The translations under genes and the position numbers were made by a program. The notes under the pieces are model-generated. The model was not told the origin of the DNA. It did not search any database and worked only from the letters and a program-made list of their open reading frames with translations. A DNA stretch of 64,000 bases from a virus, in the IMG/VR virus record IMGVR_UViG_3300042566_002057, positions 87,951 through 151,950 of that record. One strand, 5' to 3'. Shown here piece after piece: positions 1 through 64,000 of the stretch. Positions within the stretch are counted from its first letter, which is position 1; each line of letters starts with the position of its first letter.

Positions 1-1
1 G

Positions 2-259
2 TACATATATTTTATTGAAGACTCTTCTAATTGATGGTAATATTAAATCAGATATATTATCTTCACCTTCATATAATTCACCAAGTAGTCCATCAACATT
101 GAATAGTTGTGACTTTTTTACTATTACATAATCAAGTAATTCTAAAAATTCCATTTGATGTCTAGTCTCAATTCCTTTACTTAAAACCGTGAACAATTCT
201 CTTTTGTAAAGTTCATCTTGAGCTATATCAAAAAATGAAATACTTTTAGATTTACGCAT
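2..259 (-). CDS. Hypothetical protein, runs off window edge; contains gp23-like motif LILPSIRRVF
   Basis: Not in ORF track; manual translation from ATG at 259 (overlaps grpE stop): MRKSKSISFF...DNISDLILPSIRRVFNKIYV, open to the edge. Confidence 0.6.
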   Translation of the reverse strand, partial: MRKSKSISFFDIAQDELYKRELFTVLSKGIETRHQMEFLELLDYVIVKKSQLFNVDGLLGELYEGEDNISDLILPSIRRVFNKIYV

Positions 260-740
260 TTCTACCCAATATAATTTTTGGATATCTGAAAGGTTTTCCA
301 TTTAGAGTATATCCTTTAGAAACAATATCAACTACTCTTTCTACTTCTGATGGCATGATACTGATAACTTCGTGTAAATCCTCATCATATACTTCAGTTT
401 GAATTTCTTCAATACCCTGTGACTTTAGAAAACTTTCTAATTTAGTTGAAATTAGTTTTAGACCTTCACTAGCTTCTGGATTTTTTATAGACTTGATAGC
501 AAAACAAAGGTCGTTATCCATATCTAAAATAGATGTTAACATCTTGACTTTAGTTGATACCATCAAATCTTCTTTATCTTTCTGAGTTCTTTTTTTATAA
601 TTATCAAACTCAGCATAAAGTCTTACATACTTTTCTTCTGATTCAGATAACAATTTAGATAATTCTTCTAATCTATCAGAGTTATCAGAAACTTGATTTT
701 CTTCTACCACGTTTTGTTCTTCTGTTTTGTTTTCTTTCAT
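252..740 (-). CDS. grpE: Nucleotide exchange factor GrpE
   Basis: RLYAEFDNYKKR coiled coil, YDEDLHEVI, KGYTLNGKPFRYPKI. Confidence 0.95.
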   Translation of the reverse strand: MKENKTEEQNVVEENQVSDNSDRLEELSKLLSESEEKYVRLYAEFDNYKKRTQKDKEDLMVSTKVKMLTSILDMDNDLCFAIKSIKNPEASEGLKLISTKLESFLKSQGIEEIQTEVYDEDLHEVISIMPSEVERVVDIVSKGYTLNGKPFRYPKIILGRNA

Positions 741-744
741 AATA

Positions 745-1230
745 TTAATAATTGAATTTTAATAATTTTTTAATTGTATTAGAGTTATAAAATTCATAAG
801 TAACATTTTTATCTACAATCTTATGAATTTCTAATTTATCAACCTCAACTCGAATATCTTCAATATATTGAACGAGGTCTTTGAGAGCTTTTGTATAAGA
901 AGTATTTGGTTCCCAATAGTCAGGAAATTTATCCAAAAATTTCTCAACAGCAGTATCAAAAGTCTTTTTTCTAACTAGTAATAGTTCTTTTTCTTTTGCT
1001 GATTTATTTGTAAGTAGTTCAACTAAATAGGTATTGAACTTGAAAATAAGATTATCTGTTTCAATTACTTTTAGAAGTCCAATAACTAAAGCGTCTCTTT
1101 CTGTGAGTTCAACTTGACTGTTTTCTTTTAGAAGTTTCTCTGCTTCTTTGTCAGAACCTATAATGTAATAAACATAGTGATCCCACACACATCTACGTAC
1201 TAAGTCTTCTGGTGTTAATAGAATTTGCAT
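745..1230 (-). CDS. Hypothetical protein
   Basis: 161-aa ORF co-oriented and adjacent to grpE. Confidence 0.7.
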   Translation of the reverse strand: MQILLTPEDLVRRCVWDHYVYYIIGSDKEAEKLLKENSQVELTERDALVIGLLKVIETDNLIFKFNTYLVELLTNKSAKEKELLLVRKKTFDTAVEKFLDKFPDYWEPNTSYTKALKDLVQYIEDIRVEVDKLEIHKIVDKNVTYEFYNSNTIKKLLKFNY

Positions 1231-1415
1231 TTGTTAAGTTTTTCTTTTTTATATGTCTAAACTCATTCAAAGTTTAGGTAAATAATTTTGTGAATTGATA
1301 TCACAAAAAAAATTTATGAAAAAATATCTAAAAGTTGTAATTTTTTGTAAAAATCTCAATATATATGATACTTTTATTTTATTGAAATAAGAGATATAAA
1401 ATTAATATTAATGAA

Positions 1416-1631
1416 TTGAAAAACATCATTAACTCTGAAGTGGACACACCTGACGGAAAGGCCACAATCAAAGAACTTTACATTACCGAATTGGGTTATC
1501 TTATGGTAAAGCTTCACTATAAAAACCGCAGTGTTTATAAAAACTTTAAGATAGGTAATATTGAAGATTTACTTAAAAACGAAAGTATATTATTGAAAGA
1601 GTGTTGGTCAGAAAAAATTGAGTTAGTTTAA
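1416..1631 (+). CDS. Hypothetical protein
   Basis: 71-aa ORF, TTG start. Confidence 0.5.
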   Translation: MKNIINSEVDTPDGKATIKELYITELGYLMVKLHYKNRSVYKNFKIGNIEDLLKNESILLKECWSEKIELV

Positions 1632-1690
1632 TCTAACTCTTTTTTGTTTTAAATATTTTATTATATATTTGTAAAATCTAATTAAGTGAC

Positions 1691-1876
1691 ATGGAACTAA
1701 ACGAAAAAATTGAGTTAAACAAACAAATAAGACAATATAAAGGAGATAATTCTTTTGTTCTTTCTTTACAAAAACAACTTAAAACGAATAAGTTTTTAGA
1801 AAAAGTAGAAGTCGGAGGTCGTCAAGTAAAAATTTTAAGTGAGAAACAATATCAAGCGGCTAAGACTGCTTTCTAA
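1691..1876 (+). CDS. Small hypothetical protein
   Basis: 61-aa ORF preceded by TATATTTG (1664-1671). Confidence 0.65.
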   Translation: MELNEKIELNKQIRQYKGDNSFVLSLQKQLKTNKFLEKVEVGGRQVKILSEKQYQAAKTAF

Positions 1877-1894
1877 ATACTATTGATACTTGTT

Positions 1895-2305
1895 TTAATT
1901 CAATATCACCGGGTCAAATATGAAAGCTACACCTTCTATCTTATTATTATTGATAAACTCTTCATTATCTACATAGTTGATGAATTTATCATAACCACCT
2001 AAGCTCATAAATTCTTTAATTTTACTACTATATGGTCCATAAAAATGGACATGAATATTTGTTATCTCCCAATTATTTGAGCAAATGTAATCTTTTGCTC
2101 TTTCAAAATATTCCCTAACATCTGACCATTGGAATAAATTATCATTTGATACTTCTACACAAAACATATCAACTCCTTGTGGTCTCATATCAATATCAAC
2201 TTGATAACCAGAATCTTCAAGTTCAAGAAACATATCTTTAACATCTAATTCTAAATCATGATTGTATACGTTCTCAAATAAAATATACGGTTTTAAATGT
2301 TTCAT
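1895..2305 (-). CDS. Hypothetical protein with N-terminal capsid-targeting-like tag
   Basis: Starts MKHLKPYILFEN. Confidence 0.75.
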   Translation of the reverse strand: MKHLKPYILFENVYNHDLELDVKDMFLELEDSGYQVDIDMRPQGVDMFCVEVSNDNLFQWSDVREYFERAKDYICSNNWEITNIHVHFYGPYSSKIKEFMSLGGYDKFINYVDNEEFINNNKIEGVAFIFDPVILN

Positions 2306-2892
2306 ATTTCATCAAATCTTTTTATCCTGAATATAGAACTTATGTTGTCAAGTTTAGCTTGTATATCACCTATTAATAATCGATGAATTCTATTAAACTG
2401 TCTGTTCTTCTGTATTTCTGTTAATATCTCAGATGTTTCTTGAAAATACTTATTTCTAAATCTTTCAGTAGCCGTAAAAGCATCAGATATATTTTGTAAT
2501 CTATCTGCTAATTTTATGATAAGAGCATCATCTGACATATGAATCATTTTATCGGTTAGATATTCTGTTTTACTACCATCATAACTATCATCAATTTCAT
2601 CGCCATCTGATGTTAGTTCCCAAACTAAATTACCTACTCTTGTTCCAAAAAGTTCTTTCAGTTCAACTAATCCAACTTCTGGATCCTCATAACAATCTTC
2701 TAAAGTATCGTGTAGTAAAGCCGCGCAAAGTAAGTCTTCGTCAGTTGTGTATTGTTTTACAATACCATTTACTTTAACAACATGTGCACCAAAGTAAGGT
2801 TTGTTTATGAATTTCCTTACCTGACCTTTATGTGCTTGTTTTGCGAAGTTCCAAGCTAGTTTTTCTTTTTCTGTAATTGGTCTATTTGCCAT
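2302..2892 (-). CDS. HD-domain small alarmone ((p)ppGpp) hydrolase-like protein
   Basis: AHKGQVRK..PY..H, AALLHDTLED, IKLADRLQN motifs of the RelA/SpoT/Mesh1 HD domain. Confidence 0.85.
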   Translation of the reverse strand: MANRPITEKEKLAWNFAKQAHKGQVRKFINKPYFGAHVVKVNGIVKQYTTDEDLLCAALLHDTLEDCYEDPEVGLVELKELFGTRVGNLVWELTSDGDEIDDSYDGSKTEYLTDKMIHMSDDALIIKLADRLQNISDAFTATERFRNKYFQETSEILTEIQKNRQFNRIHRLLIGDIQAKLDNISSIFRIKRFDEI

Positions 2893-2952
2893 ATCAACTA
2901 TATATAAACTTTCATAAATATAAACAATATAAATAAAAAATAAAATTAATAT

Positions 2953-3150
2953 ATGTCAAGAATTGATTATGATGTTGAAGAGGTAATGTCTGAAAGACCA
3001 AGTTACCGTTATGAGAACAAAGAATATCTTTTAGAAGTATTTATGAACCAATTAGGAATCACTGAGCAGGATTTAGAAAATGATCCTTCTTGGATGAGAG
3101 CTAAAGTTAGAGAAATGAATATCGATAAAGTATTGGATACTCAAAACTAA
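2953..3150 (+). CDS. Small hypothetical protein with C-terminal RxxKIxxIL-type tag
   Basis: Ends VREMNIDKVLDTQN. Confidence 0.65.
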   Translation: MSRIDYDVEEVMSERPSYRYENKEYLLEVFMNQLGITEQDLENDPSWMRAKVREMNIDKVLDTQN

Positions 3151-3154
3151 TTAA

Positions 3155-3288
3155 TTAGTGTAGTGTAAATAGTCCTAGGTGACTGACCGGTATACAAATA
3201 GCACGTACTATTAGCCCTGGCAATAGAGGATACATCAAGCTTGTATCAGATAGTAGGTTGAGGTAATAACCGTTAATCCTCACACAAA
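3155..3288 (+). ncRNA. Candidate tRNA-like structured RNA with expanded loops
   Basis: GTG/CAC, GTGT/GCAC, TACTAT/ATAGTA and TGAGG/CCTCA stems in cloverleaf order; GC-rich non-coding island. Confidence 0.3.
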
Positions 3289-3292
3289 AGTC

Positions 3293-3318
3293 AAACCTCA
3301 CTTCGGTGAGGTTTTTTT
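3293..3318 (+). terminator. Rho-independent terminator
   Basis: AAACCTCAC-TTCG-GTGAGGTTT plus T run. Confidence 0.85.
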
Positions 3319-3361
3319 ATAAATAAATCTACAATCTAGTTGAAATTTAAGGTTTTTTTCT

Positions 3362-3369
3362 TATATTTG
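3362..3369 (+). promoter_or_regulatory. Bacteroidota sigmaA-type -7 element (TAnnTTTG)
   Basis: TATATTTG 4 nt before ATG 3374; the same motif recurs before many genes. Confidence 0.6.
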
Positions 3370-3373
3370 TATT

Positions 3374-3790
3374 ATGATAAACGAGACAAAAATTAAGCAG
3401 GTACAGGATAAAATCAAAGCAGCAATTGCTCAGATTGAAAAAGATGAAAATGTTAAAATTGATTTTGGTTCAATTAGTTATACAAAAGCTTTTTATGGAG
3501 CTAAAATGACTGTTAAGACACTTGAAAAAACCGAAGCAGTTGTAGGTGTTTACGAAACAATTTGTAGACGACTTGGTTTCACACAAAATATCATTGGAAT
3601 GCAATTTTATGGAACAAATGGTGTCTATGAAATTGTTGATATTAAAACAAAAAATAGAACTTATCCAGTTATTGCTAAATCAGTATCTTCTGGAAAACAA
3701 TATAAATTTGCGGTAGAGCAAATCAAAAGATTAATCGGTGGTGATAAAATTATCAATCGAACCGCAAATCTCGACAAATTAATCAAATAG
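3374..3790 (+). CDS. Hypothetical protein with C-terminal tag
   Basis: Ends INRTANLDKLIK. Confidence 0.75.
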   Translation: MINETKIKQVQDKIKAAIAQIEKDENVKIDFGSISYTKAFYGAKMTVKTLEKTEAVVGVYETICRRLGFTQNIIGMQFYGTNGVYEIVDIKTKNRTYPVIAKSVSSGKQYKFAVEQIKRLIGGDKIINRTANLDKLIK

Positions 3791-4186
3791 ATGAACTTAC
3801 ATATAGACGATAAAGAATTTAACTTTTATGAATTTCCTGAAAAGATATCTCAATTAAAAAAGAAAAATAAAATTGATTTTGATATCTCAGTCTATATTTA
3901 TGATAATCAAGTAAGACCAGTCAAAGATTTAGAATTTCTTAAAAATTTGACTGAACTTCCTGATATAATACATGTTTCTAAATCTAAATATTATTATTGG
4001 GTTTTTACTGGATGTAAATTATTGGACATATCAGTAAATCAAGATAAAGGTTTTAGAGATTATAAAGACAGAGATATAGAAAAATTTGATGCCATAATTT
4101 CAATGTCTTATGTAGATGTTTATGGTTCTAATAATAAAAATTTAGTTGATAGAGAAATTAAACTAAATCAACTTTTCGGAAATTAA
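3791..4186 (+). CDS. Hypothetical protein with C-terminal tag
   Basis: Ends DREIKLNQLFGN. Confidence 0.75.
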   Translation: MNLHIDDKEFNFYEFPEKISQLKKKNKIDFDISVYIYDNQVRPVKDLEFLKNLTELPDIIHVSKSKYYYWVFTGCKLLDISVNQDKGFRDYKDRDIEKFDAIISMSYVDVYGSNNKNLVDREIKLNQLFGN

Positions 4187-4208
4187 AATAATAAAAATAA
4201 AATGAAAT

Positions 4209-4628
4209 ATGAAGAAGGTAGGTTTTACTTGTTCTTGTTTTGACCTTTTTCACGCTGGTCATATAATGATGTTAAAAGAAGCTAAGTCAATTTGTGATTA
4301 TCTTATTGTTGGATTACAAACAGATCCTACAATTGATAGACCAGAAAAAAATAAACCTATACAAAGTGTATTTGAGAGATTTGTTCAATTAGAATCTTGT
4401 AAATATGTTGATGAAGTAGTTGTTTATGCAACTGAAAAAGATTTACTTGATATTCTACACTCTTATCCAATTAATGTTAGAGTTGTTGGTGATGAATACA
4501 AAGACAAAGATTTTACCGGTAAACATTTAGAACATATCGAAATTTATTACAATTCAAGAAAACACTCTTTCTCAACAACAGAACTCAGAAAAAGAGTTAT
4601 CGATAGATACAACAAAGATAATCAATAG
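4209..4628 (+). CDS. Cytidylyl/adenylyltransferase (TagD / HldE C-terminal-like)
   Basis: FDLFHAGH (HxGH), YLIVGLQTD, FSTT motifs. Confidence 0.9.
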   Translation: MKKVGFTCSCFDLFHAGHIMMLKEAKSICDYLIVGLQTDPTIDRPEKNKPIQSVFERFVQLESCKYVDEVVVYATEKDLLDILHSYPINVRVVGDEYKDKDFTGKHLEHIEIYYNSRKHSFSTTELRKRVIDRYNKDNQ

Positions 4629-4636
4629 TCTTCTTT

Positions 4637-4664
4637 TATATATAAGTAAATTTCCTTAAATTTG
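4637..4664 (+). promoter_or_regulatory. Tandem TATATATA and TAAATTTG promoter elements of RNA ligase
   Basis: TATATATA 4637-4644 and TAAATTTG 4657-4664 before ATG 4670. Confidence 0.45.
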
Positions 4665-4669
4665 CTTTT

Positions 4670-5992
4670 ATGAAAATATTCAACTACATAGAATTCCTAA
4701 ACGAAAGTGTTTCACTTAATAAAATTCCTACTTATGAGGAATCAGTTGAAATGTGCTCTGGAGAAGATGCTACATTTTATGAGTCAAAATATGAAGTTGA
4801 AGGATTCCCAGTTTCTGTTTTTAACTATCGTTTAGCTCAATACAAAGACTTTGATATGCCTGTTCCATCAAAACCAGAATTAAAAGGTTTTGAGATGCGA
4901 GGTCTTACTTTTGTATTCAATAAAGATGGTTCTCTTTATAACAGATATGTACTACTTGAAAAGTTCTTTAACTTGAATCAAGTTCCTAACTCTATGTATT
5001 CTGTTGTTAAAGATTACAAAATCAGATATGTAAATAATAAAGAAGATGGTTCAATTGCTACTTTTGTGAAATTACCAAACGGTAAAGTAGTTGGTAAATC
5101 TAAAATGGGGTTTGATAACGATCAAGCGAATGGTATTAATAAGATATACAAAACTAATCCAGATGTTAAGTCATTTGTTGATTGGTCACTAAATAATAAT
5201 ATTGTTCCTATATTTGAGTATGTTGCTCCACATAATAGAATCGTTCTTAGGTATTTAGAAGAAGAGCTTATTCTTTTAAGACTTAGAGATAATAAGACTG
5301 GTAGACATATTGATATAAAAGAACATTTAGATAAGATTGGTTCTATCAAAATTTCTCCGTTTGAGGATGATAATACTTTAGATGATTTGATTGAAAAGTC
5401 AAAATCAGAAGTAGATAAAGAAGGATGGATTGTTCAGTTTGATAATGACCATATGGTTAAAATTAAAACTGATTGGTATTTCCAAAGACACGGTTTACTT
5501 ACAAATGATATTTACAGAGAACATGTTATCATTGGTTATATCTTAGATGATTTGATAGATGATGTTATTGCTCAAGTTCCAGAAGATGAAAAAGAAGCAC
5601 ACGAAAGAATTAATAAAATAATCTCAATCGTTAAAAAGGATTTAAGAGATAAGGTTGATGAAATTAATAAAGCTTATAAAGAATTTGTTAATTCTGGTAT
5701 GAGTAAAAGAGATTATGCTATAAATCATAGAGTTGGTAATCCTAACTTTGCTTTTGTTATGAATATGGACAAAGCAGAACAATTAAAGAAAATGTCTAAA
5801 GAAGAGATATTGGATATCTATGATGATATGGAATCCTATGAGTCCTCATTAAAAAGATGTGAACCATTTGAGATGGCTAAAGAATTTATTAGAAACCAAA
5901 CTAAGAGATTAGAAATTGCTAGAGAATGGTTAGAATCAAAAGATTCTACTCTATTTTTTAGAGACCCTGAAGAATCTGAAGATGATAATTAA
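4670..5992 (+). CDS. T4 Rnl1-type RNA ligase with N-terminal capsid-targeting-like tag
   Basis: EMRGL, KFFN, motif I KEDGS, FEY, EGWIV, KIK; starts MKIFNYIEFLNES. Confidence 0.85.
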   Translation: MKIFNYIEFLNESVSLNKIPTYEESVEMCSGEDATFYESKYEVEGFPVSVFNYRLAQYKDFDMPVPSKPELKGFEMRGLTFVFNKDGSLYNRYVLLEKFFNLNQVPNSMYSVVKDYKIRYVNNKEDGSIATFVKLPNGKVVGKSKMGFDNDQANGINKIYKTNPDVKSFVDWSLNNNIVPIFEYVAPHNRIVLRYLEEELILLRLRDNKTGRHIDIKEHLDKIGSIKISPFEDDNTLDDLIEKSKSEVDKEGWIVQFDNDHMVKIKTDWYFQRHGLLTNDIYREHVIIGYILDDLIDDVIAQVPEDEKEAHERINKIISIVKKDLRDKVDEINKAYKEFVNSGMSKRDYAINHRVGNPNFAFVMNMDKAEQLKKMSKEEILDIYDDMESYESSLKRCEPFEMAKEFIRNQTKRLEIAREWLESKDSTLFFRDPEESEDDN

Positions 5993-6017
5993 AGAGAGTT
6001 TTTAACTCTCTTTTTTT
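5991..6017 (+). terminator. Rho-independent terminator
   Basis: AAAGAGAGTT-TTT-AACTCTCTTT plus T run. Confidence 0.75.
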
Positions 6018-6028
6018 ATATATAGTAA

Positions 6029-6826
6029 GTGAAATATCTAAAGTCTTATAAAATATTTGAGAGTTACAATACATTCGGAACTAAATCTATAACTGAAAAA
6101 GAGTTTGATCAGATTAGAAAAGAGAATTGTAAAAACTGGACTAAAGCTGAAACTGAAATATTCAGAGGTATGCCAAATTTAGGTGATTATTTGTTAGTAG
6201 ATCCACTAAAGGGTGACTTTAGAAGTTCAATTGAAGATACTAACATTCATTTAGACCTATTATCAAATCTACCAAGTTGGAAAGATTATCCTAAATATGA
6301 AAGATGTATTATAGGTGGAACTCGTGGATCAGCGACTGGTACTTATGGAGAAGCTGTCTATGAAATGATACCTTTTGATAATACAAAAATTGCGGTTTGT
6401 CCAGAATCAACTATTTGGGAATCATTTGGTAATGATTATGACAGATGGGGAGGTGACATCTATTTAGTTGAACATTTTTTAGACTCAATTGACTTAGATA
6501 CAAGTTGGAATCAGATTGGTGGTGGAACTATTGAGACTAAATTAAAATCTTTAGGTAATAGTTTTCACGGAAGTAAAATTTCAGAAATACCTAATAAAGA
6601 TCAAGAATCAGTAGATAATTTTTTAATGAGACATGCTGAATTTAGTTGGAAAAGACCAAATGAAATTACTGGTGAAGATTGTTTTAATTTTATAAACAAC
6701 AGTCTTTTTAATCCAAAAGTTAGAGGTTTTCAATTATTAAACTATGACCAAAACTTCAGTACAGAAAAAGGTAAACAAGTGTGGACAGAAGGTCCGGTAT
6801 TACTTATCAAATCACATTTAGTTTAG
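6029..6826 (+). CDS. Hypothetical protein with N-terminal capsid-targeting-like tag
   Basis: Starts MKYLKSYKIFES; TATATATA at 6017-6024. Confidence 0.8.
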   Translation: MKYLKSYKIFESYNTFGTKSITEKEFDQIRKENCKNWTKAETEIFRGMPNLGDYLLVDPLKGDFRSSIEDTNIHLDLLSNLPSWKDYPKYERCIIGGTRGSATGTYGEAVYEMIPFDNTKIAVCPESTIWESFGNDYDRWGGDIYLVEHFLDSIDLDTSWNQIGGGTIETKLKSLGNSFHGSKISEIPNKDQESVDNFLMRHAEFSWKRPNEITGEDCFNFINNSLFNPKVRGFQLLNYDQNFSTEKGKQVWTEGPVLLIKSHLV

Positions 6827-7107
6827 AAACTCTTGAAATCTTTTACACCACCGATGTTTTGTAAAATTGGTGCTGTGTTTTTTATACCAGTAACTGGTCT
6901 TACTGTCTGAACTTTATCTACATTTATAACTGAATTCATTTCATCGGGATATTCTGTAAAGTAATCAATAAGAAATTGCTCATTTTCCTCTTCTGATTTT
7001 TCATCATCCCACATACTACGAAGTTGAGTTTTATTTAACTCAACATAATCTCTCACCTTTTTATTTAAATCAGGATTCCATTCAGACCATTCTTTTATGA
7101 ACTTCAT
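6823..7107 (-). CDS. Hypothetical protein with tag-like termini
   Basis: Starts MKFIKEWSEW, ends VKDFKSF; TAATATATA upstream. Confidence 0.7.
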   Translation of the reverse strand: MKFIKEWSEWNPDLNKKVRDYVELNKTQLRSMWDDEKSEEENEQFLIDYFTEYPDEMNSVINVDKVQTVRPVTGIKNTAPILQNIGGVKDFKSF

Positions 7108-7117
7108 TAATTATATA

Positions 7118-7348
7118 TTAATTACCTAATATCGATTTAATCTTTGAGTCTCTTATCTCTTGAACTACTAATTCTTTTAGAAATCTATATGAAGACCTTT
7201 TACCCGACTTATGATTGTAGTAAATTTTTATATGATTTCTATCATCTATATAACCACCGTATTCGCAATATAATGGAACAAAACCTTTTGTTCTCATATT
7301 ATTAAAATACCAACAAATACTTTCATCATTAATCATACTATTATACAA
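7118..7348 (-). CDS. Small hypothetical protein with C-terminal tag
   Basis: Ends EIRDSKIKSILGN. Confidence 0.7.
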   Translation of the reverse strand: MYNSMINDESICWYFNNMRTKGFVPLYCEYGGYIDDRNHIKIYYNHKSGKRSSYRFLKELVVQEIRDSKIKSILGN

Positions 7349-7413
7349 TATTATTTTATTTTGTTAAACTTTTTTGGCATAAGAAAATATAAAATTAAGA
7401 AAGTCAGAAAAAC

Positions 7414-7453
7414 TGACAATTTGTCATAAAATAAACTTTGGCAAATAAATTGA
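7414..7453 (+). promoter_or_regulatory. Palindrome plus sigma54-like -24/-12 element upstream of dnaK
   Basis: TGACAA-T-TTGTCA (7414-7426); TGGCAA-N5-TTGA (7439-7453). Confidence 0.4.
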
Positions 7454-7482
7454 TATAATCATTACTAAAAAATTAAAAATTT

Positions 7483-9369
7483 ATGAGTAAAAAAGATGTA
7501 ATAATCGGAATTGACTTAGGAACAACAAACTCCTGTGTCGCAGTCGTAGAGGGCGGTGAGCCAATCGTAATCACAAATGCTGAAGGTAAAAGAACAACAC
7601 CATCTGTTGTAGGTTTTACCGACAAAGATCGAAAAATCGGAGATCCTGCTAAGCGTCAAGCAGTTACTAATCCAAAGAAAACAGTTTATTCAATTAAACG
7701 ATTCATTGGTAAAGATTTTTCAGTATGTAAAGATGAGGTAGGTAGAGTACCTTATGAAGTTACAAACGCTGGTGGTAATGTACCAGGTGTGAAAATTGAC
7801 GATCGTGTTTATACACCTCAAGAAGTTTCAGCAATGATTTTGCAAAAAATGAAAAAGACAGCAGAAGATTATCTTGGTCACGAAGTGAATAGAGCAGTAA
7901 TCACAGTACCAGCTTACTTCGGTGATGCTGAAAGAACTGCAACTATTGAAGCTGGTGAAATCGCTGGTCTTAAAGTTGAAAGAATTATCAATGAACCTAC
8001 AGCAGCCGCTTTAGCTTATGGTCTTGATAAGAAAAATACAGATGCTAAAATCTTAGTATTTGACTGTGGTGGTGGTACTCATGACGTATCTGTACTCGAA
8101 ATCGGTGACGGTGTATTTGAAGTAAAATCTACTGATGGTGATACTCACTTAGGTGGTGACGACTTTGATAACGCAATCATCAACTGGATGGTTGAAGAAT
8201 TTAAGAGTGAGCACAATATGGATTTATCAAAAGATCCTATGGCTTTACAACGTCTTAAAGAGGCGGCTGAAAAAGCTAAAATTGAACTTTCTTCAACATC
8301 ACAAAGTGAAATTAATCTTCCGTATATCACAGCTCAGGATGGAATGCCACTTCACTTTGTTAAACAATTGACTCGTTCTAAATTCGACCAAATGACAGCC
8401 AAATTGGTTGAAAGAACTATCGGTTGTGCTAAAAGTGCTCTTAAGTCAGCTGGACTTAAACCGTCTGAGATTGACGAAGTAATTCTTGTTGGTGGCTCAA
8501 CTCGTATTCCAGCAGTTCAAGAAGCACTTGAATCTTACATTGGAAAGAAACCAAACAAATCTGTTAATCCAGATGAAGTGGTTGCTTTAGGAGCGGCTAT
8601 TCAAGGAGCTGTTCTTACTGGAGGAATCACTGATGTTCTTCTTTTAGATGTAACTCCACTTTCATTGGGTATTGAAACTATGGGAAGTGTAATGACAAAA
8701 TTGATTGAAGCTAACACAACAATTCCGACCCGTAAGTCTGAAACGTTCTCTACAGCGGCTGACAATCAATCATCTGTAGAAATTCATGTTCTACAAGGTG
8801 AGCGTCCTATGGCAAAAGATAACCGTTCTTTGGGTCGTTTCCACTTAGATGGAATCATGCCAGCACCGAGAGGAATTCCTCAAATCGAAGTAACATTTGA
8901 TATTGATGCAAATGGAATTCTTTCTGTATCTGCAAAAGATAAGGCTTCTGGTAAAGAGAATACAATTCGTATTGAAGGTGGTTCTCAATTGACTAAAGAA
9001 GAAATCGAAAGAATGAAAGCAGAAGCTGAGGCAAATGCTGAAGCTGACAAACTTGAAAAAGAAAAAGTTGACAAACTGAATATGGCTGATAGTTTGATTT
9101 TCCAAACGGAAAAACAAATGAAAGAATTCGGTGAGAAGTTAACTGAAGAAGATAAGTCAGCAATTAATGTGGACTTAGACGCACTCAAAAAAGCTCACTC
9201 TGATAAAGATGTTGAATCTATTGAGGAAACTTCTAAAAAGTTGAATGAGACTTGGTCTACAATCTCAACCAGATTGTATCAAGAGTCTTCTCAACCAGAA
9301 CCAACAAATGAGGATAACTCTAATCCGAATGATGAGGTTCAAGACGCAGACTTTGAAGAAGTAAAGTAA
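7483..9369 (+). CDS. dnaK: Chaperone DnaK (Hsp70)
   Basis: [33 protein letters not shown]-terminal DADFEEVK. Confidence 0.98.
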
Positions 9370-9381
9370 TATCTACTTTTA

Positions 9382-9473
9382 GGTCGTAAGTCAGGAGAAG
9401 GAACGGAGCAGAAACCTCTTAGAAATAAGGTAAGGAAACGAAAGCAAAAGAGCCTGATGTTTTGACCCCGTTC
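9382..9473 (+). ncRNA. Candidate pseudoknotted structured RNA in the dnaK 3' region
   Basis: GGTC/GACC, TCAGG/CCTGA, GAAA-tetraloop hairpin, crossing GAACGG/CCGTTC. Confidence 0.3.
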
Positions 9474-9494
9474 AAGTTAAAGATATGAAAAACT

Positions 9495-9525
9495 AAAAAA
9501 CCCAGTCAATATTGACTGGGTTTTT
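9495..9525. terminator. Bidirectional terminator
   Basis: AAAAAACCCAGTCAAT/ATTGACTGGGTTTTT between convergent genes. Confidence 0.85.
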
Positions 9526-9528
9526 CTT

Positions 9529-10764
9529 TTATAGTGAGTCGTAGTCTCCGCATGTACTTCTACATTCTCTGTCTAATCCAGAGTAATCAGAATCGTTTGT
9601 AATAACATTTTCATCTAAATTTAAGTAACTCATAGTATCCATATAAGGATAGTAATCCCAATCAACATCATCAGCGTGTACAACAATTCGACCTAATTTT
9701 CTATTTGTTCCATCTGTAATCTGTTCCCATTGTTCCATAGATTGAGAAGTTTTATACCACCATCCATTTTTCTCAGCAAATTGCTTAAACAGTTCTACAT
9801 CAGAATCGTGTGTGGTGTAGATTCTATCCATAAATTTAATAGGACTTCCCTCAAACTCAGCATCCCATAGAATTGCTCTACCTCTAATTTTGTCTGAAAC
9901 ATATTTATCACCAGTGATTGTGCCATTTTCTGAATAAAGAATGACCATAGATACTTGTTTATTGTTACAATAAATGTCAAAGTAAGATGAATTGACACTT
10001 GCCATACAAGAATTATTAAGAGTACCACCACCACTTTGATAATTATCTTCATCATACCAATTTGAAATATCATCACCTTTAACAACATCAAATTGTTTAA
10101 GAGCATCTTTAGCAAAATCGTAAGTTGCTTTATATTGATTAGTAAAATCTTCGATATCTTTGTCAGTGAATGCCACATTAGCACTTCTAAGTAAAGCTCT
10201 CACAAGTCTACCAATTTTCATATTGTTTCTTGAAGTTGACCAAACAGCTTTTATTTCTGGATCATTTACTTCTAAACAACTTTTATTTAATACAGTTAGT
10301 CTTGGATTTTCAACATCATACTCTTGAAATAGTACAAAAGTTTTTCCAGAAACTGAACTTATTGTTTCAGATAAAATAGTACCAAATATTCCAATATCAG
10401 GTGCCCAATTTGGTCTACCTTCTTTATTATAACCAAGTGCTTCAAATATTTTATTATTTTTATCACTATGAGTTAGATACTTACCTGATTCAACAACCAT
10501 CCAAGTTTCTGGTTTACCAGCGTAAAGCTCTTGAGCTTTTCTATCTGGTGTAAAACTAACAGCATCTTTCTCATCCGTTATGTCAATAAAGTTATATTGT
10601 ACTGGATAATCCTTTGAGTTTATTTTAATTAGTTCTGATGAAATCTTGTTACTATTAAACTTATTAATTAAGTTTATAAACTTTGATGAGAATACTACTT
10701 TAGATTCAAGTAGTAAATCATATATTTGGTTTTCTAATAAAAATTCGTTATATCTATTAATCAT
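9529..10764 (-). CDS. Phage hypothetical protein with N-terminal capsid-targeting-like tag
   Basis: Starts MINRYNEFLLE; GTLNNSCM, GRAILW, FMDRIY and YPYMDT motifs. Confidence 0.8.
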   Translation of the reverse strand: MINRYNEFLLENQIYDLLLESKVVFSSKFINLINKFNSNKISSELIKINSKDYPVQYNFIDITDEKDAVSFTPDRKAQELYAGKPETWMVVESGKYLTHSDKNNKIFEALGYNKEGRPNWAPDIGIFGTILSETISSVSGKTFVLFQEYDVENPRLTVLNKSCLEVNDPEIKAVWSTSRNNMKIGRLVRALLRSANVAFTDKDIEDFTNQYKATYDFAKDALKQFDVVKGDDISNWYDEDNYQSGGGTLNNSCMASVNSSYFDIYCNNKQVSMVILYSENGTITGDKYVSDKIRGRAILWDAEFEGSPIKFMDRIYTTHDSDVELFKQFAEKNGWWYKTSQSMEQWEQITDGTNRKLGRIVVHADDVDWDYYPYMDTMSYLNLDENVITNDSDYSGLDRECRSTCGDYDSL

Positions 10765-10854
10765 AAAAAAATTATTTGTCTTAAAACTATATATTAATTA
10801 AGAATTTTCAATATTCAATTTTTTAACCAAAAATGTAAAATTATATATACCTAT

Positions 10855-11109
10855 GTGGAAGTTATTTTAGGAAAAATAATAAAGAAGAAAACTATCAAAA
10901 TAATCAAAACTATTGGTATTGATATTTTTGAGATTGTCATTAAAATGCCAATAAGTTTTATTGTATTTGACTCTATTGAATATGTAGAATCAACAGGTAA
11001 GATAATTCTTCACTATTGGGAAGAAGACTATGATATGAATTGTGATTTTGATGATTTAGAAAATGAAGATAAATTAAAAATCTATGAGATACTTTCTAAG
11101 TTCTTATAA
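10855..11109 (+). CDS. Hypothetical protein
   Basis: 84-aa ORF after TATATATA (10842-10849). Confidence 0.55.
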   Translation: MEVILGKIIKKKTIKIIKTIGIDIFEIVIKMPISFIVFDSIEYVESTGKIILHYWEEDYDMNCDFDDLENEDKLKIYEILSKFL

Positions 11110-12135
11110 ACTATTTAACATATCAATCAACTCTTTCTGTGGAAAGATGTCAAATTTATCTTTTCTAACTTGAGTATGGCTTCTTAGACCACCTAAACTA
11201 AACCACTTTTCATCATAGTTAAACCAGTCTTCATTATAAATTCCTTTTTCAATTTCAATTCCCCAACGGTTCTGTAAATAAGTAATTAGTTTAGATAAAG
11301 AGTCTAATTGTTTATCTGTATATTTTTCCCAATATTTATAACCTCTAAATGAATTAGAAAGTTCTACAACATCTTTTTCTGAGATTGTTTTATTAACATA
11401 GTTTAGAAATCTACCATCTCTACTCATCGTAAGAGGTCCATAGTTACAAAGTTCAATTGAAATTGATTTTGAGTTTAACTCTTCACTATTTTTGTGATTT
11501 ACTCCTAAATGATAACCCCAGTATCTATCATCTATAGCTCTTAATATTCTACCATCCCATAAAACTTCATTTGTTGAAGAAGATTTTCTTCCAATTACAT
11601 AATGAGTACCTACTCTTAATGGTTTAGGAACACCATTGGAATCTAAAACCGAATTTCCGTTAGAATCTTTTACATAATCTTTTTCCCAACCACCTATTGT
11701 CCAATCTGGTCTTGAACCACCAGCTGTATGATGTAACCAAATTGTATTTTTCTTTGTTTGTTTTTTAATGAACTCTTCTTCTTTTAATAAACAATCGTTA
11801 ATAACTAAACCATTGTCTCCGATATATGACACATCAAATGGAATATCTTTTACCGTAATAGGAACTTTATTCAATGATTCCATTTTAGAATTTTCAAGTT
11901 GAAGAGGTGTTGGATTTGGATTGTGATGTAAAATATGACTCCAAGTTTGTGGACCAACAACTCCATCAGGTCTTAAATCAACTCTTCTCTGAAAATTAGT
12001 AACTGCTAAAAGTGTATTTTGTCCAAAATATCCGTCAATTCTATCTTTAAATAAACCAAAATCTTTTAATTTGTTTTGTACAAATCTAACGTCATCTCCT
12101 GACATTCTTAACATTATAATTCTCTGCAGTTTCAT
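11104..12135 (-). CDS. N-acetylmuramoyl-L-alanine amidase with N-terminal peptidoglycan-binding domain (endolysin)
   Basis: DGYFGQNT..AVTNFQ..DGVVGPQTW; LHHTAG, HYVI, SIELCN, SHTQVRKDKFD. Confidence 0.9.
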   Translation of the reverse strand: MKLQRIIMLRMSGDDVRFVQNKLKDFGLFKDRIDGYFGQNTLLAVTNFQRRVDLRPDGVVGPQTWSHILHHNPNPTPLQLENSKMESLNKVPITVKDIPFDVSYIGDNGLVINDCLLKEEEFIKKQTKKNTIWLHHTAGGSRPDWTIGGWEKDYVKDSNGNSVLDSNGVPKPLRVGTHYVIGRKSSSTNEVLWDGRILRAIDDRYWGYHLGVNHKNSEELNSKSISIELCNYGPLTMSRDGRFLNYVNKTISEKDVVELSNSFRGYKYWEKYTDKQLDSLSKLITYLQNRWGIEIEKGIYNEDWFNYDEKWFSLGGLRSHTQVRKDKFDIFPQKELIDMLNSL

Positions 12136-12650
12136 TATGAAAAATTATTTTTATATCTTTCTTTTTGTTTCTTTTCTAAGTATGCTTTAACATCAGCATA
12201 TGTCACACTACCTGGATTGGTAAACACTTTTTCCGGATCTCCTTCTGAGACAGGCTCTAGTTTTCTAAGTTCTTCATTTTTCACTTTTTCTTCATACTTT
12301 AAATCAACATCTTTAAGTAAGAATCCAATATAGTGGTCAATTCCTTTTTCTTTTGTTAATTTTTTATCAAATGTGTAAAGAAATTCCTCAAAAGTATCTC
12401 CTGTATAAAGCGCAAATGTATCGTCTTTAATTAAGTGATCTACATAAAACTTTACGTCACCGACATTACCCTGAGCATAAATTGTAGTTTTATATTGATT
12501 CTGATAAAAGAATGCAAACTCATCCTTTCTATTCATATCTCTTCTACCACTTTTATCTACGGTAATAACAAGACCTAAATTTTGTCTAAAATATTTTGAA
12601 GTTTTAAAAACTTGTGCTACTTGATAAGAAGTAATTATATTGATTGCCAT
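12135..12650 (-). CDS. Hypothetical protein
   Basis: 171-aa ORF coupled to the endolysin gene. Confidence 0.7.
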   Translation of the reverse strand: MAINIITSYQVAQVFKTSKYFRQNLGLVITVDKSGRRDMNRKDEFAFFYQNQYKTTIYAQGNVGDVKFYVDHLIKDDTFALYTGDTFEEFLYTFDKKLTKEKGIDHYIGFLLKDVDLKYEEKVKNEELRKLEPVSEGDPEKVFTNPGSVTYADVKAYLEKKQKERYKNNFS

Positions 12651-12678
12651 ACATTATTTATTAAAAAAATGTACCTTC

Positions 12679-13242
12679 CTATTCAGTTTCTATCTTGAAT
12701 TCTTCATCATTATCATCAAATGTTTCATCTAACTCTAACTTTAAGTCAATAATTAAATCTTCAGAAATTTTCTTAATCTCTGTGTTTTTAGATATTTGAC
12801 CCATTATCTCAAAGTTAGCAGCGATATCATACTTTTTAAATTTGATATAACAATTTTTTATATCGTCTATTGTGAAATCTTTGTTTGGATCTTTTGGTAA
12901 AGCTTCTTTTAAGTCAATCATTATAATCATAGTGTACATAAAATCAGCATCTTGAAATGTTACACTTAACGAATCATATAACTTAGAGTATTTAGAAATT
13001 TCAGAGTTTTCTAATCTTAAACCTAAGTCTTTAAAAGACATCTTTGACTTATCTTTAGCGTCTTCTTTAGCTTTCTTTATTGATTTTGTTGTTTCTTCTT
13101 CTGGCTCTCTATCCGATCCTTCATACTCAAACATCTTATCAATCTTTCTTTTAAGTTGACTTAGTAAAGTAGAGATATAAGTTTCTGGAGTATCATTCAA
13201 TAATTCCTCTTTGATAAACTCTGTAAATTTAATAACTTTCAT
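12679..13242 (-). CDS. Hypothetical protein with N-terminal capsid-targeting-like tag
   Basis: Starts MKVIKFTEFIKEE; TAATATATA upstream. Confidence 0.75.
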   Translation of the reverse strand: MKVIKFTEFIKEELLNDTPETYISTLLSQLKRKIDKMFEYEGSDREPEEETTKSIKKAKEDAKDKSKMSFKDLGLRLENSEISKYSKLYDSLSVTFQDADFMYTMIIMIDLKEALPKDPNKDFTIDDIKNCYIKFKKYDIAANFEIMGQISKNTEIKKISEDLIIDLKLELDETFDDNDEEFKIETE

Positions 13243-13267
13243 ATTGTATATATTAAATATTTATCCT

Positions 13268-13275
13268 TATATTTG
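13268..13275 (+). promoter_or_regulatory. TAnnTTTG -7 element
   Basis: TATATTTG 5 nt before the uvsE start. Confidence 0.55.
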
Positions 13276-13280
13276 TAACT

Positions 13281-14207
13281 ATGATGAAAAATATAGGGTA
13301 TTGTTGCATTCCAATGGGTTGTAATGTCGGTCTTAAAAAGAAAGAACAAATTACAGTAAACAGAGGAATGGTTCGTAAAACATTTGATGCTAAAGGATTA
13401 CCTTATGTGTCTGAGTTAGTTATTGAGAATCTTAAAGATACTCTCAAAGTATTAGACTATAATCTTAAAAATCATATCTACATCTATCGTTTGAGTTCAG
13501 ACTCTTTTCCTTGGATGTCTGAGTATGAGTTTTCTGACTTACCAAACTTTAATGTAATACAAAATCTTATGACTAAAATTGGTGATAAGATTAAATCAAA
13601 TGGTATTCGTTGCTCGTATCACCCAGGTCCTTTCAATGTTTTGGCAAGTGAGAACCCATCTGTTGTAGAAAAAACAATCAAAGAATTAAATAAACATGCT
13701 GAACTTATGGATATGATGGGTTTAGACCAAACTACATTCTATCCAATCAATATTCATATCAATACTACTCAACCAACGAGAGAAGAAGCGGCTCAACGAT
13801 TTGTTGATAGGTTTCCACTTCTTTCTGAGTCTTGTAAGAAAAGACTTACTCTTGAGAATGATGATTCACCAAATCAATACTCTGTAAAGATTTTACATGA
13901 TTTAGTTCATACTAAGATTGGTATTCCAATTGTGTTTGACCAACATCACTTTAATTATGGTCCACAAGACCAATCAATGGAAGAGGCTTTGAAATTGGCT
14001 CACTCTACTTGGTCTACAAGAGTAATGACACATATGAGTTCGCCAAAAACATTAGAAGATAATTCTGGTAAACAAACCGCACATGCTGACTACATCTATG
14101 AAGAAATTAAAACATTTGGTCTTGACTTTGATACAGAGATTGAAGCGAAAGCAAAAGACCTCGCAGTTATCAGATACAGACAACAATTTAAAGTTCTCAA
14201 AGGGTGA
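13281..14207 (+). CDS. uvsE: UV damage endonuclease UvsE/UVDE
   Basis: YRLSS, HPGPFNVLAS, LENDD, FDQHH, HADY, EAKAKD. Confidence 0.92.
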   Translation: MMKNIGYCCIPMGCNVGLKKKEQITVNRGMVRKTFDAKGLPYVSELVIENLKDTLKVLDYNLKNHIYIYRLSSDSFPWMSEYEFSDLPNFNVIQNLMTKIGDKIKSNGIRCSYHPGPFNVLASENPSVVEKTIKELNKHAELMDMMGLDQTTFYPINIHINTTQPTREEAAQRFVDRFPLLSESCKKRLTLENDDSPNQYSVKILHDLVHTKIGIPIVFDQHHFNYGPQDQSMEEALKLAHSTWSTRVMTHMSSPKTLEDNSGKQTAHADYIYEEIKTFGLDFDTEIEAKAKDLAVIRYRQQFKVLKG

Positions 14208-14409
14208 TTTTGTTAGAATATTTACTGAACCTGATGGTATCTGGTCGGTTTCATTTACTGGTAAAATAATCGACTACGAATCTGGGTTAAAAGAACCTGT
14301 TTACATAGTTGAGACTTATTCATCTAATCTTAGGTTTCCGGAATCGGCGTTAAAACATAACAATCCAGATGATGAAAGAGATTGGAAACTTAAACAATTA
14401 TTAAAATGA
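14098..14409 (+). CDS. SH3/KOW-like small protein with C-terminal tag
   Basis: KFSKGDFVRI...; ends ERDWKLKQLLK; start uncertain, overlaps uvsE. Confidence 0.6.
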   Translation: MKKLKHLVLTLIQRLKRKQKTSQLSDTDNNLKFSKGDFVRIFTEPDGIWSVSFTGKIIDYESGLKEPVYIVETYSSNLRFPESALKHNNPDDERDWKLKQLLK

Positions 14410-14723
14410 TAAAAAGACTATTATCTATATTCAAGAAAAATAAAGTAGAAAATAACTATGGTTATATCAAATTTGATAAAGGTGACGAAGTTAAAGTAAC
14501 TATCTACTCAGAGATACCAGAATTTTGGTATGTTGGTGAAGTATTAGATATTAATGCTAGATATGTTATACCTTCAATTGAATCAAGTTGGCAAGTAGAA
14601 TATTATGTTGTTTTTATTAATAGTATGAATGACAAAGTGACCGAATGGTTCTCAGAATCACAGTTGATGAAATACTCTTTACAAGAAGAACGTAACTCAC
14701 GAATAGAACAGATATTAAACTAA
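14406..14723 (+). CDS. SH3/KOW-like small protein with C-terminal tag
   Basis: KFDKGDEVKV...WFSESQL; ends ERNSRIEQILN. Confidence 0.7.
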   Translation: MIKRLLSIFKKNKVENNYGYIKFDKGDEVKVTIYSEIPEFWYVGEVLDINARYVIPSIESSWQVEYYVVFINSMNDKVTEWFSESQLMKYSLQEERNSRIEQILN

Positions 14724-14752
14724 AAAAGAGAGTCATTGACTCTCTTTTTTTT
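14722..14752. terminator. Bidirectional terminator
   Basis: AAAAAAGAGAGTCA-T-TGACTCTCTTTTTT between convergent genes. Confidence 0.8.
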
Positions 14753-15197
14753 ACACGTTTTCCTTTTCTAATTCTTCTGGGTGTAGTAGACCTCTTCGAT
14801 ATTTTTTGAATCTTTCTTCATATCGAGTTTTAACTCTATCTGATATTGGAATAGGAAGACCCTCTTCATCTAACTTAACAAAAACCATTTTTGTTGAGCA
14901 AACTAGATTTTGCCTTCCGGTGTGGACATTGTGTTTTCTAGCCTCTAGATTAATCGTAATTGAAGTTTTACCAAACTTATCAACAGATGCGTATATCTTT
15001 AATAGGTTTCCTACTTTAACTGGGCTTTGGAAAACCACCTCTTCTATCTTTTTAGTTACCATTTTTGCTGAATCACAGATCTGACAAGCGTAAGCAGCGG
15101 CAGCCTCATCTAAAAAAGACATCATATTTCCACCAAACAGATTTCCGTGTACTCCTAAGTCTAATGCCATACAAATTTTTGTTGTAACAAGTTCCAT
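14751..15197 (-). CDS. Hotdog-fold acyl-CoA thioesterase (YciA-like)
   Basis: DLGVHGNLFGGNMMSFLDEAA, FQSPVKVG. Confidence 0.85.
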   Translation of the reverse strand: MELVTTKICMALDLGVHGNLFGGNMMSFLDEAAAAYACQICDSAKMVTKKIEEVVFQSPVKVGNLLKIYASVDKFGKTSITINLEARKHNVHTGRQNLVCSTKMVFVKLDEEGLPIPISDRVKTRYEERFKKYRRGLLHPEELEKENV

Positions 15198-15227
15198 ATT
15201 AATTATATAGATTATTGGAAATTAAGT

Positions 15228-15956
15228 TTAGAATGGAGTCGCTACCCCTCTTTTAGAAACAACAATTGCAGACATTTTATTTGCAAAAATTATTGATTCT
15301 TCAATATTCTGAGTTTGATAGAATTTTAGAATAAATGAAGATGTAAAAGTATCACCAGCTCCACTAACATCTATAGTTTCCTGTGGATTGTCACTTGAGT
15401 ATATTTTAGAATTAAACATAGAACCTTTACTTCCTAAAGTCACTATGATATTATCAGATGATATATCTTGATTAGAATTATATTCAGACTCATTTAACTT
15501 AACAAATGTAAAGTCAGAAGTAACATTTGATTTTAGTTTTCTTTTAGAATCTAATATAGATAATTTAGATTTTTTAGATATTGTAATTAAATCATCATCA
15601 CTTAAGAATCCTTTGTTATAATCACTAACAATGATAATATCAAAAGTATCAAACTCAATTATGTCTTCAAATTTAGATATAAATTGATCACCCTCATCTA
15701 ATCTTATGAACATATGATTAGACTTTTTTTCAATAAACCTGGACTTATTTATTATTTCTCTTTGATGTATATGAGTTATATTTATTTCAGAACTAATTGA
15801 TTTGAGATTTCTCACGACGTTTCCTGACATACCTTCATTCTCAATTATTTCAATTGGTCTTAGAATAGGGACTGGTGCCTCCGGGCAAAATCTTGGGACT
15901 TCGCAGTAAACAAATTTATCACTGCATGTTTCACCTATCACTAAAATTTTTATCAT
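15228..15956 (-). CDS. PfkB-family sugar kinase (HldE/RfaE kinase-like)
   Basis: PEAPVP, SDYNKG, DVSGAGDTF. Confidence 0.85.
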   Translation of the reverse strand: MIKILVIGETCSDKFVYCEVPRFCPEAPVPILRPIEIIENEGMSGNVVRNLKSISSEINITHIHQREIINKSRFIEKKSNHMFIRLDEGDQFISKFEDIIEFDTFDIIIVSDYNKGFLSDDDLITISKKSKLSILDSKRKLKSNVTSDFTFVKLNESEYNSNQDISSDNIIVTLGSKGSMFNSKIYSSDNPQETIDVSGAGDTFTSSFILKFYQTQNIEESIIFANKMSAIVVSKRGVATPF

Positions 15957-16654
15957 TATTTTATTTTATAATATTTGAATGGTAAAGTTGATTCTTCCCA
16001 GGTTGGTTCAAGTTCTACAATATCATCAGGAGTCAACTGGTTATCAGCAATTGAAACTAAATGTGTTCCAGGTTTTAACTGACTAACGATATATTCAACA
16101 TCAGATTCATCAAAAAGTAAATCATTTACAAATACAAATGTTGCATCAGAAAAATCTATGTTTCTAATATCATCATTAATAAATTGTATATTATCATTAC
16201 TATTAACTTGATTTTGTATAAACTTTGAGTATAAATATCTGACTTTGTCTATTTCAACACCGACATATTTTCCAAAATTAGATATAAGTGATAAGTGTAA
16301 AACTATTTTACCATTACCTGATCCAATATCATAGAAAACCGATTTCTCATTTATATCAATTTTTGTTTTTATAAAATTGTAAAGAGAATCAACACCTACC
16401 TTTTTCAATTCACCATAAGTAGTTTTAAGGTCTTTTAGTTGTGAAATATAATCCCAAGCTTTTTCTGTCTCTAAATATTTTAGAGTTTCCTCTCTTTTTC
16501 TACCTTTAACTCTATTGTATTCATCAATTTCTTCTTGTGTCAGATATTGCCAGTAATCATAGTTATTTGCAATATCATCTATCTCAAATAAATTAAATGA
16601 GTAAAGACTTTTTATTAAGTCAAAATTCTGTATTCTTTTTATAAAATCATCCAT
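15956..16654 (-). CDS. Class I SAM-dependent methyltransferase, DOT1-like
   Basis: TYGEL, VFYDIGSGNGK, GVEID, ATFVFVND. Confidence 0.7.
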   Translation of the reverse strand: MDDFIKRIQNFDLIKSLYSFNLFEIDDIANNYDYWQYLTQEEIDEYNRVKGRKREETLKYLETEKAWDYISQLKDLKTTYGELKKVGVDSLYNFIKTKIDINEKSVFYDIGSGNGKIVLHLSLISNFGKYVGVEIDKVRYLYSKFIQNQVNSNDNIQFINDDIRNIDFSDATFVFVNDLLFDESDVEYIVSQLKPGTHLVSIADNQLTPDDIVELEPTWEESTLPFKYYKIK

Positions 16655-17060
16655 ATTGAATTACTTCTAATCCCGCACTTTCAAGAAAATCAATTCCTGA
16701 TGTGTCTTTATATTTTTCTATATAAACTAATCTTTTTATTCCAGATTGTAGAATCAATTTAGAACAATCTTTACAAGGTGAATGTGTTTGATATAAAGTA
16801 CCACCTTCACAAGAATGCCCGTGTTTAGCACATTTCAGAATAGCATTAGCCTCTCCATGAATAACATACCAGTTAGTATCACCATCTAAATTCTCACAAC
16901 AATTATCAAAACCAGTTGGTGTCCCATTATATCCATCAGATATAATCATACCATTTTTAACTATTAAGGCACCTACTTGTTTTCTTGTACAATGTGAAAG
17001 TTTAGACCACTCTGTAGCCATACTCAAATAAGTTCTATCATATCTTTCCTGTTTAGTCAT
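16647..17060 (-). CDS. dCMP deaminase
   Basis: GYNGTP, HGEANAI, PCKDC. Confidence 0.92.
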   Translation of the reverse strand: MTKQERYDRTYLSMATEWSKLSHCTRKQVGALIVKNGMIISDGYNGTPTGFDNCCENLDGDTNWYVIHGEANAILKCAKHGHSCEGGTLYQTHSPCKDCSKLILQSGIKRLVYIEKYKDTSGIDFLESAGLEVIQYG

Positions 17061-17253
17061 TGAATATTTTTTTAATTTTTCTTTGTCTTAAAAGAGGTTT
17101 ACTCAGTCTCTGTAGATCCTTAATCAATTCTCTATCAATACTTTTAGCCAATTCTTCAGATAGAATTTTAGTAAGTTCTGACTCTATGTCTGTTCCGTAT
17201 GGACTAATACTATTGTCCTGTACTTCAATACCTTTAACTTTATACTTTTTCAC
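17053..17253 (-). CDS. Mini-protein: gp23-like major capsid fragment plus C-terminal tag
   Basis: QD...GTDIESELTKILSEELAKSIDRELIKDL then LRQRKIKKIFND. Confidence 0.6.
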   Translation of the reverse strand: MKKYKVKGIEVQDNSISPYGTDIESELTKILSEELAKSIDRELIKDLQRLSKPLLRQRKIKKIFND

Positions 17254-17428
17254 CGAATAATCTATTAACTTTTTCTTTTCTAAAATTGACCTTTTGTTTA
17301 TTATAAACTTCCTGTATCATATCACCAACTGATGGTGATGTAACTACATAATTTGCACTTCCTCTTAAAGATGATTTATGAATAGTTTCTGATACTTTTA
17401 ATAATTTATCAATTAAGTCTTTACTCAT
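17240..17428 (-). CDS. Mini-protein: gp23-like major capsid fragment plus C-terminal tag
   Basis: LIDKLLKVSETIHKSSLRGSANYVVTSPSV then FRKEKVNRLFG. Confidence 0.6.
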   Translation of the reverse strand: MSKDLIDKLLKVSETIHKSSLRGSANYVVTSPSVGDMIQEVYNKQKVNFRKEKVNRLFGEKV

Positions 17429-18192
17429 ATTATATTTTTAACATTCCAATTTTCCGGTAAATACTTAGCCTTAGTATTTTCAATAAAATGAAGTCTCCAC
17501 ATCTCAATAAATTGTTGAATATTTTCTAAATTTTCTACTACAATCTGACCGTGACTTTTATTAATTTTCTTAGACCTCATAGTTGATATTCTTTCAAGTC
17601 TGGATTTAGTAAGATGTTTGTAATTGAAATATTCTCTTAATGTCTTTTTCATCATAACTACTCTTTCTTTAGGTATTTTTGATAAATCCTTATTGAGAAG
17701 AGTTGTTGAGATTTTAGCCAATTTAATCAACTCACTATTGTATTCGTACTCTCCAGTTATTGGAGCATAATAATCAATCGAAAGTTTTTGTTTAAGTTCA
17801 TCAGCTTTTCTTTCATAAGTGTCGTGACAATCAACACACATAAGAAGTACATCATGAAAATTATGAGACTTTAGTTTTAGTGGAAACCACTTTCTATAAC
17901 AAGTAGGTATTACGTGGTGTCTAGTAAGATAATTTTCAGTATTACAAACAACACAATGATTTTTCATCTGTGAAAGTCCAAAGTTTCTTTCGTGATTACC
18001 TAAACCATTAGGTCTGAAATTTAGTCTTATTGTGTTTTCATCAATATAGTTGGCTAAGTTTCTTTTAATATACCAGTTGATGCGTTTTTCATCACATCGA
18101 AACATCAATATACCATCAGGTGATTCAACTTGATAGTTACCATACACCCTTCTGTTTTGACCAACACCGAATGATTTTACCAGTCTACTCAA
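17425..18192 (-). CDS. HNH-type nuclease resembling the C-terminal domain of eukaryotic EXD2
   Basis: PDG..CD...WY, CVVC..RHHVIP..YRKWFP..HDVLLMCVDCH, WRLHF..YLPENW. Confidence 0.7.
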   Translation of the reverse strand: MSRLVKSFGVGQNRRVYGNYQVESPDGILMFRCDEKRINWYIKRNLANYIDENTIRLNFRPNGLGNHERNFGLSQMKNHCVVCNTENYLTRHHVIPTCYRKWFPLKLKSHNFHDVLLMCVDCHDTYERKADELKQKLSIDYYAPITGEYEYNSELIKLAKISTTLLNKDLSKIPKERVVMMKKTLREYFNYKHLTKSRLERISTMRSKKINKSHGQIVVENLENIQQFIEMWRLHFIENTKAKYLPENWNVKNII

Positions 18193-18201
18193 TGTAAATG
18201 A

Positions 18202-18750
18202 TTACATTTTGTCAATTTGCATCATATCCAATTCTACAGGAGTTTTACGTCCAAAAATTGATACTGAAACTTTAACTTTTTGACCACTGATAGATTCAAT
18301 TGTTCCTACCATAGAAGAGAAAGGTCCATCCATAATTTTAACTTCCTCGTTAACAACAAAAGGATTTTCTAATTCAACTTCTTCTGCCTCTGCTTGTTGT
18401 CCAATCATTTTATTAACTTCGTTTAGTGATAAAGGTTTAATCTCACCTGATTTGTTTGTAAGAAATCCGGTAGCGCCGTTACATCCTTTAAGGAAGTATT
18501 TTAATTCACCGATTGCTGATGTCTCAACAAATATGTATCCTGGGTAAAGAACTTTTTCTCTTTTTACTTTTTTTCCACCTTTCACATAGAAAGATTTCTC
18601 CATCGGTACAAGAACTTGAGAAACTTTTCCGATAAGTTCACCTTTTTCTACTTCTTTAAGAATTTTTTCGGTTACACTTCTTTCGCGGTTAGATTGAGTT
18701 CTTACTACGTACCAATTTGTTTTTGTTGATTTTTCTAAAATTTGTTCCAT
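18202..18750 (-). CDS. nusG: Transcription termination/antitermination factor NusG
   Basis: WYVVRT, YPGYIFVE, KOW DGPF, SIFGRKTPVEL. Confidence 0.93.
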   Translation of the reverse strand: MEQILEKSTKTNWYVVRTQSNRERSVTEKILKEVEKGELIGKVSQVLVPMEKSFYVKGGKKVKREKVLYPGYIFVETSAIGELKYFLKGCNGATGFLTNKSGEIKPLSLNEVNKMIGQQAEAEEVELENPFVVNEEVKIMDGPFSSMVGTIESISGQKVKVSVSIFGRKTPVELDMMQIDKM

Positions 18751-18780
18751 TTAAATTTATAGTTTTGTTTATTTTTATAT

Positions 18781-19170
18781 TTATTGTTTATCAAGTTGTT
18801 TATAATACTTTAGCTCTTCTTTTATAAAATCAGGAAAATTATTTACTAAGTAAGTAATATCCGAGTCTTTTAATTTAAGTCTTAGCATTAAAAGTTTGAA
18901 ATCCTTTTCAGGTATTTCTGGTTTATCAGTAGGTGACTTTGACCAAAACCACTGAGGATAAGGTTTGCCTTTCATAAAATAAAACCACAAATCCATTCCA
19001 TCTGATTTATTTGTGGTCTTCATATTAAGTAAATGACTTTTCTCTGGATATTTTTTACTAAAATATCGATTGAATATAAAAAACAACTTTTCTTTATCAT
19101 CATCAGTAATTTTTTCCCAATCACTTCTATTTCTAAACATCGCATTTGCGACATCAATTAATTCCGCCAT
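18781..19170 (-). CDS. Hypothetical protein (weak resemblance to T4 clamp-loader small subunit)
   Basis: 129-aa ORF coupled to the exonuclease gene; FFIFNRYFS motif only suggestive. Confidence 0.5.
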   Translation of the reverse strand: MAELIDVANAMFRNRSDWEKITDDDKEKLFFIFNRYFSKKYPEKSHLLNMKTTNKSDGMDLWFYFMKGKPYPQWFWSKSPTDKPEIPEKDFKLLMLRLKLKDSDITYLVNNFPDFIKEELKYYKQLDKQ

Positions 19171-20128
19171 AAACTGTTTTCATTTTACTAACAATATCTT
19201 CAGGAAGATTGTCAATTCTTAAGTCAATTAACTTAACATTGTCTTGTATATTCTCAACTATAGATTCTATTTGTGTTTTACTTAACTTTTTCTTTTCACA
19301 AATTAAATCAGCAATGTTTTCATAAAGATCTGGATCAAGTAAATTAACTTCACCAAATTCAGAAAGATAATTGTCATAGATTGACTTAGCTCCTTTAGCT
19401 CCTATACCTCTTTTCTTACCATTCTTTACTTGAGACCAAACTGAAGATATGTTATCACTCTGATCACCTGATATGATTTTAATTACTAAAGATTCCATAG
19501 AATCAATTTCATTTACATCATACTTAGTTAAAAATCTATTTAGAAGTAAAAGAAATTCACTATTATCATTTAGATTAAAGATATCATCATTTGGTAAAGT
19601 AGATACTTTGTCCACAAATATTTGATAGTTCTTTGGTAAGAATAGTTTCTCTTTATTATACATTTCATTAGTCATTATGTTAATGAATAATGGTTCTAAT
19701 CCATAAGATACAATCTGTTTGATATCGTAATCATTTGATACGATAATTGCAGAACGACCTTCTTCATTTGATTTATCACAAAGAAAAGATATCCAGTCAT
19801 CTCCTTCGATAGTTGGAGCTTCAAGGACTTTTATTGTAGATTTCATTGATTGCTTAAACTCATCGTAAGCAGTGTAAACAAAAGACCAATCAATATCGTT
19901 ATCTTTCTTTCTGTTACTTTTATAAGTTTTTGTTAATTGTTTTCTCCAAGACTTTTCTTTAGAGTCTGATACTAAATATACATTTGCAAAAGGATACCAT
20001 TTTCTATAATTTGATACCGTATTTTCTAATGATTTATGTAGAGCACCGTAGAGTAAATTATTTTTATGAAGTGTAAAAACTAATCTACTCAAAATATAGT
20101 TTCCGTCGATTATTAAATCACATAACAT
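19154..20128 (-). CDS. T4 RNase H-like 5'-3' exonuclease (FEN/PIN fold)
   Basis: LIIDGN, YKSNR, EGDD, SNDYDIKQ, GDQSDNI. Confidence 0.85.
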   Translation of the reverse strand: MLCDLIIDGNYILSRLVFTLHKNNLLYGALHKSLENTVSNYRKWYPFANVYLVSDSKEKSWRKQLTKTYKSNRKKDNDIDWSFVYTAYDEFKQSMKSTIKVLEAPTIEGDDWISFLCDKSNEEGRSAIIVSNDYDIKQIVSYGLEPLFINIMTNEMYNKEKLFLPKNYQIFVDKVSTLPNDDIFNLNDNSEFLLLLNRFLTKYDVNEIDSMESLVIKIISGDQSDNISSVWSQVKNGKKRGIGAKGAKSIYDNYLSEFGEVNLLDPDLYENIADLICEKKKLSKTQIESIVENIQDNVKLIDLRIDNLPEDIVSKMKTVYGGIN

Positions 20129-20147
20129 TAATATTTTGATTATTTTT

Positions 20148-20155
20148 TATTTATA
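20148..20155 (-). promoter_or_regulatory. T4-type late promoter TATAAATA
   Basis: Exact TATAAATA on the minus strand 19 nt upstream of the 20128 start. Confidence 0.4.
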
Positions 20156-20181
20156 GTGATTTATAAAATGTAAGTTTATGT

Positions 20182-20559
20182 TTAATCTGGTAATAATGAT
20201 TCTAATTTCTCATCTCTGTCATATATCTTAAGCCTCTTCTCAATAAAATTTTCTAAATCATCATCAAATTTTATATTCTGTTTTTTTAGTTCTTCCCAGA
20301 AAGGTCTTTTCAATACATTGAGAGTTGCTATTACAATTGATAAGTTAGGATCTGTATAAGTACTTTTGACTTCATAGTCTTCTCCTAAAATGTGATATGT
20401 TGATTTGTATGTTGATATACTAAAGGCACCTGTTCCGGCAGAATAAACTAAGTTATTACCAGTTGTCGTAATTGTTGTGTTAGAGTTAGTTCCTAGAATG
20501 ATACAACCTGAACTACTAGAAGATGTTCCACTACTGTGTATATTTATAGAACCTATCAT
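20182..20559 (-). CDS. Hypothetical protein, Ser/Thr/Gly-rich N-terminus, C-terminal tag
   Basis: SSGTSSSSSG; ends DRDEKLESLLPD. Confidence 0.7.
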   Translation of the reverse strand: MIGSINIHSSGTSSSSSGCIILGTNSNTTITTTGNNLVYSAGTGAFSISTYKSTYHILGEDYEVKSTYTDPNLSIVIATLNVLKRPFWEELKKQNIKFDDDLENFIEKRLKIYDRDEKLESLLPD

Positions 20560-20590
20560 ATCGATTTATATAAAATCGAATTAAAAAAGT

Positions 20591-22132
20591 TTACTTAACT
20601 ACTAAGTGTGGAGATGACCAAAGTGATTCTGACTTTGCAAATTTTACAATTGTAGAAACAAATCTATTTCTGGTGATTGAACTTTGTGTGAGCAACCAAT
20701 CTAAAACTAAGTAAGATTGTAATCTTGAGTTTATTTCTTGAGTTTTAGTTTCCGATTCTAAATCAACACTAACACACTGAGCTATCTCTGGTGAAGTAAA
20801 ATTGTGTGTAGACAAAATCTCTCTGATTTTTTCCATATCTTTTTCTCTTCTGACTTTCTCAATCAAATTGTACCATTGATTAGGAACTATTGTTGAAAGT
20901 AACGAACCAGCTTTTCCAGACATATGTTGTGCTTTTTTAGAACCTTTCACCTCAACTGAAATAGCAGATACTGGACTAGTATCAAATGTTCTAAGTTGTA
21001 ACTCACCGTCTCTATAAAACTTAGAGTTCTTAGAGAACTTATATCCGAATTTTATAACAACAGTTTTTATTTTATTATTTGATTTATAACCTAAAAACTG
21101 GTGTTGAACATCATCTTCTTTCATATTAACAGTTCTCACTCTGTTTTCACCAGTTTGTTGTTGTTTTAAAGATACACCAACTATACCATTTCTTTTTTCA
21201 ATACATGCATAAAGGTAATTGTTCAATTCGTCTAAATCATTAATATTGGTATCATACCACTTAGTATTGTAAATTGGTTCTTTACCATCTTTAAATGCTA
21301 TCCAAATATCACTTGGATTCCATTTAGATATATTTACAGTATCAGGAAACTCATAAATAGATTTTTCTTTGTCATAAGGATCTAAATTTCTATACATTTC
21401 TATCTCTTCATCTAAGTAACTTTTAGCCATTTGAGCAATTAAAAGGTTAGTTGAATTTTTATAAATTGCTTCTACATTAAATATATTCTTATCGATGAAT
21501 GTTATTAATTCCTTAGACTGACGAATCATTGAGTTATACAAACCTTTATTTGCTATAAACTCCTCAAATCTTCTTCTAAAATCACCTCTCTCATTGTCTG
21601 AAATTATAGCAAATCTTTTTTCACTATCTTCTTCGCTGTATAAATAATCCATTTCAATTTTTCCTCTATTAGAGTAAATATCGACTTTGTGACCAGTTAA
21701 TTCCCATATTGTTGATGCAAAAATAATAATGAATGCTGTTTCTCTAAAATGCTCAGCTCTTTTTGTAACACCTTGTCTACCTTTTTGTCTTAGTATAGTA
21801 GTTCTAATTCCTTTCTTTACTATAGCGAATGGGTATTTTCTTGATGTTGTTTCATAAACCATAATTTTACTAAAAGCAGATTCATTATCAAAGTCTAATA
21901 ACTTCTTTAAGTCTTTAAATTCAAGTGATTTCACCGAAGATGGTCTTATGTGTAGAATTTCAACATCATCATTTGGTAAATAATCTATAGGAACAAAGGT
22001 CAAGTTTTGACTTATTTCAAATCTTTTAGCATATGTTTGACCGTCTCTGGAGAACTCATATTCAATACCAGATTTACTATCATCGATAGTAGCTTCATTA
22101 ATAGAAATGTAATTATTGAATTTATTTATCAC
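20591..22132 (-). CDS. Putative PD-(D/E)xK-like nuclease with N-terminal capsid-targeting-like tag
   Basis: Starts MINKFNNYISINE; KWNPSDIW...GVSLKQ. Confidence 0.55.
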   Translation of the reverse strand: MINKFNNYISINEATIDDSKSGIEYEFSRDGQTYAKRFEISQNLTFVPIDYLPNDDVEILHIRPSSVKSLEFKDLKKLLDFDNESAFSKIMVYETTSRKYPFAIVKKGIRTTILRQKGRQGVTKRAEHFRETAFIIIFASTIWELTGHKVDIYSNRGKIEMDYLYSEEDSEKRFAIISDNERGDFRRRFEEFIANKGLYNSMIRQSKELITFIDKNIFNVEAIYKNSTNLLIAQMAKSYLDEEIEMYRNLDPYDKEKSIYEFPDTVNISKWNPSDIWIAFKDGKEPIYNTKWYDTNINDLDELNNYLYACIEKRNGIVGVSLKQQQTGENRVRTVNMKEDDVQHQFLGYKSNNKIKTVVIKFGYKFSKNSKFYRDGELQLRTFDTSPVSAISVEVKGSKKAQHMSGKAGSLLSTIVPNQWYNLIEKVRREKDMEKIREILSTHNFTSPEIAQCVSVDLESETKTQEINSRLQSYLVLDWLLTQSSITRNRFVSTIVKFAKSESLWSSPHLVVK

Positions 22133-22161
22133 ATACTATATATAAAATTTGTGTTATTAAA

Positions 22162-22689
22162 TTACAAAATTTTGCTGATTATTATTTCTCTGTATAAAGT
22201 TCTGAACTCTTCTCTTATTTCCTCGTTGTATCTATATGTTGATTTATTCGAATAGTAATCATAGTCTTGATGATTTACTTTCTTTAACATATACTCATAA
22301 TTCTCCTTAACCAAATTAAAACAGTTTTCTTTTTCAGTCCATTTGATTAGATTATAAATCAAATCAAAATTTATTTTTCTAAATCCATTAAAGAACTCTT
22401 TTTTAGAATAAGAGTGTAGATAATGAAGTACAGTAGTATCATTTAAATTTTCAACTCCTTCTGGATTTGAAAATTCAGGTATTGTAAAATAGAACTCAAC
22501 GCCTTTATCAACTAATAAAGAAGTTAATTTAAGAACTTGTTTATAGATTCTAACGTCTAAAAAAACATAAACGATATTATCATTGGATATAAAGCAGGTC
22601 GGTATGTTCTGAATCTTCTTAAACATTAAGAAGTCATTCTTAACAGACCAATTAGATGAATTGTCTGGTATTAAATCACTTAATTCCAT
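22162..22689 (-). CDS. Hypothetical protein with C-terminal tag
   Basis: Ends LYREIIISKIL. Confidence 0.7.
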   Translation of the reverse strand: MELSDLIPDNSSNWSVKNDFLMFKKIQNIPTCFISNDNIVYVFLDVRIYKQVLKLTSLLVDKGVEFYFTIPEFSNPEGVENLNDTTVLHYLHSYSKKEFFNGFRKINFDLIYNLIKWTEKENCFNLVKENYEYMLKKVNHQDYDYYSNKSTYRYNEEIREEFRTLYREIIISKIL

Positions 22690-23008
22690 TATCTCTTAGT
22701 ATTTTAAGAAATTCTAATTTTGATTCTTCTCTTGTGTTTGTACCACCTTTATATCTATAAGGATGTTTACATTTGTTTGGAGAATATTTTGTCTTATACC
22801 TAGTGTCGTATCTTTTTGTAGTATGTGTCTTAAAGGTAAAATAATCTGTAGAACCTATGTAATCAGATAAAAATGGATGGTGATGTTTAATTCCATTGGC
22901 ATCTTCAAATCCTCTCCAATACCATCTTGCAGTGCACATTTTATTGTTTAGTCTACGAATGACTATCCTTTCTTCTGTATATCTTCTCCAAGCGCGGTCT
23001 CTGCACAT
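22676..23008 (-). CDS. Basic hypothetical protein
   Basis: Arg/Lys-rich; TATCTTTG on the minus strand at 23013-23020. Confidence 0.65.
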   Translation of the reverse strand: MCRDRAWRRYTEERIVIRRLNNKMCTARWYWRGFEDANGIKHHHPFLSDYIGSTDYFTFKTHTTKRYDTRYKTKYSPNKCKHPYRYKGGTNTREESKLEFLKILRDNGIK

Positions 23009-23024
23009 GGTACAAAGATACGAA

Positions 23025-23267
23025 TTAATTTATAATTTGTGAAATTTTATCATCTCTATCTAATTGTAAAGTATCAATTTCAAACAATGGAAATCCATCA
23101 ATTCTTGAAGGATTTAAGTATTTAACCCAAACTAATTTTCCTTCATATTTATCATAGTTAAATACCATACCAAACTCTACGCTATCAATAACTCTCATTT
23201 TAGAAAAGTCTAATATAATTATCTGATTATTATGTTCTAACTCCTCTGATTTTATTGTAAATTTCAT
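23025..23267 (-). CDS. Small hypothetical protein with C-terminal tag
   Basis: Ends DRDDKISQIIN. Confidence 0.7.
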   Translation of the reverse strand: MKFTIKSEELEHNNQIIILDFSKMRVIDSVEFGMVFNYDKYEGKLVWVKYLNPSRIDGFPLFEIDTLQLDRDDKISQIIN

Positions 23268-25108
23268 TTTAATAATTCCGTTTTTCTCAAATCAGAACTC
23301 TTACCAAACCAAATATCTAATGACTTATCAGAAACATCATCTTTTGTAATTAAGGTAAGTTTTGGACTATTGATAATATCTTGGTACTCATCATCAACAA
23401 GTGCTGCTAAACCTTTTTTGTATTTAATATCCCATTGTTTTAAGTCTGTCTTGGATTCCCATTGATTATACTCATCCTGTGAGTAAAAAAGAACCTTCTT
23501 CTTAGTTTTAGATTTGGGAATAGCAACAACAATTGGTGTTTCTACTTTGTAAATCATTCTTCTATCAAACATATCTGGCCAGTACTTATGAAAAAAGTTT
23601 ATTAAAAGACCAGCGATTGAATTACCGTCAACATCAGCATCGACATAAAAAAGAATACGACCATATCTTAAGTCTTTAAGATCAATCTTTTGACCTAATT
23701 TTAATCCAATTGAAGCCATAAGATTTACTACTTCTGAGTTTTGAACTAATTTCTGATTAGTCATTTCAGATACATTAACAAATTTACCTTTAAGAGCAAA
23801 GGCTCCCATTACTTGAGGATCTCTATACTTTCTAAAGGCTGAAATAGCTGAGTCACCCTCGAACAAACCAATTGAATACTTCCATCTTTCCTTACCCTTT
23901 GCGTCAATTAATTTTTCAACTTTAATCTTATCAAGTTTTTTATTTAATTCTCTTTGTAGTTTAGAATCTTCTGCTGATTTCTTTTGTTGAATCCAATCAA
24001 GAATTGAATTAACAATTTCAGACTTAAGTATTTGTTGTATCAGTTTCTGAGATACCTCAAATGTAGAACCAAAGTCTTTAATCTCTGTAATTAACTTTTC
24101 TTTAGTTTGAGATGAGAAAGATGGATTAATTACAGTAGAGTCTAAGAATAAAAACATATGTTGTTTTAATTCAGAAGGTTTGACATCTACTTTATGTTTC
24201 TTAGTAAAGAACTCTCTTAATTGTGATATGATTTGATTCATAACATAATCAACGTGAGTACCACCATCGTAAGTATCTGTCGAGTTGGCAAAACTCACTT
24301 GTTGAAATCCATTCTCAGAGAGAGCAACTCCAATAGACCAAGTTTTATCTTTCTTTGATTCGTAGAAATAATTTGTATTATAAAGTTTGATATAATCCTC
24401 AAATGATTTGAAGTTAATTAGTTTACCATTGAAGTAGATTTTAAGACCAGTGTTACATGCCGCTATATCATACACTCTCTTTTCAATCATACGATAGTGT
24501 TCATTATCGATACCGGTAAGACCAAATTTATCAAAGTCTACTAAGTAGTTAATTTCAGTATGATTCTTCGTGGACTTTTTAACTTTAGGTGCCGTTCTTT
24601 TTCTCATATTATCAGAGAAAGTTTGAGTGAAGTGATTTTTACCATCACAAGTAGTAACGGTAAACTTTTTAGAATAGATATTAGTCAATGTTGATCCAAC
24701 ACCATTTGTACCAGCCCATGATCTTGATTCAGTGTCATCAAAGTTAGAACCAGCTTTTAAGTTAGAAAAAATCATTTCTGGAATCCACTCTTTGTGTTGT
24801 GTGTGTTTAACAACAGGAATTCCACCATTGTCCCAGATATTAATGTATCCAGTAGATTGGTCAATAGTTACTTTGATTGTATTTAGTTTAGAACCTTCTC
24901 TTTTACTTTCGTCTACTGAGTTAGTAACAATCTCATCAAATATTTTGAGAAAACCTGGATTATAAGTAATCTCTGATTGAGACATTTTGTTTTCATTGAG
25001 TAACCATTTATTTGATTTGTGTGGTTTGATTGAACCAATATACATTCCCGGTCTGAGAATAACGTGGTCTATATCATCTAATTTCTTGAATTTCTTATCA
25101 ACTGACAT
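23264..25108 (-). CDS. Type II DNA topoisomerase ATPase/TOPRIM subunit (T4 gp39+gp60-like)
   Basis: RPGMYIGS, EIVTNSVDE, DNGGIP, GTNGVG, EGDSA, DADVDG, YKKGL. Confidence 0.95.
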   Translation of the reverse strand: MSVDKKFKKLDDIDHVILRPGMYIGSIKPHKSNKWLLNENKMSQSEITYNPGFLKIFDEIVTNSVDESKREGSKLNTIKVTIDQSTGYINIWDNGGIPVVKHTQHKEWIPEMIFSNLKAGSNFDDTESRSWAGTNGVGSTLTNIYSKKFTVTTCDGKNHFTQTFSDNMRKRTAPKVKKSTKNHTEINYLVDFDKFGLTGIDNEHYRMIEKRVYDIAACNTGLKIYFNGKLINFKSFEDYIKLYNTNYFYESKKDKTWSIGVALSENGFQQVSFANSTDTYDGGTHVDYVMNQIISQLREFFTKKHKVDVKPSELKQHMFLFLDSTVINPSFSSQTKEKLITEIKDFGSTFEVSQKLIQQILKSEIVNSILDWIQQKKSAEDSKLQRELNKKLDKIKVEKLIDAKGKERWKYSIGLFEGDSAISAFRKYRDPQVMGAFALKGKFVNVSEMTNQKLVQNSEVVNLMASIGLKLGQKIDLKDLRYGRILFYVDADVDGNSIAGLLINFFHKYWPDMFDRRMIYKVETPIVVAIPKSKTKKKVLFYSQDEYNQWESKTDLKQWDIKYKKGLAALVDDEYQDIINSPKLTLITKDDVSDKSLDIWFGKSSDLRKTELLK

Positions 25109-25167
25109 TTAATCTAAAAATAAATTTTAGTTATATATCGTCAATCTTATAGTTTGTTTATAACTTA

Positions 25168-25833
25168 TTACTTTAAGGGAATTTCCGGATCAATCGAAAA
25201 CCTATCATTTAAGTAAGCTTTAAGTTCATTTTCAATATAATTATCGGGAACTTCTTGGTCTAAGTTTTCAAGAGCCATTTTTTCAGAAAGATATAGTGAA
25301 AATTGTTGTAACACTTCTGGTTTGATTGCTTCAACAATCCTATCAGATACAACAAATGCTCTAGTGAATCTATCTTTTTCATGTGTAAAATCACCTTCAG
25401 CAACTGACATAGTTGCGTCAATTACCTTCTTTAAGAAGGCTGGATAATCATTACCTGGATCAGCTAATATTGGAGCAATCACTTTATTAAATGCTCTTGA
25501 TGAGCCAAGAATATAACCTATAATTGCTACAATCGGAAAGAAAGGAGCTAAAGCCATTGGTATAATTCTATGAACCGCTTTTATGATTCCGGTTTTAATA
25601 TCGGTTCTTCTTTTAGCATCTCTAGCATCATGAAAAAGAGCATTTAACATTCCAAATGTAAATCTTCTACCAGTATCTTGTAAGTATTTAGCTAAACTAC
25701 CACGGTGAGCATGATAAAGATGTCTATTGATTTCATCTTCATCAGTAACTCCCAATCTTAACAACTCAGCTCTAATGTTATCGTCAAATTTTTCTAAAAT
25801 CATAAATTCTTGATAACTCTTTACACGTTCCAT
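25168..25833 (-). CDS. Hypothetical membrane-segment protein with N-terminal capsid-targeting-like tag
   Basis: Starts MERVKSYQEFMILE; hydrophobic IIPMALAPFFPIVAIIGYILG. Confidence 0.75.
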   Translation of the reverse strand: MERVKSYQEFMILEKFDDNIRAELLRLGVTDEDEINRHLYHAHRGSLAKYLQDTGRRFTFGMLNALFHDARDAKRRTDIKTGIIKAVHRIIPMALAPFFPIVAIIGYILGSSRAFNKVIAPILADPGNDYPAFLKKVIDATMSVAEGDFTHEKDRFTRAFVVSDRIVEAIKPEVLQQFSLYLSEKMALENLDQEVPDNYIENELKAYLNDRFSIDPEIPLK

Positions 25834-25939
25834 AGTGTATATATTAATTTACAAACATTTAATATTAAGTTAATATCCCCACTATAAAAAACCAGACAAT
25901 TCTTATCAATTTTATTTAATAAAAAAATAAATAGATAAG

Positions 25940-26671
25940 ATGAAAATAAAAACATTATTCATTTCCGATGTTCACTTAGGCACATCAAAATGTCAAGCTG
26001 ACAAACTTCTTCAGGTACTTAAAGACTATGAATATGAGAAGTTAATAATCGTAGGAGACTTTATAGATTTAACATCACTTAAAAGAAAGTTTTTCTGGAA
26101 ACCAGATCATTCTACAGTAATACAAAAAATTCTAAGGTCTTCTAGAAAAGGTACAGAAGTTGTTTATATTTTAGGTAATCACGATTTTTATTTAAGAGGT
26201 CTTATAGATGATGGTGATATAAATATTGGTGATATTTTACTTTGTGATGAATACTACCACACAACAGTTTCTGGTGAAAGAATTTATATATGTCACGGTG
26301 ACCAATTTGACGGATTCATAAGATTACATCCATTTTTGTATGTATTGGGTGATTGGGCGTATGAAATGAGTTTTAAGATAAATAAATGGTATAATGTGAT
26401 GAGGAGATTTTTTGGTTTACAATACTGGTCTCTTTCTCAATATCTTAAACATAAAGTTAAAAATGCTATTGCTTTTATCAATGACTTTAAGATATTATCT
26501 ATGAGAAAATTAGATGAAGTGAAATGTGACTCTATAATGATAGGACACATACACACACCTGCTGTTGAAAAGATTGGAGATAAACATTACTACAACACTG
26601 GAGACTTTTGTGAAAGTTGTTCATTCTTATATGAAGATATCAATGGTGAAATAAAACTGGTAGTATTGTGA
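25940..26671 (+). CDS. Calcineurin-like metallophosphoesterase (LpxH-like)
   Basis: SDVHLG, GDFID, GNHD, HGD, GHIH. Confidence 0.88.
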   Translation: MKIKTLFISDVHLGTSKCQADKLLQVLKDYEYEKLIIVGDFIDLTSLKRKFFWKPDHSTVIQKILRSSRKGTEVVYILGNHDFYLRGLIDDGDINIGDILLCDEYYHTTVSGERIYICHGDQFDGFIRLHPFLYVLGDWAYEMSFKINKWYNVMRRFFGLQYWSLSQYLKHKVKNAIAFINDFKILSMRKLDEVKCDSIMIGHIHTPAVEKIGDKHYYNTGDFCESCSFLYEDINGEIKLVVL

Positions 26672-26710
26672 TAAAAACAAAAAAAGATTTTTCTCATATA
26701 TATCATTATT

Positions 26711-28051
26711 ATGAGAGAAACTTCAATTACTAACTTTCTAGCAAAAGAATATAAAGAGTTTGCAATGTACTCGATTGAGGGTAGAGCTATACCTTCTATT
26801 GTTGATGGTTTTAAACCTACCCAAAGAAAAATTATTCACGTTTCAAGTCAGATTTGGAAGACCGGAAATGAAAAAACTCTTAAAGTATTTCAGTTAGGTG
26901 GTAAAGTTGCATCTGATGCTTTTTATCATCACGGAAACGCTTCATTAGAAAATGCCATTATTACGATGGCTCAGAGATTCAAGAATAACGCACCTCTATT
27001 AGAAGAAGAAGGACAGTTTGGTTCATTAAGATCCCCACAAGCTGGTGCTCCTCGTTATATCGGAACTAAACTCACAGAGAACTATAGATTACTTTACAAA
27101 GACTTTGAGTTATTAGAATATAAACAAGAAGAAGGTGAATCAATTGAACCAAAATTCTTTTTACCTATTATTCCAACTGTACTTATTAACGGTTCATCTG
27201 GAATTGCCGTAGGATTCGCATCAAACATTCTAAACAGAGATGTTAAAAGTATAATCGAATGTTGTCAAAAGATTTTAACAGATAAAAAAATATCTGAAGT
27301 TAAACCATCTTTAACAGGATTCACTGGTGAGTTCATACAGGATAAAGAAAATCCAAAAAGATGGATTATTAGAGGTAAGTTTGTAAGAGCAAACACTTCA
27401 ACTGTTAAAATATCAGAACTCCCACCATCAATGACTTATGAAAAATACGAAGAGATTTTAGACAAACTTGTTGATGACAAATTAATTGTTTCTTATGATG
27501 ACAACTGTAAGGATAACATAGATTATACAATAAAGTTTACACGTTCTGATTTAGAGAAATTAGATGACGAGAAACTAATTAAGTTATTGAAATTAGAAGA
27601 ATCATCTACCGAAATATTCTCAACACTAGATGAGACTGGTAAATTAATGATATTTGAGTCGACATCAGATATGATCACTTACTTTGTTAATTTCAGATTG
27701 ACATATTATCATAAGAGAAAACAATTCTTATTAGATAAATTAAACAGAGAACTAAAAATACTTTCTAATCGTGGTCGATTTATTAAAGCAATAATTGATG
27801 GTAAATTAAAAGTTAACAATGTTGCTAAGTCTCAAATCATCGAAGGAATTGAAGCGATGGGTTTAGATAAGATAGATGACTCATACGATTATCTTTTAAG
27901 AATGCCTATCTACTCCTTAACAAAAGAGATGTATGAAAAGTTAAAAGAAGACTTTAAATTGAAAAAAGAAGAGATTACAAAATTAGAAGCAACCGATCCA
28001 AAAGATATGTATATAGATGATCTTAATGAGTTAAAAAAGAAATTTAAATAA
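26711..28051 (+). CDS. Type II DNA topoisomerase cleavage subunit (T4 gp52-like)
   Basis: DGFKPTQRK, YHHG, APRYI catalytic Tyr, NGSSGIAVGF. Confidence 0.95.
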   Translation: MRETSITNFLAKEYKEFAMYSIEGRAIPSIVDGFKPTQRKIIHVSSQIWKTGNEKTLKVFQLGGKVASDAFYHHGNASLENAIITMAQRFKNNAPLLEEEGQFGSLRSPQAGAPRYIGTKLTENYRLLYKDFELLEYKQEEGESIEPKFFLPIIPTVLINGSSGIAVGFASNILNRDVKSIIECCQKILTDKKISEVKPSLTGFTGEFIQDKENPKRWIIRGKFVRANTSTVKISELPPSMTYEKYEEILDKLVDDKLIVSYDDNCKDNIDYTIKFTRSDLEKLDDEKLIKLLKLEESSTEIFSTLDETGKLMIFESTSDMITYFVNFRLTYYHKRKQFLLDKLNRELKILSNRGRFIKAIIDGKLKVNNVAKSQIIEGIEAMGLDKIDDSYDYLLRMPIYSLTKEMYEKLKEDFKLKKEEITKLEATDPKDMYIDDLNELKKKFK

Positions 28052-28353
28052 TGGAAAGAATGAAAAGATATGAGGATTTCAAGAATGAAAGTAATGATAC
28101 TGACTACCTCACTAAAGAAGAACTTGAAAAAGTAAAGTGGACTAGATATAAAATTATAGTTCCGACTCAAGAAGATAAAGAAGAATTAGAGAAAGCGTTT
28201 GAGCACATTCACTATTCTGATATTGATACAGATAATATTGCTGTTAATCAATTAGCACATGAATATCTAACTGAAGAAGTAACAGGTGATACTCAAACCA
28301 AAAATAATATTATAGTTGACGAAGAACTATATAATAAATTAAATAAAAACTAA
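28051..28353 (+). CDS. Hypothetical protein with N-terminal capsid-targeting-like tag
   Basis: Starts MERMKRYEDFKNES. Confidence 0.7.
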   Translation: MERMKRYEDFKNESNDTDYLTKEELEKVKWTRYKIIVPTQEDKEELEKAFEHIHYSDIDTDNIAVNQLAHEYLTEEVTGDTQTKNNIIVDEELYNKLNKN

Positions 28354-29231
28354 TGAAAAGTTTAGTAACAGGAGGTCTTGGATTTGTTGGATCAAATTTG
28401 GTTGATATGTTAGTATCAATGGGTGATGAAGTTTGGGTTATTGACGACCTCTCATCAGAGTCTTCATCATTAGATTATAAGAATTCAGAAGCTAACTATG
28501 TAATTGATAAAGTTGAAAATATTAGATCACACTCTAATGAAAGATTTGATAGAATTTTTCACTTAGCAGCAAAGGCTAGAATACAACCATCATTTGATAA
28601 TCCTACTGAATATTTTAATTCCAATGCTTATGGTACATCAGAGTTGATGGAATTTGCGAGAACATCAAATTCTGGAATTGTTGTCTATGCCACTACATCA
28701 TCTAAAAATCATGGTTCGCCTTATATCACACCATACACATACTATAAAGTTGTTGGTGAAGGTATTCTCAAAACTTACGCGAATTGTTTTAATCAAAAAT
28801 GTGCAATGGCTACTTTCTACAACGTATATGGTCCGAGAGAACCAAAAGTGGGTGAGTGGGCAACTGTCGTTGCAAAGTTTGGTAGACAATGGCAAGATGG
28901 TGAACAACTTACTATCGTTGGTACTGGTGAACAAACCAGAGATTTTACACACGTTGATGATATTTGTAAAGGACTTATTCGTATAAGTGAAGATAATTGG
29001 TATGGTGAAAACTTTGATTTAGGAAGAGGTGTACCAGTTTCTATTTTAGAACTATCTAAACTTTGGTGTGATAATGAGAGTAGAATATCTTTTGTTCCTT
29101 TAAGAAAAAATGAAGGTCTTCATACAGAATCTGATTATGAAAAAACCTATGGGATGATAGGTTGGAGAGCTCAAGTAAATCTAAAAGATTATATTATTAA
29201 GGTAAAAAATAAAACTGAGGTTTTGTCATAA
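28353..29231 (+). CDS. NAD-dependent nucleotide-sugar epimerase/dehydratase
   Basis: VTGGLGFVGS, YxxxK (YTYYK), NVYGP, RDFTHVDD. Confidence 0.92.
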   Translation: MKSLVTGGLGFVGSNLVDMLVSMGDEVWVIDDLSSESSSLDYKNSEANYVIDKVENIRSHSNERFDRIFHLAAKARIQPSFDNPTEYFNSNAYGTSELMEFARTSNSGIVVYATTSSKNHGSPYITPYTYYKVVGEGILKTYANCFNQKCAMATFYNVYGPREPKVGEWATVVAKFGRQWQDGEQLTIVGTGEQTRDFTHVDDICKGLIRISEDNWYGENFDLGRGVPVSILELSKLWCDNESRISFVPLRKNEGLHTESDYEKTYGMIGWRAQVNLKDYIIKVKNKTEVLS

Positions 29232-29258
29232 TTAATTTAATTACTATATTTGTCAGTA

Positions 29259-30380
29259 ATGAAACAAGAACTATTTAACCTTATTGAACAAAAATCACCA
29301 GGAGCAAGACCTTTATATCTTGTTATTCGTGGTTCACATGCTTACGGAACTAATATTGAAAGTTCTGATACTGACTATGCTGGTGTATTTATTCAATCAA
29401 TGGATGACATCTTTGGATTTAATTACAAAGAGCAAATTAATGATGATAAGAATGATACTGTGATTTATGAAGTTCGTAGATTTCTTCAACTTCTTGCTAG
29501 TAATAATCCAACTGTATTAGAATTACTTAACACTCCACAAGATTGTGTTATCTATAAAGACCCTATCTTCGACTTGATTCTAAATGACCGTGATAAGTTT
29601 ATCACTAAAGTTTGTGCTAAGTCTTTTGGTGGTTATGCTAAACAACAAATTTCTAAAGCAAAAGGACAAGATAAAAAACAAAACTGGGAGAAAGACAAAG
29701 TAACTCGTAAAACTCCTTTAGATTTCTGTTATATTCATCGTGGTGAAAAATCAATTTCACTTGTGAATTTTATGGAAGAAAAAGGCATGGACCAAAGATT
29801 TTGTGGTTTATCTAATATTCCACATAGTAGAGATACTTACGCACTTTTCTATGACTTTAAGGAAGAAGAAACCAATGGTGAAATTAAAAATTTAGGATTT
29901 AAGGGTATTGCTTTTGAGGATTCTAATCAAGTTAGACTATCATCTATTCCGGTAGATGTTCCTAAAAACTATTTTATTGGACACATTTCTTACAATAAAG
30001 ATGGATACTCACAACATTGTAAAGATTATCTTTCTTATCAAGAATGGTTAGAAAAAAGAAATGAATCACGTTGGGTAGATGTTCAATCACACGGTCAAAA
30101 AATTGACGGTAAGAACATGATGCACTGCATGAGACTTATTCAAATGTCGAGAGAGATTGCTGAAGGTAAAGGTATTATTGTAAAAAGACCAAACGCTTCT
30201 GAGTTAATTTCTATTCGTAAAGGTGAAGTGGATTTACAGACTTTAATTGATAATGTTGAAAATGAAATCTTAGAGATTGATAATCTTTTTGATAATTCTA
30301 ATTTACCTAACTCAGTAGACTCGGATTTTGTTCACAATCTTTTAGTCAAAATTAGAAATCAAGTATATAATATAAATTAA
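29259..30380 (+). CDS. Pol-beta superfamily nucleotidyltransferase (YcgL-like)
   Basis: GSHAYGT..SSDTDYAG; KNMMHCMRL; start moved to the ATG after TATATTTG (29245-29252). Confidence 0.8.
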   Translation: MKQELFNLIEQKSPGARPLYLVIRGSHAYGTNIESSDTDYAGVFIQSMDDIFGFNYKEQINDDKNDTVIYEVRRFLQLLASNNPTVLELLNTPQDCVIYKDPIFDLILNDRDKFITKVCAKSFGGYAKQQISKAKGQDKKQNWEKDKVTRKTPLDFCYIHRGEKSISLVNFMEEKGMDQRFCGLSNIPHSRDTYALFYDFKEEETNGEIKNLGFKGIAFEDSNQVRLSSIPVDVPKNYFIGHISYNKDGYSQHCKDYLSYQEWLEKRNESRWVDVQSHGQKIDGKNMMHCMRLIQMSREIAEGKGIIVKRPNASELISIRKGEVDLQTLIDNVENEILEIDNLFDNSNLPNSVDSDFVHNLLVKIRNQVYNIN

Positions 30381-30390
30381 TATATAGTTT

Positions 30391-31002
30391 ATGACGTTTT
30401 TTATTTCACTTATGATAATTATGATGGTGTTTGCTTTGGGTATGAAAGCTCAAAATACCATTTATAAATACAGTTCAGACACTGAGCAAAAGAAGAAAAT
30501 TTCAGAAAAGAATCAAGAGTTTTCTGAAATTTTACAAAATATTCATAGTTGTATATTTAGAAGTAGAGTAAATACAACTGTTTACATACAAACTAAATCA
30601 TCAAAACACGGTGATGTTGATATTATTTACTTGATGGACAAACCGGATATTGCAATATTCAAAGGTGATTCCTGTATTTACACATCTGATTCGGTTGACG
30701 AAGAAATTATTACTAAAATTATTGAGTCAATAAATATTAAGTTTAGAAGTAAAATTAATGATGTTGTAGAAGTATTAGGTTTTACTTTTTACAGAGAAGA
30801 TTTTGAGAAAACCTTTGGTGGTAAATTCAAGAATATGAATTTTGACTCACTAATCCAAGAAGACGAACTTGGTTCTATAATTAAAGAAAACTCAAAGAAA
30901 TTTGACTTAGATGAAATATTAGATAAAATTTCTGAGTTTGGTGTTAACTCTCTAACATTAGAGGAAAGATTGTTCCTCGATAAGTATGGAAAGAAAGATT
31001 AA
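30391..31002 (+). CDS. Membrane-anchored protein with C-terminal LDEILDKIS..G..SLT..E domain
   Basis: N-terminal hydrophobic helix; C-terminal module shared with 38370..38960. Confidence 0.7.
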   Translation: MTFFISLMIIMMVFALGMKAQNTIYKYSSDTEQKKKISEKNQEFSEILQNIHSCIFRSRVNTTVYIQTKSSKHGDVDIIYLMDKPDIAIFKGDSCIYTSDSVDEEIITKIIESINIKFRSKINDVVEVLGFTFYREDFEKTFGGKFKNMNFDSLIQEDELGSIIKENSKKFDLDEILDKISEFGVNSLTLEERLFLDKYGKKD

Positions 31003-31360
31003 TTTAGAAAATATAATTTCTTCTATTGAGTTCTATGATTATACATCATTGAATAAAATGGTCAATTTAATTATTGAATCAAATAATACTTATTATTTTA
31101 TTGAGGATGAATTAGAAAAAGTTATAGATGTGACTCAAATGCCATCCTATATTCAATTAGATTGGTTTAAGTATAACAAAAAAGAATTAACTTTATCTAT
31201 AGTTAACAAACATATCAAGTATTTAAAAGACTCAATAGAAGATTTATATACAAAAAATATGTCAATTCAAAAAAATATTGAAGTTGAACAACAAATACAA
31301 CAAGTACTTGAAAAAGTATTTTTAATTAGACGAGACCTTATTATTAACGGAATACTATAA
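30986..31360 (+). CDS. Hypothetical protein with C-terminal tag
   Basis: Ends RRDLIINGIL. Confidence 0.7.
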   Translation: MERKINLENIISSIEFYDYTSLNKMVNLIIESNNTYYFIEDELEKVIDVTQMPSYIQLDWFKYNKKELTLSIVNKHIKYLKDSIEDLYTKNMSIQKNIEVEQQIQQVLEKVFLIRRDLIINGIL

Positions 31361-31362
31361 AA

Positions 31363-31530
31363 ATGAAAAAACAGATTGCTAAAAAAACAGACACATTTGC
31401 TCATTATGCTCCAGTAGGCAAAGCCTTTTGTGAAAGTAAATGTGATAGAAAAGTTATTATGACTAAAGACGGACCTGTCATTGTTTGCAACGGTTGTATG
31501 AGAATTGTTATGGACAACAGAGAAAACTAA
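31363..31530 (+). CDS. Small zinc-ribbon protein (55 aa)
   Basis: Not in ORF track; MKKQIAKK...CESKC...CNGC...REN stop, fills the intergenic gap. Confidence 0.6.
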   Translation: MKKQIAKKTDTFAHYAPVGKAFCESKCDRKVIMTKDGPVIVCNGCMRIVMDNREN

Positions 31531-31593
31531 TAGTAATTTTTATCGTATAACTAATTAATAAAATTATATTTTACAAAACAATATATAAAAATT

Positions 31594-33816
31594 ATGAAGA
31601 AAGCTTTACTAACACTAATCAGTACAATAGCCTTAGTCAATACACTATTCTCTCAGTATTGTCCATTTCTAGGCCCAGATCAATTTTTACCGTGTGGTGT
31701 GACATCAACAACACTCACTGCTGACTTAAGTCAATGTGGACCAGGTGGTGCAAATCCAAACCAAACAACTAACTATGGTGTTACTCAAATTCCTTATGTT
31801 TCTCAAACAAATACAGGTACTTTAGTCAATTTGTCGGATGACTCACAATCAGGTCCTTTCAATATTGGATTTACTTTTTGTTACTTTGGTCAAACCTACA
31901 CACAATTTTATATTGGATCAAATGGTTGGATATCATTTAGTGCTGGTCAATCAACCACATTTACCTCAACTCCAATTCCAAACGTTGCTGCTACAACTCC
32001 CAAAAACTGTATTATGGGACCGTGGCAAGATTGGAATCCTGGAATAGGTGGTCAAATAAGATACCAAGTTCAAGGAACAGCACCGTGTCGTAAATTAGTC
32101 GTGAGTTGGGTAAATGTGCCAATGTTTTCTTGTACGAATTTATTGGGAACTTTTCATATTGTAATTTATGAATCAACTAACGTAATCGAAAATCACATAC
32201 AGAATAAACCAAATTGTCTACAATGGGCTGGTGGAACAGCAGTACAAGGTATTCATAACTTACCAGGTACTACAGCAATATCTGTTCCTGGTAGAAATTC
32301 ATCACAATGGACCACACAAAATGATGCAAGAAGATGGACACCATCTGGACCAGTTGTTACTCCAACACTAACTTGGTTTCAAGTTGGAAATCCAAATCCA
32401 ATAGGAACAGGACCTACTATTACAGTAACCCCACCACCAGCTGGTGCTAACTACACTTGTCAATTTGTTTATCCAATTTGTAATACTGGGTGGTCTAATT
32501 GTAATTTAGCAGGTGGTGGATTAGGACCAGACACAGTTTTTGTTCAACCAGGTCCACCTCAATTACCTAACCCAACTGTAGTTTTTCAAGATCCTTTATG
32601 TAATGGTGATTGTAACGGAACAATTGATGTCACACCCAATGGTGGTACCGGAGTTATTACAATTTCTTGGACAACACCAAATAATGGATTTAATCTAACT
32701 AGCTTATGTGCTGGAAACTACAACTATAACTTAATAGATGCTGCTGGATGTACTTACAATGGTTCAGTGACTCTCAATAATCCACCGGTAGTCATAGTGA
32801 GTACTATAACAGGATCTGATACTGTATGTATTAGTTCTAATAATGAATTATATTCGGTAGTTAATCAACCTGGTTATACTTACATTTGGCAGACAATTGG
32901 TAATATAACCTCTGGTCAAAATACAAATACAATTACAGTTGACTGGAGTTCACAACCTTCTGGATTTATCCCTGGTTCAGTTCAAGTTACAGCTTATAAC
33001 CAAAACAATTGTCCAAGTCTTCCTTCCGTATTCGATTTAACAGTTTTCTCGGTAAGTCCTTTAATAACTCAAATTGGTCCTTTCTGTACTTATGATGAAT
33101 GTGAATTATTGACAGCTCAACCAATAGGTGGATTATTTACTATAAATGGTAACAACAACACACAGTTTTGCCCTCAATCAAATTCATCTTTTGATACGGT
33201 TGTCTACACTTATGTACAAAGTGGTTGTATCTTTTATGATACAGCATCTTTTGTAGTAAATCCACAACCTAATATTCTAAGCATCTCACCGGATAACTCT
33301 TTTCTAGAGCTCTGTGAAGGTGATTCAGTACAAATAGATTTTAGTATTCAATCTACATTAAATGGAATTGTTAGTTGGAATATCAATAATCAACAAATTA
33401 ATAGTATTAGCTCTATTTCAACTACTTGGAATTCATTTGGAACCTTTATAATAGATGCTTTTGTAACAACACCTGAAGGTTGTGTCTCACCTGAAATATC
33501 AACATCATTAACTATTCAAGAGTGTCCAAATACTTTAATTTATATACCAAACTCTTTTACACCTGATGGTGATGAGCATAACAACAAATGGTTACCAGTC
33601 TTCACAAGTGGGTTCGATCCTTTTGACGTAGATATATTTGTTTTTAATAGATGGGGTGAACTTGTATGGGAATCTCATAATGTTAGTTTTGGTTGGGATG
33701 GTACTTACCAGGGTACGATGTGTCCAGTTGGGGTTTATGTTTACAAAATCACTTATGGTAATGTTAAAAATGATTCCAGAAGTATTATTATTGGTCACTT
33801 AACTTTATTGAAATAA
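31594..33816 (+). CDS. Secreted surface protein with T9SS type-B C-terminal sorting domain
   Basis: Signal peptide; SprB-like repeat; YIPNSFTPDGD..N..W, FNRWGE, WDGTY, GVYVY. Confidence 0.88.
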   Translation: MKKALLTLISTIALVNTLFSQYCPFLGPDQFLPCGVTSTTLTADLSQCGPGGANPNQTTNYGVTQIPYVSQTNTGTLVNLSDDSQSGPFNIGFTFCYFGQTYTQFYIGSNGWISFSAGQSTTFTSTPIPNVAATTPKNCIMGPWQDWNPGIGGQIRYQVQGTAPCRKLVVSWVNVPMFSCTNLLGTFHIVIYESTNVIENHIQNKPNCLQWAGGTAVQGIHNLPGTTAISVPGRNSSQWTTQNDARRWTPSGPVVTPTLTWFQVGNPNPIGTGPTITVTPPPAGANYTCQFVYPICNTGWSNCNLAGGGLGPDTVFVQPGPPQLPNPTVVFQDPLCNGDCNGTIDVTPNGGTGVITISWTTPNNGFNLTSLCAGNYNYNLIDAAGCTYNGSVTLNNPPVVIVSTITGSDTVCISSNNELYSVVNQPGYTYIWQTIGNITSGQNTNTITVDWSSQPSGFIPGSVQVTAYNQNNCPSLPSVFDLTVFSVSPLITQIGPFCTYDECELLTAQPIGGLFTINGNNNTQFCPQSNSSFDTVVYTYVQSGCIFYDTASFVVNPQPNILSISPDNSFLELCEGDSVQIDFSIQSTLNGIVSWNINNQQINSISSISTTWNSFGTFIIDAFVTTPEGCVSPEISTSLTIQECPNTLIYIPNSFTPDGDEHNNKWLPVFTSGFDPFDVDIFVFNRWGELVWESHNVSFGWDGTYQGTMCPVGVYVYKITYGNVKNDSRSIIIGHLTLLK

Positions 33817-33853
33817 TTATTTCTTATCATATTTTTTTATTATATTTGTAATT

Positions 33854-34228
33854 ATGAAAAAAGAAGGAATTGAAAGTATGGTAGATAAAGTAGTTTTAGA
33901 ATCTCTAAATGAGGGTTATTCTATTAAGAATACTCAATTAAAACTACAAGAGAGAATAATTAAATTCAGAAACATACTTATCAGAGATAATGTTGATTTA
34001 GAACAAACTGTACTTACTGCAAATGAAGATTGGCAAAAAATAACCAATACTCGACATAGATTTGCCGCATATTATATTTGTTTTTGTTGTAAACGTATAG
34101 TAGACTTAGAATGGTTCTCAAATAAGAAACTTACCTTCTATAATTTATCAAATAGTAAAATGTTAAGTTTACTAAAGTTTAGAGATAAGTTATCAAAAGA
34201 AAACGCTGTAGAAAATTCACCTTTTTGA
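33854..34228 (+). CDS. Hypothetical protein
   Basis: ORF after TATATTTG (33841-33848). Confidence 0.65.
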   Translation: MKKEGIESMVDKVVLESLNEGYSIKNTQLKLQERIIKFRNILIRDNVDLEQTVLTANEDWQKITNTRHRFAAYYICFCCKRIVDLEWFSNKKLTFYNLSNSKMLSLLKFRDKLSKENAVENSPF

Positions 34229-34251
34229 TTATTTTTTGTATCTTTGTATTA

Positions 34252-34485
34252 ATGAAATTAAGTAATCAAACAAAATTTATTCTCTGGTTAATATTAGACA
34301 AATATGATGGTCATAGAGACTATCTACCGTTTTGTGATTCATTATCTAGAATAATTCAAGAAAGGCCAAAAGGATGTGATTTATTAATTGTTTACAATCA
34401 TTTAAGAAAAATAGACAGGTCTGATAAAATAGGAATTGATTATTCTATTGGTCCACATATTGAGTATAATTTGTTTGCAATCTAA
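34252..34485 (+). CDS. Hypothetical protein
   Basis: ATG 34252 after TATCTTTG (34239-34246). Confidence 0.55.
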   Translation: MKLSNQTKFILWLILDKYDGHRDYLPFCDSLSRIIQERPKGCDLLIVYNHLRKIDRSDKIGIDYSIGPHIEYNLFAI

Positions 34486-34560
34486 ATTTTCATGCAACAT
34501 CATGATCCATATCTAATATAAATTCGTCGGTTTTTTACAGTATTTAACACTGTGGATTTT

Positions 34561-34944
34561 TTACTGAAACGATGATGGTAAAGTATATTTCTCAGCCTTA
34601 AGAAATTTTATCAAAAGAAATATAATACTGGCTCCTGGTATTAATGTGAGTACAGTAAGACTAATTGTCTTAAATATATCTTTTAATTGGTCATAAATCT
34701 TTTTTCTTTGTTCTTTATTTAATTCTATTTCATCTTTACTAGCTCTTACGACTAGATTAAAAGCTTCTTTTGTTTCTTTACTTTCATTTTTAATGCTATC
34801 AATAAATTTAAAAAAATTCTTTTTCATTTCTTTATAAAAGTCAGAATAAATATCACCCATCTTAGCGATTGGATCAACCGGCATAAACATCATATCCATT
34901 GTCTCATTGATGTTAAAATTCTCAAATGTTTTAAGGTGTTTCAT
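34561..34944 (-). CDS. Membrane protein (LETM1-like C-terminal segment) with N-terminal capsid-targeting-like tag
   Basis: Starts MKHLKTFENFNINE; QLKDIFKT...LIPGASIIFLLI...LPSSF. Confidence 0.65.
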   Translation of the reverse strand: MKHLKTFENFNINETMDMMFMPVDPIAKMGDIYSDFYKEMKKNFFKFIDSIKNESKETKEAFNLVVRASKDEIELNKEQRKKIYDQLKDIFKTISLTVLTLIPGASIIFLLIKFLKAEKYTLPSSFQ

Positions 34945-34946
34945 AT

Positions 34947-35693
34947 TTATTTTATGTTTTTAATCCAGTTTGTGAATTTGACAATTGATTCCTGTAATGT
35001 TTCTACGAAATTAAATTCTTTAAGAAACTCACCGAATTCAGCAACATATCCTTCTTTAGATTCATCATTAGCATTTTTTAAGAATTGCCAGTTAAATGAA
35101 AGTTGACTCGGTGTCTTAAACCCAAAGAAACCTAAAACTTCTTTTTCTAATTTAACAGATTCTTCTCCATTCCAGTTATGACCAACTGATACAACTCCTA
35201 CTTCTTTATCTTTTAGTAAGTTTGACTCACCTAAAGTTGTATGTCTGTTTTCTAACCAAGTAAGTCTTTCTATAAGTGATGTGTAGATTGCGTTCATTTT
35301 ACCCCAACGAATTGAACCAAAGAATATTACAATATCAGCGTCAAAGATAGCGTTTGCTACTTTATACATTTCATCTGATTTGTTATTTAGAGAAGCCCAA
35401 CATCTGATATGACCGGTTGGATTTTTTTCTTTATCATTTAACTTAGCGTCTTTAAGACCACAAGTATTTCCTCTTTTGGTAGAAACATTACCTTCACAAG
35501 GAAAAATTTTAAGTTTAGCAACATTTATTATTTGACATCTATCACCACCTAACTTTTTCATTAGTTCCTCAGCTATAATTGAAGATTTAGGAAGTTCTTT
35601 ATCACCACTCCACCTATTAGAAGTCGTAAGGAAAAGAATTTTTTTCTTTTGATTCTTTTTAAGATAATTATATAATCTCTTCAATTTGTCCAT
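34947..35693 (-). CDS. Flavodoxin-fold NAD(P)H-dependent FMN reductase / iron-sulfur flavoprotein-like protein
   Basis: TTSNR, PCEGNVS...C...C, ADIVIFFGSIRWG, LIERL; tag-like C-terminus IVKFTNWIK. Confidence 0.75.
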   Translation of the reverse strand: MDKLKRLYNYLKKNQKKKILFLTTSNRWSGDKELPKSSIIAEELMKKLGGDRCQIINVAKLKIFPCEGNVSTKRGNTCGLKDAKLNDKEKNPTGHIRCWASLNNKSDEMYKVANAIFDADIVIFFGSIRWGKMNAIYTSLIERLTWLENRHTTLGESNLLKDKEVGVVSVGHNWNGEESVKLEKEVLGFFGFKTPSQLSFNWQFLKNANDESKEGYVAEFGEFLKEFNFVETLQESIVKFTNWIKNIK

Positions 35694-35743
35694 AAAGTAT
35701 ATATTAATTATTATGACTTGAATATTGATTATAGTTTAAAAAT

Positions 35744-35776
35744 AAAAAAGTGAGAATTAATTCTCACTTTTTTTTT
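35744..35776 (-). terminator. Rho-independent terminator
   Basis: AAAAAAGTGAGAAT-TA-ATTCTCACTTTTTT. Confidence 0.75.
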
Positions 35777-36668
35777 ATTCTTCAATTGCTGAAGGAGGTT
35801 TTGTCATCCTTTGTAACTTCCAGTGTAAATTCTCCCAGTCAGATATTTCTTGACTTAACTTTCTATTATCTTCTTCAATAATCTTAAACTCTTCAAGTCT
35901 TATTTCAAAGTCTCTGATTTTATCATTAATATCAGATTCCCTTTTCTCTAAATCAGATTCTCTTTTACTAATATCTTTTGATTTTACTTCTAAATCTTTT
36001 TCTTTCTGAGTTACTAACTCTAAATCAGAATCAATTTTTTTCTGTAGGTCAGCGTACTTAGTATCCAATTCAGCAGCGGATTGTAAAACACTTCTATCAA
36101 AATTTCTTTCTTTTTCATTTAAGTCTTGTGTTTTGTCCTCTAAATCTATTTGTTTTTCTGTTAGAATCTTATTTCTTTCTCTTAACTCGTCTTCTTTTTT
36201 ATCTAATAACTTTAAATCTTCTTTATAAGATTCTTCTCTTTTCTCAACTCTACTGATTCTGATTTCAATTTCTTCTTCTTTGTCTTTGATTCTGAGTTCT
36301 CTGTTATTGAGATCCTTTTCTTTTCTTTCTAACTCTTTAATCTGGTATTCATCAACTACTTGACCTTGTGGTTGTGATTGAGAGATTGAAGAAAGAATCA
36401 TTTCTTCAATGAATGGAATAATTTTTTTACCAAGTTGAGCTGGTTGTGGAAGTTTTTCCGATCTCATATAAGATAAGAGTTCTGCTTTCCAATCAATTAC
36501 CTCGAAAAATTCTGGATTATTATCAATGATGTCTTTATCGATTGGTATAATATCAGTTTTGACTCTATAATTATATTCTTCTAAAATAGTTCCTATTTTT
36601 AGGATAAATATCTTCTTATCAGGACTCAAATACTGAAACTCTTTAATTACTTTATGTTTTATTTTCAT
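35775..36668 (-). CDS. Long coiled-coil protein
   Basis: E/K/R-rich heptads over about 170 aa; TATATATA upstream. Confidence 0.75.
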   Translation of the reverse strand: MKIKHKVIKEFQYLSPDKKIFILKIGTILEEYNYRVKTDIIPIDKDIIDNNPEFFEVIDWKAELLSYMRSEKLPQPAQLGKKIIPFIEEMILSSISQSQPQGQVVDEYQIKELERKEKDLNNRELRIKDKEEEIEIRISRVEKREESYKEDLKLLDKKEDELRERNKILTEKQIDLEDKTQDLNEKERNFDRSVLQSAAELDTKYADLQKKIDSDLELVTQKEKDLEVKSKDISKRESDLEKRESDINDKIRDFEIRLEEFKIIEEDNRKLSQEISDWENLHWKLQRMTKPPSAIEE

Positions 36669-36742
36669 AAGAAAAAGATATATTTTAAGTTATATATAAA
36701 AAACCTTTGTTTTTGTTTTATTTTTCGTATATTTGCCTAACT

Positions 36743-37213
36743 ATGTCTCAGATCGATGTAAATCTAAATAAAATAATGAATCTTATTAGATTCAATGCCA
36801 ATCTATCAAGATATGTTGATGTAGGTGAATTAGTTCGACAATCACCTGATTACATATTAGAAAAATATAACCATTGGATTTCATTCAATCCAGTTATTGA
36901 TGAACCAATTTACACACCTGACGATTGTGAGCAACTTATTCATCAATACTCCAAAATCTGGGGTAGATTTCCAACACAGAAAGTAACAAGACATCTTTTT
37001 TATTTACAACAAACTAATAGTATGAAACTATTAAATATGGTGGAAAAGTTTGAGGTGTATTTCGGACCTATTGAGTTGATTAGTAGTGAAGAAAAAAATG
37101 GACTACACTTTATTTTAGAAAGAGATTTTGTTAGTAAAGTTGTAGAATATAACGAAGAGGCACTCACAATCATTCTAAGAGATTTGAAATTAAAAAAATT
37201 AGTAAACAATTAA
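36743..37213 (+). CDS. Hypothetical protein with C-terminal tag
   Basis: ATG after TATATTTG (36728-36735); ends LRDLKLKKLVNN. Confidence 0.7.
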   Translation: MSQIDVNLNKIMNLIRFNANLSRYVDVGELVRQSPDYILEKYNHWISFNPVIDEPIYTPDDCEQLIHQYSKIWGRFPTQKVTRHLFYLQQTNSMKLLNMVEKFEVYFGPIELISSEEKNGLHFILERDFVSKVVEYNEEALTIILRDLKLKKLVNN

Positions 37214-37226
37214 AAACAAAATAAAG

Positions 37227-37697
37227 ATGAAAACAATTAAATTTTTTATGTTGGCTCTTGTAGCAACAATGTTCTTAACTTCGTGTAGTGAGAACTATTC
37301 TAATGGTGAAAGAATTGGTATGATTACCAAATTCTCTCAAAAAGGACTTATTTGGAACTCTTGGGAAGGTTCGTTGAACACGACACAAACTGGTATGAAT
37401 AGTGCGACTCCGTTTGAGTTCTCTGTTGATAATGATGTCAATGACCCTAAAGTAATTGCTACTTTGGATAGTGCGGCTACTGAAGGTTGGAAAGTTAAGA
37501 TTAAATACCACGAAACATTTGGTAAGAACTGGTTCTCTAATAGAGGTGAGACCAATTACTTTGTTAAAGAAGTTGAAGTTTTAGATAGAGATCCAATGGG
37601 AAGTGTATTTGGAAATAAAAGTGATAATAACACTGGTGGTAGAGTAGTTGATACAGTATATGTAGTTATTGTACCAAAAGAAAAAGTAATTAAATAA
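37227..37697 (+). CDS. Putative lipoprotein
   Basis: Signal peptide with lipobox LTSC; YSNGERIG..KFSQKG..WEG. Confidence 0.75.
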   Translation: MKTIKFFMLALVATMFLTSCSENYSNGERIGMITKFSQKGLIWNSWEGSLNTTQTGMNSATPFEFSVDNDVNDPKVIATLDSAATEGWKVKIKYHETFGKNWFSNRGETNYFVKEVEVLDRDPMGSVFGNKSDNNTGGRVVDTVYVVIVPKEKVIK

Positions 37698-37701
37698 AAC
37701 T

Positions 37702-37917
37702 ATGAAAAAGGAAGACATTCTTATTTGTCAAGAAACAATTAAAAATACATTTGGGTGGATTCTATTTGAATCTGGTAAAGAGTATAAAGTGTTAAATATT
37801 GATGATGAAGAAGTCTTCCTTAACCACACTCTTTATGCGAATGAGTATAATTCATTTCCTATCAATTGGGTATTAGAAAAATTTAAACTTAAAGATAATG
37901 TTAAAAGAAAAGATTGA
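37702..37917 (+). CDS. Small SH3-like hypothetical protein
   Basis: C..T....FESGKEY pattern shared with 40059 and 42120. Confidence 0.6.
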   Translation: MKKEDILICQETIKNTFGWILFESGKEYKVLNIDDEEVFLNHTLYANEYNSFPINWVLEKFKLKDNVKRKD

Positions 37918-38332
37918 ACTTATTATTGACACACTTGTTAAAACCACCGAGTCAGGAAATCTAATCTGGGAAGAAGATTCATCTTCATATGATAGAAGGT
38001 ATAAAAGAAAAATGCAATCTGTTGGTGAAGATTCATCAATATATGAATTAGAGATTGAATATAAGTTAGTTAATGAAAAATTCATATTAGACAATCAACC
38101 ATCTTTATGGATTAGAAATCCTAAACTACCAAATGGTATGTTTTACATCTATGGTGGGAAATATGATATTATAAAACTAAGAGACCTTATTTTGAGTAAA
38201 TTCTTATCAAACTTTACCCCATCACTTGGTGACTTAGAAGATACATTAGATGAAATAGCAAAAGGAGTTAATGTGTCTGAATTTAGAGAAGGAAAAATTA
38301 ATAAGATTCTAGGCTTTCTTAAAATAAACTAA
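37898..38332 (+). CDS. Hypothetical protein with C-terminal tag
   Basis: Ends FREGKINKILGFLKIN. Confidence 0.7.
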   Translation: MLKEKIELIIDTLVKTTESGNLIWEEDSSSYDRRYKRKMQSVGEDSSIYELEIEYKLVNEKFILDNQPSLWIRNPKLPNGMFYIYGGKYDIIKLRDLILSKFLSNFTPSLGDLEDTLDEIAKGVNVSEFREGKINKILGFLKIN

Positions 38333-38369
38333 AATTTATATTTTACATAAAATAAAAAAAACTACTGAT

Positions 38370-38960
38370 ATGTATATAATTGACGCTGATATTGAAGATG
38401 TTTACAAAGAATTTCCATTCATCAATGATTGGATTTCCACAATTTGTAACAGTATACTGAATAAATCTTCTGACGAATGTAAAGTTCACATGTTTTATCA
38501 CTATGGATTCTTTAATCCAAAAGTTACTGACAAAGAAGAATACTACTTGAGACAATATGAGAAGTGTAGTAAGATGAAGTATGATGAAAGACTTGATTAT
38601 GAAATTTCAAGAACCAGAGTCAACGTGACTGTAAAGATTGATAACTTTATGATGACTAATAGATTAGAAAAGGGTTTGGTACCATCAACAATTGAAAGCA
38701 TTGTTAAAGAAATTACAAAATATAAAATGTTAATTGAGTCTGATTATCATAATGACAAAGATATAAAAGATTCAATTCCACCTATTGATAGTACAATAGT
38801 ATCAGTTGATTTAATAAAAAGTTTAGTTTCTGGAACAGATGAAGTAGATGAAACGGAATTTGATTTAGATGAAATTTTAGAAAAGATATCCACAGATGGA
38901 ATTGAATCACTTACTGATAAAGAAAAAGAATTCTTAGATAAGAAAAGTAAAGAAATGTAA
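38370..38960 (+). CDS. Hypothetical protein with C-terminal LDEILEKIS..G..SLT..E domain
   Basis: FDLDEILEKISTDGIESLTDKEKEFLDK. Confidence 0.7.
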   Translation: MYIIDADIEDVYKEFPFINDWISTICNSILNKSSDECKVHMFYHYGFFNPKVTDKEEYYLRQYEKCSKMKYDERLDYEISRTRVNVTVKIDNFMMTNRLEKGLVPSTIESIVKEITKYKMLIESDYHNDKDIKDSIPPIDSTIVSVDLIKSLVSGTDEVDETEFDLDEILEKISTDGIESLTDKEKEFLDKKSKEM

Positions 38961-39763
38961 TGGATATTAATCAGATATATCAAGGTGACTCATTAGAGTT
39001 ACTTAAAAAATTACCAGACAACTCGGTTGACTTGGTGATAACATCACCACCATATGCCGACTTAAAGGTTTATATTGATAATCCTGGTGTACTTGCTGGT
39101 AAATATGTTGAGTGGCTTTTACCTATCTGTAACGAAATTTGTCGTGTTATAAAACCAACTGGATCTTTCATTCTAAACATAAATGATAAAGTAGAGGATG
39201 GATTTAGACATCCTTATGTTTATGACTTAATATCAGAGATTCATAAAAGAACTGATTTAAAGATGTTTGAGAGATTGTTTTGGAATAAACTTAAAAGTTT
39301 ACCCAATCGTTCTAGATTTGGTGACCGTGTTGAATATCTCTTTTGGTTCGCCAAAGAAAGGGGATTTCAGTTTTACATTGATGAAATGAGAACTGAATAT
39401 TCAGAGAAGTCAATTAAAAGAATGACTAAACCTCTAAAGAAAAGATTCGCTAGAACTGAAGGTGATGATGATATAGAGTATAAAGATTGGGCTCCGAATC
39501 CAAAAGGTGCTCTTCCAACGACTCTGATAAATATATCATCCGAGTCTAAAAGAATTGCTGATACTCACGTTGCTGTTTACCCGGTTGAACTTGTGAAATA
39601 CTTTATCAAAGGCTCTACGAAAGAAGGTGATGTTGTTTTAGATCCGTTTATGGGAACTGGAACCACTGGAGTTGCTTGTAAACAATTAGGAAGAAATTAT
39701 ATTGGATTTGACTTACAACAAGACTATATTGACGTTGCTAATAAAAGAATTGAAGAATGTTAA
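38960..39763 (+). CDS. DNA N4-cytosine/N6-adenine methyltransferase (beta class)
   Basis: TSPPY before DPFMGTGTT. Confidence 0.92.
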   Translation: MDINQIYQGDSLELLKKLPDNSVDLVITSPPYADLKVYIDNPGVLAGKYVEWLLPICNEICRVIKPTGSFILNINDKVEDGFRHPYVYDLISEIHKRTDLKMFERLFWNKLKSLPNRSRFGDRVEYLFWFAKERGFQFYIDEMRTEYSEKSIKRMTKPLKKRFARTEGDDDIEYKDWAPNPKGALPTTLINISSESKRIADTHVAVYPVELVKYFIKGSTKEGDVVLDPFMGTGTTGVACKQLGRNYIGFDLQQDYIDVANKRIEEC

Positions 39764-40053
39764 GAATATCTAAAGATACCAATAAAATAGTTTCTATAAA
39801 ATGGTTTACTAAGGAAGAAGTAGAAACTGGATACAATGGAAACGACATAGATAGTATTGCTATTATACCAGGTGTAACACAATACCAACACATCTATACT
39901 AAAGGTAATTGGATAGTTTTTGATAGTCGTACAAGTTATGTTGGTGTCGAATTTAATTCAGAATCTGATTTAGAAAGATTCTTCGTTCAGTTAATGAGAG
40001 ATATAAAACTTAATCAAATCACAAATGTGACTGTTGATACAAAAACTAATTGA
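39757..40053 (+). CDS. Hypothetical protein with C-terminal tag
   Basis: MRDIKLNQIT near the C-terminus. Confidence 0.65.
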   Translation: MLRISKDTNKIVSIKWFTKEEVETGYNGNDIDSIAIIPGVTQYQHIYTKGNWIVFDSRTSYVGVEFNSESDLERFFVQLMRDIKLNQITNVTVDTKTN

Positions 40054-40058
40054 TATGA

Positions 40059-40340
40059 GTGAAAGTTTATTGCAAAAGAACATATTTAACACAAAACACA
40101 AACACTTATCAAATTCTTGGTAAAAGTTATGGTGAGAGTTACGCAGTTTGGGAAAAAGGTAAGTTCTATCAATTTAGACAACCAAAAGACTATGAAAAAG
40201 AAGTTGGTGTTTATTATTTAATAGAGTCTGAAAGAGAATCTTTCTGGAATCCAATAAAAGAAAAAGAATTCAAAAAACATTTTATAGATGTTGATGAATT
40301 AAGACAAAATAAAATTAACGAAATACTTAAAAATGGTTAA
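40059..40340 (+). CDS. Small SH3-like protein with C-terminal tag
   Basis: Ends LRQNKINEILKNG. Confidence 0.7.
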   Translation: MKVYCKRTYLTQNTNTYQILGKSYGESYAVWEKGKFYQFRQPKDYEKEVGVYYLIESERESFWNPIKEKEFKKHFIDVDELRQNKINEILKNG

Positions 40341-40821
40341 CGAATATCCTAAATTTTTAACAGAGGAAGAGTGTATCAGACTGATAGGCTTAGGTGAGTC
40401 AGGTGAATTGAATCCCGGTAAGATAAAAAGTCAAGGCTCTGGTTACAGAAAAGCCAAAGTTAGATGGATGAAAGAAGGTGAGTTAATAGATAAAGTAAGA
40501 AAAGAAGTTTCATTACTATCTGGATATCCAATTGAAAACCAAGAGAGTTTTCACTTTGTAAAATACTCTCAGGATGGTGAATACAAACCGCACTATGATG
40601 GTGAGAAAAGAGCTAAAACAGCACTTATTTACCTTAATGATGGATTTGTCGGGGGTGAAACTTTATTTATAAACATAGATAGAACTATTAAACCAGAGAC
40701 TGGTAAGTTGGTTATTTGGGATAATATTAATGAGTCAGGTAAAGACCCTGATAGTTTTCACGCAGGACTACCTGTGGAATTTGGAACAAAGTATATAGCA
40801 GTAATTTGGATAAAAAAATAA
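40333..40821 (+). CDS. 2OG-Fe(II) oxygenase, prolyl 4-hydroxylase-like
   Basis: YKPHYD, LIYLND..GGET.F, HAGLPV..GTKY. Confidence 0.88.
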   Translation: MVNEYPKFLTEEECIRLIGLGESGELNPGKIKSQGSGYRKAKVRWMKEGELIDKVRKEVSLLSGYPIENQESFHFVKYSQDGEYKPHYDGEKRAKTALIYLNDGFVGGETLFINIDRTIKPETGKLVIWDNINESGKDPDSFHAGLPVEFGTKYIAVIWIKK

Positions 40822-40823
40822 AT

Positions 40824-41582
40824 ATGAGATACTTATTAGATAGTGAGATTCTTAAATGGAATCAAAGATTAGAGAAAACACCTTACATGGTTTATCCTAA
40901 GTCTAGTTTACAGAGTTCACACGTGCACATTAGTTTTAGACAGAAATCCAGTAATCGATTCGGGTCACATCCATATAGTACAAGTGATTTTGTAGAAACA
41001 ATTGACCCACATATTAATAACTATCAATTTGTTTTTTCAGTTGCTAAGAATCGAGTTGATAACTTCTTTGATATTTTTGATAGACTCAGAGAAGAAGAAT
41101 TTGGTACAACTACTTGTTATACAAATACAAATAATGATAATAAAGTCGGTGAAATTAAGGTTACTGATGATATAGTTGTAAAGAAAGATTCACAGGTACA
41201 TAGTATTTTAGAAAAAGAATATGTTAGATTTTCTTATACTTTTACTGGAAAACTTTCACAGATTATGGGTTATGTTTTTTATTTAGAAGACGCAATTGAA
41301 TTCTTTAGTAGTATATGGGGTTATAATGAAGATGGTACTGAAGAACACTTAATTAAATATCCGATTGGTACTCTTGTCAGTGATGTAAAAGACAAGTCTA
41401 AAGACTATTTAATTTTAGATTATCAATATAGAAAGATTGACAAAAACTATTACATCGACTATGAATTAACAGAAGTATTAGGTGGATACTCGTCGGTTAT
41501 AAAATATGGTGATGTTAAAATTCTTAAAGAAAGTGAAATTTGTTTCAGTCGAAACGGAAGAATTGATGATATTTTAAATTAA
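40824..41582 (+). CDS. Hypothetical protein with C-terminal SH3-like domain and tag
   Basis: KYPIGTLV...; ends SRNGRIDDILN; ATG 40824 preferred over TTG 40806. Confidence 0.7.
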   Translation: MRYLLDSEILKWNQRLEKTPYMVYPKSSLQSSHVHISFRQKSSNRFGSHPYSTSDFVETIDPHINNYQFVFSVAKNRVDNFFDIFDRLREEEFGTTTCYTNTNNDNKVGEIKVTDDIVVKKDSQVHSILEKEYVRFSYTFTGKLSQIMGYVFYLEDAIEFFSSIWGYNEDGTEEHLIKYPIGTLVSDVKDKSKDYLILDYQYRKIDKNYYIDYELTEVLGGYSSVIKYGDVKILKESEICFSRNGRIDDILN

Positions 41583-41610
41583 TTCCTTATCTTTGTAAAA
41601 ATTAAGTACT

Positions 41611-42123
41611 TTGGACAAGTGGACTCAAAATCAATTCACAGACTTTCTCGAAGTGGAAAGAACAAATTGTTATTGGTTTTGGTTTAAAGGTAAAATCACA
41701 AGAAGAAGGAATAGAGATACTGGAGAAATCTATGAACAAAATCTATCTTCAACTTGTGAATGGAACGGAATGAGACTCGAAAATGGTTTCTATAACTGTT
41801 ATGATATTTTAATTGAAAGATATATGAGAGGATTAAAAGAAGGAAAATATAATGGTCAAACTAAGGCTGAGTTTGAGAAGAATAAACTAAGGGTTAGTGA
41901 TATATGGACTAAATCAGATGGTGATGTAGAAAAGGCAATATCACTTGCAAAAACACAAGCGAATAGAATCACTGACGAATGGAAAGCAATAAATCGAGCC
42001 ATGAGTGCTAAAGAAATGGGATATGAGGAAATATTTGAGGTTTTCTTCCAAAGAGCATACGAATTAGGTTCAGTTTCTAAATTAGAATACCGTGAGTATA
42101 AATTAGAAAAGCTTGGTATATGA
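41611..42123 (+). CDS. Hypothetical protein with C-terminal tag
   Basis: Ends YREYKLEKLGI; TATCTTTG at 41588-41595. Confidence 0.7.
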   Translation: MDKWTQNQFTDFLEVERTNCYWFWFKGKITRRRNRDTGEIYEQNLSSTCEWNGMRLENGFYNCYDILIERYMRGLKEGKYNGQTKAEFEKNKLRVSDIWTKSDGDVEKAISLAKTQANRITDEWKAINRAMSAKEMGYEEIFEVFFQRAYELGSVSKLEYREYKLEKLGI

Positions 42124-42434
42124 TCGTAAAATCTAAATTTCTCTGTAAGAGTGGATGTAAAACTGCGCCTTCTCGTGGTTACTCTGGTAAGCATAAACTA
42201 AATTGGACTGATTTATTTATTGAAGGTAAATGGTATGACGGGGAATATGAAACTTGGTCTCAACAACTTTATAAATTAAATAACGGTTGGAGAAGATACT
42301 GGGTTGTCAATGAAAAAGGTGAAAAAGAAGAAATGAATAGAATCAGAATGTCAACTATTTTCCAATTAGATGTTGAGGAATTAAGAGACGAAAAGATAAA
42401 TCAAATAATTGATGGAGATATGTCAAATTATTAA
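42120..42434 (+). CDS. Small SH3-like protein with C-terminal tag
   Basis: FIEGKWY; LRDEKINQIID. Confidence 0.7.
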   Translation: MIVKSKFLCKSGCKTAPSRGYSGKHKLNWTDLFIEGKWYDGEYETWSQQLYKLNNGWRRYWVVNEKGEKEEMNRIRMSTIFQLDVEELRDEKINQIIDGDMSNY

Positions 42435-42481
42435 ACTGATTATCTCATTGATATTAAAATAAATTTCCTTACCTTTGTAAA

Positions 42482-42910
42482 ATGAGTAAGTTACTAATAT
42501 ACACTGATGGTAGTTCAAGAGGCAATCCTGGTCCAGGTGGATGGGGAGTTGTCATGAAGTTTAATGATAAAACTAAAGAACTATCTGGTGGTGAAAAGTT
42601 TACTACTAATAATAGAATGGAACTAATGGCTGTTATACAAGCGTTAGAAGCCGTTAAAACCACCAAGCATCCAGTTGAGGTTTACTCAGACTCTAAATAT
42701 GTAATTGATTCTGTTGAGAAAGGTTGGGTATTTAATTGGGTCAAGAAAACAGACTTTGGTGGTAAAAAGAATGAAGACCTTTGGAGAAGATTCTTAAAGT
42801 CTTACAATAACTTTAACATAACCTTTCATTGGGTTAAAGGACATAACGGACATCCAGAGAATGAAAGATGTGATCACTTAGCAACAACTGAAGCAATTAA
42901 ATTTTTATAA
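42482..42910 (+). CDS. rnhA: Ribonuclease HI
   Basis: YTDGSSRGNPGPGGWG, TNNRMEL, DSKY, WVKGH.G..NERCD. Confidence 0.95.
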   Translation: MSKLLIYTDGSSRGNPGPGGWGVVMKFNDKTKELSGGEKFTTNNRMELMAVIQALEAVKTTKHPVEVYSDSKYVIDSVEKGWVFNWVKKTDFGGKKNEDLWRRFLKSYNNFNITFHWVKGHNGHPENERCDHLATTEAIKFL

Positions 42911-42911
42911 T

Positions 42912-43160
42912 ATGGCAACAGAATACACCGGAAATAAGAGTAGTTTAGATACGGGTTATGTTTTTGCTCCTTATATACCAATGACAACATCAGCGAACAT
43001 AGTTGAATATGGTTCTAAGAAAATAAGTAGAAAAAGAAAGATTAATAAGATATTTGATTTAGGATTAAGTATCGATGATGAATTCTCAAGAACTATGAGT
43101 AAATACTCAAAAAAAACTATAATTGCTAATTACTACAAAACAATAAAAATTACACAATGA
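42912..43160 (+). CDS. Mini-protein: gp23-like C-terminal capsid fragment with internal tag
   Basis: GNKSSLDTGYVFAPYIPM...RKRKINKIFD...MSKYSKK..NYYKTIKI. Confidence 0.6.
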   Translation: MATEYTGNKSSLDTGYVFAPYIPMTTSANIVEYGSKKISRKRKINKIFDLGLSIDDEFSRTMSKYSKKTIIANYYKTIKITQ

Positions 43161-44953
43161 CAAATATCAAATTAATAAAAAGTATATTAGATTTCTCTAA
43201 ACCATTTAGAACAGAATTACTTCTGGTCTTTTTATGTGTTTTTCTAACTTCAGCGATTGAGGCAGTAACAACATACTTACTTGGTGAGATTTTTAATATC
43301 GCGCAAAAACATTCAACAGAACAAAGTTATTTAGAACCAGCAATTTATCTTGTTGTTTTTGCACTTGTAACTTATCTTATTAAGACATTTATTGTTACTT
43401 ACCAACAAAGACTTGAAGTGCGTAAGTTAGATGTCGCTGTTGCAAATCACTTAAATCATGCTTCAATTTCAAGATACTTTAAGTTCTCGAACGGTCAACA
43501 TATAAATGAACACTCTGGTGTTAAACAAAATATCATCACAACCGGATTTACATCAGTTCAGAATCAAATGAATATGTTTATCTACCAGTTCTTTCCGTCA
43601 CTATCAAACTTTATTGTTTCATTAGTTGTACTTTTCTCTATTAGTCTTACAATAGGTTTTACTTACTTAGGAGTAACTATTTTATTTATCTACTCAATGT
43701 ACTACTTCAATAAAATGATGCAACCTAAAATTCGTGAGGTTCGAGATGCTAGAAATGAGACTTCAAGAACTATTAGTGAACTTTATCGTTATGTTTTTTT
43801 AATTAAGAATGAAGTAGCTGAAAAGAAATCAATTGATGATTTAGATAATGTACAAAGTTTACACCAAAAGTCTTATTCATCTGCTTGGATAGTAGGTATT
43901 AATTGGTTAACTGCAATTAAAATAGGTACATCTTTATTTAGATACTTAACAATTGGAATTGGAGTTTATTTATTATTCTCTGGTCAGATTACTGCAGGTA
44001 GTATCTTCTTAATATTTACTTGGTCGAATCATTTTATAAACTCTCTTTGGATGATTACTGATATGCAAAAACAGTTTATCACTGACAAGATTAACATTGA
44101 AAAGTATTTTGAGATTTTACAAATTGAACCAGATGTAAAAGAGGTTGAACAACCAATTGAAAATGATTTTGCTGGTGATATTGAATTTAATAATGTTAAA
44201 TTTAAGTATCCTGGTAGAAAAAGTTCACACGACTCTGACGAAGTAACTGAGAATGACTGGGTATTAAAAGGAGTTACATTTAATATTAAACAGGGTCAGA
44301 AAGTTGCTTTTGTTGGTGAGTCTGGTTCTGGAAAATCCACAATCGCTAATTTAGTAAGAAGAGCATTTGATCCACAAGAAGGTGAAATCAAAATTAACAA
44401 TCACCTTCTTAAAGAAATATCACTTTCACACTTTTTACAAAAGATTGGATCTGTGGACCAAGAAGTAATTCTGTTCGATAAAAGTTTAAGAGAAAACATT
44501 TCTTTTGGTACTAATAGACTTCTGACAGATGAAGAACTTAATAAGATTGCAAAATTAAGTAGAATAGATTCTTTCTATCCTAAGTTAGAACACGGTTGGG
44601 ACACGATTGTTGGTGAGAAAGGTTCTAAGATATCAGGTGGTGAAAAACAAAGAATTGGTATTGCTAGAGCTTTGGCTAAGAATCCAGAAATTCTTATCTT
44701 TGACGAAGCAACTTCTGCTTTAGACACGGTGTCTGAAAAAGTAGTTCAAAGATCGATTGATGTTTCTTGTAAAGGAAAGACATCTATTATAATTGCACAT
44801 CGTCTTTCGACTGTTAAAAACTGTGATAAGATATTTGTTCTTAGAAACGGTGAAATAATTGGAGAAGGAACACACCAGGAATTACTGGAGAGCTGTGAAT
44901 ATTATGCAGATTTGATTAAGAATCAATTATCACATAAATTAGAAAAAGTATAA
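43157..44953 (+). CDS. ABC exporter, fused permease-ATPase (MsbA-like)
   Basis: N-terminal TM helices; GESGSGKS, ISGGEKQR, DEATSALD. Confidence 0.93.
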   Translation: MTNIKLIKSILDFSKPFRTELLLVFLCVFLTSAIEAVTTYLLGEIFNIAQKHSTEQSYLEPAIYLVVFALVTYLIKTFIVTYQQRLEVRKLDVAVANHLNHASISRYFKFSNGQHINEHSGVKQNIITTGFTSVQNQMNMFIYQFFPSLSNFIVSLVVLFSISLTIGFTYLGVTILFIYSMYYFNKMMQPKIREVRDARNETSRTISELYRYVFLIKNEVAEKKSIDDLDNVQSLHQKSYSSAWIVGINWLTAIKIGTSLFRYLTIGIGVYLLFSGQITAGSIFLIFTWSNHFINSLWMITDMQKQFITDKINIEKYFEILQIEPDVKEVEQPIENDFAGDIEFNNVKFKYPGRKSSHDSDEVTENDWVLKGVTFNIKQGQKVAFVGESGSGKSTIANLVRRAFDPQEGEIKINNHLLKEISLSHFLQKIGSVDQEVILFDKSLRENISFGTNRLLTDEELNKIAKLSRIDSFYPKLEHGWDTIVGEKGSKISGGEKQRIGIARALAKNPEILIFDEATSALDTVSEKVVQRSIDVSCKGKTSIIIAHRLSTVKNCDKIFVLRNGEIIGEGTHQELLESCEYYADLIKNQLSHKLEKV

Positions 44954-44956
44954 AAA

Positions 44957-45343
44957 ATGGAAGAAAAAAAAGTAATTGTAAGTAAAGAGTTCATTGATAT
45001 TTTCAAGAACTTCAATGTTGTAAATAAAGTTGATGAAATGAAATTAATTTCTGAAAAAGAACTTTATTTATTATTAACTGTTTGTTTAGATAAACACGAT
45101 GATAGTCAACCTACCGTTGTTTATAATTTCCAACCATTTAGAGATAAAGTGATGGAGATATTTGATGTACAGGATGACAAAGAAACTAAAAATGAACTTA
45201 TCAATGAACTCATTTTAGAAACTGGAGATAAATACATTGAAACTGACTGTATAGTTGATGATATGGGTAATGGATTACCAAATCCACTAACTAAAGAAGA
45301 AGTTAGAGATGCAAAAATTTCTATTATTAACAGTGATAATTAA
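44957..45343 (+). CDS. Hypothetical protein with C-terminal tag
   Basis: Ends VRDAKISIINSDN. Confidence 0.7.
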   Translation: MEEKKVIVSKEFIDIFKNFNVVNKVDEMKLISEKELYLLLTVCLDKHDDSQPTVVYNFQPFRDKVMEIFDVQDDKETKNELINELILETGDKYIETDCIVDDMGNGLPNPLTKEEVRDAKISIINSDN

Positions 45344-45376
45344 AAAATAAAATACTATCTTTGTAAAAAAATTATT

Positions 45377-47149
45377 ATGCAAGAAAACCAAAATACCGAG
45401 GAATTAAAAGAACCAGTTGTTGGAAACTTTAAACCTAAAAGAAAATTCTTAAACTTTGTTTCAGCTGTAAACGGAGCGCGTATTCGATTCATACGAGACG
45501 TGGCTTTTCTAAAAGGTGAAAAACTATCTGGGTTCTTAGAAAATGTCATCTTCAAAATCACTATTTGTGAAGAAGGAACTATTAAGTTTGAGGAACAAGA
45601 TGGAACTAATCTTTCTGACGAGAATATGATTAATCGTTTAATCGATGAAATTGATGCGATGGAAGTGACTGGATACGCTCAAAAGTTTGTTGTTAGTGGT
45701 TTAGAGTTTGCTGATGTCAATGGTGACCGATGTTATCTTGAAGTTGAACATCAAAAACCAATCGATAAATTAAAATCTATTTTTGATGATGAAGAAAAGG
45801 TAGAGATTTCTGAAAAAAGTTTGAGTTTAATTGATGATTTATTTGGATCTTCTGATGATGAGTTTGATGAAGATCACGCACTATCTGAGGTGTTAAATAA
45901 TATGGTGATGGAACTTTCGGAAGAAGATGCTAAAACTCTTGTAGAAACAATTGAAAATCCACCAGCTCCTAACGAAAAACTTAAAGAAGCGGCTGAGTCA
46001 TATATGGAAAAACAATTCCGTAAAATGAATGAGGAAAAGGTTATGGAATTGGAGTACCGTATTGAAGAAACTCAGAAAGAAATCATTCGTTATAAAAGTG
46101 ATGTAAAAATGGCTCAGAAAAAGATGGATGAAAAATCAGAGTCTCTAAAAGTACTTGAAAGTAGATTAGAAAGTATGAAACCAGGTGACGAACCAAACGG
46201 ATATGTGTTCTATGTTTCAGAAGAGATTAAAGATATGGAAGGTCTGGATGAAACAGAAGCAAAAGTTGCGGCTAAGATTGCAGACATTATGAAATTAAAA
46301 ATTGATGTCTTAACTGAAATGTTGACTGGTGGTTACTACAAAATCAAAATTGCTAAGAAAGATGATATCACTAATCAAGAGTTTGAGTTAGAAAAAGAAG
46401 TCTATCAAAAAATTGCATCTTTGGATGTAGAAGGTAAACTTTCTATTGTTGATGGTGAGTTTCAGTATCGTGGTAAAATGACTTGGCATCAAATCGTTGG
46501 TAAAATGATTCGTATGGGATTTGAACAAGAACCAGAGTTTGATAAATTGTGTCAGTCTAATTCTTATGACTCTCACGAAGAAGATAAGTCAACTGAAATG
46601 GATCTAGGTAATGGTATGGTTGACTCTGTATCTGAAACTTCAGTTTCTACAAAGCCAACTTCAACAGAGATTAAATCCAAAACTCTTAAAACCTTCAGTG
46701 AAGAAACTACATTAGTAGTTATGGGTACAATTGACCACGATGATAACCGTGATGTTGAGATTACTGATGATTTTACTGGATTTGGAGTGTGTGTTGGTGA
46801 TAAAATGATGAAATCATCTTATGAGTCTGATGGATTTATCTCAATTATGACTTTACCAGAGTTTAAGATGTGGCAATCACAATACCCAGATGCTATGACT
46901 GATGGTGGTGGAATAGGTTCATTTTTACTACCTAACTTCAAGGGAACTATTGGTGTAACTGCTATGATTGATGATGAATTCACAGCTGACTTTGATTTAA
47001 GTGATTTCATTCAACATCAATATGGAATGGAAGAGGCTGAAGTGTTTTTAACATTACCAGAAGGAACTGAGATTGTGAAAATGGGTGATTATCACCAAGT
47101 TCCAGTTGCAGCAATGAGAGATATCAAAATTGATAAAATTATTGAATAA
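45377..47149 (+). CDS. Large acidic coiled-coil protein with C-terminal tag
   Basis: 590 aa; ends MRDIKIDKIIE; TATCTTTG at 45356-45363. Confidence 0.8.
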   Translation: MQENQNTEELKEPVVGNFKPKRKFLNFVSAVNGARIRFIRDVAFLKGEKLSGFLENVIFKITICEEGTIKFEEQDGTNLSDENMINRLIDEIDAMEVTGYAQKFVVSGLEFADVNGDRCYLEVEHQKPIDKLKSIFDDEEKVEISEKSLSLIDDLFGSSDDEFDEDHALSEVLNNMVMELSEEDAKTLVETIENPPAPNEKLKEAAESYMEKQFRKMNEEKVMELEYRIEETQKEIIRYKSDVKMAQKKMDEKSESLKVLESRLESMKPGDEPNGYVFYVSEEIKDMEGLDETEAKVAAKIADIMKLKIDVLTEMLTGGYYKIKIAKKDDITNQEFELEKEVYQKIASLDVEGKLSIVDGEFQYRGKMTWHQIVGKMIRMGFEQEPEFDKLCQSNSYDSHEEDKSTEMDLGNGMVDSVSETSVSTKPTSTEIKSKTLKTFSEETTLVVMGTIDHDDNRDVEITDDFTGFGVCVGDKMMKSSYESDGFISIMTLPEFKMWQSQYPDAMTDGGGIGSFLLPNFKGTIGVTAMIDDEFTADFDLSDFIQHQYGMEEAEVFLTLPEGTEIVKMGDYHQVPVAAMRDIKIDKIIE

Positions 47150-47532
47150 TGGGTTTTACAAGATACTGGGAATTTAGTGGTTTAGATGAAGAGAAGTTTA
47201 GTGACTTCTCTTCTGTCTGTAAGGTATTGGTAGATAGTATAAACATACCACTTGAAGATATTACTATAAATGAAAGACAAGTCAGATTCAACGGTGTCGA
47301 TGAAGATGGTCACGAAACTTTTTATTTTAGTCTAGATAAATCAGGTTTTAACTTTTGTAAAACAAATATAAAACCTTATGATGAAGTCGTTTGTGGGTGT
47401 TTATATATTGCTAAGGTTATTTTTGGTGAAGATATTCGTATAAACCAAGACTGTGACCAAGGTGATGAACATATCGTACAAAAAGTAAAAAGTATACTGA
47501 GAGAAAATAAATTAGATAAAATATTAAATTAG
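47149..47532 (+). CDS. Phage hypothetical protein with C-terminal tag
   Basis: MGFTRYW..FNG..HETF..FCKT..KPYD; ends LRENKLDKILN. Confidence 0.75.
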   Translation: MGFTRYWEFSGLDEEKFSDFSSVCKVLVDSINIPLEDITINERQVRFNGVDEDGHETFYFSLDKSGFNFCKTNIKPYDEVVCGCLYIAKVIFGEDIRINQDCDQGDEHIVQKVKSILRENKLDKILN

Positions 47533-47533
47533 G

Positions 47534-47564
47534 TTTGACAATTGAGAATTTATTCATATCTTTG
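47534..47564 (+). promoter_or_regulatory. Complete Bacteroidota -33/-7 promoter
   Basis: TTTG (47534-47537), 19 nt spacer, TATCTTTG (47557-47564). Confidence 0.7.
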
Positions 47565-47583
47565 TTAAAATAAATAGTAGAAG

Positions 47584-49125
47584 ATGATAATTAAAAACAT
47601 ACACGAAAAACTTTTGTCTGGTATTCAGACAATGTTGATTGACACGAAAGTCAACCTTCCTTATTATGGTGAGTTCAACCTACACGTAAACTTCCACGAA
47701 CAAGACTCTATTGGTACTTGTGCAGTGAACGTAACTAGTAAAGGTATGAACTTTTTCTATTCACCAAAGTTCTTAGAAGATCTTTCTCAAAAAGAAGTAA
47801 ACTTTATTACTCTTCATGAAGACTTCCACTTACTCTTCAATCACCCACGAAGAACTGTGACTGGTCAATACGACCACAAACTTTCTAATATCGCTCAAGA
47901 CATGATTATCAATCACGTTATTTGGGAAGATATTCCACACGCTTTTGTTGAAATTCCAAAGAACAAAGATGGTAAGAACATGGCACTTTTTGTTCCTAAA
48001 GAGTACCAAGGTAAACTTATCTTTGAGGAACTATATGAGTGGTTGAAAGAAGAAAAAGATAAATGGCAGAAAGAGCAAAAACAAAACTCACAATGTCAGT
48101 CTTGTAACGGTTCCGGTAAGAAAGAACAAGGTCAACAAGGTCAAGGACAGAAAGACCAAAAACAAAAAGGTCAAAGTCAACAACCTGGTGATGGTCAAGG
48201 TCAGGGTGAAGGTGAGAAACAAGAAGGTCAAGGACAGGGTCAACAACCTGGTGATGGCCAAGGTCAAGGACAGAGTCAACAACCTGGTGATGGTCAAGGA
48301 AAAGGCGAGTCTTGTCCAGATTGTCAGGGAACTGGTAATGAAGGTGGTAAAGACTCTAGTGGAAAACCATCTTATGGTCCTTATGGTAAAAATCCATCTA
48401 AAGATGGTGAGTCATTAGATACTTGGTCTAAAGAACAAATCTTCCAAGATATGGAAAATGGTTCTGGTGAGTATATGGACAAACACATCGGTGATGATGT
48501 ACCGGAAGAAATGAGAGATGCGATGGTGAAAGATGTTATGGAGCGACTTGCGGCTCGTGGTCTTTCAGCAGGTAACATCGAACAAACTCTTAACAAACTT
48601 CGTAAGAAGCGTAAAGATTACTTGAAAGAGATTAAAAGAGCGGTATCAAATATGATTTTTGGTACTGTGAAACAAAAGACTATTGTTAAACCTAACCGTC
48701 GTCAAATCTCTGGATTGAAGGGTAATCGTAAAGTAAAAACCAAAATCAACTGTATCTTAGATACATCTGGTTCAATGGGTGGTACTTTTGAGAGAGTTCT
48801 TTCTTATGTTTATCGAAATGACATCGAAATCAATTTGATTGAGGCTGATACCGAAGTTAAATGGATTGAGAACATCAAGAACAAACGTAAGTTAGAGACA
48901 ATGGTGATTAAAGGTCTTGGTGGTACAATTCTACAACCAGCGATTGATTTAGTTGCTGACCAATTCAACGAGTACAACACTGTTGTGTTAACTGATGGTT
49001 ACTGTGATTCACTTGACCTTACTAAGATTAAAGGTAAAGTTCTACTAATCTCAATTGGTGTGAAAGTTCCAATTAGTCGAAGTAACGGTAAAGTTAAACA
49101 GATTATGGTTGAAAAAGAGAACTAA
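47584..49125 (+). CDS. DUF2201-type metallopeptidase-like plus VWA domain protein
   Basis: HEDFH (HExxH), NIAQDMIIN, DTSGSM MIDAS, GGT, LTDG. Confidence 0.8.
   Translation: MIIKNIHEKLLSGIQTMLIDTKVNLPYYGEFNLHVNFHEQDSIGTCAVNVTSKGMNFFYSPKFLEDLSQKEVNFITLHEDFHLLFNHPRRTVTGQYDHKLSNIAQDMIINHVIWEDIPHAFVEIPKNKDGKNMALFVPKEYQGKLIFEELYEWLKEEKDKWQKEQKQNSQCQSCNGSGKKEQGQQGQGQKDQKQKGQSQQPGDGQGQGEGEKQEGQGQGQQPGDGQGQGQSQQPGDGQGKGESCPDCQGTGNEGGKDSSGKPSYGPYGKNPSKDGESLDTWSKEQIFQDMENGSGEYMDKHIGDDVPEEMRDAMVKDVMERLAARGLSAGNIEQTLNKLRKKRKDYLKEIKRAVSNMIFGTVKQKTIVKPNRRQISGLKGNRKVKTKINCILDTSGSMGGTFERVLSYVYRNDIEINLIEADTEVKWIENIKNKRKLETMVIKGLGGTILQPAIDLVADQFNEYNTVVLTDGYCDSLDLTKIKGKVLLISIGVKVPISRSNGKVKQIMVEKEN
48178..48300 (+). 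repeat. Coding repeat QQPGDGQG x3
   Basis: CAACAACCTGGTGATGGYCAAGG at 48178, 48241 and 48277. Confidence 0.85.
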
Positions 49126-49130
49126 AAAGT

Positions 49131-49158
49131 GAGAGAGTTAAACTCTCTCTTTTTTTTT
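49131..49158 (+). terminator. Rho-independent terminator
   Basis: GAGAGAG-TTAAA-CTCTCTC plus T run. Confidence 0.7.
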
Positions 49159-49170
49159 CATATCATTATT

Positions 49171-49971
49171 ATGATATCTATTTTTTCATTAGTAAGGAAA
49201 CCATTCAATTTTGATACTTGGTTAGATTACCATATTAGTATTGGAGTTGATTACTTCTTCTTAAAAGTAGAAGACACACCTGAGTTAAAAGAACTATTAC
49301 AAAAATATCCTAATGTATTTCCAATATATGATGATGAAAGTAGTAAGTTAAACAATTACTGGACTCTTATAGATAGACAAAAAGATTTTTTTAATTCAAT
49401 TAAGTCTCAATTGGTAAATTTAAATATTGATTGGATTTTTCACATAGATTCTGATGAATTACTTTGTGTTGAAAATATAAAATCATTTTTATCAGAAGTA
49501 GATAACAAATATAACACTTTACATTTCAGTAACTATGAAGCTGTTTATGATAAAGACGACTTAGAAAATCCATTCATAAGTTGTAACAGATTTAGATTTC
49601 GTAAACTACTTGCTTATGCTAATGGAAAACCCGGTGCTAAAGTAATTGACGAATTAAGTTGGTCTGGTCCACATAGATTCAATGGAAACTGTTATGAGGT
49701 ACCACCAAAAAAAGCAGTTATATTACACTTTGAGTCACCAACTTTTACACAGTGGTATGAAAAGTTTAATACAAATTCTAATATAGAAAATGATTCACTT
49801 CAAAAGATACCATTCAACTTCTATAGAAAATCCATAGAAGTTATAAGAAGTGGTGATATTGAAATGTGTAAAGATTTTTATCGTAAAAATAAAATAGATG
49901 TTAGTGATAATATAATTAAAATATTCTGGACTCCTATGTTAAATAGTAAAAATATAAATTGGTCCTTATAG
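49171..49971 (+). CDS. GT-A fold glycosyltransferase (GT2/GT92-like)
   Basis: WLDYHISIGVDYF, WIFHIDSDE (DxD); start moved past the terminator. Confidence 0.75.
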   Translation: MISIFSLVRKPFNFDTWLDYHISIGVDYFFLKVEDTPELKELLQKYPNVFPIYDDESSKLNNYWTLIDRQKDFFNSIKSQLVNLNIDWIFHIDSDELLCVENIKSFLSEVDNKYNTLHFSNYEAVYDKDDLENPFISCNRFRFRKLLAYANGKPGAKVIDELSWSGPHRFNGNCYEVPPKKAVILHFESPTFTQWYEKFNTNSNIENDSLQKIPFNFYRKSIEVIRSGDIEMCKDFYRKNKIDVSDNIIKIFWTPMLNSKNINWSL

Positions 49972-50004
49972 AATTTTATCTAACTTTGCAAAAATATATA
50001 AATT

Positions 50005-50547
50005 ATGAAAGTAATATTTTTAGATCACGATGGTGTTGTTTGTTTGTCTACTGAATGGGGTGGTCGAAGTAAAAAGAAATTGAAATATCTGAAAGAATAT
50101 CCAGGTACTGAAAAAGTTCCTGTTGAGTTTAGATTAGACAACTTTAATAAAAAAGCAGTCGATATACTGAATGATATCTTAAAACAAACCGGCGCTGAAA
50201 TTATTGTTTCTTCTGATTGGAAAGGACATGCTACTTTAGAAGAATTAAAAGAAATGTATATTAAATATGGTGTTATTAAATCACCAATTGATGTTACTCC
50301 AAATCACTATTTTGGTAGATATGAATTAGAAATGACTAGATGTTCAGAGATTAAAGATTGGTTAGAAGAACATCCAGAGGTTACTCATTGGGTTGCTGTA
50401 GATGATTTAGATTTAAGTGAAAAGTTTGGTGCTATTTCCGGTAACTCGAATGGTGGATTAAAGAACTTTGTCCTAACACCAAAATCATCAGAGGGTATTA
50501 AACAATCCGGTATAAAAGAAAAAATACTTAAATTCCTAAATGATTAA
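50005..50547 (+). CDS. HAD-superfamily phosphatase (Swiss Army Knife RNA-repair type)
   Basis: IFLDHDGV, IIVSSDW, WVAVDD. Confidence 0.8.
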   Translation: MKVIFLDHDGVVCLSTEWGGRSKKKLKYLKEYPGTEKVPVEFRLDNFNKKAVDILNDILKQTGAEIIVSSDWKGHATLEELKEMYIKYGVIKSPIDVTPNHYFGRYELEMTRCSEIKDWLEEHPEVTHWVAVDDLDLSEKFGAISGNSNGGLKNFVLTPKSSEGIKQSGIKEKILKFLND

Positions 50548-51046
50548 TGTTTTAGAATTTGACCATTTACACGAATATAAACACGCTTGGAATATGTCAG
50601 CCCGAGCGTGTTATTATATTTTTGAAAATTTGAATCGTTGTTTAATACTTTATCGATACAAATTGTCAGATGGTTTTATTTGGCAAAGATTTGGTGTTAC
50701 CGAACCATCTAAAATTAAACTTGATAAGATAAGTAGTGATAGTTTATTTATTTTCCATTTAGACATCTATAAAGAATCCACAGAAGATTTATCTAAACTA
50801 TTAGACTTTTGTTTGGAGAATAATATTGATGTTTATATTCCAATTAAAAGTAATAACTCACCGGTAAAAGATGGGTATGATTACTCACATATTGATAAGA
50901 TACGAGAGACATTAGAACGATATGAAACGACAAGATATGACCTTACTAATATTTCTTATAATAATTCTAAAGAAATCGAAAAGTCTATTAATGAAGCTAC
51001 AAAGCCAATAATCAGAGATATAAATATTAAAAGACTATTAGATTAG
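50540..51046 (+). CDS. Hypothetical protein with C-terminal tag
   Basis: Ends IRDINIKRLLD. Confidence 0.7.
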   Translation: MINVLEFDHLHEYKHAWNMSARACYYIFENLNRCLILYRYKLSDGFIWQRFGVTEPSKIKLDKISSDSLFIFHLDIYKESTEDLSKLLDFCLENNIDVYIPIKSNNSPVKDGYDYSHIDKIRETLERYETTRYDLTNISYNNSKEIEKSINEATKPIIRDINIKRLLD

Positions 51047-51294
51047 TATTCAATCTTTTTAACGTCTTGTAGATCTACTGTATATTCTTTTCCATCAATA
51101 TCAACGGTGATTAAACCATCTTCATCCATATCGACTGGTCTTACACCATCAGTTGGATTATCCGGTAGATTGTGAACTATATCTGTATAAATTAGTCCAC
51201 CTTTTTTTATACAATTTATAACATCATCTTGTGTGATGAGAGTTCCTTCATCATTATTTTTCTTAAAGTCCTCAAATAAAAGTAATTTCCTCAT
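51043..51294 (-). CDS. Small protein with N-terminal capsid-targeting-like tag
   Basis: ATG 51294 gives MRKLLLFEDF; shares a TATATATA with the divergent gene at 51342. Confidence 0.65.
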   Translation of the reverse strand: MRKLLLFEDFKKNNDEGTLITQDDVINCIKKGGLIYTDIVHNLPDNPTDGVRPVDMDEDGLITVDIDGKEYTVDLQDVKKIEY

Positions 51295-51341
51295 CAAATT
51301 GCAAATGATTTTTAATATATATAAAAAAATTATAATTACAA

Positions 51342-53084
51342 ATGACATTAGACTGGAAAGGTGGTTGGTCAGGACCTTCTACAAGTTTGATTACCTATTA
51401 TACAAATGACTTAGTCTCATATAATAATATAATTTACATAGTAAAATCTAATGTGATTTCTGTGCCTATTGGTTCATCAAGTCCAGACCTGGATATGAGT
51501 AATTGGGAGGTCTTCGTATCTGGTGGTGTCGCTGGTTCATCAGGTTCATCAGGTACGTCTGGTAGTGGTGGAGGTGGCACCAGTAGTGGTGGGACCATAG
51601 GTCCTGCGGAAGATGGTGACTATACTGATGGTATTTTCACAGACTTTACCTCATCAACGCCTATCGGCACAGCAATAGATAGATTTAATGAAGTATTATT
51701 ACTTTTAGCACCTACACCTCCTTCTGACTGGAACAACTCTATAACAAGTATAGGTTTTTCAAGTACCTCTTACACTTCAAGATCATTAACCAGTGGTTCA
51801 ACAGTAACAATCTACACGGATACTACACCTGATCTAACAAACTCAGATAATGTCAGTACTCAAGCAAATGCTAAAGTTGATACCTCAGGTCTTACTTTTT
51901 CATTAGTTGATCAAGGACTTACAATAGAAACTGTTACGTTAGCAGGGACAGCAACTCCGTTGAAGAGTTCAGGTAACATCAGACACAGCACATCTGGGGA
52001 TCCTTATACTGGGGTATCCGGCAAATCTGGATTCTGGACCGGTATAACTGACTTTTCTTTGGCTGGTAGTTTACCAACAATAACACCATCATCTAATCAG
52101 AGGACGATTCAGTTATTTCACCCAGGTAACGACTCACCAGAAACTTTTACATATTATATTGATACACCTCTAACACCTTCGATAACTTCACTAACTTGTA
52201 GTATACCTTCAATGACGGGTTATGTATCAGGTGTACCAACTTTGGCATCTGGTCAGTCAATTACAAATGTCTCGTTTAGTATTCCAAATGTATCAAGTTA
52301 TTTCTACTCATCAAGTCCAGTTTGGTTGGTTACACAAAACTTAGTAAACTCAAGCTCTGGTGATGTTGATTCAATTCCGACATCTTATGGACAAACTGGA
52401 TCAGTGACCGAGAAAACATTGACTATTAGAAGTGGTGTATTTAGTGACTTAAGTTTTTCTTTTGTTGTAACACCAAGAAACTCTATCTCAAGTAGTGGAA
52501 CTACTGGTACTCTTACTTCTAACTCTCATAGAGTTGATACGACATCTAGTGAGACCTCAAGAAAAACATCTGGTTCTGGTAGTTATCCAGCATCTGGATA
52601 CAACGGTGTCTATGACTCAACGGAGTCTTTAGTTGGTAATTATACAACTGAATTACAACTTAGAAATGGTATATATGTTTATCCGTCTATTAATTACACA
52701 TCCGTAGATGGACCTGATTATTCATCCGCGACTGGTACGAGATGGGCTACTTTTAACTTAGGCACATTTACAAATAATAGTTCATTTACTTTGACTATAA
52801 ACGGTTCTTCAGGGATAACATCAATTGGTCAGGCTAATTTATTGATAGAGGTGAAAATTGAAGGAGCTACTTACTGGGTAGATGGGGATGCGGCATATTC
52901 TGGTGTTGGAAACCCTGGTTCCACTACTGACGGTGTTGCTGCGGTAATATCAGCATCATCAACAGCAACTTCAAGAAGAATTACTTTTGGTGCGGTAACT
53001 TATTCAGGTTCTATAATAGTGAGAATTGGTTTTACTAGCACTGGTTTACAATTTACGAGTCTAAGTGCAGGATCGATAGTATAA
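51342..53084 (+). CDS. Ser/Thr/Gly-rich virion structural (fibre-like) protein
   Basis: WKGGW..Y..NDLVSYN module, SSGTSG linker, beta-rich composition. Confidence 0.65.
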   Translation: MTLDWKGGWSGPSTSLITYYTNDLVSYNNIIYIVKSNVISVPIGSSSPDLDMSNWEVFVSGGVAGSSGSSGTSGSGGGGTSSGGTIGPAEDGDYTDGIFTDFTSSTPIGTAIDRFNEVLLLLAPTPPSDWNNSITSIGFSSTSYTSRSLTSGSTVTIYTDTTPDLTNSDNVSTQANAKVDTSGLTFSLVDQGLTIETVTLAGTATPLKSSGNIRHSTSGDPYTGVSGKSGFWTGITDFSLAGSLPTITPSSNQRTIQLFHPGNDSPETFTYYIDTPLTPSITSLTCSIPSMTGYVSGVPTLASGQSITNVSFSIPNVSSYFYSSSPVWLVTQNLVNSSSGDVDSIPTSYGQTGSVTEKTLTIRSGVFSDLSFSFVVTPRNSISSSGTTGTLTSNSHRVDTTSSETSRKTSGSGSYPASGYNGVYDSTESLVGNYTTELQLRNGIYVYPSINYTSVDGPDYSSATGTRWATFNLGTFTNNSSFTLTINGSSGITSIGQANLLIEVKIEGATYWVDGDAAYSGVGNPGSTTDGVAAVISASSTATSRRITFGAVTYSGSIIVRIGFTSTGLQFTSLSAGSIV

Positions 53085-53105
53085 AAAAATTATTAATAAA
53101 AAAGA

Positions 53106-54983
53106 ATGGCATTAACATCATCACAAATAGCAAGTAGATTATTTAAGAAATCTCTTAATGCAGGTGAGACACTTGTTACAAGACAGTTCTTTGAGGAGCC
53201 AAGATTGGGAGGACCATTTATTTTTTCAGACCAAATATGGGCTGAATCTGGTTCGATACCAAGTACAGCTCCAGTCTTAAGTAATGGAGCATCACAGGGT
53301 GTTGTTCGGTATTTTGAGAAGTTATCTTTAGATCATGTCGCTGGTTCTAACAACTTAGCTTATTATAGTGCAAATTTAGTTGATTCTATTCCGTTTAACT
53401 ATGGTACAAGTGGTACTTATAACTATCAACTTTACAAAAGTGATGGATCGACTGCTATTGCTTTTGGTGAAGGAGATTGGTTGATAGATAACTCTGCTGG
53501 TCTTTTGACTTTTTACGGTACACTACCTTCATCTGTATCGTCGGCTGCTCCTCCAAAAGTATCTTTTTATAAATACATAGGATCTAAAGGTATTTCAGGT
53601 GTATCGGGTACAGGAAGTGGTACTCCTGGTTCCAGTGGATCATCTGGAACATCTGGATCATCTGGTTCCAGTGGATCATCTGGAACATCTGGATCATCTG
53701 GAACATCTGGATCATCTGGTTCCAGTGGATCATCTGGAACATCTGGATCATCTGGAACATCTGGATCATCTGGTTCCAGTGGATCATCTGGAACATCTGG
53801 ATCATCTGGTTCCAGTGGATCATCTGGAACATCTGGATCATCTGGTTCCAGTGGATCATCTGGAACATCTGGTGTATCCGGTGGTGGTTCACAATCTTTA
53901 GAACAAACTTTATCAATTGGTAACTACGTTGGTACTTATCAAATAATTGGAAATCCAACTACTAGTAGGTATTCTATTTTAGACCTAAATTCATCTGGTT
54001 TCGCCAATGGTTTTAGACTGAGAGTGTCTGCTACAACATCTAATCCACCACCTGCTTATATGTTAAATAGTTTGAGTAGTCAACCGTATTCAGCTATATC
54101 TGGTGAAAGTGATGGTAATACGACATACTTAGATATAGCAGCTGTTGGTACTTCATCAAATGCTTACATATCGTTAAATCAAGACAGGGCTTTAATTTCT
54201 TATAAAACCTTAAGTGGAAGTCCACAACCACAAATTTTGATAACATCAACTAGTTCAAGAATTACAGGAACTTCAGGATTTATTAACAACGCTGTTTTTC
54301 AAGATGCCATCATAATAACAGGAATAACAAATTCAATATTATCCACTGATGATAACGGAAGGATTGTGGCTACATCTTCTTCAGCTGGTTCTTCTGGAAC
54401 AAGCGGAACCTCCTTCAATTGGGAAAGTACTTGGTCTAATTTAACAACTTATCAACAAAATGATGTGGTTAGTTATAATGGTTCTGTATACATATGTCTA
54501 AATTCTGTTGGACCAACTGCTTCTAATCCATCTTCGGATGTTACAAATTGGGAGTTGATGGTTACTTCTGGATCTTCTGGAAGCTCAGGTACATCAGGTG
54601 GTGGAGGTGGAACTGGAAGTGGAGGTTCAACTACAGGAAATATAGTATTGACACTTGATGGACAAGGTGGTGTTGTTTCTATTGGTCAAAAAGGTTACAC
54701 TCAAATACAATATAGTGGTACAATTACTGGATATAGTATAATAGCAAGTCCTACTGGTTCTGTAAGTTTTGATGTATGGAGAAGAAGTGGGAGTTTACCA
54801 ACCTCTTCTGATTCTATAGTTAGTAATAATTATCCAGGTCTGACTGGTGGTTCTACATTTTCTACAACAAATCTTACAGGATGGACAACATCATTTTCAT
54901 CAGGTGACTATTTTGGGTGGAATGTTAGAAGTTCCGCAACATCAAGTTTTGTAAGATTAGAATTAACTACACTTAAAAATTAA
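53106..54983 (+). CDS. Fibre-like virion protein with long GSS/GTS repeat
   Basis: 27 Gly-X-Ser triplets; WESTW..YQQNDVVSYNG module. Confidence 0.7.
   Translation: MALTSSQIASRLFKKSLNAGETLVTRQFFEEPRLGGPFIFSDQIWAESGSIPSTAPVLSNGASQGVVRYFEKLSLDHVAGSNNLAYYSANLVDSIPFNYGTSGTYNYQLYKSDGSTAIAFGEGDWLIDNSAGLLTFYGTLPSSVSSAAPPKVSFYKYIGSKGISGVSGTGSGTPGSSGSSGTSGSSGSSGSSGTSGSSGTSGSSGSSGSSGTSGSSGTSGSSGSSGSSGTSGSSGSSGSSGTSGSSGSSGSSGTSGVSGGGSQSLEQTLSIGNYVGTYQIIGNPTTSRYSILDLNSSGFANGFRLRVSATTSNPPPAYMLNSLSSQPYSAISGESDGNTTYLDIAAVGTSSNAYISLNQDRALISYKTLSGSPQPQILITSTSSRITGTSGFINNAVFQDAIIITGITNSILSTDDNGRIVATSSSAGSSGTSGTSFNWESTWSNLTTYQQNDVVSYNGSVYICLNSVGPTASNPSSDVTNWELMVTSGSSGSSGTSGGGGGTGSGGSTTGNIVLTLDGQGGVVSIGQKGYTQIQYSGTITGYSIIASPTGSVSFDVWRRSGSLPTSSDSIVSNNYPGLTGGSTFSTTNLTGWTTSFSSGDYFGWNVRSSATSSFVRLELTTLKN
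53628..53870 (+). repeat. 27 x 9-bp coding tandem repeat with higher-order structure
   Basis: Units GGTTCCAGT (A), GGATCATCT (B), GGAACATCT (C) in order ABCB ABCBCB ABCBCB ABCB ABCB ABC. Confidence 0.95.
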
Positions 54984-54994
54984 TATTTAGTAAG

Positions 54995-55237
54995 ATGACT
55001 TATAGTATAATTTCAGAAAGGAAAGAGGAAAGATATATTGATGTGGAGATTGATTGGATTGATAATGAAACTCCTGTTATTGAAACTCAATATCAGTTTA
55101 CAACTTGGACTTTAGTTGAATTTGATTTTGATGGAGTGAAAAAGATAGTAGATATACCACATTTTATGACTGAAGATTCTACTAAGATAAATCAGAATAT
55201 AGAGGGAAGATCAATCTCTGAAATAAATAGTTTATAA
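54995..55237 (+). CDS. Small hypothetical protein (possible fibre accessory)
   Basis: 80-aa ORF between fibre-like genes. Confidence 0.6.
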   Translation: MTYSIISERKEERYIDVEIDWIDNETPVIETQYQFTTWTLVEFDFDGVKKIVDIPHFMTEDSTKINQNIEGRSISEINSL

Positions 55238-55241
55238 TAAT

Positions 55242-58200
55242 ATGGCGGTTAAAACAGTATCAAATACAGGAGGAAATTGGAACTCAGCTGCTACCTGGTC
55301 ACCTAGTGGTGTTCCTTCTACAACAGCGGATAACGTTGTTTTTACTTCAACTTCAGGTCCACTGACCATTTCAGCAACTGCTACTATAGAGAATATCAAC
55401 TTTTCTAACTATCAAAATACAGTTACATTCAACTGGCCACTACAAGTCACTGGAGCATTCAATCTTGGAACTGAAAGTTATACAATGAGTTTTGATTCTA
55501 CTTTAGATGCATCAGGAAGACCCAGAGGTAGAATAAGACATACAGATACAGCAACAATTACAACTAATAATAGACCTTGGCAAACGCCTTGGCAATTTTA
55601 TGGCACAACAGAAACGGTTACTCTTTCTGGTAATTTGATTTTAGAACAAAATTTTTATCTTTCTCATACCGGAACTCTAACACTTAGTGGTGGTAGTATA
55701 ATAACTAGAAAAAATTTAATAGTGGATTCAACTGGTGGTATAACAACAGGAGGTGCTACTATATCAATGTCGCCTACAATTTATGGCACTTGGTCAAGTT
55801 CTGGTGGTGTTTTAAGAAATAATTTAATATTAGAACCAGCTACCGCATCTGCTTACATATATATAGGAAAAGATGTTTACTATGGTCAAAGAACTATATA
55901 CAGTGGAAATACTACTACTTTTACAACAACTGGACCAGAGTATCTTTATTCTGATAATATCATAGCGGATAACAGCACACTTCACTTAGAAACTTCTTGT
56001 GCTATGAATAATGGGGTGTATTGGAATAAAGTTTTAGTTGATAATGCATCTGTTACACTAAGACTTTGGAATACCTTCAGAATTTCTGGAACATTGAGTG
56101 TAGAAGCTACTGGATTTTCACTAACAGCTAGCTCCTTTACTGGTAGTGGTATGTTATATTATGATGGAGACACCTCATTTGGAGATAGAAATGGTCAAAT
56201 TAGTGGTGATTTGGTAATTGCTCCAGTAACAGCTGCTATAACTTTTACTCAGTTGTGGGCTGGTACTGAAAATCTCTTTAATCCAGGATTGTATGTTAGA
56301 GATGCTTTTATTGGTAGTGATGCTGGATTTAACTCAACAGTTAACAGAGGTAATATATATGTTCTTAGAAATCTAATTATAAGTAATCCTACATATGATA
56401 GTGCTCAAATAATAAGTGGAACGACTCAATTTGTTTTGACTGGTACTCAGTCTGGGTGTATACATTCTTTTTATAAACCATCATTGGGATATGGTGGACC
56501 AACCTATCCTACTCTAAGAAACAACATCACTATACAAAAGTTTGGAGGAACTTTATACTTAGGAGAACTTCTTTATCAAACTGGTACAATTACCTATACA
56601 GCCGGAACTCTTGTAAATGGTGTGACATTTTCTAATGTTGGATTATCTGGTTTTTTTATTTCTTATTCTAAACAAAGACTAATCATAAATAACACAGCAG
56701 CAACAATTAATGTCAATGGTCATAACTGGGATATTATTCAGTTAGGATATAGATGGAATGAGCCTGCTAATATGTCAAGAAACTTAACATATGACTGGAT
56801 TACTAATGAGCTTTGGTGGGGTCCTGTGTCTTACATAGAGTTATCTGGTACATATTCTATGTATGTTAGAAGAAGACTGGTTGGTGGTGATTATGATGTT
56901 GCTGATTATTCATTAACTCAGCTAACTGGTTCGGCTTCAATCTATTTAGGTGATAAGGATTCTATATCTTCAAGTGATATTGAAATCGGTACTAAGTATG
57001 GATATGGTACATATAGCGGTAGTCCTATAATGAATGCCTTCGTTAGTAATCCAATAACAATCAATACAACTGGAAAATTAAAAATGTACACTAGTAGTAC
57101 TAATTTTGGACATTTTAGGTATTATAAAAATACGTCTATAAGTAATAGTGGAAACTTCAGATGTTTATCAGGAACTACTAACTTTAGATCATTAGATTTA
57201 TTTGAAATATACTCAGATTCTTTTACTAGTAATGTAAATCTTACACCTAATTCACTAACTTTTAGTAGTTTATTAATTTATGCAACTGGTAGTAATGATT
57301 TAAATCTTTATTTAGGTTCTTCTCTTACAGCAAGTTCAATTACTTTTGAACCATATGAAAGTAGAACTTTAGTCTCTGGTCTTGGCTCTATATCCTCTTC
57401 AGCAGATATAAATATTATAGCCACTGGATCTACTATATATGCTGACACAATTAACTTTGAAAGTCCTGGAACTGTTACTTATACAGACTCAACTATTACT
57501 GATGAGAAACTAATATGTAGAGATTTAAAATTCACAAGCCCTGTTTACCTGTATAATACAATAGATGATATATCTCTGTCTGATGTTGGTGCTGCGTCTA
57601 GTACTATTACTCATCCGACTATATTTATGTCTAATGGTACTTACAGTGTTGAAACTAATTGTAAAATATCAGGAACTACATATGTTTTAGGTGATTCAAC
57701 ACTTTACTGGAGACCTGGTAATATAGGACTTCAAAGTGGTACACTGCATATAGGCAGTACTACCTCTTCAGATACTACATATTTCAAAGGAGATATAAGA
57801 GCATCAGGAACATGGAGATTTACTAATAAAATAACAACAGGAGGAACTGTTAGTTTTGGAACTTCTAGTTTTTATCTCTATGATGATATCAGTTATTTTT
57901 GGTATTTAACTGATAAAATAAGATTTAATAATTTTTATTTTGTTGGTAATCTATATAGTAATTCATCACTTACATATACATCTATATTATCGCCATATTA
58001 TGGTACCTTTAGTGCTAATAATTTTACACTATCTCCAAGATATTTTACAAAAGCTCTTGAATTAGGTACTAATACTGTATTAGATTCTGTTTTCACAATA
58101 GGAACACTTTCATTTGCCACTTCATCTGGTTTCACATTGGGTGTTGTTAGATATAGAAATATACCTAATACCATAGATTATTCTACTAGTCTTTATATAG

Positions 58201-58475
58201 ATAACTATTTCGGTTCTGATTCCTCTTCATCTAATTATTACTCTACTATTACAATATCAAGTACATGGTCATCATCAAATAGTCCAGTTATCAAAACAAG
58301 TAAAATTATATTGAATAATAATGCTGTTCAAGATTTACAGTATGTAAATGCAGAAAGAATAGATAGTTCTGAAGGAGCAACAGTTTGGACATATAAAGGT
58401 AACATAACTAATAGTTACAATTGGAATCAACTTCCAACTCAACCAAGAACAATTTCTTATTCATCTTCTAGTTAA
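55242..58475 (+). CDS. Large beta-rich virion/adhesin-like protein
   Basis: GGNWNSAATW..GVP..DNVVF start; S/T/G/N-rich 1077 aa. Confidence 0.65.
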   Translation: MAVKTVSNTGGNWNSAATWSPSGVPSTTADNVVFTSTSGPLTISATATIENINFSNYQNTVTFNWPLQVTGAFNLGTESYTMSFDSTLDASGRPRGRIRHTDTATITTNNRPWQTPWQFYGTTETVTLSGNLILEQNFYLSHTGTLTLSGGSIITRKNLIVDSTGGITTGGATISMSPTIYGTWSSSGGVLRNNLILEPATASAYIYIGKDVYYGQRTIYSGNTTTFTTTGPEYLYSDNIIADNSTLHLETSCAMNNGVYWNKVLVDNASVTLRLWNTFRISGTLSVEATGFSLTASSFTGSGMLYYDGDTSFGDRNGQISGDLVIAPVTAAITFTQLWAGTENLFNPGLYVRDAFIGSDAGFNSTVNRGNIYVLRNLIISNPTYDSAQIISGTTQFVLTGTQSGCIHSFYKPSLGYGGPTYPTLRNNITIQKFGGTLYLGELLYQTGTITYTAGTLVNGVTFSNVGLSGFFISYSKQRLIINNTAATINVNGHNWDIIQLGYRWNEPANMSRNLTYDWITNELWWGPVSYIELSGTYSMYVRRRLVGGDYDVADYSLTQLTGSASIYLGDKDSISSSDIEIGTKYGYGTYSGSPIMNAFVSNPITINTTGKLKMYTSSTNFGHFRYYKNTSISNSGNFRCLSGTTNFRSLDLFEIYSDSFTSNVNLTPNSLTFSSLLIYATGSNDLNLYLGSSLTASSITFEPYESRTLVSGLGSISSSADINIIATGSTIYADTINFESPGTVTYTDSTITDEKLICRDLKFTSPVYLYNTIDDISLSDVGAASSTITHPTIFMSNGTYSVETNCKISGTTYVLGDSTLYWRPGNIGLQSGTLHIGSTTSSDTTYFKGDIRASGTWRFTNKITTGGTVSFGTSSFYLYDDISYFWYLTDKIRFNNFYFVGNLYSNSSLTYTSILSPYYGTFSANNFTLSPRYFTKALELGTNTVLDSVFTIGTLSFATSSGFTLGVVRYRNIPNTIDYSTSLYIDNYFGSDSSSSNYYSTITISSTWSSSNSPVIKTSKIILNNNAVQDLQYVNAERIDSSEGATVWTYKGNITNSYNWNQLPTQPRTISYSSSS

Positions 58476-58501
58476 AATTACATTTTAGAATTCATAATTT
58501 T

Positions 58502-58509
58502 AATATATA
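58502..58509 (+). promoter_or_regulatory. AATATATA putative late promoter
   Basis: 6 nt before ATG 58516; the motif recurs before most N-tagged genes. Confidence 0.5.
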
Positions 58510-58515
58510 ATAAGT

Positions 58516-59331
58516 ATGAAATATCTTAAATCATTTAATGAAGAGCTAAATCCACAAACTTACAGAAATGCAAGTAGTAAACTTTCTTACTATGGTAAAC
58601 AAAAAAGTTCTGATGCTCTTTATGATTTTGCTGATGAAAAACAATATGGTTTTTACAACGCAGTAGTTTGTAAAGGACAAAGTATGCCTACTAAAGATGC
58701 TAAGCTAACACAACCTGAACTAAGTGGAATTTATTCCGGAAACAAAGCTAAAGATGGAAATGACAACTTGTTAAAATGGGGTAAAGACATCGAAAATGAA
58801 TTGAACATTTTAGTTGAAAAATGGAAAGCAGGTGATTCTAATTTGAGTTTACAATTTGAGTTCTCTTTTAGAGCTACTCGACAAACAAAAAATGTAGCTA
58901 AGTCATTAGAACAAATGTATATAATACCATTTATTATCTTAGAAGTCAGACTTAGTGAATTTGAATATGGTATTGAAGAATGGGACGCAGAGGCTAGTTG
59001 GGAAAATGAGGAATTCACCCCATCAACACTTTCTGAGATGTTTGAGTATTCTAAAGAGTTTTCAGTTTATACACAAAGACCAATAAGTGATTTAACTTAT
59101 GGTTTATTCAATGATAGACAATCAGCACAAAAATTTAAATCATTTGTAAATTCAATAGTAGATGAGAAAATGAAACCACATATCATGGAAGTATTAAGTA
59201 TTGTTGGTGGAACATCTCAAGATTTAGAGAATATTTTAAATTCAATTAGAAATATTAGAATACACGGTCTTTATCAATCAGATGTTACTGGTTACGAGAC
59301 TATTAAAAATTTATATGATAAACAATTATGA
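58516..59331 (+). CDS. Tandem paralog 1, N-terminal capsid-targeting-like tag
   Basis: MKYLKSFNEELNPQTY..A..KL; FNDRQSAQKFK. Confidence 0.8.
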   Translation: MKYLKSFNEELNPQTYRNASSKLSYYGKQKSSDALYDFADEKQYGFYNAVVCKGQSMPTKDAKLTQPELSGIYSGNKAKDGNDNLLKWGKDIENELNILVEKWKAGDSNLSLQFEFSFRATRQTKNVAKSLEQMYIIPFIILEVRLSEFEYGIEEWDAEASWENEEFTPSTLSEMFEYSKEFSVYTQRPISDLTYGLFNDRQSAQKFKSFVNSIVDEKMKPHIMEVLSIVGGTSQDLENILNSIRNIRIHGLYQSDVTGYETIKNLYDKQL

Positions 59332-60053
59332 GATACTTAAAAAAATTTAATGAAGAGTTAAGACCTATGACATATATGTCAGCTGCTAGAAAGTTAGATA
59401 AAATGGGTCACCATGATAGAGCTACTGTACTTAAAGACTGGGCTGGAGAAATGGAAAAGAAAGAAGAAATGCTCAAATGGAAAGACCGTATTCAGGACTA
59501 TGCCCCATTTGGTACATTTAATCTGACTGTAAAAAATCCAGAGACTGGTAAAAAGTTAGTAGGTGATTTCCATTTAGATATTAATTTTGATGATTTAAGT
59601 TTTTCTGATGAACCAGAAAACGGAATAGGTTTATTTATAGGTTTAATTCCTTCATCTGAAGAACTGATTTATCAGTATATGGAATTGTGTGCTGATCATG
59701 ACTTTGGAAACGGTTTCTTCTGGGGTAAAATATTCCACATGAACTATAAATTAACAGATAAAGTAGAATTTACTAAGTGGAATCTCTGGGATTATGATAG
59801 TGAAATGAATGGTGAAGTAGCTTTTTCTGACAGAGCTTCTGCTAATAAATTTAAGAATCTACTTATTAAAATATTTACTGATCCTAATTTAGGATATCCA
59901 TCTGGTTATAATGATGTTGAGTATATGTATCAAAAATTACAAGCATCAATATTAATTGAAAATTCCTTCTCATCAGAGTATGGATTAGAACTAGAACACA
60001 TAGCTGATTATATCAAAACAATATCTCCAAACGTACTTTATAAAGCTCTATGA
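59328..60053 (+). CDS. Tandem paralog 2, N-terminal capsid-targeting-like tag
   Basis: MRYLKKFNEELRPMTY..A..KL..MGH; FSDRASANKFK. Confidence 0.8.
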   Translation: MRYLKKFNEELRPMTYMSAARKLDKMGHHDRATVLKDWAGEMEKKEEMLKWKDRIQDYAPFGTFNLTVKNPETGKKLVGDFHLDINFDDLSFSDEPENGIGLFIGLIPSSEELIYQYMELCADHDFGNGFFWGKIFHMNYKLTDKVEFTKWNLWDYDSEMNGEVAFSDRASANKFKNLLIKIFTDPNLGYPSGYNDVEYMYQKLQASILIENSFSSEYGLELEHIADYIKTISPNVLYKAL

Positions 60054-60922
60054 AACACTTAAAGTCATATAATTTATTTGAGGAACTTAAATCAGATACC
60101 TATAAACAGGCTGGTGATAAGTTAAAGAATATGGGTCATATAAGAAGAGGTACCGAATTATTAACTTATGCAGAAGAAATAAAGTTAAGAGAAGAAAAAG
60201 CTAAACATCAACAAAAATTTGACAGTCTAGAAAAATGGGGAATTTTTGACCTTTCAATATATCGAGGAAGATGGGACTCAACAATTAAAAGTACAACGTT
60301 TTCTGATCCAAAAATTTCAGGAAAGTTTCTTATAGAATGTGTTTTTGACGGTAGTTGGTTTTCGGATATGATAGACAATTGGTTAGATGAAGATAAACAA
60401 TACAATCTTAGTTTTCCAATAGAAGTATCTTTAATGCCATATGATGATGAGACTTTAATTAAATTCAAAGAACTTGTTGAAAAAGATGAATTCAGTAGAG
60501 AAACTTATAATGGACTTCTACCATCTTCAAGAGTTTGGATAACAATTATTAGAGGAGGACAAGTTAATATTTCAAATAATGGACCAGTATTCTGGGAGGC
60601 TGTTGAAAGTGATTATGTCTTTTTCAATAATAGATCAGAAGCTATGAAGTTTAAATCACTTTTAGTTTCTGCAATCAGTGGTCAAAATGATTACTGTTCT
60701 AGTCCATACTCAAAAGGATTACATAAGGACATCATTGAGTTTATCGAACGAGAAGAAAAAGTTCAACAAGAAATAGAAGAAGGAAAAGAAAGAGAAGAAT
60801 GTTCTGATAGATATAAATACAACAGAATTAAAGAACATGGTCCTGTAGTTAAAATGGAAGATTTTCCTAAGATTGTAAGTTCAGTAAAGTCATTCTCACT
60901 AAATCAATTATATAAAGACTAA
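60050..60922 (+). CDS. Tandem paralog 3, N-terminal capsid-targeting-like tag
   Basis: MKHLKSYNLFEELKSDTY..A..KL..MGH; FNNRSEAMKFK. Confidence 0.8.
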   Translation: MKHLKSYNLFEELKSDTYKQAGDKLKNMGHIRRGTELLTYAEEIKLREEKAKHQQKFDSLEKWGIFDLSIYRGRWDSTIKSTTFSDPKISGKFLIECVFDGSWFSDMIDNWLDEDKQYNLSFPIEVSLMPYDDETLIKFKELVEKDEFSRETYNGLLPSSRVWITIIRGGQVNISNNGPVFWEAVESDYVFFNNRSEAMKFKSLLVSAISGQNDYCSSPYSKGLHKDIIEFIEREEKVQQEIEEGKEREECSDRYKYNRIKEHGPVVKMEDFPKIVSSVKSFSLNQLYKD

Positions 60923-61713
60923 TGAAAAAATTATCAACATATAATAAGTTCAATGAAGAGTTAAAATCTTCTACCTATTTAAGTGCTGCTCAAAAACTTC
61001 AGAAAATGGGTCATAGTAGAAGACCAGAAGTTCTTAAAGCTTGGGCTGAAGAAGTTAGACAAAGAGAAACTGATAGAATAACTAAGAAGAATCTAGAAGA
61101 ATCTGAAAAGTTAGGTCTTTATCAAATAAAAATCAAAACTAATAAAAGACATTTTGATGCCAATGTTTATATTTCTTTATCTTGGATTGACGACACATTT
61201 AGTGATTCAGTATACGATTTTAAGAATGATGAAAGTAGCGGTTTATACCTACAGTTTAGTTTTGGATTAATTCCAGCTGATGCTGAAACTCTTGATAACT
61301 TTAATGAATGTCTAAATGACTTTTTAAGTCCAAGTTATGGAATTTGGTGGTTACAAGATATGTGGTTATGTGTAAGTAAATCAATGTCATCAGTAACTGA
61401 ACAGGATATTAAAATGTATCCTGACTTAGATCCTGATAAAGATTTGATACCAAGTCCAAATTGTAGCTTTGAGGGCATTGAAATATCAACAGCTTATTTT
61501 AGCAACAGACAAAGTGCTATGAAATTTAAGCAAACTCTTTATAACATATTTAGCTCCAATTTAATATACAGACAAAGTTCAGAAAATCCAGGAGGAATGG
61601 CTGAAAAAATCAGAGAAGAAATCGTTGGTGAACACGGATTTGGATTCGATGAATACTTGAGATTTGTTGAAGGTATTAAATTAATTAGAATCAATTCTTT
61701 ATATAGAGATTAA
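60922..61713 (+). CDS. Tandem paralog 4, N-terminal capsid-targeting-like tag
   Basis: MKKLSTYNKFNEELKSSTY..A..KL..MGH; FSNRQSAMKFK. Confidence 0.8.
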   Translation: MKKLSTYNKFNEELKSSTYLSAAQKLQKMGHSRRPEVLKAWAEEVRQRETDRITKKNLEESEKLGLYQIKIKTNKRHFDANVYISLSWIDDTFSDSVYDFKNDESSGLYLQFSFGLIPADAETLDNFNECLNDFLSPSYGIWWLQDMWLCVSKSMSSVTEQDIKMYPDLDPDKDLIPSPNCSFEGIEISTAYFSNRQSAMKFKQTLYNIFSSNLIYRQSSENPGGMAEKIREEIVGEHGFGFDEYLRFVEGIKLIRINSLYRD

Positions 61714-61720
61714 ATTTTAT

Positions 61721-61739
61721 TATCTTTGTTTAATATATA
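61721..61739 (+). promoter_or_regulatory. Tandem TATCTTTG and AATATATA elements of the CCA-adding enzyme gene
   Basis: TATCTTTG 61721-61728, AATATATA 61732-61739. Confidence 0.45.
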
Positions 61740-61743
61740 ACTA

Positions 61744-62916
61744 ATGAAAATTAAAAAATACCAACAATTTTTAGAATCTCAAAGTTCTGATATGTGGAAT
61801 ATAATTCCTCAATCAGTTAAAGATTTACAATTACTTTTCAAATCAAAGGGAAAGAAACTGTATATAGTTGGTGGTGCCGTTAGAGATTTTCTCACTGGTG
61901 ATAAACCAAAAGACTTTGACTTAGCAACTGATGCACTTCCAGATGAAGTATTAGAAATAATCGGAAAAGATTATAGAACTAACTTACAAGGTAAAGCATT
62001 CGGTGTAGTAGTTGTTTATACCGACGATGAACCAGAAGGAATGGAAATTGCAACATTCAGAGAAGATGTTAGTAAAGGTAGAAATCCTGAGGTTAAATTA
62101 GGAGCTACAATTGAAGACGATGTTAAACGAAGAGATTTAACATACAATGCGCTTTTCTATGATTTAGATTCTAAAGATATTGTTGATTTAACTGGAGGAC
62201 GTGAGCATTTAGCAAAAGGAATAACTCAAATGGTTGGTGATCCTACTGAAAGATTTGACGAAGATTCTCTAAGAATTCTTAGAGCGTTTAGATTCGCTTC
62301 AAGATATGGACATCCTTTACATAAAGATACTGAAAAGGCAATTGAGAAAAGAAAACAATTGGAAAACATTGATCCTGAAACTGGTGAAATGAAAAGAATT
62401 AGTCAAGAAAGAGTTTGGGAGGAGATGAAAAAAGCTTGGAAACAAGCAAGAGATTATAGAAACTATCTTAACTTCTTTACTAAATTTGATATGTGGCAGG
62501 AAGTCTTTCCGGAAGCTAACATAAATACATCATTAGTTGATAGTAAAGATTTTACAATTGTAATTGCAAATCTATTTAAGAATGAATCTTTAGATGGTTT
62601 AGAAAAGAAATTAGTTCAAGATTATAAAATTGAGTCTGAATTGGTAAATAAAGTAGTTTTCCTAATATCACTTTTAGATTTTAGAGTAGAGAATGTATTT
62701 GATGTCTACAAAAAAAGACAACAGTGTGGTATCTCAGATTCTACTATTTTAGAGTGGATAAAAGTTGAAGGTATATCTAACGATAACTTAGTTAAGTTCG
62801 TTGACTACAAACCATCTATATCAGCTCAGGAGTTAATGTCAAAGGGGTTTAAGGGTAAAGAACTCGGTGATGAAATAAAAAGATTAGAAGTTGAAAAATT
62901 TAAATCAATGTTATAA
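61744..62916 (+). CDS. cca: Class II tRNA nucleotidyltransferase (CCA-adding / poly(A) polymerase family) with capsid-targeting-like tag
   Basis: VGGAVRD..DFDLAT, RRDLTYNAL, EDSLRILRAFRF; starts MKIKKYQQFLES. Confidence 0.88.
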   Translation: MKIKKYQQFLESQSSDMWNIIPQSVKDLQLLFKSKGKKLYIVGGAVRDFLTGDKPKDFDLATDALPDEVLEIIGKDYRTNLQGKAFGVVVVYTDDEPEGMEIATFREDVSKGRNPEVKLGATIEDDVKRRDLTYNALFYDLDSKDIVDLTGGREHLAKGITQMVGDPTERFDEDSLRILRAFRFASRYGHPLHKDTEKAIEKRKQLENIDPETGEMKRISQERVWEEMKKAWKQARDYRNYLNFFTKFDMWQEVFPEANINTSLVDSKDFTIVIANLFKNESLDGLEKKLVQDYKIESELVNKVVFLISLLDFRVENVFDVYKKRQQCGISDSTILEWIKVEGISNDNLVKFVDYKPSISAQELMSKGFKGKELGDEIKRLEVEKFKSML

Positions 62917-62949
62917 ACTTTTTATTTATAATTTCAATATATACCCATT

Positions 62950-63696
62950 ATGGAATATTTTATTACACATCTAAAAGACTCAACTGGTATAAACAATTAT
63001 TTAGGAATTAATTTTCCTCATGGTATTGTTGAACCATATCTGAATGAATTAAAAGAACACCTAAGTGATCTAGACTTTGAGGAATATACAAAGAATCAAC
63101 AAGTTAGAGATAAGGGTCATTATCACATCACAGTTATCAATGTAATGGACTACAACCGTTTAATGAAGGATATCGGAATGGACGAATTTATTAACTCATT
63201 AGACACTATCTTGAAATATGAGATTGATGATTTAAAAATGTTTGGTGTTGGTACCGCTGAGAAATCTGGTAATCGTGCCTTTTTTGTAGTTTGTCAAAGT
63301 GATAAATTAGATGCAATTAGAACTAGATTTGATTTACCTAAACAAGATTTTCATATCACTTTAGGATTTAAAGATAAAGATGTACACGGTGTTAGAAAAA
63401 ATGAAGTCTTAAAAAAAGGACTTAAATTTTTACAACTTTTAAAGTCAAACTTTTATAAGTATAATAATTGGGAATTTGTTAAGGAAATCAGAAACTTTGA
63501 TTTAGACAAACAAACAGATTTGATACCTATCGAAATCACAGAAACCTCAATTAAATTAAGATGTGGTGGTCACTATATAGTGGTTGGATATCTTGAAGAA
63601 GGACAAAAATTCTGGATTTTATCAAAGTATCCTGTTAATGAGGATCTACCAAGATTACCAGAAACCGAAATAGCAAAAATACTTAACAAAAAATAA
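62950..63696 (+). CDS. 2H phosphoesterase (2',3'-cyclic phosphodiesterase-like)
   Basis: Two HxT motifs: YHITV and FHITLGF..DVHGV. Confidence 0.8.
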   Translation: MEYFITHLKDSTGINNYLGINFPHGIVEPYLNELKEHLSDLDFEEYTKNQQVRDKGHYHITVINVMDYNRLMKDIGMDEFINSLDTILKYEIDDLKMFGVGTAEKSGNRAFFVVCQSDKLDAIRTRFDLPKQDFHITLGFKDKDVHGVRKNEVLKKGLKFLQLLKSNFYKYNNWEFVKEIRNFDLDKQTDLIPIEITETSIKLRCGGHYIVVGYLEEGQKFWILSKYPVNEDLPRLPETEIAKILNKK

Positions 63697-63700
63697 AAAT

Positions 63701-64000
63701 ATGGAAGAAACAATGGAACTTTTTAATTACTACAGTTTAGATGAGTGTCTTAACAGAAAAAAAGTCTTAAACATACTAAAATCTTTTAAGTCTGAAGGTA
63801 AAATCGAATACACTTTAGATCAAGAAATTCTTAAAATCAGAGATTTAGATTTAGAAGAAGAAGAAATTTCTGAAATCTGTGAAATGTTTGATAAGAATGA
63901 TGTATTTCCTTATTTAGACAAAGAAGATGAAGATGATTTCTATGGAGGTTATGAAGACTATGATAATGAAGACGACTTCGGTGACGATGATGAGTACTAA
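63701..64000 (+). CDS. Small protein with acidic tail
   Basis: 99 aa, D/E/Y-rich C-terminus. Confidence 0.65.
   Translation: MEETMELFNYYSLDECLNRKKVLNILKSFKSEGKIEYTLDQEILKIRDLDLEEEEISEICEMFDKNDVFPYLDKEDEDDFYGGYEDYDNEDDFGDDDEY

Follow-up and report, generated by a model that had tools for sequence, protein, structure and literature searches.

An N-terminal peptide resembling the T4 capsid-targeting sequence recurs on unrelated proteins of a huge Bacteroidota phage

The DNA studied here comes from a huge uncultured Bacteroidota phage, of which a 152-kb fragment (the contig) is available, and the window is the stretch of 64,000 nucleotides of this contig that was analysed gene by gene. In the window, 14 ORFs carry a clear N-terminal tag of the form M-K-[YH]-[LI]-K-x-[YF]-x-x-F-x-E-[SN], and all 16 N-termini listed in a preliminary description are present at the coordinates given there, MRKLLLFEDF being marginal and MKFIKEWSEW doubtful. 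Tags were scored with a leave-one-out position matrix, using thresholds of at least 8 bits for the window and at least 10 bits for the whole contig. Twelve of the 16 listed N-termini reach at least 8 bits, and MKVIKFTEFIKEE (12679..13242) and MINKFNNYISINE (20591..22132) fit by eye and have the hydrophobic-x-Glu site. The genes are the following, where "element" refers to the promoter element [AT]ATATATA:

1895..2305, minus strand: tagged ORF, 136 aa, MKHLKPYILFEN, 10.8 bits (leave-one-out); follows the HD-domain gene 2302..2892 as the second gene of their operon, without an element directly upstream; no match in Pfam and PHROG searches
4670..5992, plus strand: tagged T4 Rnl1-type RNA ligase, 440 aa, MKIFNYIEFLNES, 9.2 bits; PF09511 4.2e-17, phrog_562 1.3e-55, domain from residue 22; element 4637..4644, 25 nt 5' of the ATG
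6029..6826, plus strand: tagged ORF, 265 aa, GTG start, MKYLKSYKIFES, 9.9 bits; phrog_12810, unknown function; element 6017..6024, 4 nt upstream of the start
6823..7107, minus strand: ORF with the doubtful tag MKFIKEWSEW, 94 aa, 0.8 bits, Trp replacing Tyr/Phe; element 7112..7119, 4 nt upstream of the start
9529..10764, minus strand: tagged ORF, 411 aa, MINRYNEFLLEN, 14.8 bits, with the exact T4 spacing Y-x-x-F-L-x-E; element 10788..10795; paralogous to contig ORF 38756..40693 (BLASTP 1e-32)
12679..13242, minus strand: tagged ORF, 187 aa, MKVIKFTEFIKEE, seed alignment; element 13247..13254, 4 nt; the LR745206.1 ortholog is also tagged, N-terminus MKIRKYIEFITED
20591..22132, minus strand: tagged ORF, 513 aa, GTG start, MINKFNNYISINE, seed alignment; phrog_1462, unknown function; element 22137..22144, 4 nt
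25168..25833, minus strand: tagged ORF, 221 aa, MERVKSYQEFMILE, 8.3 bits; element 25838..25845, 4 nt
28051..28353, plus strand: tagged ORF, 100 aa, MERMKRYEDFKNES, 9.9 bits; directly 3' of the topoisomerase II medium-subunit gene, without an element of its own
34561..34944, minus strand: tagged ORF, 127 aa, MKHLKTFENFNINE, 12.9 bits; second gene after 34947..35693, which has an element 4 nt 5' of its start
51043..51294, minus strand: ORF with the marginal tag MRKLLLFEDF, 83 aa from the Met at 51294 (the true start, an internal Met of the longest ORF there), 5.6 bits; element 51316..51323, 21 nt before the ATG, within the palindromic TTATATATATT common to this ORF and the divergent gene starting at 51342
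58516..59331, plus strand: tagged ORF, 271 aa, MKYLKSFNEEL, 16.3 bits; element 58502..58509, 6 nt; opens a four-gene tagged array
59328..60053, plus strand: tagged ORF, 241 aa, MRYLKKFNEEL, 11.5 bits; BLASTP paralog of the next two
60050..60922, plus strand: tagged ORF of the same paralog family (BLASTP), 290 aa, MKHLKSYNLFEEL, 16.2 bits
60922..61713, plus strand: tagged ORF of the same paralog family (BLASTP), 263 aa, MKKLSTYNKFNEEL, 12.8 bits
61744..62916, plus strand: tagged CCA-adding enzyme (tRNA nucleotidyltransferase), 390 aa, MKIKKYQQFLES, 13.6 bits; PF01743 9.3e-30 from residue 39; element 61732..61739, 4 nt

The phage also encodes DnaK (window 7483..9369) and DnaJ.

Over the whole contig, 30 of the 205 ORFs are tagged, about one gene in seven, and 16 further tagged ORFs lie beyond the window. 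The core of the tag is the N-terminal 10-13 residues: Met and Lys come first, position 4 is hydrophobic and Tyr/Phe stands at about position 7, the last two being the most conserved positions; a second Phe often follows three residues after the Tyr/Phe, and then hydrophobic-x-Glu-Ser/Asn. A short form, MKYLKRFNES, is present too. The aromatic anchor is found at residue 5-10 in all 30 seeds, that is, at the extreme N-terminus as counted from the initiator Met. In fact, at a score of at least 8 bits the window contains 12 hits among 609 N-terminal positions and 10 among 19,016 internal windows (odds ratio 38, p=3.5e-13), and only one of 307 out-of-frame decoy ORFs. The genome-wide motif enrichment that had been proposed earlier was run on the 152-kb contig and also placed the tag at N-termini (16/1,435 versus 9/44,150 internal windows at 10 bits or more; p=1.3e-18), so that the enrichment over internal sequence with the leave-one-out matrix is 38-55 times. 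In the nearest complete relative, LR745206.1 (635 kb), 87 of 942 ORFs are tagged, compared with 54 of 183,982 internal windows.

The TAATATATA element that precedes head and tail genes also precedes the tagged genes. It had been claimed that almost all of them lie directly behind a TATATA element or in an operon behind one, and this agrees with our data: in 10 of the 16, [AT]ATATATA lies 4-25 nt upstream of the start codon, and the remaining six occupy later positions in operons that start with the element. The same element is upstream of the portal, protease-scaffold, capsid and sheath genes and not of the DNA polymerase gene; a topoisomerase gene is also behind it, so that it is not strictly late. 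Tagged genes represent 26% of near-promoter genes versus 6% of genes without the element. In 14 of the 30 tagged genes the element is no more than 8 nt from the start codon; this, together with a 4.6-fold enrichment of tags among close-promoter genes of the complete relative, could be explained if the tag were a by-product of start signals, namely AT-rich first codons for leaderless mRNAs starting 4-5 nt after the element. We regard this as very improbable, since position 7 is Tyr/Phe in 28 of the 30 tags of the contig alignment and not any AT-rich codon, the conserved Glu codon contains G, the wobble positions match background codon use and 16 untagged genes have the same close promoter. Furthermore, 12 of the 30 tagged genes lie inside operons with no promoter nearby; as synonymous codons are also at background, the signal is in the protein and not in DNA or RNA, which rules out an operator, a promoter extension or a recombination cassette. 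Selection on the tag acts at the protein level.

A single paralog family behind the tags was ruled out at the BLAST level, as the 30 proteins form 26 unrelated families with three small paralog groups. An older origin could be imagined, in which the tags go back to the N-terminus of a single, much duplicated and diverged family or of a mobile cassette and are kept by descent or recombination, without any sorting role. The paralog groups, the frequent tandem arrays of tagged genes (window 58516-61713; contig 73213-75832 and 78934-80107) and the fact that most tagged protein bodies have no known domain would fit with this. However, besides the 26 families, the tag is present on three well-known enzyme families, the only assignable functions among the tagged proteins of the contig: Rnl1 RNA ligase, CCA-adding enzyme and 2H phosphoesterase (LigT/Acb1-like; PF13563 3e-11 and Acb1 30.1 bits, both exceeding the cut-off). 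For Rnl1 and the CCA-adding enzyme, the two that were checked, the tag ends before the domain begins. There is no nucleotide-level conservation, and orthologs change between short and long tag forms, always keeping the tag. Moreover, in 62 same-length (390 aa) CCA-adding enzymes among 120 orthologs at 80% identity or more, residues M1, K2, K4, Y6, Q8, F9, L10, E11 and S12 are invariant while residues 13-16 vary. All these data make inheritance without function improbable. AlphaFold2 draws the tag of this enzyme as a helix (residues 2-11), which carries little weight in so poor a model (mean pLDDT 67, residues 1-10 at 31, shallow alignment).

The T4 internal proteins IPII and IPIII begin with MKTYQEFIAE, which targets them to the prohead and is cut after its Glu by gp21. 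The likeness to this capsid-targeting sequence (CTS) that had been noticed earlier holds quantitatively, as a matrix derived exclusively from the contig's tags gives MKTYQEFIAE 15.1 bits, a value reached by only 2 of the contig's 44,150 internal windows; most of the score is gained at K2, Y4, E6 and F7. When the 1,580 ORFs of T4 are scored with the same matrix, the top four include ipIII, ipII and ipI. The tag is statistically the same motif as the T4 CTS: both comprise about 10 residues from Met1 with Lys2, a hydrophobic residue at 4, an aromatic one at 7 and a terminal hydrophobic-x-Glu, both precede unrelated cargo, and T4-type gp20/gp21/gp23 head genes are present in the nearest complete relatives. 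To our knowledge the scale is without precedent, with 9-15% of ORFs tagged versus 4 of about 280 genes in T4, where four ORFs reach 10 bits. Other differences from the T4 CTS are the short form of the tag and the position of the Glu, which varies here (residues 8-14). In T4, residues 4 and 7 of the CTS are responsible for targeting, and residues 8 and 10 direct processing (PMC9026906). A hydrophobic-x-Glu ending at residues 8-16 is found in 27 of the 30 tagged ORFs of the contig versus 31 of 175 (18%) untagged ones, and in 84 of the 87 tagged ORFs of LR745206.1 versus 27% of the untagged; the residue following the predicted cleavage Glu (P1') is mostly Ser, Asn, Glu or Ala. The tag retains the hydrophobic-x-Glu form of the T4 prohead-protease sites, as a predicted site.

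No protease, scaffold or capsid gene was found on the 152-kb contig itself, and the head module is taken from relatives with an about 80% identical topoisomerase. LR745206.1 encodes a gp20 portal (2.7e-57), a gp23 capsid protein (1.8e-26) and a gp21-type protease fused to scaffold repeats; searches for a gp24 homolog and, in this relative, for Terminase_6C gave no match. Its protease domain shows 35% identity to the S77 protease of Xanthomonas phage XacN1 and contains the GEFDHP and VSSRA motifs, and the relatives' domain scores under the Pfam S77 cut-off (16.8-24.7 bits). The scaffold in the complete relatives has about 12 repeats of the 14-residue unit Y-S-E-Y-I/L-A-E-N-L-D-K-N-I-x. XacN1, a cultured distant relative, carries a genuine S77 protease, but no more than two of its N-termini (ORF314 and ORF352) are CTS-like, so that it lacks the tag expansion, and in the text portion of the XacN1 paper neither of them is named as a virion protein.

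Because the tag closely resembles the head-loading peptide of T4, this phage probably pre-packs many enzymes in its head, and we regard the chances as evenly balanced that the N-terminal 10-13 residues are a CTS of the T4 kind. From the sequences we infer a route in which tagged genes would be transcribed from the promoter type of head genes, and the short amphipathic tag would dock each protein on the scaffolding core of the assembling prohead, a core that in complete relatives would be the gp21-type protease fused to its roughly 12 repeats. After closure of the gp23 shell, the protease would cut behind the Glu, and the freed cargo would be retained inside the capsid, from where it may accompany the DNA into the next host. 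Rnl1 ligase, CCA-adding enzyme and 2H phosphoesterase could then act as a ready-made RNA-repair or counter-defence kit. The absence of protease, scaffold and capsid genes from the contig and the scale of tagging were both counted against the CTS reading.

The nature of the cargo has to be considered too. In T4 the internal proteins are basic and sit among the packaged DNA (bioRxiv 10.1101/2021.01.19.427310). The tagged proteins, in contrast to these small, highly basic IPI-III proteins, are acidic (median pI 4.9 versus 5.4 in the contig, and 4.8 in the relative; 20% Asp/Glu in residues 13-42) and reach about 660 aa (median 242 aa in the contig and 161 aa in the relative), which counts against a simple copy of T4. 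The tagged set of LR745206.1 includes the CCA enzyme, Rnl1, a 2H/Acb1-like protein, a GH108 hydrolase and an exonuclease, and no core replication or tail protein. The tag could instead be a real address for a target other than the capsid, such as an assembly factory or hub of the phage, its DnaK/DnaJ chaperones, or a protease/degron system controlling when proteins are turned over; the resemblance to the T4 CTS would then be that of a common short amphipathic helix. Acidic cargo with cytoplasmic RNA enzymes that T4 does not package, the phage-encoded chaperones, a number of tagged proteins very high for a capsid and an exclusive second tag at C-termini, which suggests a general two-way sorting scheme, argue for it. 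However, we consider this rather unlikely, given that the matrix picks precisely the three internal virion proteins of T4, that the conserved Glu after a hydrophobic residue fits a gp21-type cleavage site, that the relatives' scaffold is made of CTS-like units fused to the protease, and that head genes and tagged genes have a promoter type in common.

Regarding C-termini, similar strings had been noted at the ends of the HD protein (IKRFDEI), the 6823..7107 protein (VKDFKSF) and the flavoprotein (IVKFTNWIK), and these were not substantiated, as the matrix is unenriched in the last 16 residues (2/1,435). On the other hand, mutual exclusivity with the distinct C-terminal tag was confirmed, with no overlaps versus 2.9 expected in the contig (p=0.036) and none versus 8.7 in the complete relative (p=6.7e-5). 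A broader and more tentative proposal, which we hold to be somewhat doubtful in its entirety, is that Mahaphage-clade megaphages use the T4 CTS as an address code spanning the proteome. Each genome would then encode about 90-110 distinct, mostly acidic proteins that dock on the protease-scaffold of CTS-like repeats, are set free inside the head when the protease cuts behind the Glu, and reach the host together with the DNA. This cargo would comprise a complete RNA-repair set (Rnl1 ligase, 2H phosphoesterase and CCA-adding enzyme) along with a peptidoglycan hydrolase and an Acb1-like enzyme. A further 10% or so of the proteins, marked by the exclusive C-terminal tag, would be directed elsewhere.

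Should the tag function as it does in T4, the largest phages known would arrive in the cell with an enzyme kit made in advance and of a breadth without precedent, which would help to account for the ability of genomes of 600 kb and more to establish infection ahead of their own gene expression; part of the many unknown genes would be explained, and roughly 10% of ORFs would gain a predicted location. The T4 CTS already serves as a handle for loading foreign proteins into capsids, and the tag is a potential one for large capsids. We have found no paper describing the tag, nor one joining "capsid targeting sequence" with huge phages, nor one with the motif strings in a phage context. Encapsulin cargo-loading peptides offer a comparison by description, as a short conserved terminal peptide also brings unrelated enzymes into an HK97-fold shell, although they are usually C-terminal and bind the shell protein and not a scaffold, and no protease removes them. 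In phiKZ-like giant phages (SPN3US, phiKZ and 201phi2-1) there are about 50 head proteins, and N-terminal propeptides aid the loading of many of them (PMC5694885, PMC10052503). These propeptides are removed after Glu by a gp21-related prohead protease, as predicted here from sequence, but they are mostly over 100 residues long, have no shared 10-residue motif and are cleaved at Ala/Ser/Gly-x-Glu and not at hydrophobic-x-Glu; furthermore, these phages belong to a different lineage with no gp22-type scaffold identified.

Finally, the fusion of CTS-like repeats to the protease hints at the origin of the CTS. Direct identity of the tag with the scaffold repeat was rejected, because N-termini are enriched no more than 2-4.6-fold, on small counts, by a matrix made with 21 repeats taken from two relatives, so that the likeness is limited to the pattern aromatic-x-x-aromatic-hydrophobic-x-Glu. 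A comparison across relatives gave no usable co-variation between tag and scaffold: three genomes (634, 636 and 735 kb) share near-identical repeats, and in a fourth, of 462 kb, the repeats are degenerate and the tags, if anything, more T4-like.

We have found that the N-terminal tag, a peptide of about 10-13 residues that the preliminary description had noticed on some 16 proteins of the window and likened to the T4 capsid-targeting sequence (CTS; MKTYQEFIAE), is real. The 16 N-termini were all found in the window sequence, and 16 further tagged starts lie on the contig outside it (MKYLKRFNE-type examples are at contig positions 15229, 73945, 75461, 78934, 79422, and 79853). MAFFT alignment of 30 hand-picked N-termini gave the consensus M-[KR]-[YH]-[LI]-K-x-[YF]-x-x-[F]-x-E-[SN], with two variants, short (MKYLKRFNES) and long (MKYLKSYKIFES / MINRYNEFLLEN). 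ORF calling was mechanical, taking the longest ORFs of 50 aa or more greedily and without overlap; it yielded 205 for the contig, of which some are spurious calls over tRNA genes. They were scored with a matrix of 10 columns built from the contig's own tags and anchored on the aromatic residue, with every seed left out of its own scoring. Contig-wide, 16 of 1,435 N-terminal windows reached at least 10 bits compared to 9 of 44,150 internal ones (OR 55, p=1.3e-18), and at 8 bits or more the window alone gave 12/609 against 10/19,016 (p=3.5e-13); only 1 of 307 out-of-frame decoy ORFs reached that score. The T4-derived pattern [YFW]xx[YFW][ILVM]xE is likewise enriched at N-termini, ∼9-fold on the contig and ∼7-fold in LR745206.1, the nearest complete huge-phage genome. 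Among the starts originally listed, MRKLLLFEDF is present, from an internal Met at 51294 with its own upstream element, but scores just 5.6 bits, and MKFIKEWSEW occurs in the window but scores 0.8 bits.

The strongest single result of the analysis came from T4 itself. When the contig-only matrix was run over the T4 genome (NC_000866), covering all of its 1,580 ATG-ORFs with 40 aa or more, the top four were gp61.1 (15.5 bits), ipIII (15.1), ipII (15.1), and ipI (10.9), no other reaching 10 bits. The T4 CTS scores 15.1 bits, equalled by just 2 of the 44,150 internal windows of the contig, which bears out the likeness first proposed; by this objective sequence test, tag and T4 CTS are one motif. 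Targeting by the T4 CTS is determined by residues 4 and 7 and processing by residues 8 and 10 (PMC9026906). The anticipated cleavage after Glu would also agree with these sequences, in which a hydrophobic-x-Glu ending at residues 8-16 is found in 27 of 30 tagged and 31 of 175 untagged ORFs (p=1.5e-14), the candidate site having F, I, L, or Y at P3 and mostly S, N, E, or A at P1'. The T4 hypothetical protein gp61.1 (gene 61.1, NC_000866 18966..19130, 54 aa) begins MKTFKEFIKE, and because its score exceeds that of ipI it is possibly a CTS-bearing protein so far unrecognised.

The signal lies at the protein level and not in the nucleic acid. Within codons 2-14 of tagged genes, the choice among synonymous codons (examined for K, L, F, Y, E, N, S, and I) is the same as in gene bodies and untagged 5' ends, and 12 tagged genes begin within operons, where the upstream sequence is unrelated. 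In the case of the tagged CCA-adding enzyme, for which 62 same-length (390 aa) sequences were compared out of 120 metagenomic orthologs of at least 80% identity, no variation is seen at M1, K2, K4, Y6, Q8, F9, L10, E11, or S12; residues 13-16 are free to vary, and the conserved domain follows. Furthermore, the carriers are diverse: without their first 20 residues, 30 tagged proteins fall into 26 BLASTP groups. Clear domains were recognised in three of them, which together look like a tRNA-repair set:

Window 4670..5992: tagged T4 Rnl1-type RNA ligase, in which the domain was verified to start beyond the tag.
Window 61744..62916: tagged CCA-adding enzyme, in which the domain was likewise verified to start beyond the tag.
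Contig 74922..75461 (2922..3461 of its stretch L005): tagged 2H phosphoesterase, above the 2_5_RNA_ligase2 and Acb1 (anti-CBASS) cut-offs.

Reciprocal best hits in LR745206.1 were obtained for 16 tagged proteins (32-77% identity), and 15 of these partners have a tag or tag-like start (10 at the cut-off of at least 8 bits), the short and long forms sometimes being swapped between the two genomes. The exception, the partner of contig ORF 148000, is probably untagged owing to a mis-called start. Tagged proteins are acidic both on the contig (median pI 4.9 vs 5.4, p=3e-4) and in LR745206.1 (4.8 vs 5.5, p=1e-7), with Asp and Glu making up 20% of the 30 residues directly after the tag.

The contig, from IMG/VR, has 151,950 bp and 31% G+C, and the window is its final 64 kb. 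Because the large subunit of its topoisomerase II shares 80% identity with those encoded by the complete genomes of two uncultured phages, LR745206.1 (634,780 bp) and LR756502.1 (642,428 bp), the contig is a piece, perhaps one quarter, of a megaphage genome. The largest genomes of Al-Shayeb et al. (2020) were all assigned to the 'Mahaphage' clade, and Bacteroidetes were predicted as replication hosts for those above 634 kb (PMC7162821). We found no mention of an N-terminal tag in the Mahaphage papers, and nothing on huge phages in the literature using the term 'capsid targeting sequence'. A 740-aa protein (window 31594..33816) has a signal-like N-terminus, and its C-terminus resembles the sorting domains of type IX secretion, which is consistent with a Bacteroidota host. 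T4-like replication genes of the contig include the topoisomerase II subunits and a gp32-type SSB, and a DnaK-type Hsp70 with a DnaK-typical N-terminus (window 7483..9369) and a DnaJ-like protein with a J-domain start (contig 86280..87347) are also phage-encoded. A prohead protease is absent from the 152-kb contig, where gp23 is represented only by two sub-threshold fragments.

Among the head genes of LR745206.1 are those of the portal gp20 (2.7e-57) and the capsid protein gp23 (1.8e-26), and the gene between them is the following:

LR745206.1 198546..200669 (12546..14669 of its stretch L014; also in stretches L050, L075, and L076): gp21-type protease fused to scaffold-like repeats, 707 aa.

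Its residues 1-160 are 35% identical to the bona fide S77 protease of Xanthomonas phage XacN1, with GEFDHP and VSSRA motifs in the protease domain, and its mid-region holds about 12 tandem 14-residue units, Y-S-E-Y-[IL]-A-E-N-L-D-K-N-I-x, each containing I/L-A-E, a protease-type site. The same fusion, with its repeats, recurs in two further genomes, LR756504.1 (636 kb) and LR756501.1 (735 kb); LR756500.1 (462 kb) has a degenerate version. The repeat Y-S-E-Y-I-A-E is strikingly like the Y-Q-E-F-I-A-E of T4; the likeness between tag and scaffold unit is at the pattern level only, because N-terminal enrichment with a matrix derived from the repeats is just 2-4.6-fold. The gp23 homolog of LR745206.1 (L014 14752..16434) contains SEYAEFHSINE-N at residues ∼40-53, ahead of the Pfam Gp23 match (from residue 86), with a tag-like aromatic-x-x-aromatic and an I-N-E ending that equals P3-P1 of many tags.

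Judging from these sequences, this is a genuine address tag of T4 CTS type at the N-terminus, set at the protein level and expanded in numbers ∼20-fold. Putative loading of its carriers into the capsid is the best-supported reading, to which we would give an even chance, and their injection into the host, also predicted at first, is less certain. Several points count against capsid loading or are unlike T4: the tagged proteins are acidic, the share of tagged ORFs (9-15%) is of a scale without precedent, the contig is a fragment without head genes, the protease domain of the relatives scores below the Pfam threshold, and the tag was not modelled with confidence by AlphaFold2.

In LR745206.1, 87 of 942 ORFs are tagged (110 at 8 bits or more) compared to 54 of 183,982 internal windows, and in LR756500.1 27 of 670 (consensus MKYIKEYEEF[IL]NE). 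Pfam names among 86 tagged LR745206.1 proteins are CCA enzyme, Rnl1, 2H/Acb1-like, NFACT-R, GH108, RNase_T-type exonuclease, and HTH, with no core replication or tail protein among them. The cultured Xanthomonas jumbo phage XacN1 has just two CTS-like starts, both MRFxxYLIE on unannotated proteins:

AP018399.1 190362..191417: ORF314, near baseplate genes.
AP018399.1 238329..239063: ORF352, adjoining a 'structural protein' gene.

The element [AT]ATATATA lies 4-25 nt ahead of 18 of 30 tagged and 26 of 175 other contig genes. According to the preliminary description, nearly all tagged genes of the window follow such an element directly or within an operon; this was confirmed, the element preceding 10 of the 16 and the remaining 6 being downstream operon members. 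In LR745206.1, 54% of all 430 sites are followed within 60 nt by an ORF on the correct strand (4.5% expected), and their spacing peaks sharply at 4-5 nt (81 genes) and broadly at 17-28 nt. Window examples of the 4-5-nt class are at 6017..6024, 7112..7119, 13247..13254, 22137..22144, 25838..25845, and 61732..61739, and such closeness to the start codon implies putative leaderless or near-leaderless mRNAs. Portal, protease-scaffold, capsid, and sheath-like genes follow the element and the DNA polymerase pieces do not, but topoisomerase II follows it as well. Tagged genes make up 26% of near-promoter, 14% of far-promoter, and 6% of other genes in LR745206.1. This pattern fits co-expression of tagged and head genes and does not prove late timing. 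The palindrome TTATATATATT (window 51295..51341), between the divergent genes 51294 (minus) and 51342 (plus), could be a promoter element for both.

Finally, a C-terminal tag, R-[DE]-x-K-[IL]-x-x-[IL]-[ILF], ends 20 contig and 94 LR745206.1 ORFs, mostly small (median 110-125 aa; window examples are 7118..7348, 14406..14723, 23025..23267, 40059..40340, 45377..47149, and 47149..47532). Look-alikes of the N-terminal tag, which had been pointed out at some C-termini, are not enriched there. The proposed mutual exclusivity of the two tags holds on the contig (0 of 20 overlap, 2.9 expected, p=0.036) and in LR745206.1, where the 87 N-tagged and 94 C-tagged ORFs show 0 overlaps with 8.7 expected (p=6.7e-5).

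Follow-up and report, generated by a model that had tools for sequence, protein, structure and literature searches.

Terminal address peptides and adaptor modules

In T4, unrelated phage proteins (IPI-III and Alt) share a terminal peptide of about 10 residues, the capsid targeting sequence (CTS), which serves as an address; it is N-terminal, is carried by late virion proteins, and is followed by prohead protease cleavage after (L/I)-x-E. The peptides of BMC and encapsulin cargoes are likewise short, terminal, and borne by unrelated proteins, those of BMCs being amphipathic with the pattern h-h-x-x-h-h, and one shell protein reads them. SHOCT (PF09851), a two-helix C-terminal module of about 28 residues whose end helix is Lys-x-x-Leu-Leu-like, is found on many unrelated proteins. 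PIP-box and T4 gp45 tails, which are C-terminal with h-x-x-h-h spacing, end in an aromatic pair and dock many clients, replication enzymes, on one ring. The SspB XB tether and the ssrA and MuA signals are C-terminal peptides that recruit proteins to an AAA+ unfoldase; they are extended and depend on a free carboxylate or a fixed end. Viral adaptors such as the PRANC/F-box-like proteins of poxviruses, and the J-domain proteins for Hsp70, are folded modules of 40 to 70 residues with known readers, and they combine a variable target-binding body with a constant module that recruits one machine.

The tag described here is carried by about one-eighth of the proteins of a huge Bacteroidota phage and was studied in a window of 64,000 nucleotides (positions 87,951 to 151,950 of a 151,950-bp contig). 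Written in full, the tag reads K-S-E-h-R-[DE]-x-K-[IL]-x-x-[IL]-[LIF]-[N/K/D/G], and 0 to 2 further residues usually separate it from the stop codon. We found no published description of it, in line with an earlier sequence-only reading of the window, which knew of no matching system. Unlike the T4 CTS, the tag is C-terminal and its carriers are non-late genes: the late-type AATATATA motif precedes 1 of 27 carriers in the contig and 0 of 44 in the 281-kb genome G007, against 10 of 17 and 26 of 43 genes for N-tagged proteins (Fisher p 7e-5 and 4e-11). The CTS was rejected as an explanation on these grounds. The phage has a CTS-like N-terminal tag of its own, on a separate late-type gene set, and the suggestion that no N-tagged protein carries the C-terminal tag was nearly right, with two proteins bearing both tags against 11.3 expected.

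The BMC and encapsulin peptides have no invariant Arg/Lys and serve far fewer cargoes than the 10 to 14% of the proteome that is tagged here. Shell genes for BMCs (PF00936) and encapsulins (PF04454) were absent from seven tag-positive genomes in searches that detected the positive controls, which excludes these shells as the reader and leaves the compartment suggested by the sequence-only reading without support. SHOCT, which differs from the tag in spacing, was excluded by the lack of any match among 22 window carriers (hmmscan, E<=1); in the same set no Pfam family was common to the carriers or occurred in more than two members. The sliding clamp was also excluded as a reader. Positions 8 and 9 of the tag are Ile/Leu, the one exception being Phe at the latter in 9 of 74 families, the polymerase of LR745206.1 has a separate, aromatic-type C-terminal tail, and no enzyme is tagged (RNase H and topoisomerase are without it), as had been noted for the recognizable enzymes of the window. 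The logic proposed below for the tag is that of the viral adaptors, but the module would be a single 11-residue helix with a putative reader.

Enrichment, carriers, and distribution of the tag

Every copy given in the sequence-only reading, 23 near-terminal and one internal, is present, with its translation verified by coordinate; three reading frames begin slightly upstream of the starts first given (14098, 36743, and 40824 belong to frames 14083-14409, 36707-37213, and 40806-41582). Among 216 greedily called proteins of the whole contig, 27 match the broad pattern R[DENQKT]x[KRNI][ILV]xx[ILV][ILVFTG] within 10 residues of the C terminus, compared with a mean of 0.24 (maximum, 2) after whole-protein shuffling and 0.43 (maximum, 4) after shuffling of the last 20 residues; the reversed proteins gave no broad-pattern match. 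Internal matches are near chance level (5 versus 2.9 expected). The narrower core R-[DE]-x-K-[IL]-x-x-[IL]-[LIF] has 12 terminal matches versus 0.01 to 0.04 expected. Synonymous codon choice at tag positions matches that of the genome as a whole (for Arg, AGA 22, CGA 4, and CGT 3), and codons for Ile and Leu interchange freely, so that conservation acts on the peptide and not on the DNA, as had been claimed from the differing codons. The tag is thus genuine, C-terminally enriched, and selected at the peptide level.

In the window, the first carriers on the plus strand are proteins of 65 aa (2953-3150, tag 3109-3135), 138 aa (3374-3790, tag 3758-3784), whose orthologue in LR745206.1 is also tagged, and 131 aa (3791-4186, tag 4151-4177). 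A 76-aa carrier on the minus strand (7118-7348, tag 7127-7153) has the phage dnaK (7483-9369, plus strand) as its divergent neighbor. Two plus-strand carriers follow, one of at most 108 aa (14083-14409, tag 14377-14403), which overlaps a UvdE-like gene and whose true start is uncertain, and one of 105 aa (14406-14723, tag 14691-14717) with a terminator-like hairpin after it. On the minus strand, two mini-genes encode fragments of the major capsid protein Gp23 fused to the tag: a 66-aa product (17053-17253, tag 17062-17088) matches PF07068 at profile positions 166 to 199 (E 1.6e-5, 24.9 bits) and also phrog_138, and a 62-aa product (17240-17428, tag 17255-17281) matches PF07068 at positions 222 to 260 (E 1.3e-3). 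These provide one real example of the "bait" domains that had been imagined for the tag. The minus strand also encodes a 125-aa member of the largest carrier family (20182-20559, tag 20191-20217), a 175-aa carrier (22162-22689, tag 22165-22191), and an 80-aa carrier (23025-23267, tag 23031-23057) that shares an operon with topoisomerase II.

All remaining copies are on the plus strand. The tag of a 124-aa protein (30986-31360, tag 31331-31357) has Ile at position 4 and is followed by carriers of 168 aa (36707-37213, tag 37178-37204), 144 aa (37898-38332, tag 38285-38311), which ends six residues beyond the tag, and 98 aa (39757-40053, tag 39997-40023), which ends nine residues beyond it. Next come carriers of 93 aa (40059-40340, tag 40302-40328), 258 aa (40806-41582, tag 41550-41576), 170 aa (41611-42123, tag 42091-42117), and 104 aa (42120-42434, tag 42384-42410). 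The internal copy (43029-43055) lies 34 residues before the end of an 82-aa protein (42912-43160), and a 128-aa protein (44957-45343) has a shortened, 8-residue variant (45305-45328) that its LR745206.1 orthologue shares. The largest carrier of the window, 590 aa with a coiled-coil/TacA1-like stretch (45377-47149, tag 47117-47143), is followed by carriers of 127 aa (47149-47532, tag 47500-47526) and 168 aa (50540-51046, tag 51014-51040).

Beyond this contig, the tag occurs throughout one clade of huge phages, on 153 unique carriers among 1224 proteins; the survey of related jumbo phages suggested by the sequence-only reading thus found it clade-wide. The carrier bodies fall into at least 74 BLAST-unrelated families and range from 51 to 731 aa (median, 117 aa). 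In G007, 44 of 418 proteins are tagged versus 0.76 expected, and in contigs whose topoisomerase II is at least 68% identical the tag is on about 13% of proteins. The clade at about 54% topoisomerase II identity, T4-like sister phages with a GC content of 0.27 to 0.30 in some cases, is essentially tagless, which rules out a K/I/N-rich composition as the cause and shows that the distribution of the tag tracks lineage and not base composition. The tag was kept in 14 of 14 orthologue pairs at 38 to 63% identity and in 92 of 96 homologues at 27 to 80% identity (52 strict and 40 relaxed). LR756504.1 carries a variant tag in which position 2 is basic, and no canonical tag was found in the 42 kb sampled of LR756501.1.

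A proposed docking helix and the alternatives to it

Conservation along the tag has a helical moment of 0.34 at 100 degrees per residue, versus 0.09 to 0.23 at other periods; the moment points to R1/I5/I8, with positions 3, 6, and 7, which vary, on the opposite side. On a helical wheel the invariant Arg (100 degrees) is flanked by I8 (80 degrees) and I5 (140 degrees), and the limits of the helix are a Ser N-cap at -2 and an N/G/D C-cap at +10. From its sequence, the tag appears to be a capped three-turn helix of about 11 residues with all of its conserved residues on one face and the invariant Arg in the middle of that face, in agreement with the amphipathic helix first proposed. Two AlphaFold2 carrier models of different architecture both terminate in the tag helix, which extends, or stands close behind, the last helix of the body; this placement is a point against docking. 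In the model of the 125-aa carrier the tag ends a 23-residue C-terminal helix; the 175-aa carrier is modeled as an alpha/beta fold (pLDDT 91.9) in which the tag is the last helix, residues 165 to 174, and which gave no Foldseek match in the PDB. The tag is followed by 0 to 2 residues in 48 of the 74 families and by 0 to 9, mostly polar, residues overall; its terminal position matters.

We consider the chances slightly better than even that the tag is a short linear motif: a portable docking helix at the C terminus, read by one common partner. Its face, on which three Ile/Leu positions surround a central Arg and Lys4 and Asp/Glu2 occupy the edges, would insert into a groove of that partner, and dozens of small, fast-evolving, unrelated early or middle proteins would be gathered at one machine or place, each body, including the two capsid-protein fragments, contributing its own specificity. 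If so, a constant helix plugs many different phage proteins into one partner. The address label of the sequence-only reading stands insofar as a one-faced helix, selected as a peptide, is portable among unrelated bodies (74 families and two different predicted folds); the single common reader is putative.

Other explanations have to accommodate the same observations. A by-product of composition, or a DNA signal in frame with the coding sequence (a promoter, terminator, or coupling element), might be suspected in an AT-rich genome (GC 0.31) with AT-rich tag codons, but this idea is already refuted by the excess over shuffled proteins (27 versus 0.2 to 0.4), the freedom of synonymous codons, the equally AT-rich but tagless sister phages, and the placement of carriers both inside and at the end of operons, with gaps to the next gene of -14 to +161 nt. 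The tag might instead be a remnant of shared ancestry, the last recognizable helix of one family, with a structural role and no common function, and the carrier arrays do resemble duplication products, several families being paralogous within genomes. We regard this as very improbable: the wide span of body lengths, the differing folds, and the two capsid-protein fragments speak against it, invariant surface charges in 74 families argue for an external constraint, and two proteins of an unrelated 28.8-kb phage bear the tag without being homologous to any carrier. Equally improbable is a MinD/FtsA-type amphipathic helix that parks carriers at the inner membrane. The tag is short, C-terminal, and amphipathic, with a Gly/Asn cap after it, and some copies superficially resemble MinD tails. 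Such sequences, however, conserve amphipathicity and not specific charged residues, and the tag has only three or four apolar residues, an invariant Arg interrupting its apolar face (at 100 degrees on the wheel), and a conserved Asp/Glu at position 2. On these sequence grounds a MinD/FtsA targeting sequence was rejected, and it would be hard to see why such a tag is confined to one clade. Self-association, in which terminal helices pair or bundle into homo-oligomers, mixed oligomers, or condensates, would suit the 23-residue helix of the one family, which has a ZapA-like overall shape (the match is not significant), and short C-terminal oligomerization domains such as SHOCT exist. It is nevertheless quite unlikely, as 11 residues with a central Arg on the apolar face make a poor pairing surface, sharing of one tag by about 100 different proteins would lead them to mix indiscriminately, and most families have no heptad continuation upstream.

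The tag might also be a degradation signal through which early accessory proteins are destroyed on schedule by an AAA+ protease, either a phage ClpC-like Hsp100 with ClpP or the host Clp/Lon/FtsH, to clear host-takeover proteins that are no longer wanted. The phage encodes a double-ring Hsp100 of 702 aa (contig positions 46536-48644) directly behind a carrier; its middle motif, UVR, is of the ClpC type, and its ClpP-docking loop is VGF. True ClpP paralogues are present in LR745206.1 and LR756504.1 too, and ClpP and the VGF loop are missing from LR756501.1, as is the canonical tag from the part sampled. The non-late timing of the carriers and the requirement for a C-terminal tag would also fit. 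Against this, the tagless sister clade (G012, G014, and G015) has the same Hsp100 and ClpP, so that possession of the Clp genes does not distinguish tag-positive phages, and no ClpP was found in two tagged genomes with a completeness rating of at least 91%. Moreover, C-terminal degrons of the ssrA and MuA types, which need a fixed distance to the carboxylate and an apolar or basic terminus, are unlike this helical tag with its polar end at a distance of 0 to 9 residues, and were rejected, a rejection that leaves degrons of other kinds standing. Selection that keeps a degron on so large a share of the proteome is also hard to understand. We judge a degron unlikely; of the protease or unfoldase partner once suggested, the machinery exists, but it exists in the tagless sister clade as well.

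Candidate readers of the proposed docking helix

For the docking helix, no candidate for the reader reaches even odds. Another host protein is a reasonable but doubtful guess, another phage protein a somewhat more doubtful one, and Hsp70 (the phage DnaK, or the host DnaK for small phages) is less likely again; a Clp-type unfoldase or protease is the least likely of these. An ABC half-transporter gene (43157-44953) neighbors carriers, but no homologue was found in five large tag-positive genomes, and type I secretion through it was excluded because the exporter is not conserved with the tag.

Hsp70 is, weakly, the best candidate reader. Its canonical binding motif is extended and Leu-rich, with which the helical periodicity, the conserved acidic residue, and the polar positions 6 and 7 of the tag do not fit; judged from the alignment consensus, the phage DnaK has an apparently canonical pocket for substrates. 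A predicted complex of DnaK with a carrier gave weak support, with an ipSAE of 0.34 (runs, 0.33 to 0.36; best of three controls, 0.00), no interface being reported, with at least 65% of contacts agreeing between runs and a partner pLDDT of at least 71. Among 80 solved complexes, 58 passed the ipSAE mark, as did 2 of 110 mismatched pairs, counts that hold only roughly since our own alignments were used, and passes at 0.60 or below comprised 7 of the 80 solved complexes and both mismatches. The DnaK-carrier pass falls in a class that is wrong more often than it is right, the tag is a putative contact in it, and its score may reflect structures already known to the predictor, as Hsp70-peptide complexes have been solved. 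DnaK (PF00012) is present in seven of seven huge-phage genomes versus none of seven tagless sister contigs, a pattern that discriminates poorly because many other genes must share a distribution confined to huge phages; it is present in LR756501.1 as well, though the canonical tag is absent from the part sampled. Two carriers are followed, on their own strand, by a dnaJ gene that apparently shares their operon.

A C-terminal peptide shared by unrelated proteins

The window forms the final 64 kb of a contig of 151,950 bp (GC 0.31), on which greedy ORF calling yielded 216 proteins (94% coding). The sequence-only reading had reported that about 24 proteins of the window carry a common peptide, R-[DE]-x-K-[IL]-x-x-[IL]-[LIF], mostly at the C terminus. 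Each listed copy was verified by coordinate and all 24 are present, the one in 44957-45343 as a shortened variant. When a broadened form of the motif was counted within 10 residues of the C terminus, 27 of the 216 contig proteins matched, compared with 0.24 in whole-protein shuffles, 0.43 in tail-only shuffles and 0 in reversed sequences, and internal matches stayed near expectation (5 seen, 2.9 expected). The observation is thus confirmed and extended to the whole contig.

The codons of the tag follow genome-wide usage (Arg AGA, CGA and CGT; Ile/Leu ATT, ATA, ATC, TTA, CTT and others), and the selection constraint therefore lies on the peptide. Together with the shuffles and the existence of an AT-rich, tag-free sister clade of T4-like phages, this codon usage led us to reject a DNA-level signal or base composition as the cause of the tag. 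Tagged proteins (carriers) are encoded at operon ends as well as in operon interiors, two of them being followed by terminator hairpins, with the next gene starting anywhere from -14 to +161 nt away; this variation in position and spacing speaks against a role in coupling or as a nascent-peptide signal. Their operon partners include topoisomerase II, RNase H, a NusG paralogue and dCMP deaminase.

A logo built from one representative per carrier family reads K(-3) S(-2) E(-1) h(0) R1 [DE]2 x3 K4 [IL]5 [NKD]6 [KEQ]7 [IL]8 [LIF]9 [NKDG]10, and in 48 of 74 families only 0 to 2 residues follow the tag. Conservation along the tag recurs with the period of an alpha helix: plotted on a wheel, I8, R1, I5 and L9 cover 80-180 degrees, bordered by K4 and D/E2 and facing away from the variable positions. 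Ser at -2 and N/G/D at +10 look like helix caps. AF2 models of two carriers, one from a 125-aa family (pLDDT about 80-90 across the C-terminal half) and one a 175-aa alpha/beta protein (pLDDT 91.9), differ in architecture, and the tag is predicted as the terminal helix in both. Foldseek searches of the two models against the PDB gave no match at E<=0.001, and a profile of 53 tag tails gave only chance-level matches to PDB sequences (E>0.5).

Distribution across phages

The topoisomerase II large subunit of the contig is 80% identical to those of LR745206.1 (635 kb) and LR756502.1, uncultured huge phages assigned to the Bacteroidetes-infecting "Mahaphage" group (PMC7162821). In LR745206.1, 32 of 214 proteins (in 141 kb) are tagged, and the tag is kept in all 14 orthologue pairs shared with the contig, at 38-63% identity. 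Among 80 IMG/VR loci fetched around topoisomerase II, every contig whose topoisomerase is at least 68% identical is tagged, on about 13% of its proteins; the T4-like clade at about 54% identity has essentially no tags, and since this includes contigs of GC 0.27-0.30 it serves as a composition-matched negative control. The pooled tag-positive clade contains 153 unique carriers among 1224 proteins, and these fall into 74 body families unconnected by BLAST. A 281-kb tag-positive genome, G007, has 44 tagged proteins of 418, where 0.76 would be expected, with the carriers grouped in arrays. Homologues of the contig's own carriers retain the tag in 92 of 96 cases, 52 in the strict and 40 in a relaxed form.

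Two further huge-phage genomes show departures from this pattern. In the tag variant of LR756504.1 position 2 is basic, and LR756501.1 (735 kb) has, in the 42 kb sampled, a tag-like ending, R-T-x-L-I-D-x-x-L, only on four paralogues. LR756501.1 also has a separate C-terminal motif, D-P-Y-G-E-E-x-W, common to at least four proteins (among them those at 2888-3460, 19389-19904 and 30814-31611 of L003), which suggests that huge phages in general have C-terminal tags specific to their lineages. Pattern scans of IMG/VR found dozens of further tag-rich contigs. With more than 100 near-identical DnaK clusters as well, the clade is abundant in environmental metagenomes, and the tag system is therefore widespread.

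IMG/VR pattern scans for small, unrelated phages returned almost exclusively huge-phage fragments, rated 7-18% complete. One match of another kind, G020 (L141/L142, IMG/VR contig 3300020048_000517), is a phage genome of 28,764 bp, rated 98% complete and unrelated to the huge phages, that encodes two tagged proteins, neither of them homologous to any carrier. As G020 was found by the pattern scan itself, only its second tag counts as evidence, at a chance of about 0.07 by our estimate, and its use of the tag is suggestive only; it hints that the common partner protein that would bind the tag (the reader), or a homologue of that partner, is host encoded. Both tagged proteins of G020 sit in its early leftward region, and the genome looks circularly permuted, a methylase gene being split across the contig ends.

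Carriers and candidate partners

Carriers are short, with a median of 117 aa where other proteins have 187 aa. In Pfam and PHROGs searches they are orphans save for two mini-genes, and neither SHOCT nor any other Pfam or PHROG family was found to be shared by them. The exceptions are adjacent minus-strand genes at window 17053-17428 that match separate pieces of the profile of the major capsid protein Gp23 (E values of 1.6e-5 and 1.3e-3) in reversed order, each with its own C-tag. The family is conserved in the clade (9 members). BLAST of the two proteins against the G007 proteome gave no clear match to a full-length capsid gene. The fragments could be decoys or assembly modulators.

The best explanation of the tag, and one we consider somewhat probable, is that it is a docking tag for one reader. 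Several candidates for that role were rejected. The sliding clamp drops out because the family-B DNA polymerase of LR745206.1 ends in an aromatic tail of its own, so that the clamp ligand differs from the tag. (This polymerase is split into an exonuclease half of 513 aa and a polymerase half of 474 aa, encoded about 100 kb apart in L086 and L090, at about 130-132 kb and 232-236 kb.) The ABC exporter at 43157-44953 is missing from five tag-positive genomes, and a search of seven tag-positive genomes for genes of a BMC or encapsulin shell found none. A ClpC-like Hsp100 of 702 aa with a VGF loop is encoded on the contig and ClpP in relatives, but the sister clade without tags has both, which led us to reject them as clade-specific readers; the N-terminal acidic extension and poly-Lys tail of Hsp100 are not shared by the LR756504.1 variant. 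The phage has a full chaperone set, comprising DnaK (window 7483-9369), DnaJ (contig 86280-87347) and Hsp100 (contig 46536-48644), the last lacking an N-domain and, in the tag-positive clade, ending in the poly-Lys tail; in relatives one or two genes for true ClpP accompany it.

All 7 huge-phage genomes tested encode DnaK and none of the 7 sister contigs does, a pattern that many other genes must share. One that does, encoded at window 47584-49125 immediately downstream of two carriers, is a protein of 513 aa that combines a putative metallopeptidase domain (DUF2201_N) with a VWA-like domain; the Bacteroides control genome lacks a counterpart, and the protein thus fits poorly as reader if small phages use the tag. 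Complex prediction of DnaK with residues 51-125 of a carrier, with no interface reported, lent weak support to this pairing, at an ipSAE of 0.34 (best of three controls 0.00). Of 80 solved complexes, 58 reached this mark, as did 2 of 110 mismatched pairs; only 7 of the 80, plus both mismatches, did so at <=0.60. The prediction used our own alignments, so that these counts apply only approximately. Contacts agreed between runs to at least 65%, with partner pLDDT of at least 71. The score may reflect memorisation by the predictor, since Hsp70-peptide complexes are solved. Hsp70 is the leading but weak candidate.

In a bolder and, we think, improbable elaboration, the docking tag would be the invariable part of an adaptor code used across the whole phage, in which the variable body grabs a target and the helix hands it to a chaperone or protease machine. 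Each of roughly 50-130 carriers per genome would seize a specific protein of the host or of a rival phage (capsid protein, for the two carriers with Gp23 fragments), and the common helix would pass the target to phage-supplied DnaK/DnaJ and/or the ClpC-like Hsp100 with ClpP. Such a code, if real, would give bacterial viruses an equivalent of targeted remodelling and degradation in the F-box or PROTAC style. The first reading knew of no described system matching the tag, and our full-text literature search, including the huge-phage paper (PMC7162821), likewise found no description of the tag. Huge phages consist mostly of small genes of unknown function, and a tag on 10-14% of the proteome offers a single experimental handle on dozens of orphan proteins. 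The identity of the reader would reveal where all carriers act; if it proved to be a chaperone or protease, the tag would form the first addressing code on a proteome scale for phage host takeover. Being portable and only 11 residues long, such a tag would also be of practical use in Bacteroidota.

Other terminal modules

A second tag, resembling the capsid targeting sequence (CTS) of phage T4 internal proteins, begins 17-22 contig proteins and 43 in G007 with M-K-(Y/H)-L-K-x-(F/Y)-x-x-F...E. The genes concerned include those at window 1895-2305, 4670-5992, 6029-6826, 9529-10764, 12679-13242, 20591-22132, 25168-25833, 34561-34944 and 58516-62916. About 60% of N-tagged genes have the motif AATATATA some 12 nt before the start codon (10 of 17 on the contig, 26 of 43 in G007), compared with 1 of 27 and 0 of 44 carriers; by analogy with T4, AATATATA would be a late promoter. 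Both tags occur on one protein in only 2 cases, against 11.3 expected. Taken together, the C-tag and the CTS-like N-tag of late genes suggest that two terminal labels serve to sort the proteomes of these phages.

Two soluble proteins of about 200 aa (window 30391-31002 and 38370-38960) end in DUF6576 (PF20216), a domain of some 35 residues that may be a second portable C-terminal module. LR745206.1 has six DUF6576 genes, and among 14 control genomes only Bacteroides has the domain; the phage module possibly mimics a host one. A 740-aa protein with a signal peptide (window 31594-33816) has a C-terminal end that, read by eye, resembles a type IX secretion sorting domain.

Follow-up and report, generated by a model that had tools for sequence, protein, structure and literature searches.

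Why does a phage carry a gene for an 82-residue protein that reads like the end of a major capsid protein (MCP) with a short basic motif set into its middle? The gene lies in the window, the 64-kb stretch of DNA analyzed here, which forms the end of a 151,950-bp IMG/VR virus record (30.5% G+C, estimated to be 68% complete). Among deposited phages, the sole DNA relatives of this record are distant, uncultured phages of 634 to 642 kb, and the carrier lineage consists of huge, low-GC phages that probably infect Bacteroidota. IMG/VR labels the record and its relatives G001 to G003 (G000 to G003, 152 to 476 kb) as "provirus" although they resemble free huge-phage genomes, possibly an artifact of classification.

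The mini-gene (42912..43160, plus strand, stop codon included, from the ORF listing) starts with ATG and encodes the peptide segments quoted in the initial annotation. It begins 1 nt after the stop codon of an RNase H gene, rnhA (42482..42910, plus strand; Pfam RNase_H, E = 5e-40), and its TGA overlaps the start codon of an ABC exporter gene (43157..44953, plus strand) in the sequence ATGA. The exporter gene encodes a membrane domain and an ATPase (Pfam ABC_tran, E = 6e-32; ABC_membrane, E = 3.5e-11; PHROG 2392, E = 2e-130), that is, a full half-transporter, which is translationally coupled to the mini-gene here; this linkage is not kept in relatives, among which neither the RNase H nor the ABC neighbor is conserved.

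The gene had been described as lying behind rnhA and a host-type promoter motif, and this is what we found: TACCTTTG, which resembles a Bacteroidota-type -7 box, was located by pattern search at 42470..42477 (plus strand), 4 nt before the rnhA start (42482), and is likely the start of an rnhA/mini-gene/ABC transcription unit. Over the whole window the pattern TAnnTTTG is not enriched (116 occurrences versus 100.6 ± 10.7 expected). In the whole record (G000, the window plus 88 kb upstream), it is enriched about 10-fold at 0 to 4 nt and at 15 to 19 nt before start codons, with 9 start codons in the first class and 8 others in the second, where 0.9 per bin was expected. This enrichment makes a role as a putative promoter plausible and suggests that Bacteroidota-type promoters give rise to many transcripts in this record that have no leader or almost none.

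The two flanks and their origin in gp23

The capsid origin of the protein was visible only at the level of the family. The window's own 82-residue protein had no direct Pfam match at E ≤ 1, a PHROG scan of it returned nothing usable, and tblastn against cultured phage genomes gave a best E of about 8, the top match carrying a major-capsid-protein annotation. The family of the protein comprises 156 clusters at 90% identity, with members of 80 to 100 amino acids that are 60 to 90% identical and are encoded on contigs of up to 522 kb; the reading frame is open throughout the family (more than 150 clusters). An alignment of 25 members (A1) has 23 invariant positions. Its profile, compared with 1.84e9 proteins, gave 271 matches at E ≤ 1e-3, which puts the extent of the family at 271 clusters at 50% identity. 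These comparisons support a real, conserved, stand-alone gene.

A word-based search for longer relatives found none, but the exhaustive profile search did recover them. Eight of the 271 matches are MCP-sized (314 to 577 amino acids) and were matched at their C-termini (E = 2.5e-7 to 3e-5). All eight are Pfam Gp23 proteins (E = 1e-47 to 1e-78), and all eight align in two stretches (profile positions of about 4 to 32 and 57 to 86) with the tag skipped. When A1 was aligned by hhalign to eight gp23 MCPs including T4 gp23, the match covered 65 columns with a probability of 98.9% (E = 1.1e-17) and spanned residues 432 to 520 of T4 gp23, the N-flank corresponding approximately to residues 432 to 462 and the C-flank to residues 463 to 520. 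Pfam Gp23 also matches orthologues directly, at profile positions 300 to 376 (E = 2.6e-5) and 314 to 376 (E = 3e-3). A PDB sequence search with the family profile returned no match.

Between the two flanks, residues 33 to 54 form a clean insertion relative to the MCP profile, seen as a 21-column gap in hhalign, and a MAFFT alignment with about 30 MCP C-termini gave the same picture, with a gap in every MCP. The initial annotation had proposed that both flanks are capsid-derived and that the tag occupies the loop joining them, and had named profile alignment to gp23 C-termini as the way to check this. Both parts are borne out, the flanks aligning to gp23 far better than chance.

The protein can accordingly be divided into three parts. 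The N-flank (residues 3 to 32; 42918..43007, plus strand) contains the G-Y-V-x-A-P-Y-I strand of gp23-type MCPs and the outgoing strand of the next hairpin, and keeps Y16, V17, P20, and I22 invariant in A1. The 22-residue insert (residues 33 to 54; 43008..43073, plus strand) carries the tag core, a predicted basic amphipathic helix of the R-x-x-K-I-x-x-I-F type (residues 40 to 48; 43029..43055, plus strand), delimited by AF2 modeling, pattern match, and conservation. The C-flank (residues 55 to 82; 43074..43157, plus strand) contains the returning hairpin strand (the D-F-x-P...T-R-Y block of MCPs) and the last strand of the capsid protein, with F58, S63, Y65, S66, and Y75 invariant. In terms of HK97/gp23 topology, we take the copied stretch to be an A-domain strand, the P-domain hairpin, and the final strand, with the insert presumably at the tip of the P-domain hairpin. 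This placement rests on the known topology because the AF2 model of a full-length MCP of the standard type, made from a 7-row alignment, was too poor for use (pLDDT 45).

The alignments show a stand-alone, conserved micro-protein that joins what are, by homology, the final β-elements of a gp23-type (HK97-fold) MCP to a predicted basic helix. It is nevertheless not a capsid protein in the usual sense. Its flanks are homologous to residues 432 to 520 of T4 gp23 and it keeps the residues of this stretch that are invariant in gp23-type proteins (PF07068, the HK97-fold family of gp23 and the vertex protein gp24), but it represents only the last 60 or so of about 500 residues, interrupted by the 22-residue basic helix. 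The match to PF07068 is partial (the last 65 columns), and a complete HK97-type subunit has an N-arm, an E-loop, and P- and A-domains within about 370 to 630 amino acids, whereas the mini-protein has 82. AF2 gave the mini-protein a pLDDT of 50 and a pTM of 0.12, with just two short helices, the first of which is the tag (residues 40 to 47), and the mini-protein alone is predicted to be unfolded. With coverage of profile positions of about 300 to 376 only and no predicted fold, it should not be filed as a capsid protein and cannot serve as a subunit of the shell. Related genomes also encode a normal capsid protein.

The tag and its place in the module

The tag is a common feature of this phage. 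Of the 220 ORFs of the 152-kb record, 21 match the pattern R..[KRNS][ILV]..[ILV][ILFV] in their final 16 residues, compared with 0.26 expected from shuffled sequences (an enrichment of about 80-fold). Internal matches number 6 in 44,646 residues, and the mini-gene provides one of them; its tag has the motif but lies 34 residues from the C-terminus, outside the terminal 16 or so residues in which the others are found. Those of the tagged proteins that were scanned matched no known family. One of the tagged proteins in the window has 590 residues (45377..47149, plus strand) and combines a TacA1-like antitoxin segment (E = 1.8e-6) and coiled-coil-like matches with a C-terminal tag.

Within the mini-protein family, the tag is the best-conserved part. 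Its core has nine residues, of which five (R40, K41, R42, I44, and F48) are invariant in A1 and two (K46 and I47) nearly so; L50 and L52 just after the core are invariant too. The proposal that the tag can dispense with a free C-terminus holds in this family, in which the core is largely invariant in an internal position, and for the same reason a docking motif is a better fit than a degron acting at the terminus. In the window, the three capsid-fragment genes (the mini-gene and fragments 1 and 2, described below) have tags of a subtype of their own, basic and ending in F. The mini-gene and fragment 1 share 7 of 9 tag residues and 22 of 27 nucleotides, and among all three genes the tag DNA is identical at 19 to 22 of 27 nucleotides, which argues for a common origin and against independent fusions.

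Two other origins of the tag were considered but not adopted. A copy of the scaffold-binding motif at the capsid N-terminus (of the A-Q-L-L-E-N-Q type) is a weak lead: of 29 MCPs searched with a PSSM of the tag, only 3, that of T4 among them, had this site as their best match, with scores of 1 to 2 bits. A by-product of an overlapping TAnnTTTG promoter can be dismissed, as the motif is absent from the tag DNA. The capsid propeptide motif itself (basic residues followed by h-x-x-h-h-E-N-Q) has a tag-like spacing and is found at residues 29 to 41 of T4 gp23 (L097, 4946..6508) and at the N-termini of about 30 gp23-type proteins.

Short peptide addresses are known from other systems, among them encapsulin cargo-loading peptides and the MinD-type C-terminal membrane helix. 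The capsid-targeting sequence of the internal proteins of T4 is also a short peptide address (PMC9958956). The tag resembles these in being a motif of 9 to 12 residues that is found on about 10% of the phage's proteins and nearly always at the C-terminus, but it has no sequence relation to any of them and is internal in the mini-protein family.

Natural variants of the mini-protein indicate how the internal position arose. Among the best 150 of the 271 profile matches, for which we classified the architecture, at least nine are circular permutants in which profile positions 54 to 88 begin at residue 2 or 3 and are followed by positions 4 to 49; the order is the C-flank (returning hairpin and last strand), the N-flank, and then the tag, now at the C-terminus. 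Two permutants that were checked on their contigs are complete internal genes within runs of micro-ORFs. Three proteins have the architecture of the mini-protein plus a second, C-terminal tag, and in the 143-residue protein P0151 a fragment-2-plus-tag unit is fused to the mini-protein module. Some stand-alone relatives lack the insert. In P0158, P0144, and P0137, collagen-like linkers rich in Gly-Pro or Gly-Ser join the capsid module to either a second tag or a long basic tail. Newly described here are the circular permutants, the proteins with two tags, and the fusion between fragment 2 and the mini-protein.

The existence of circular permutants argues that the two halves taken from the capsid work together as a single unit whose ends are close in space, as would be expected if their pairing were that of the capsid fold. 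Whether internal or terminal, the tag always comes after the sequence assigned to the outgoing hairpin strand. Read at the sequence level, these genes are built from shuffled units of a capsid piece and a putative helix, and such shuffling accounts for the internal tag more readily than a separate insertion would. The earlier suggestion that fragment-plus-tag genes arose repeatedly should be revised: the permutants, the double-tag forms, and the P0151 fusion are better read as the shuffling of modular units than as repeated origins.

A set of capsid pieces beside a normal capsid gene

Two further tagged capsid fragments are encoded in the window, on the minus strand. The fragment-1 gene (17053..17253; 66 amino acids) encodes a piece of the capsid spine helix with a C-terminal tag and matches Gp23 positions 166 to 199 (24.9 bits with a cut-off of 24.4; E = 1.6e-5). 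The fragment-2 gene (17240..17428; 62 amino acids) encodes a strand-helix piece of the A-domain, also with a C-terminal tag, and matches positions 222 to 260 (E = 1.3e-3). The pair (17053..17428) lies 25.5 kb from the mini-gene. The distance of 25 kb noted in the initial annotation is correct for this genome but is not a general trait, as the fragment-1 gene lies 0 to 0.8 kb upstream of the mini-gene in three relatives (directly upstream of the orthologue in L003/L009 and L012, and 0.8 kb upstream in L008); no fragment-1 gene lies within 10 kb of the mini-gene in eight other relatives.

Near the fragment-1 and fragment-2 genes, and likewise on the minus strand, are genes for a dCMP deaminase (16647..17060, E = 6e-23), a phage NusG homologue (18202..18750, E = 2e-17), and a 5'-3' exonuclease (19154..20128, E = 1e-15), and with these neighbors fragments 1 and 2 also lie among genes of nucleic acid metabolism and not among head genes. 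Directly upstream of the pair is a 255-residue ORF (17425..18192, minus strand) with a Cys/His pattern and a weak HNH_2 match (Pfam E = 0.022). A homing endonuclease beside capsid fragments, if this ORF is one, could bear on how the pieces were acquired.

The mini-genes are not the remains of a broken capsid gene. A full-length gp23, a T4-type portal, and a prohead protease were not found on this 68%-complete record. Three relatives that are 95 to 97% complete (385 to 476 kb) each have one normal gp23 gene of 560 to 590 codons and, in addition, 3 to 6 small ORFs that match pieces of Gp23 (positions 26 to 51, 126 to 185, 155 to 194, 220 to 260, and 300 to 376). The presence of the full gene together with 3 to 6 fragment genes in the same genomes identifies the mini-genes as extras, and shows that the mini-protein belongs to a set of capsid-piece-plus-tag genes that are carried besides a normal capsid gene. 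In annotation, the partial Gp23 matches of such mini-genes could pass for broken capsid genes.

The near-complete relatives also have a truncated Gp23 paralogue of 258 to 265 amino acids (profile positions 184 to 305). Such a paralogue, of 258 amino acids, is encoded in L091 (1378..2154, minus strand; Pfam Gp23 184 to 305, E = 4e-6). In L021 (about 9365..10177, plus strand), a truncated paralogue of 271 amino acids has an unrelated N-terminal part followed by an untagged copy of both flanks of the mini-protein. A split gene, in which the fragments would tile one capsid protein, was ruled out: the fragments overlap, and the 258-residue paralogue has C-terminal strands of its own.

Selection on the mini-gene was estimated from three genome pairs. 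Its dN/dS is 0.38 to 0.51, compared with 0.24 to 0.33 for the whole MCP and 0.07 to 0.13 for the MCP C-terminus in the same pairs, which indicates that the mini-gene is constrained, but less so than the capsid region that it copies.

Which capsid protein do the pieces resemble? We compared the window's three fragments and the fragment families of the near-complete genomes G002, G003, and G004 with 40 gp23-type proteins. For every fragment family, the resident full-length MCP of G002 to G004 ranked 19th to 40th of 40, while the top ranks went to ordinary gp23 proteins of 480 to 630 amino acids, such as those of L021, L041, L079, and L028; the comparison set had been selected through a C-terminal motif, a source of bias in the ranking of the mini-protein family and, to a lesser degree, in those of fragments 1, 2, and A. 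The flanks of the mini-protein are 40 to 46% identical to ordinary gp23 proteins versus 23 to 30% to the resident type. This "foreign" resemblance holds for the MCPs of relatives, the window's own record (68% complete) being without an MCP. Alternatively, the resident MCP may be fast evolving, with the fragments keeping the ancestral sequence. In five records with the ordinary MCP type (one complete and four incomplete), the profile matched inside capsid or paralogue genes only, and there was no tagged mini-gene.

What the capsid pieces may do

What would a phage gain from pieces of a capsid protein that it already encodes in full? The mini-protein has no predicted fold of its own yet keeps almost every residue of this region that is invariant in real capsid proteins, which makes mimicry its most likely mode of action. 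We hypothesize that its strands would be offered to the surface against which they are normally packed in a gp23-type protein, in a folding or assembly intermediate, and that the helix would dock the resulting complex to a shared partner, either a protein hub or a membrane. In this way, the mini-protein would poison head formation in competing T4-like phages in a dominant-negative manner, an effect from which the phage's own, diverged capsid protein would escape. As the fragments resemble ordinary T4-type MCPs more than the resident MCP, the likeliest target would be a foreign gp23 of the standard type.

That the mini-protein mimics a hairpin of the capsid protein and interferes with the head assembly of competing T4-like phages is a reading that we put forward tentatively. 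The copied strands are elements of the fold core and not obvious subunit interfaces, and the dN/dS of the mini-gene is well above that of the MCP C-terminus (0.07 to 0.13), both of which speak against interference. We are equally cautious about its broader form, in which the genes would be a modular library of micro-proteins, each made of a core piece of a T4-type head protein and a docking helix, that jams either the assembly of rivals or capsid-sensing immunity. A complex prediction for fragment 1, fragment 2, and the mini-protein (score of 0.03) gave no evidence for or against an interaction.

Eukaryotic microProteins and engineered dominant-negative fragments offer a precedent, as small proteins made from one interaction element of a larger protein. 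The mini-protein resembles them in being a small stand-alone piece of a multimerizing protein of which the rest is missing. It differs in that the phage pieces are strands of the fold core with a helix tag in common, and the likeness in binding is part of our working model. To our knowledge, no microProtein-like class has been described for phage capsid proteins; likewise, we know of no phage-encoded decoy made from a capsid fragment, and our literature search found no published description of capsid-fragment genes or decoys.

A decoy of this kind is nonetheless worth weighing. The capsid pieces would copy the most conserved epitopes of T4-type capsids and would occupy, or precede the capsid at, host sensors of the CapRel, Lit/Gol, or TIR type, with the tag supplying a blocking or docking function. 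Capsid proteins are proven triggers of bacterial immunity, and short stretches or surfaces of them are read by host proteins (CapRel and TIR, PMC9712102 and PMC11312562; Gol/Lit, PMC3014915), although it is the real capsid protein that is sensed in these systems, and Gol lies in another part of gp23. The mini-genes suit such a function in being small, scattered, and variable in position between genomes, and this one stands behind a promoter-like motif of the host type together with genes of DNA metabolism. However, a faithful copy of a trigger should activate the sensor and not silence it, and the greater similarity of the fragments to the foreign type than to the resident MCP is the wrong way round for shielding the phage's own capsid. 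The family also evolves no faster than the capsid gene, unlike most counter-defense genes, and a portal or protease fragment was not found in this record. We therefore regard an immune decoy as unlikely.

About as improbable, in our judgment, is a role in the phage's own head, in which the pieces would co-assemble with each other, with the 258-residue paralogue, or with the resident MCP, as a split capsid paralogue or as a scaffold, vertex, or size-determining component of a very large head. The fragment families of the relatives jointly cover Gp23 positions 26 to 51 and 126 to 376, fragments are found fused or adjacent to each other, the permutants show the pieces to be parts of a single structural unit, and in some relatives the gene lies beside large fiber-like structural genes. 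Moreover, the near-complete relatives have only one full-length gene of the gp23 family, which leaves them with no obvious vertex paralogue of the gp24 type. Yet the fragments overlap and do not tile, fragment A and fragment 1 both containing the spine helix and fragment 2 falling within the range of the 258-residue paralogue, which has C-terminal strands of its own, and the mini-genes are unlinked to the capsid gene. T4 gp67 and gp68 are likewise small and take part in head assembly in a gp23-type phage, and the C-terminus of gp68 is basic, but the mini-protein shows no similarity to these prohead core proteins (hhalign probability of 0.1 to 0.2%) and its neighbors are rnhA and the ABC exporter gene, not head genes.

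Finally, the mini-genes could be functionless debris of a foreign capsid gene, left by recombination or by a homing endonuclease and open by chance. The weak HNH-like ORF beside fragments 1 and 2, the variable positions of the mini-genes, and a dN/dS that is not very low would fit. We consider this highly improbable for a frame that has stayed open across more than 150 clusters, from contigs as long as 522 kb, and in which 23 residues, those of the tag among them, are invariant; permuted, double-tagged, and fused variants all retain the same elements, and the mini-gene is tightly coupled in translation on both sides.

The mimicry of capsid proteins is the reading that we prefer, and the family lends itself to its study: the natural permutants and double-tag forms are ready-made structure-function variants, and the proteins are short enough to be synthesized. 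If mimicry is the true function, these genes would provide the first natural example in which a virus employs peptide-sized copies of capsid-fold elements as tools, and the tag, found on about one-tenth of the phage's proteins, would define an addressing or docking system in huge phages. If the pieces form a library against rivals or immunity, they would represent a new class of phage weapon made from capsid parts.
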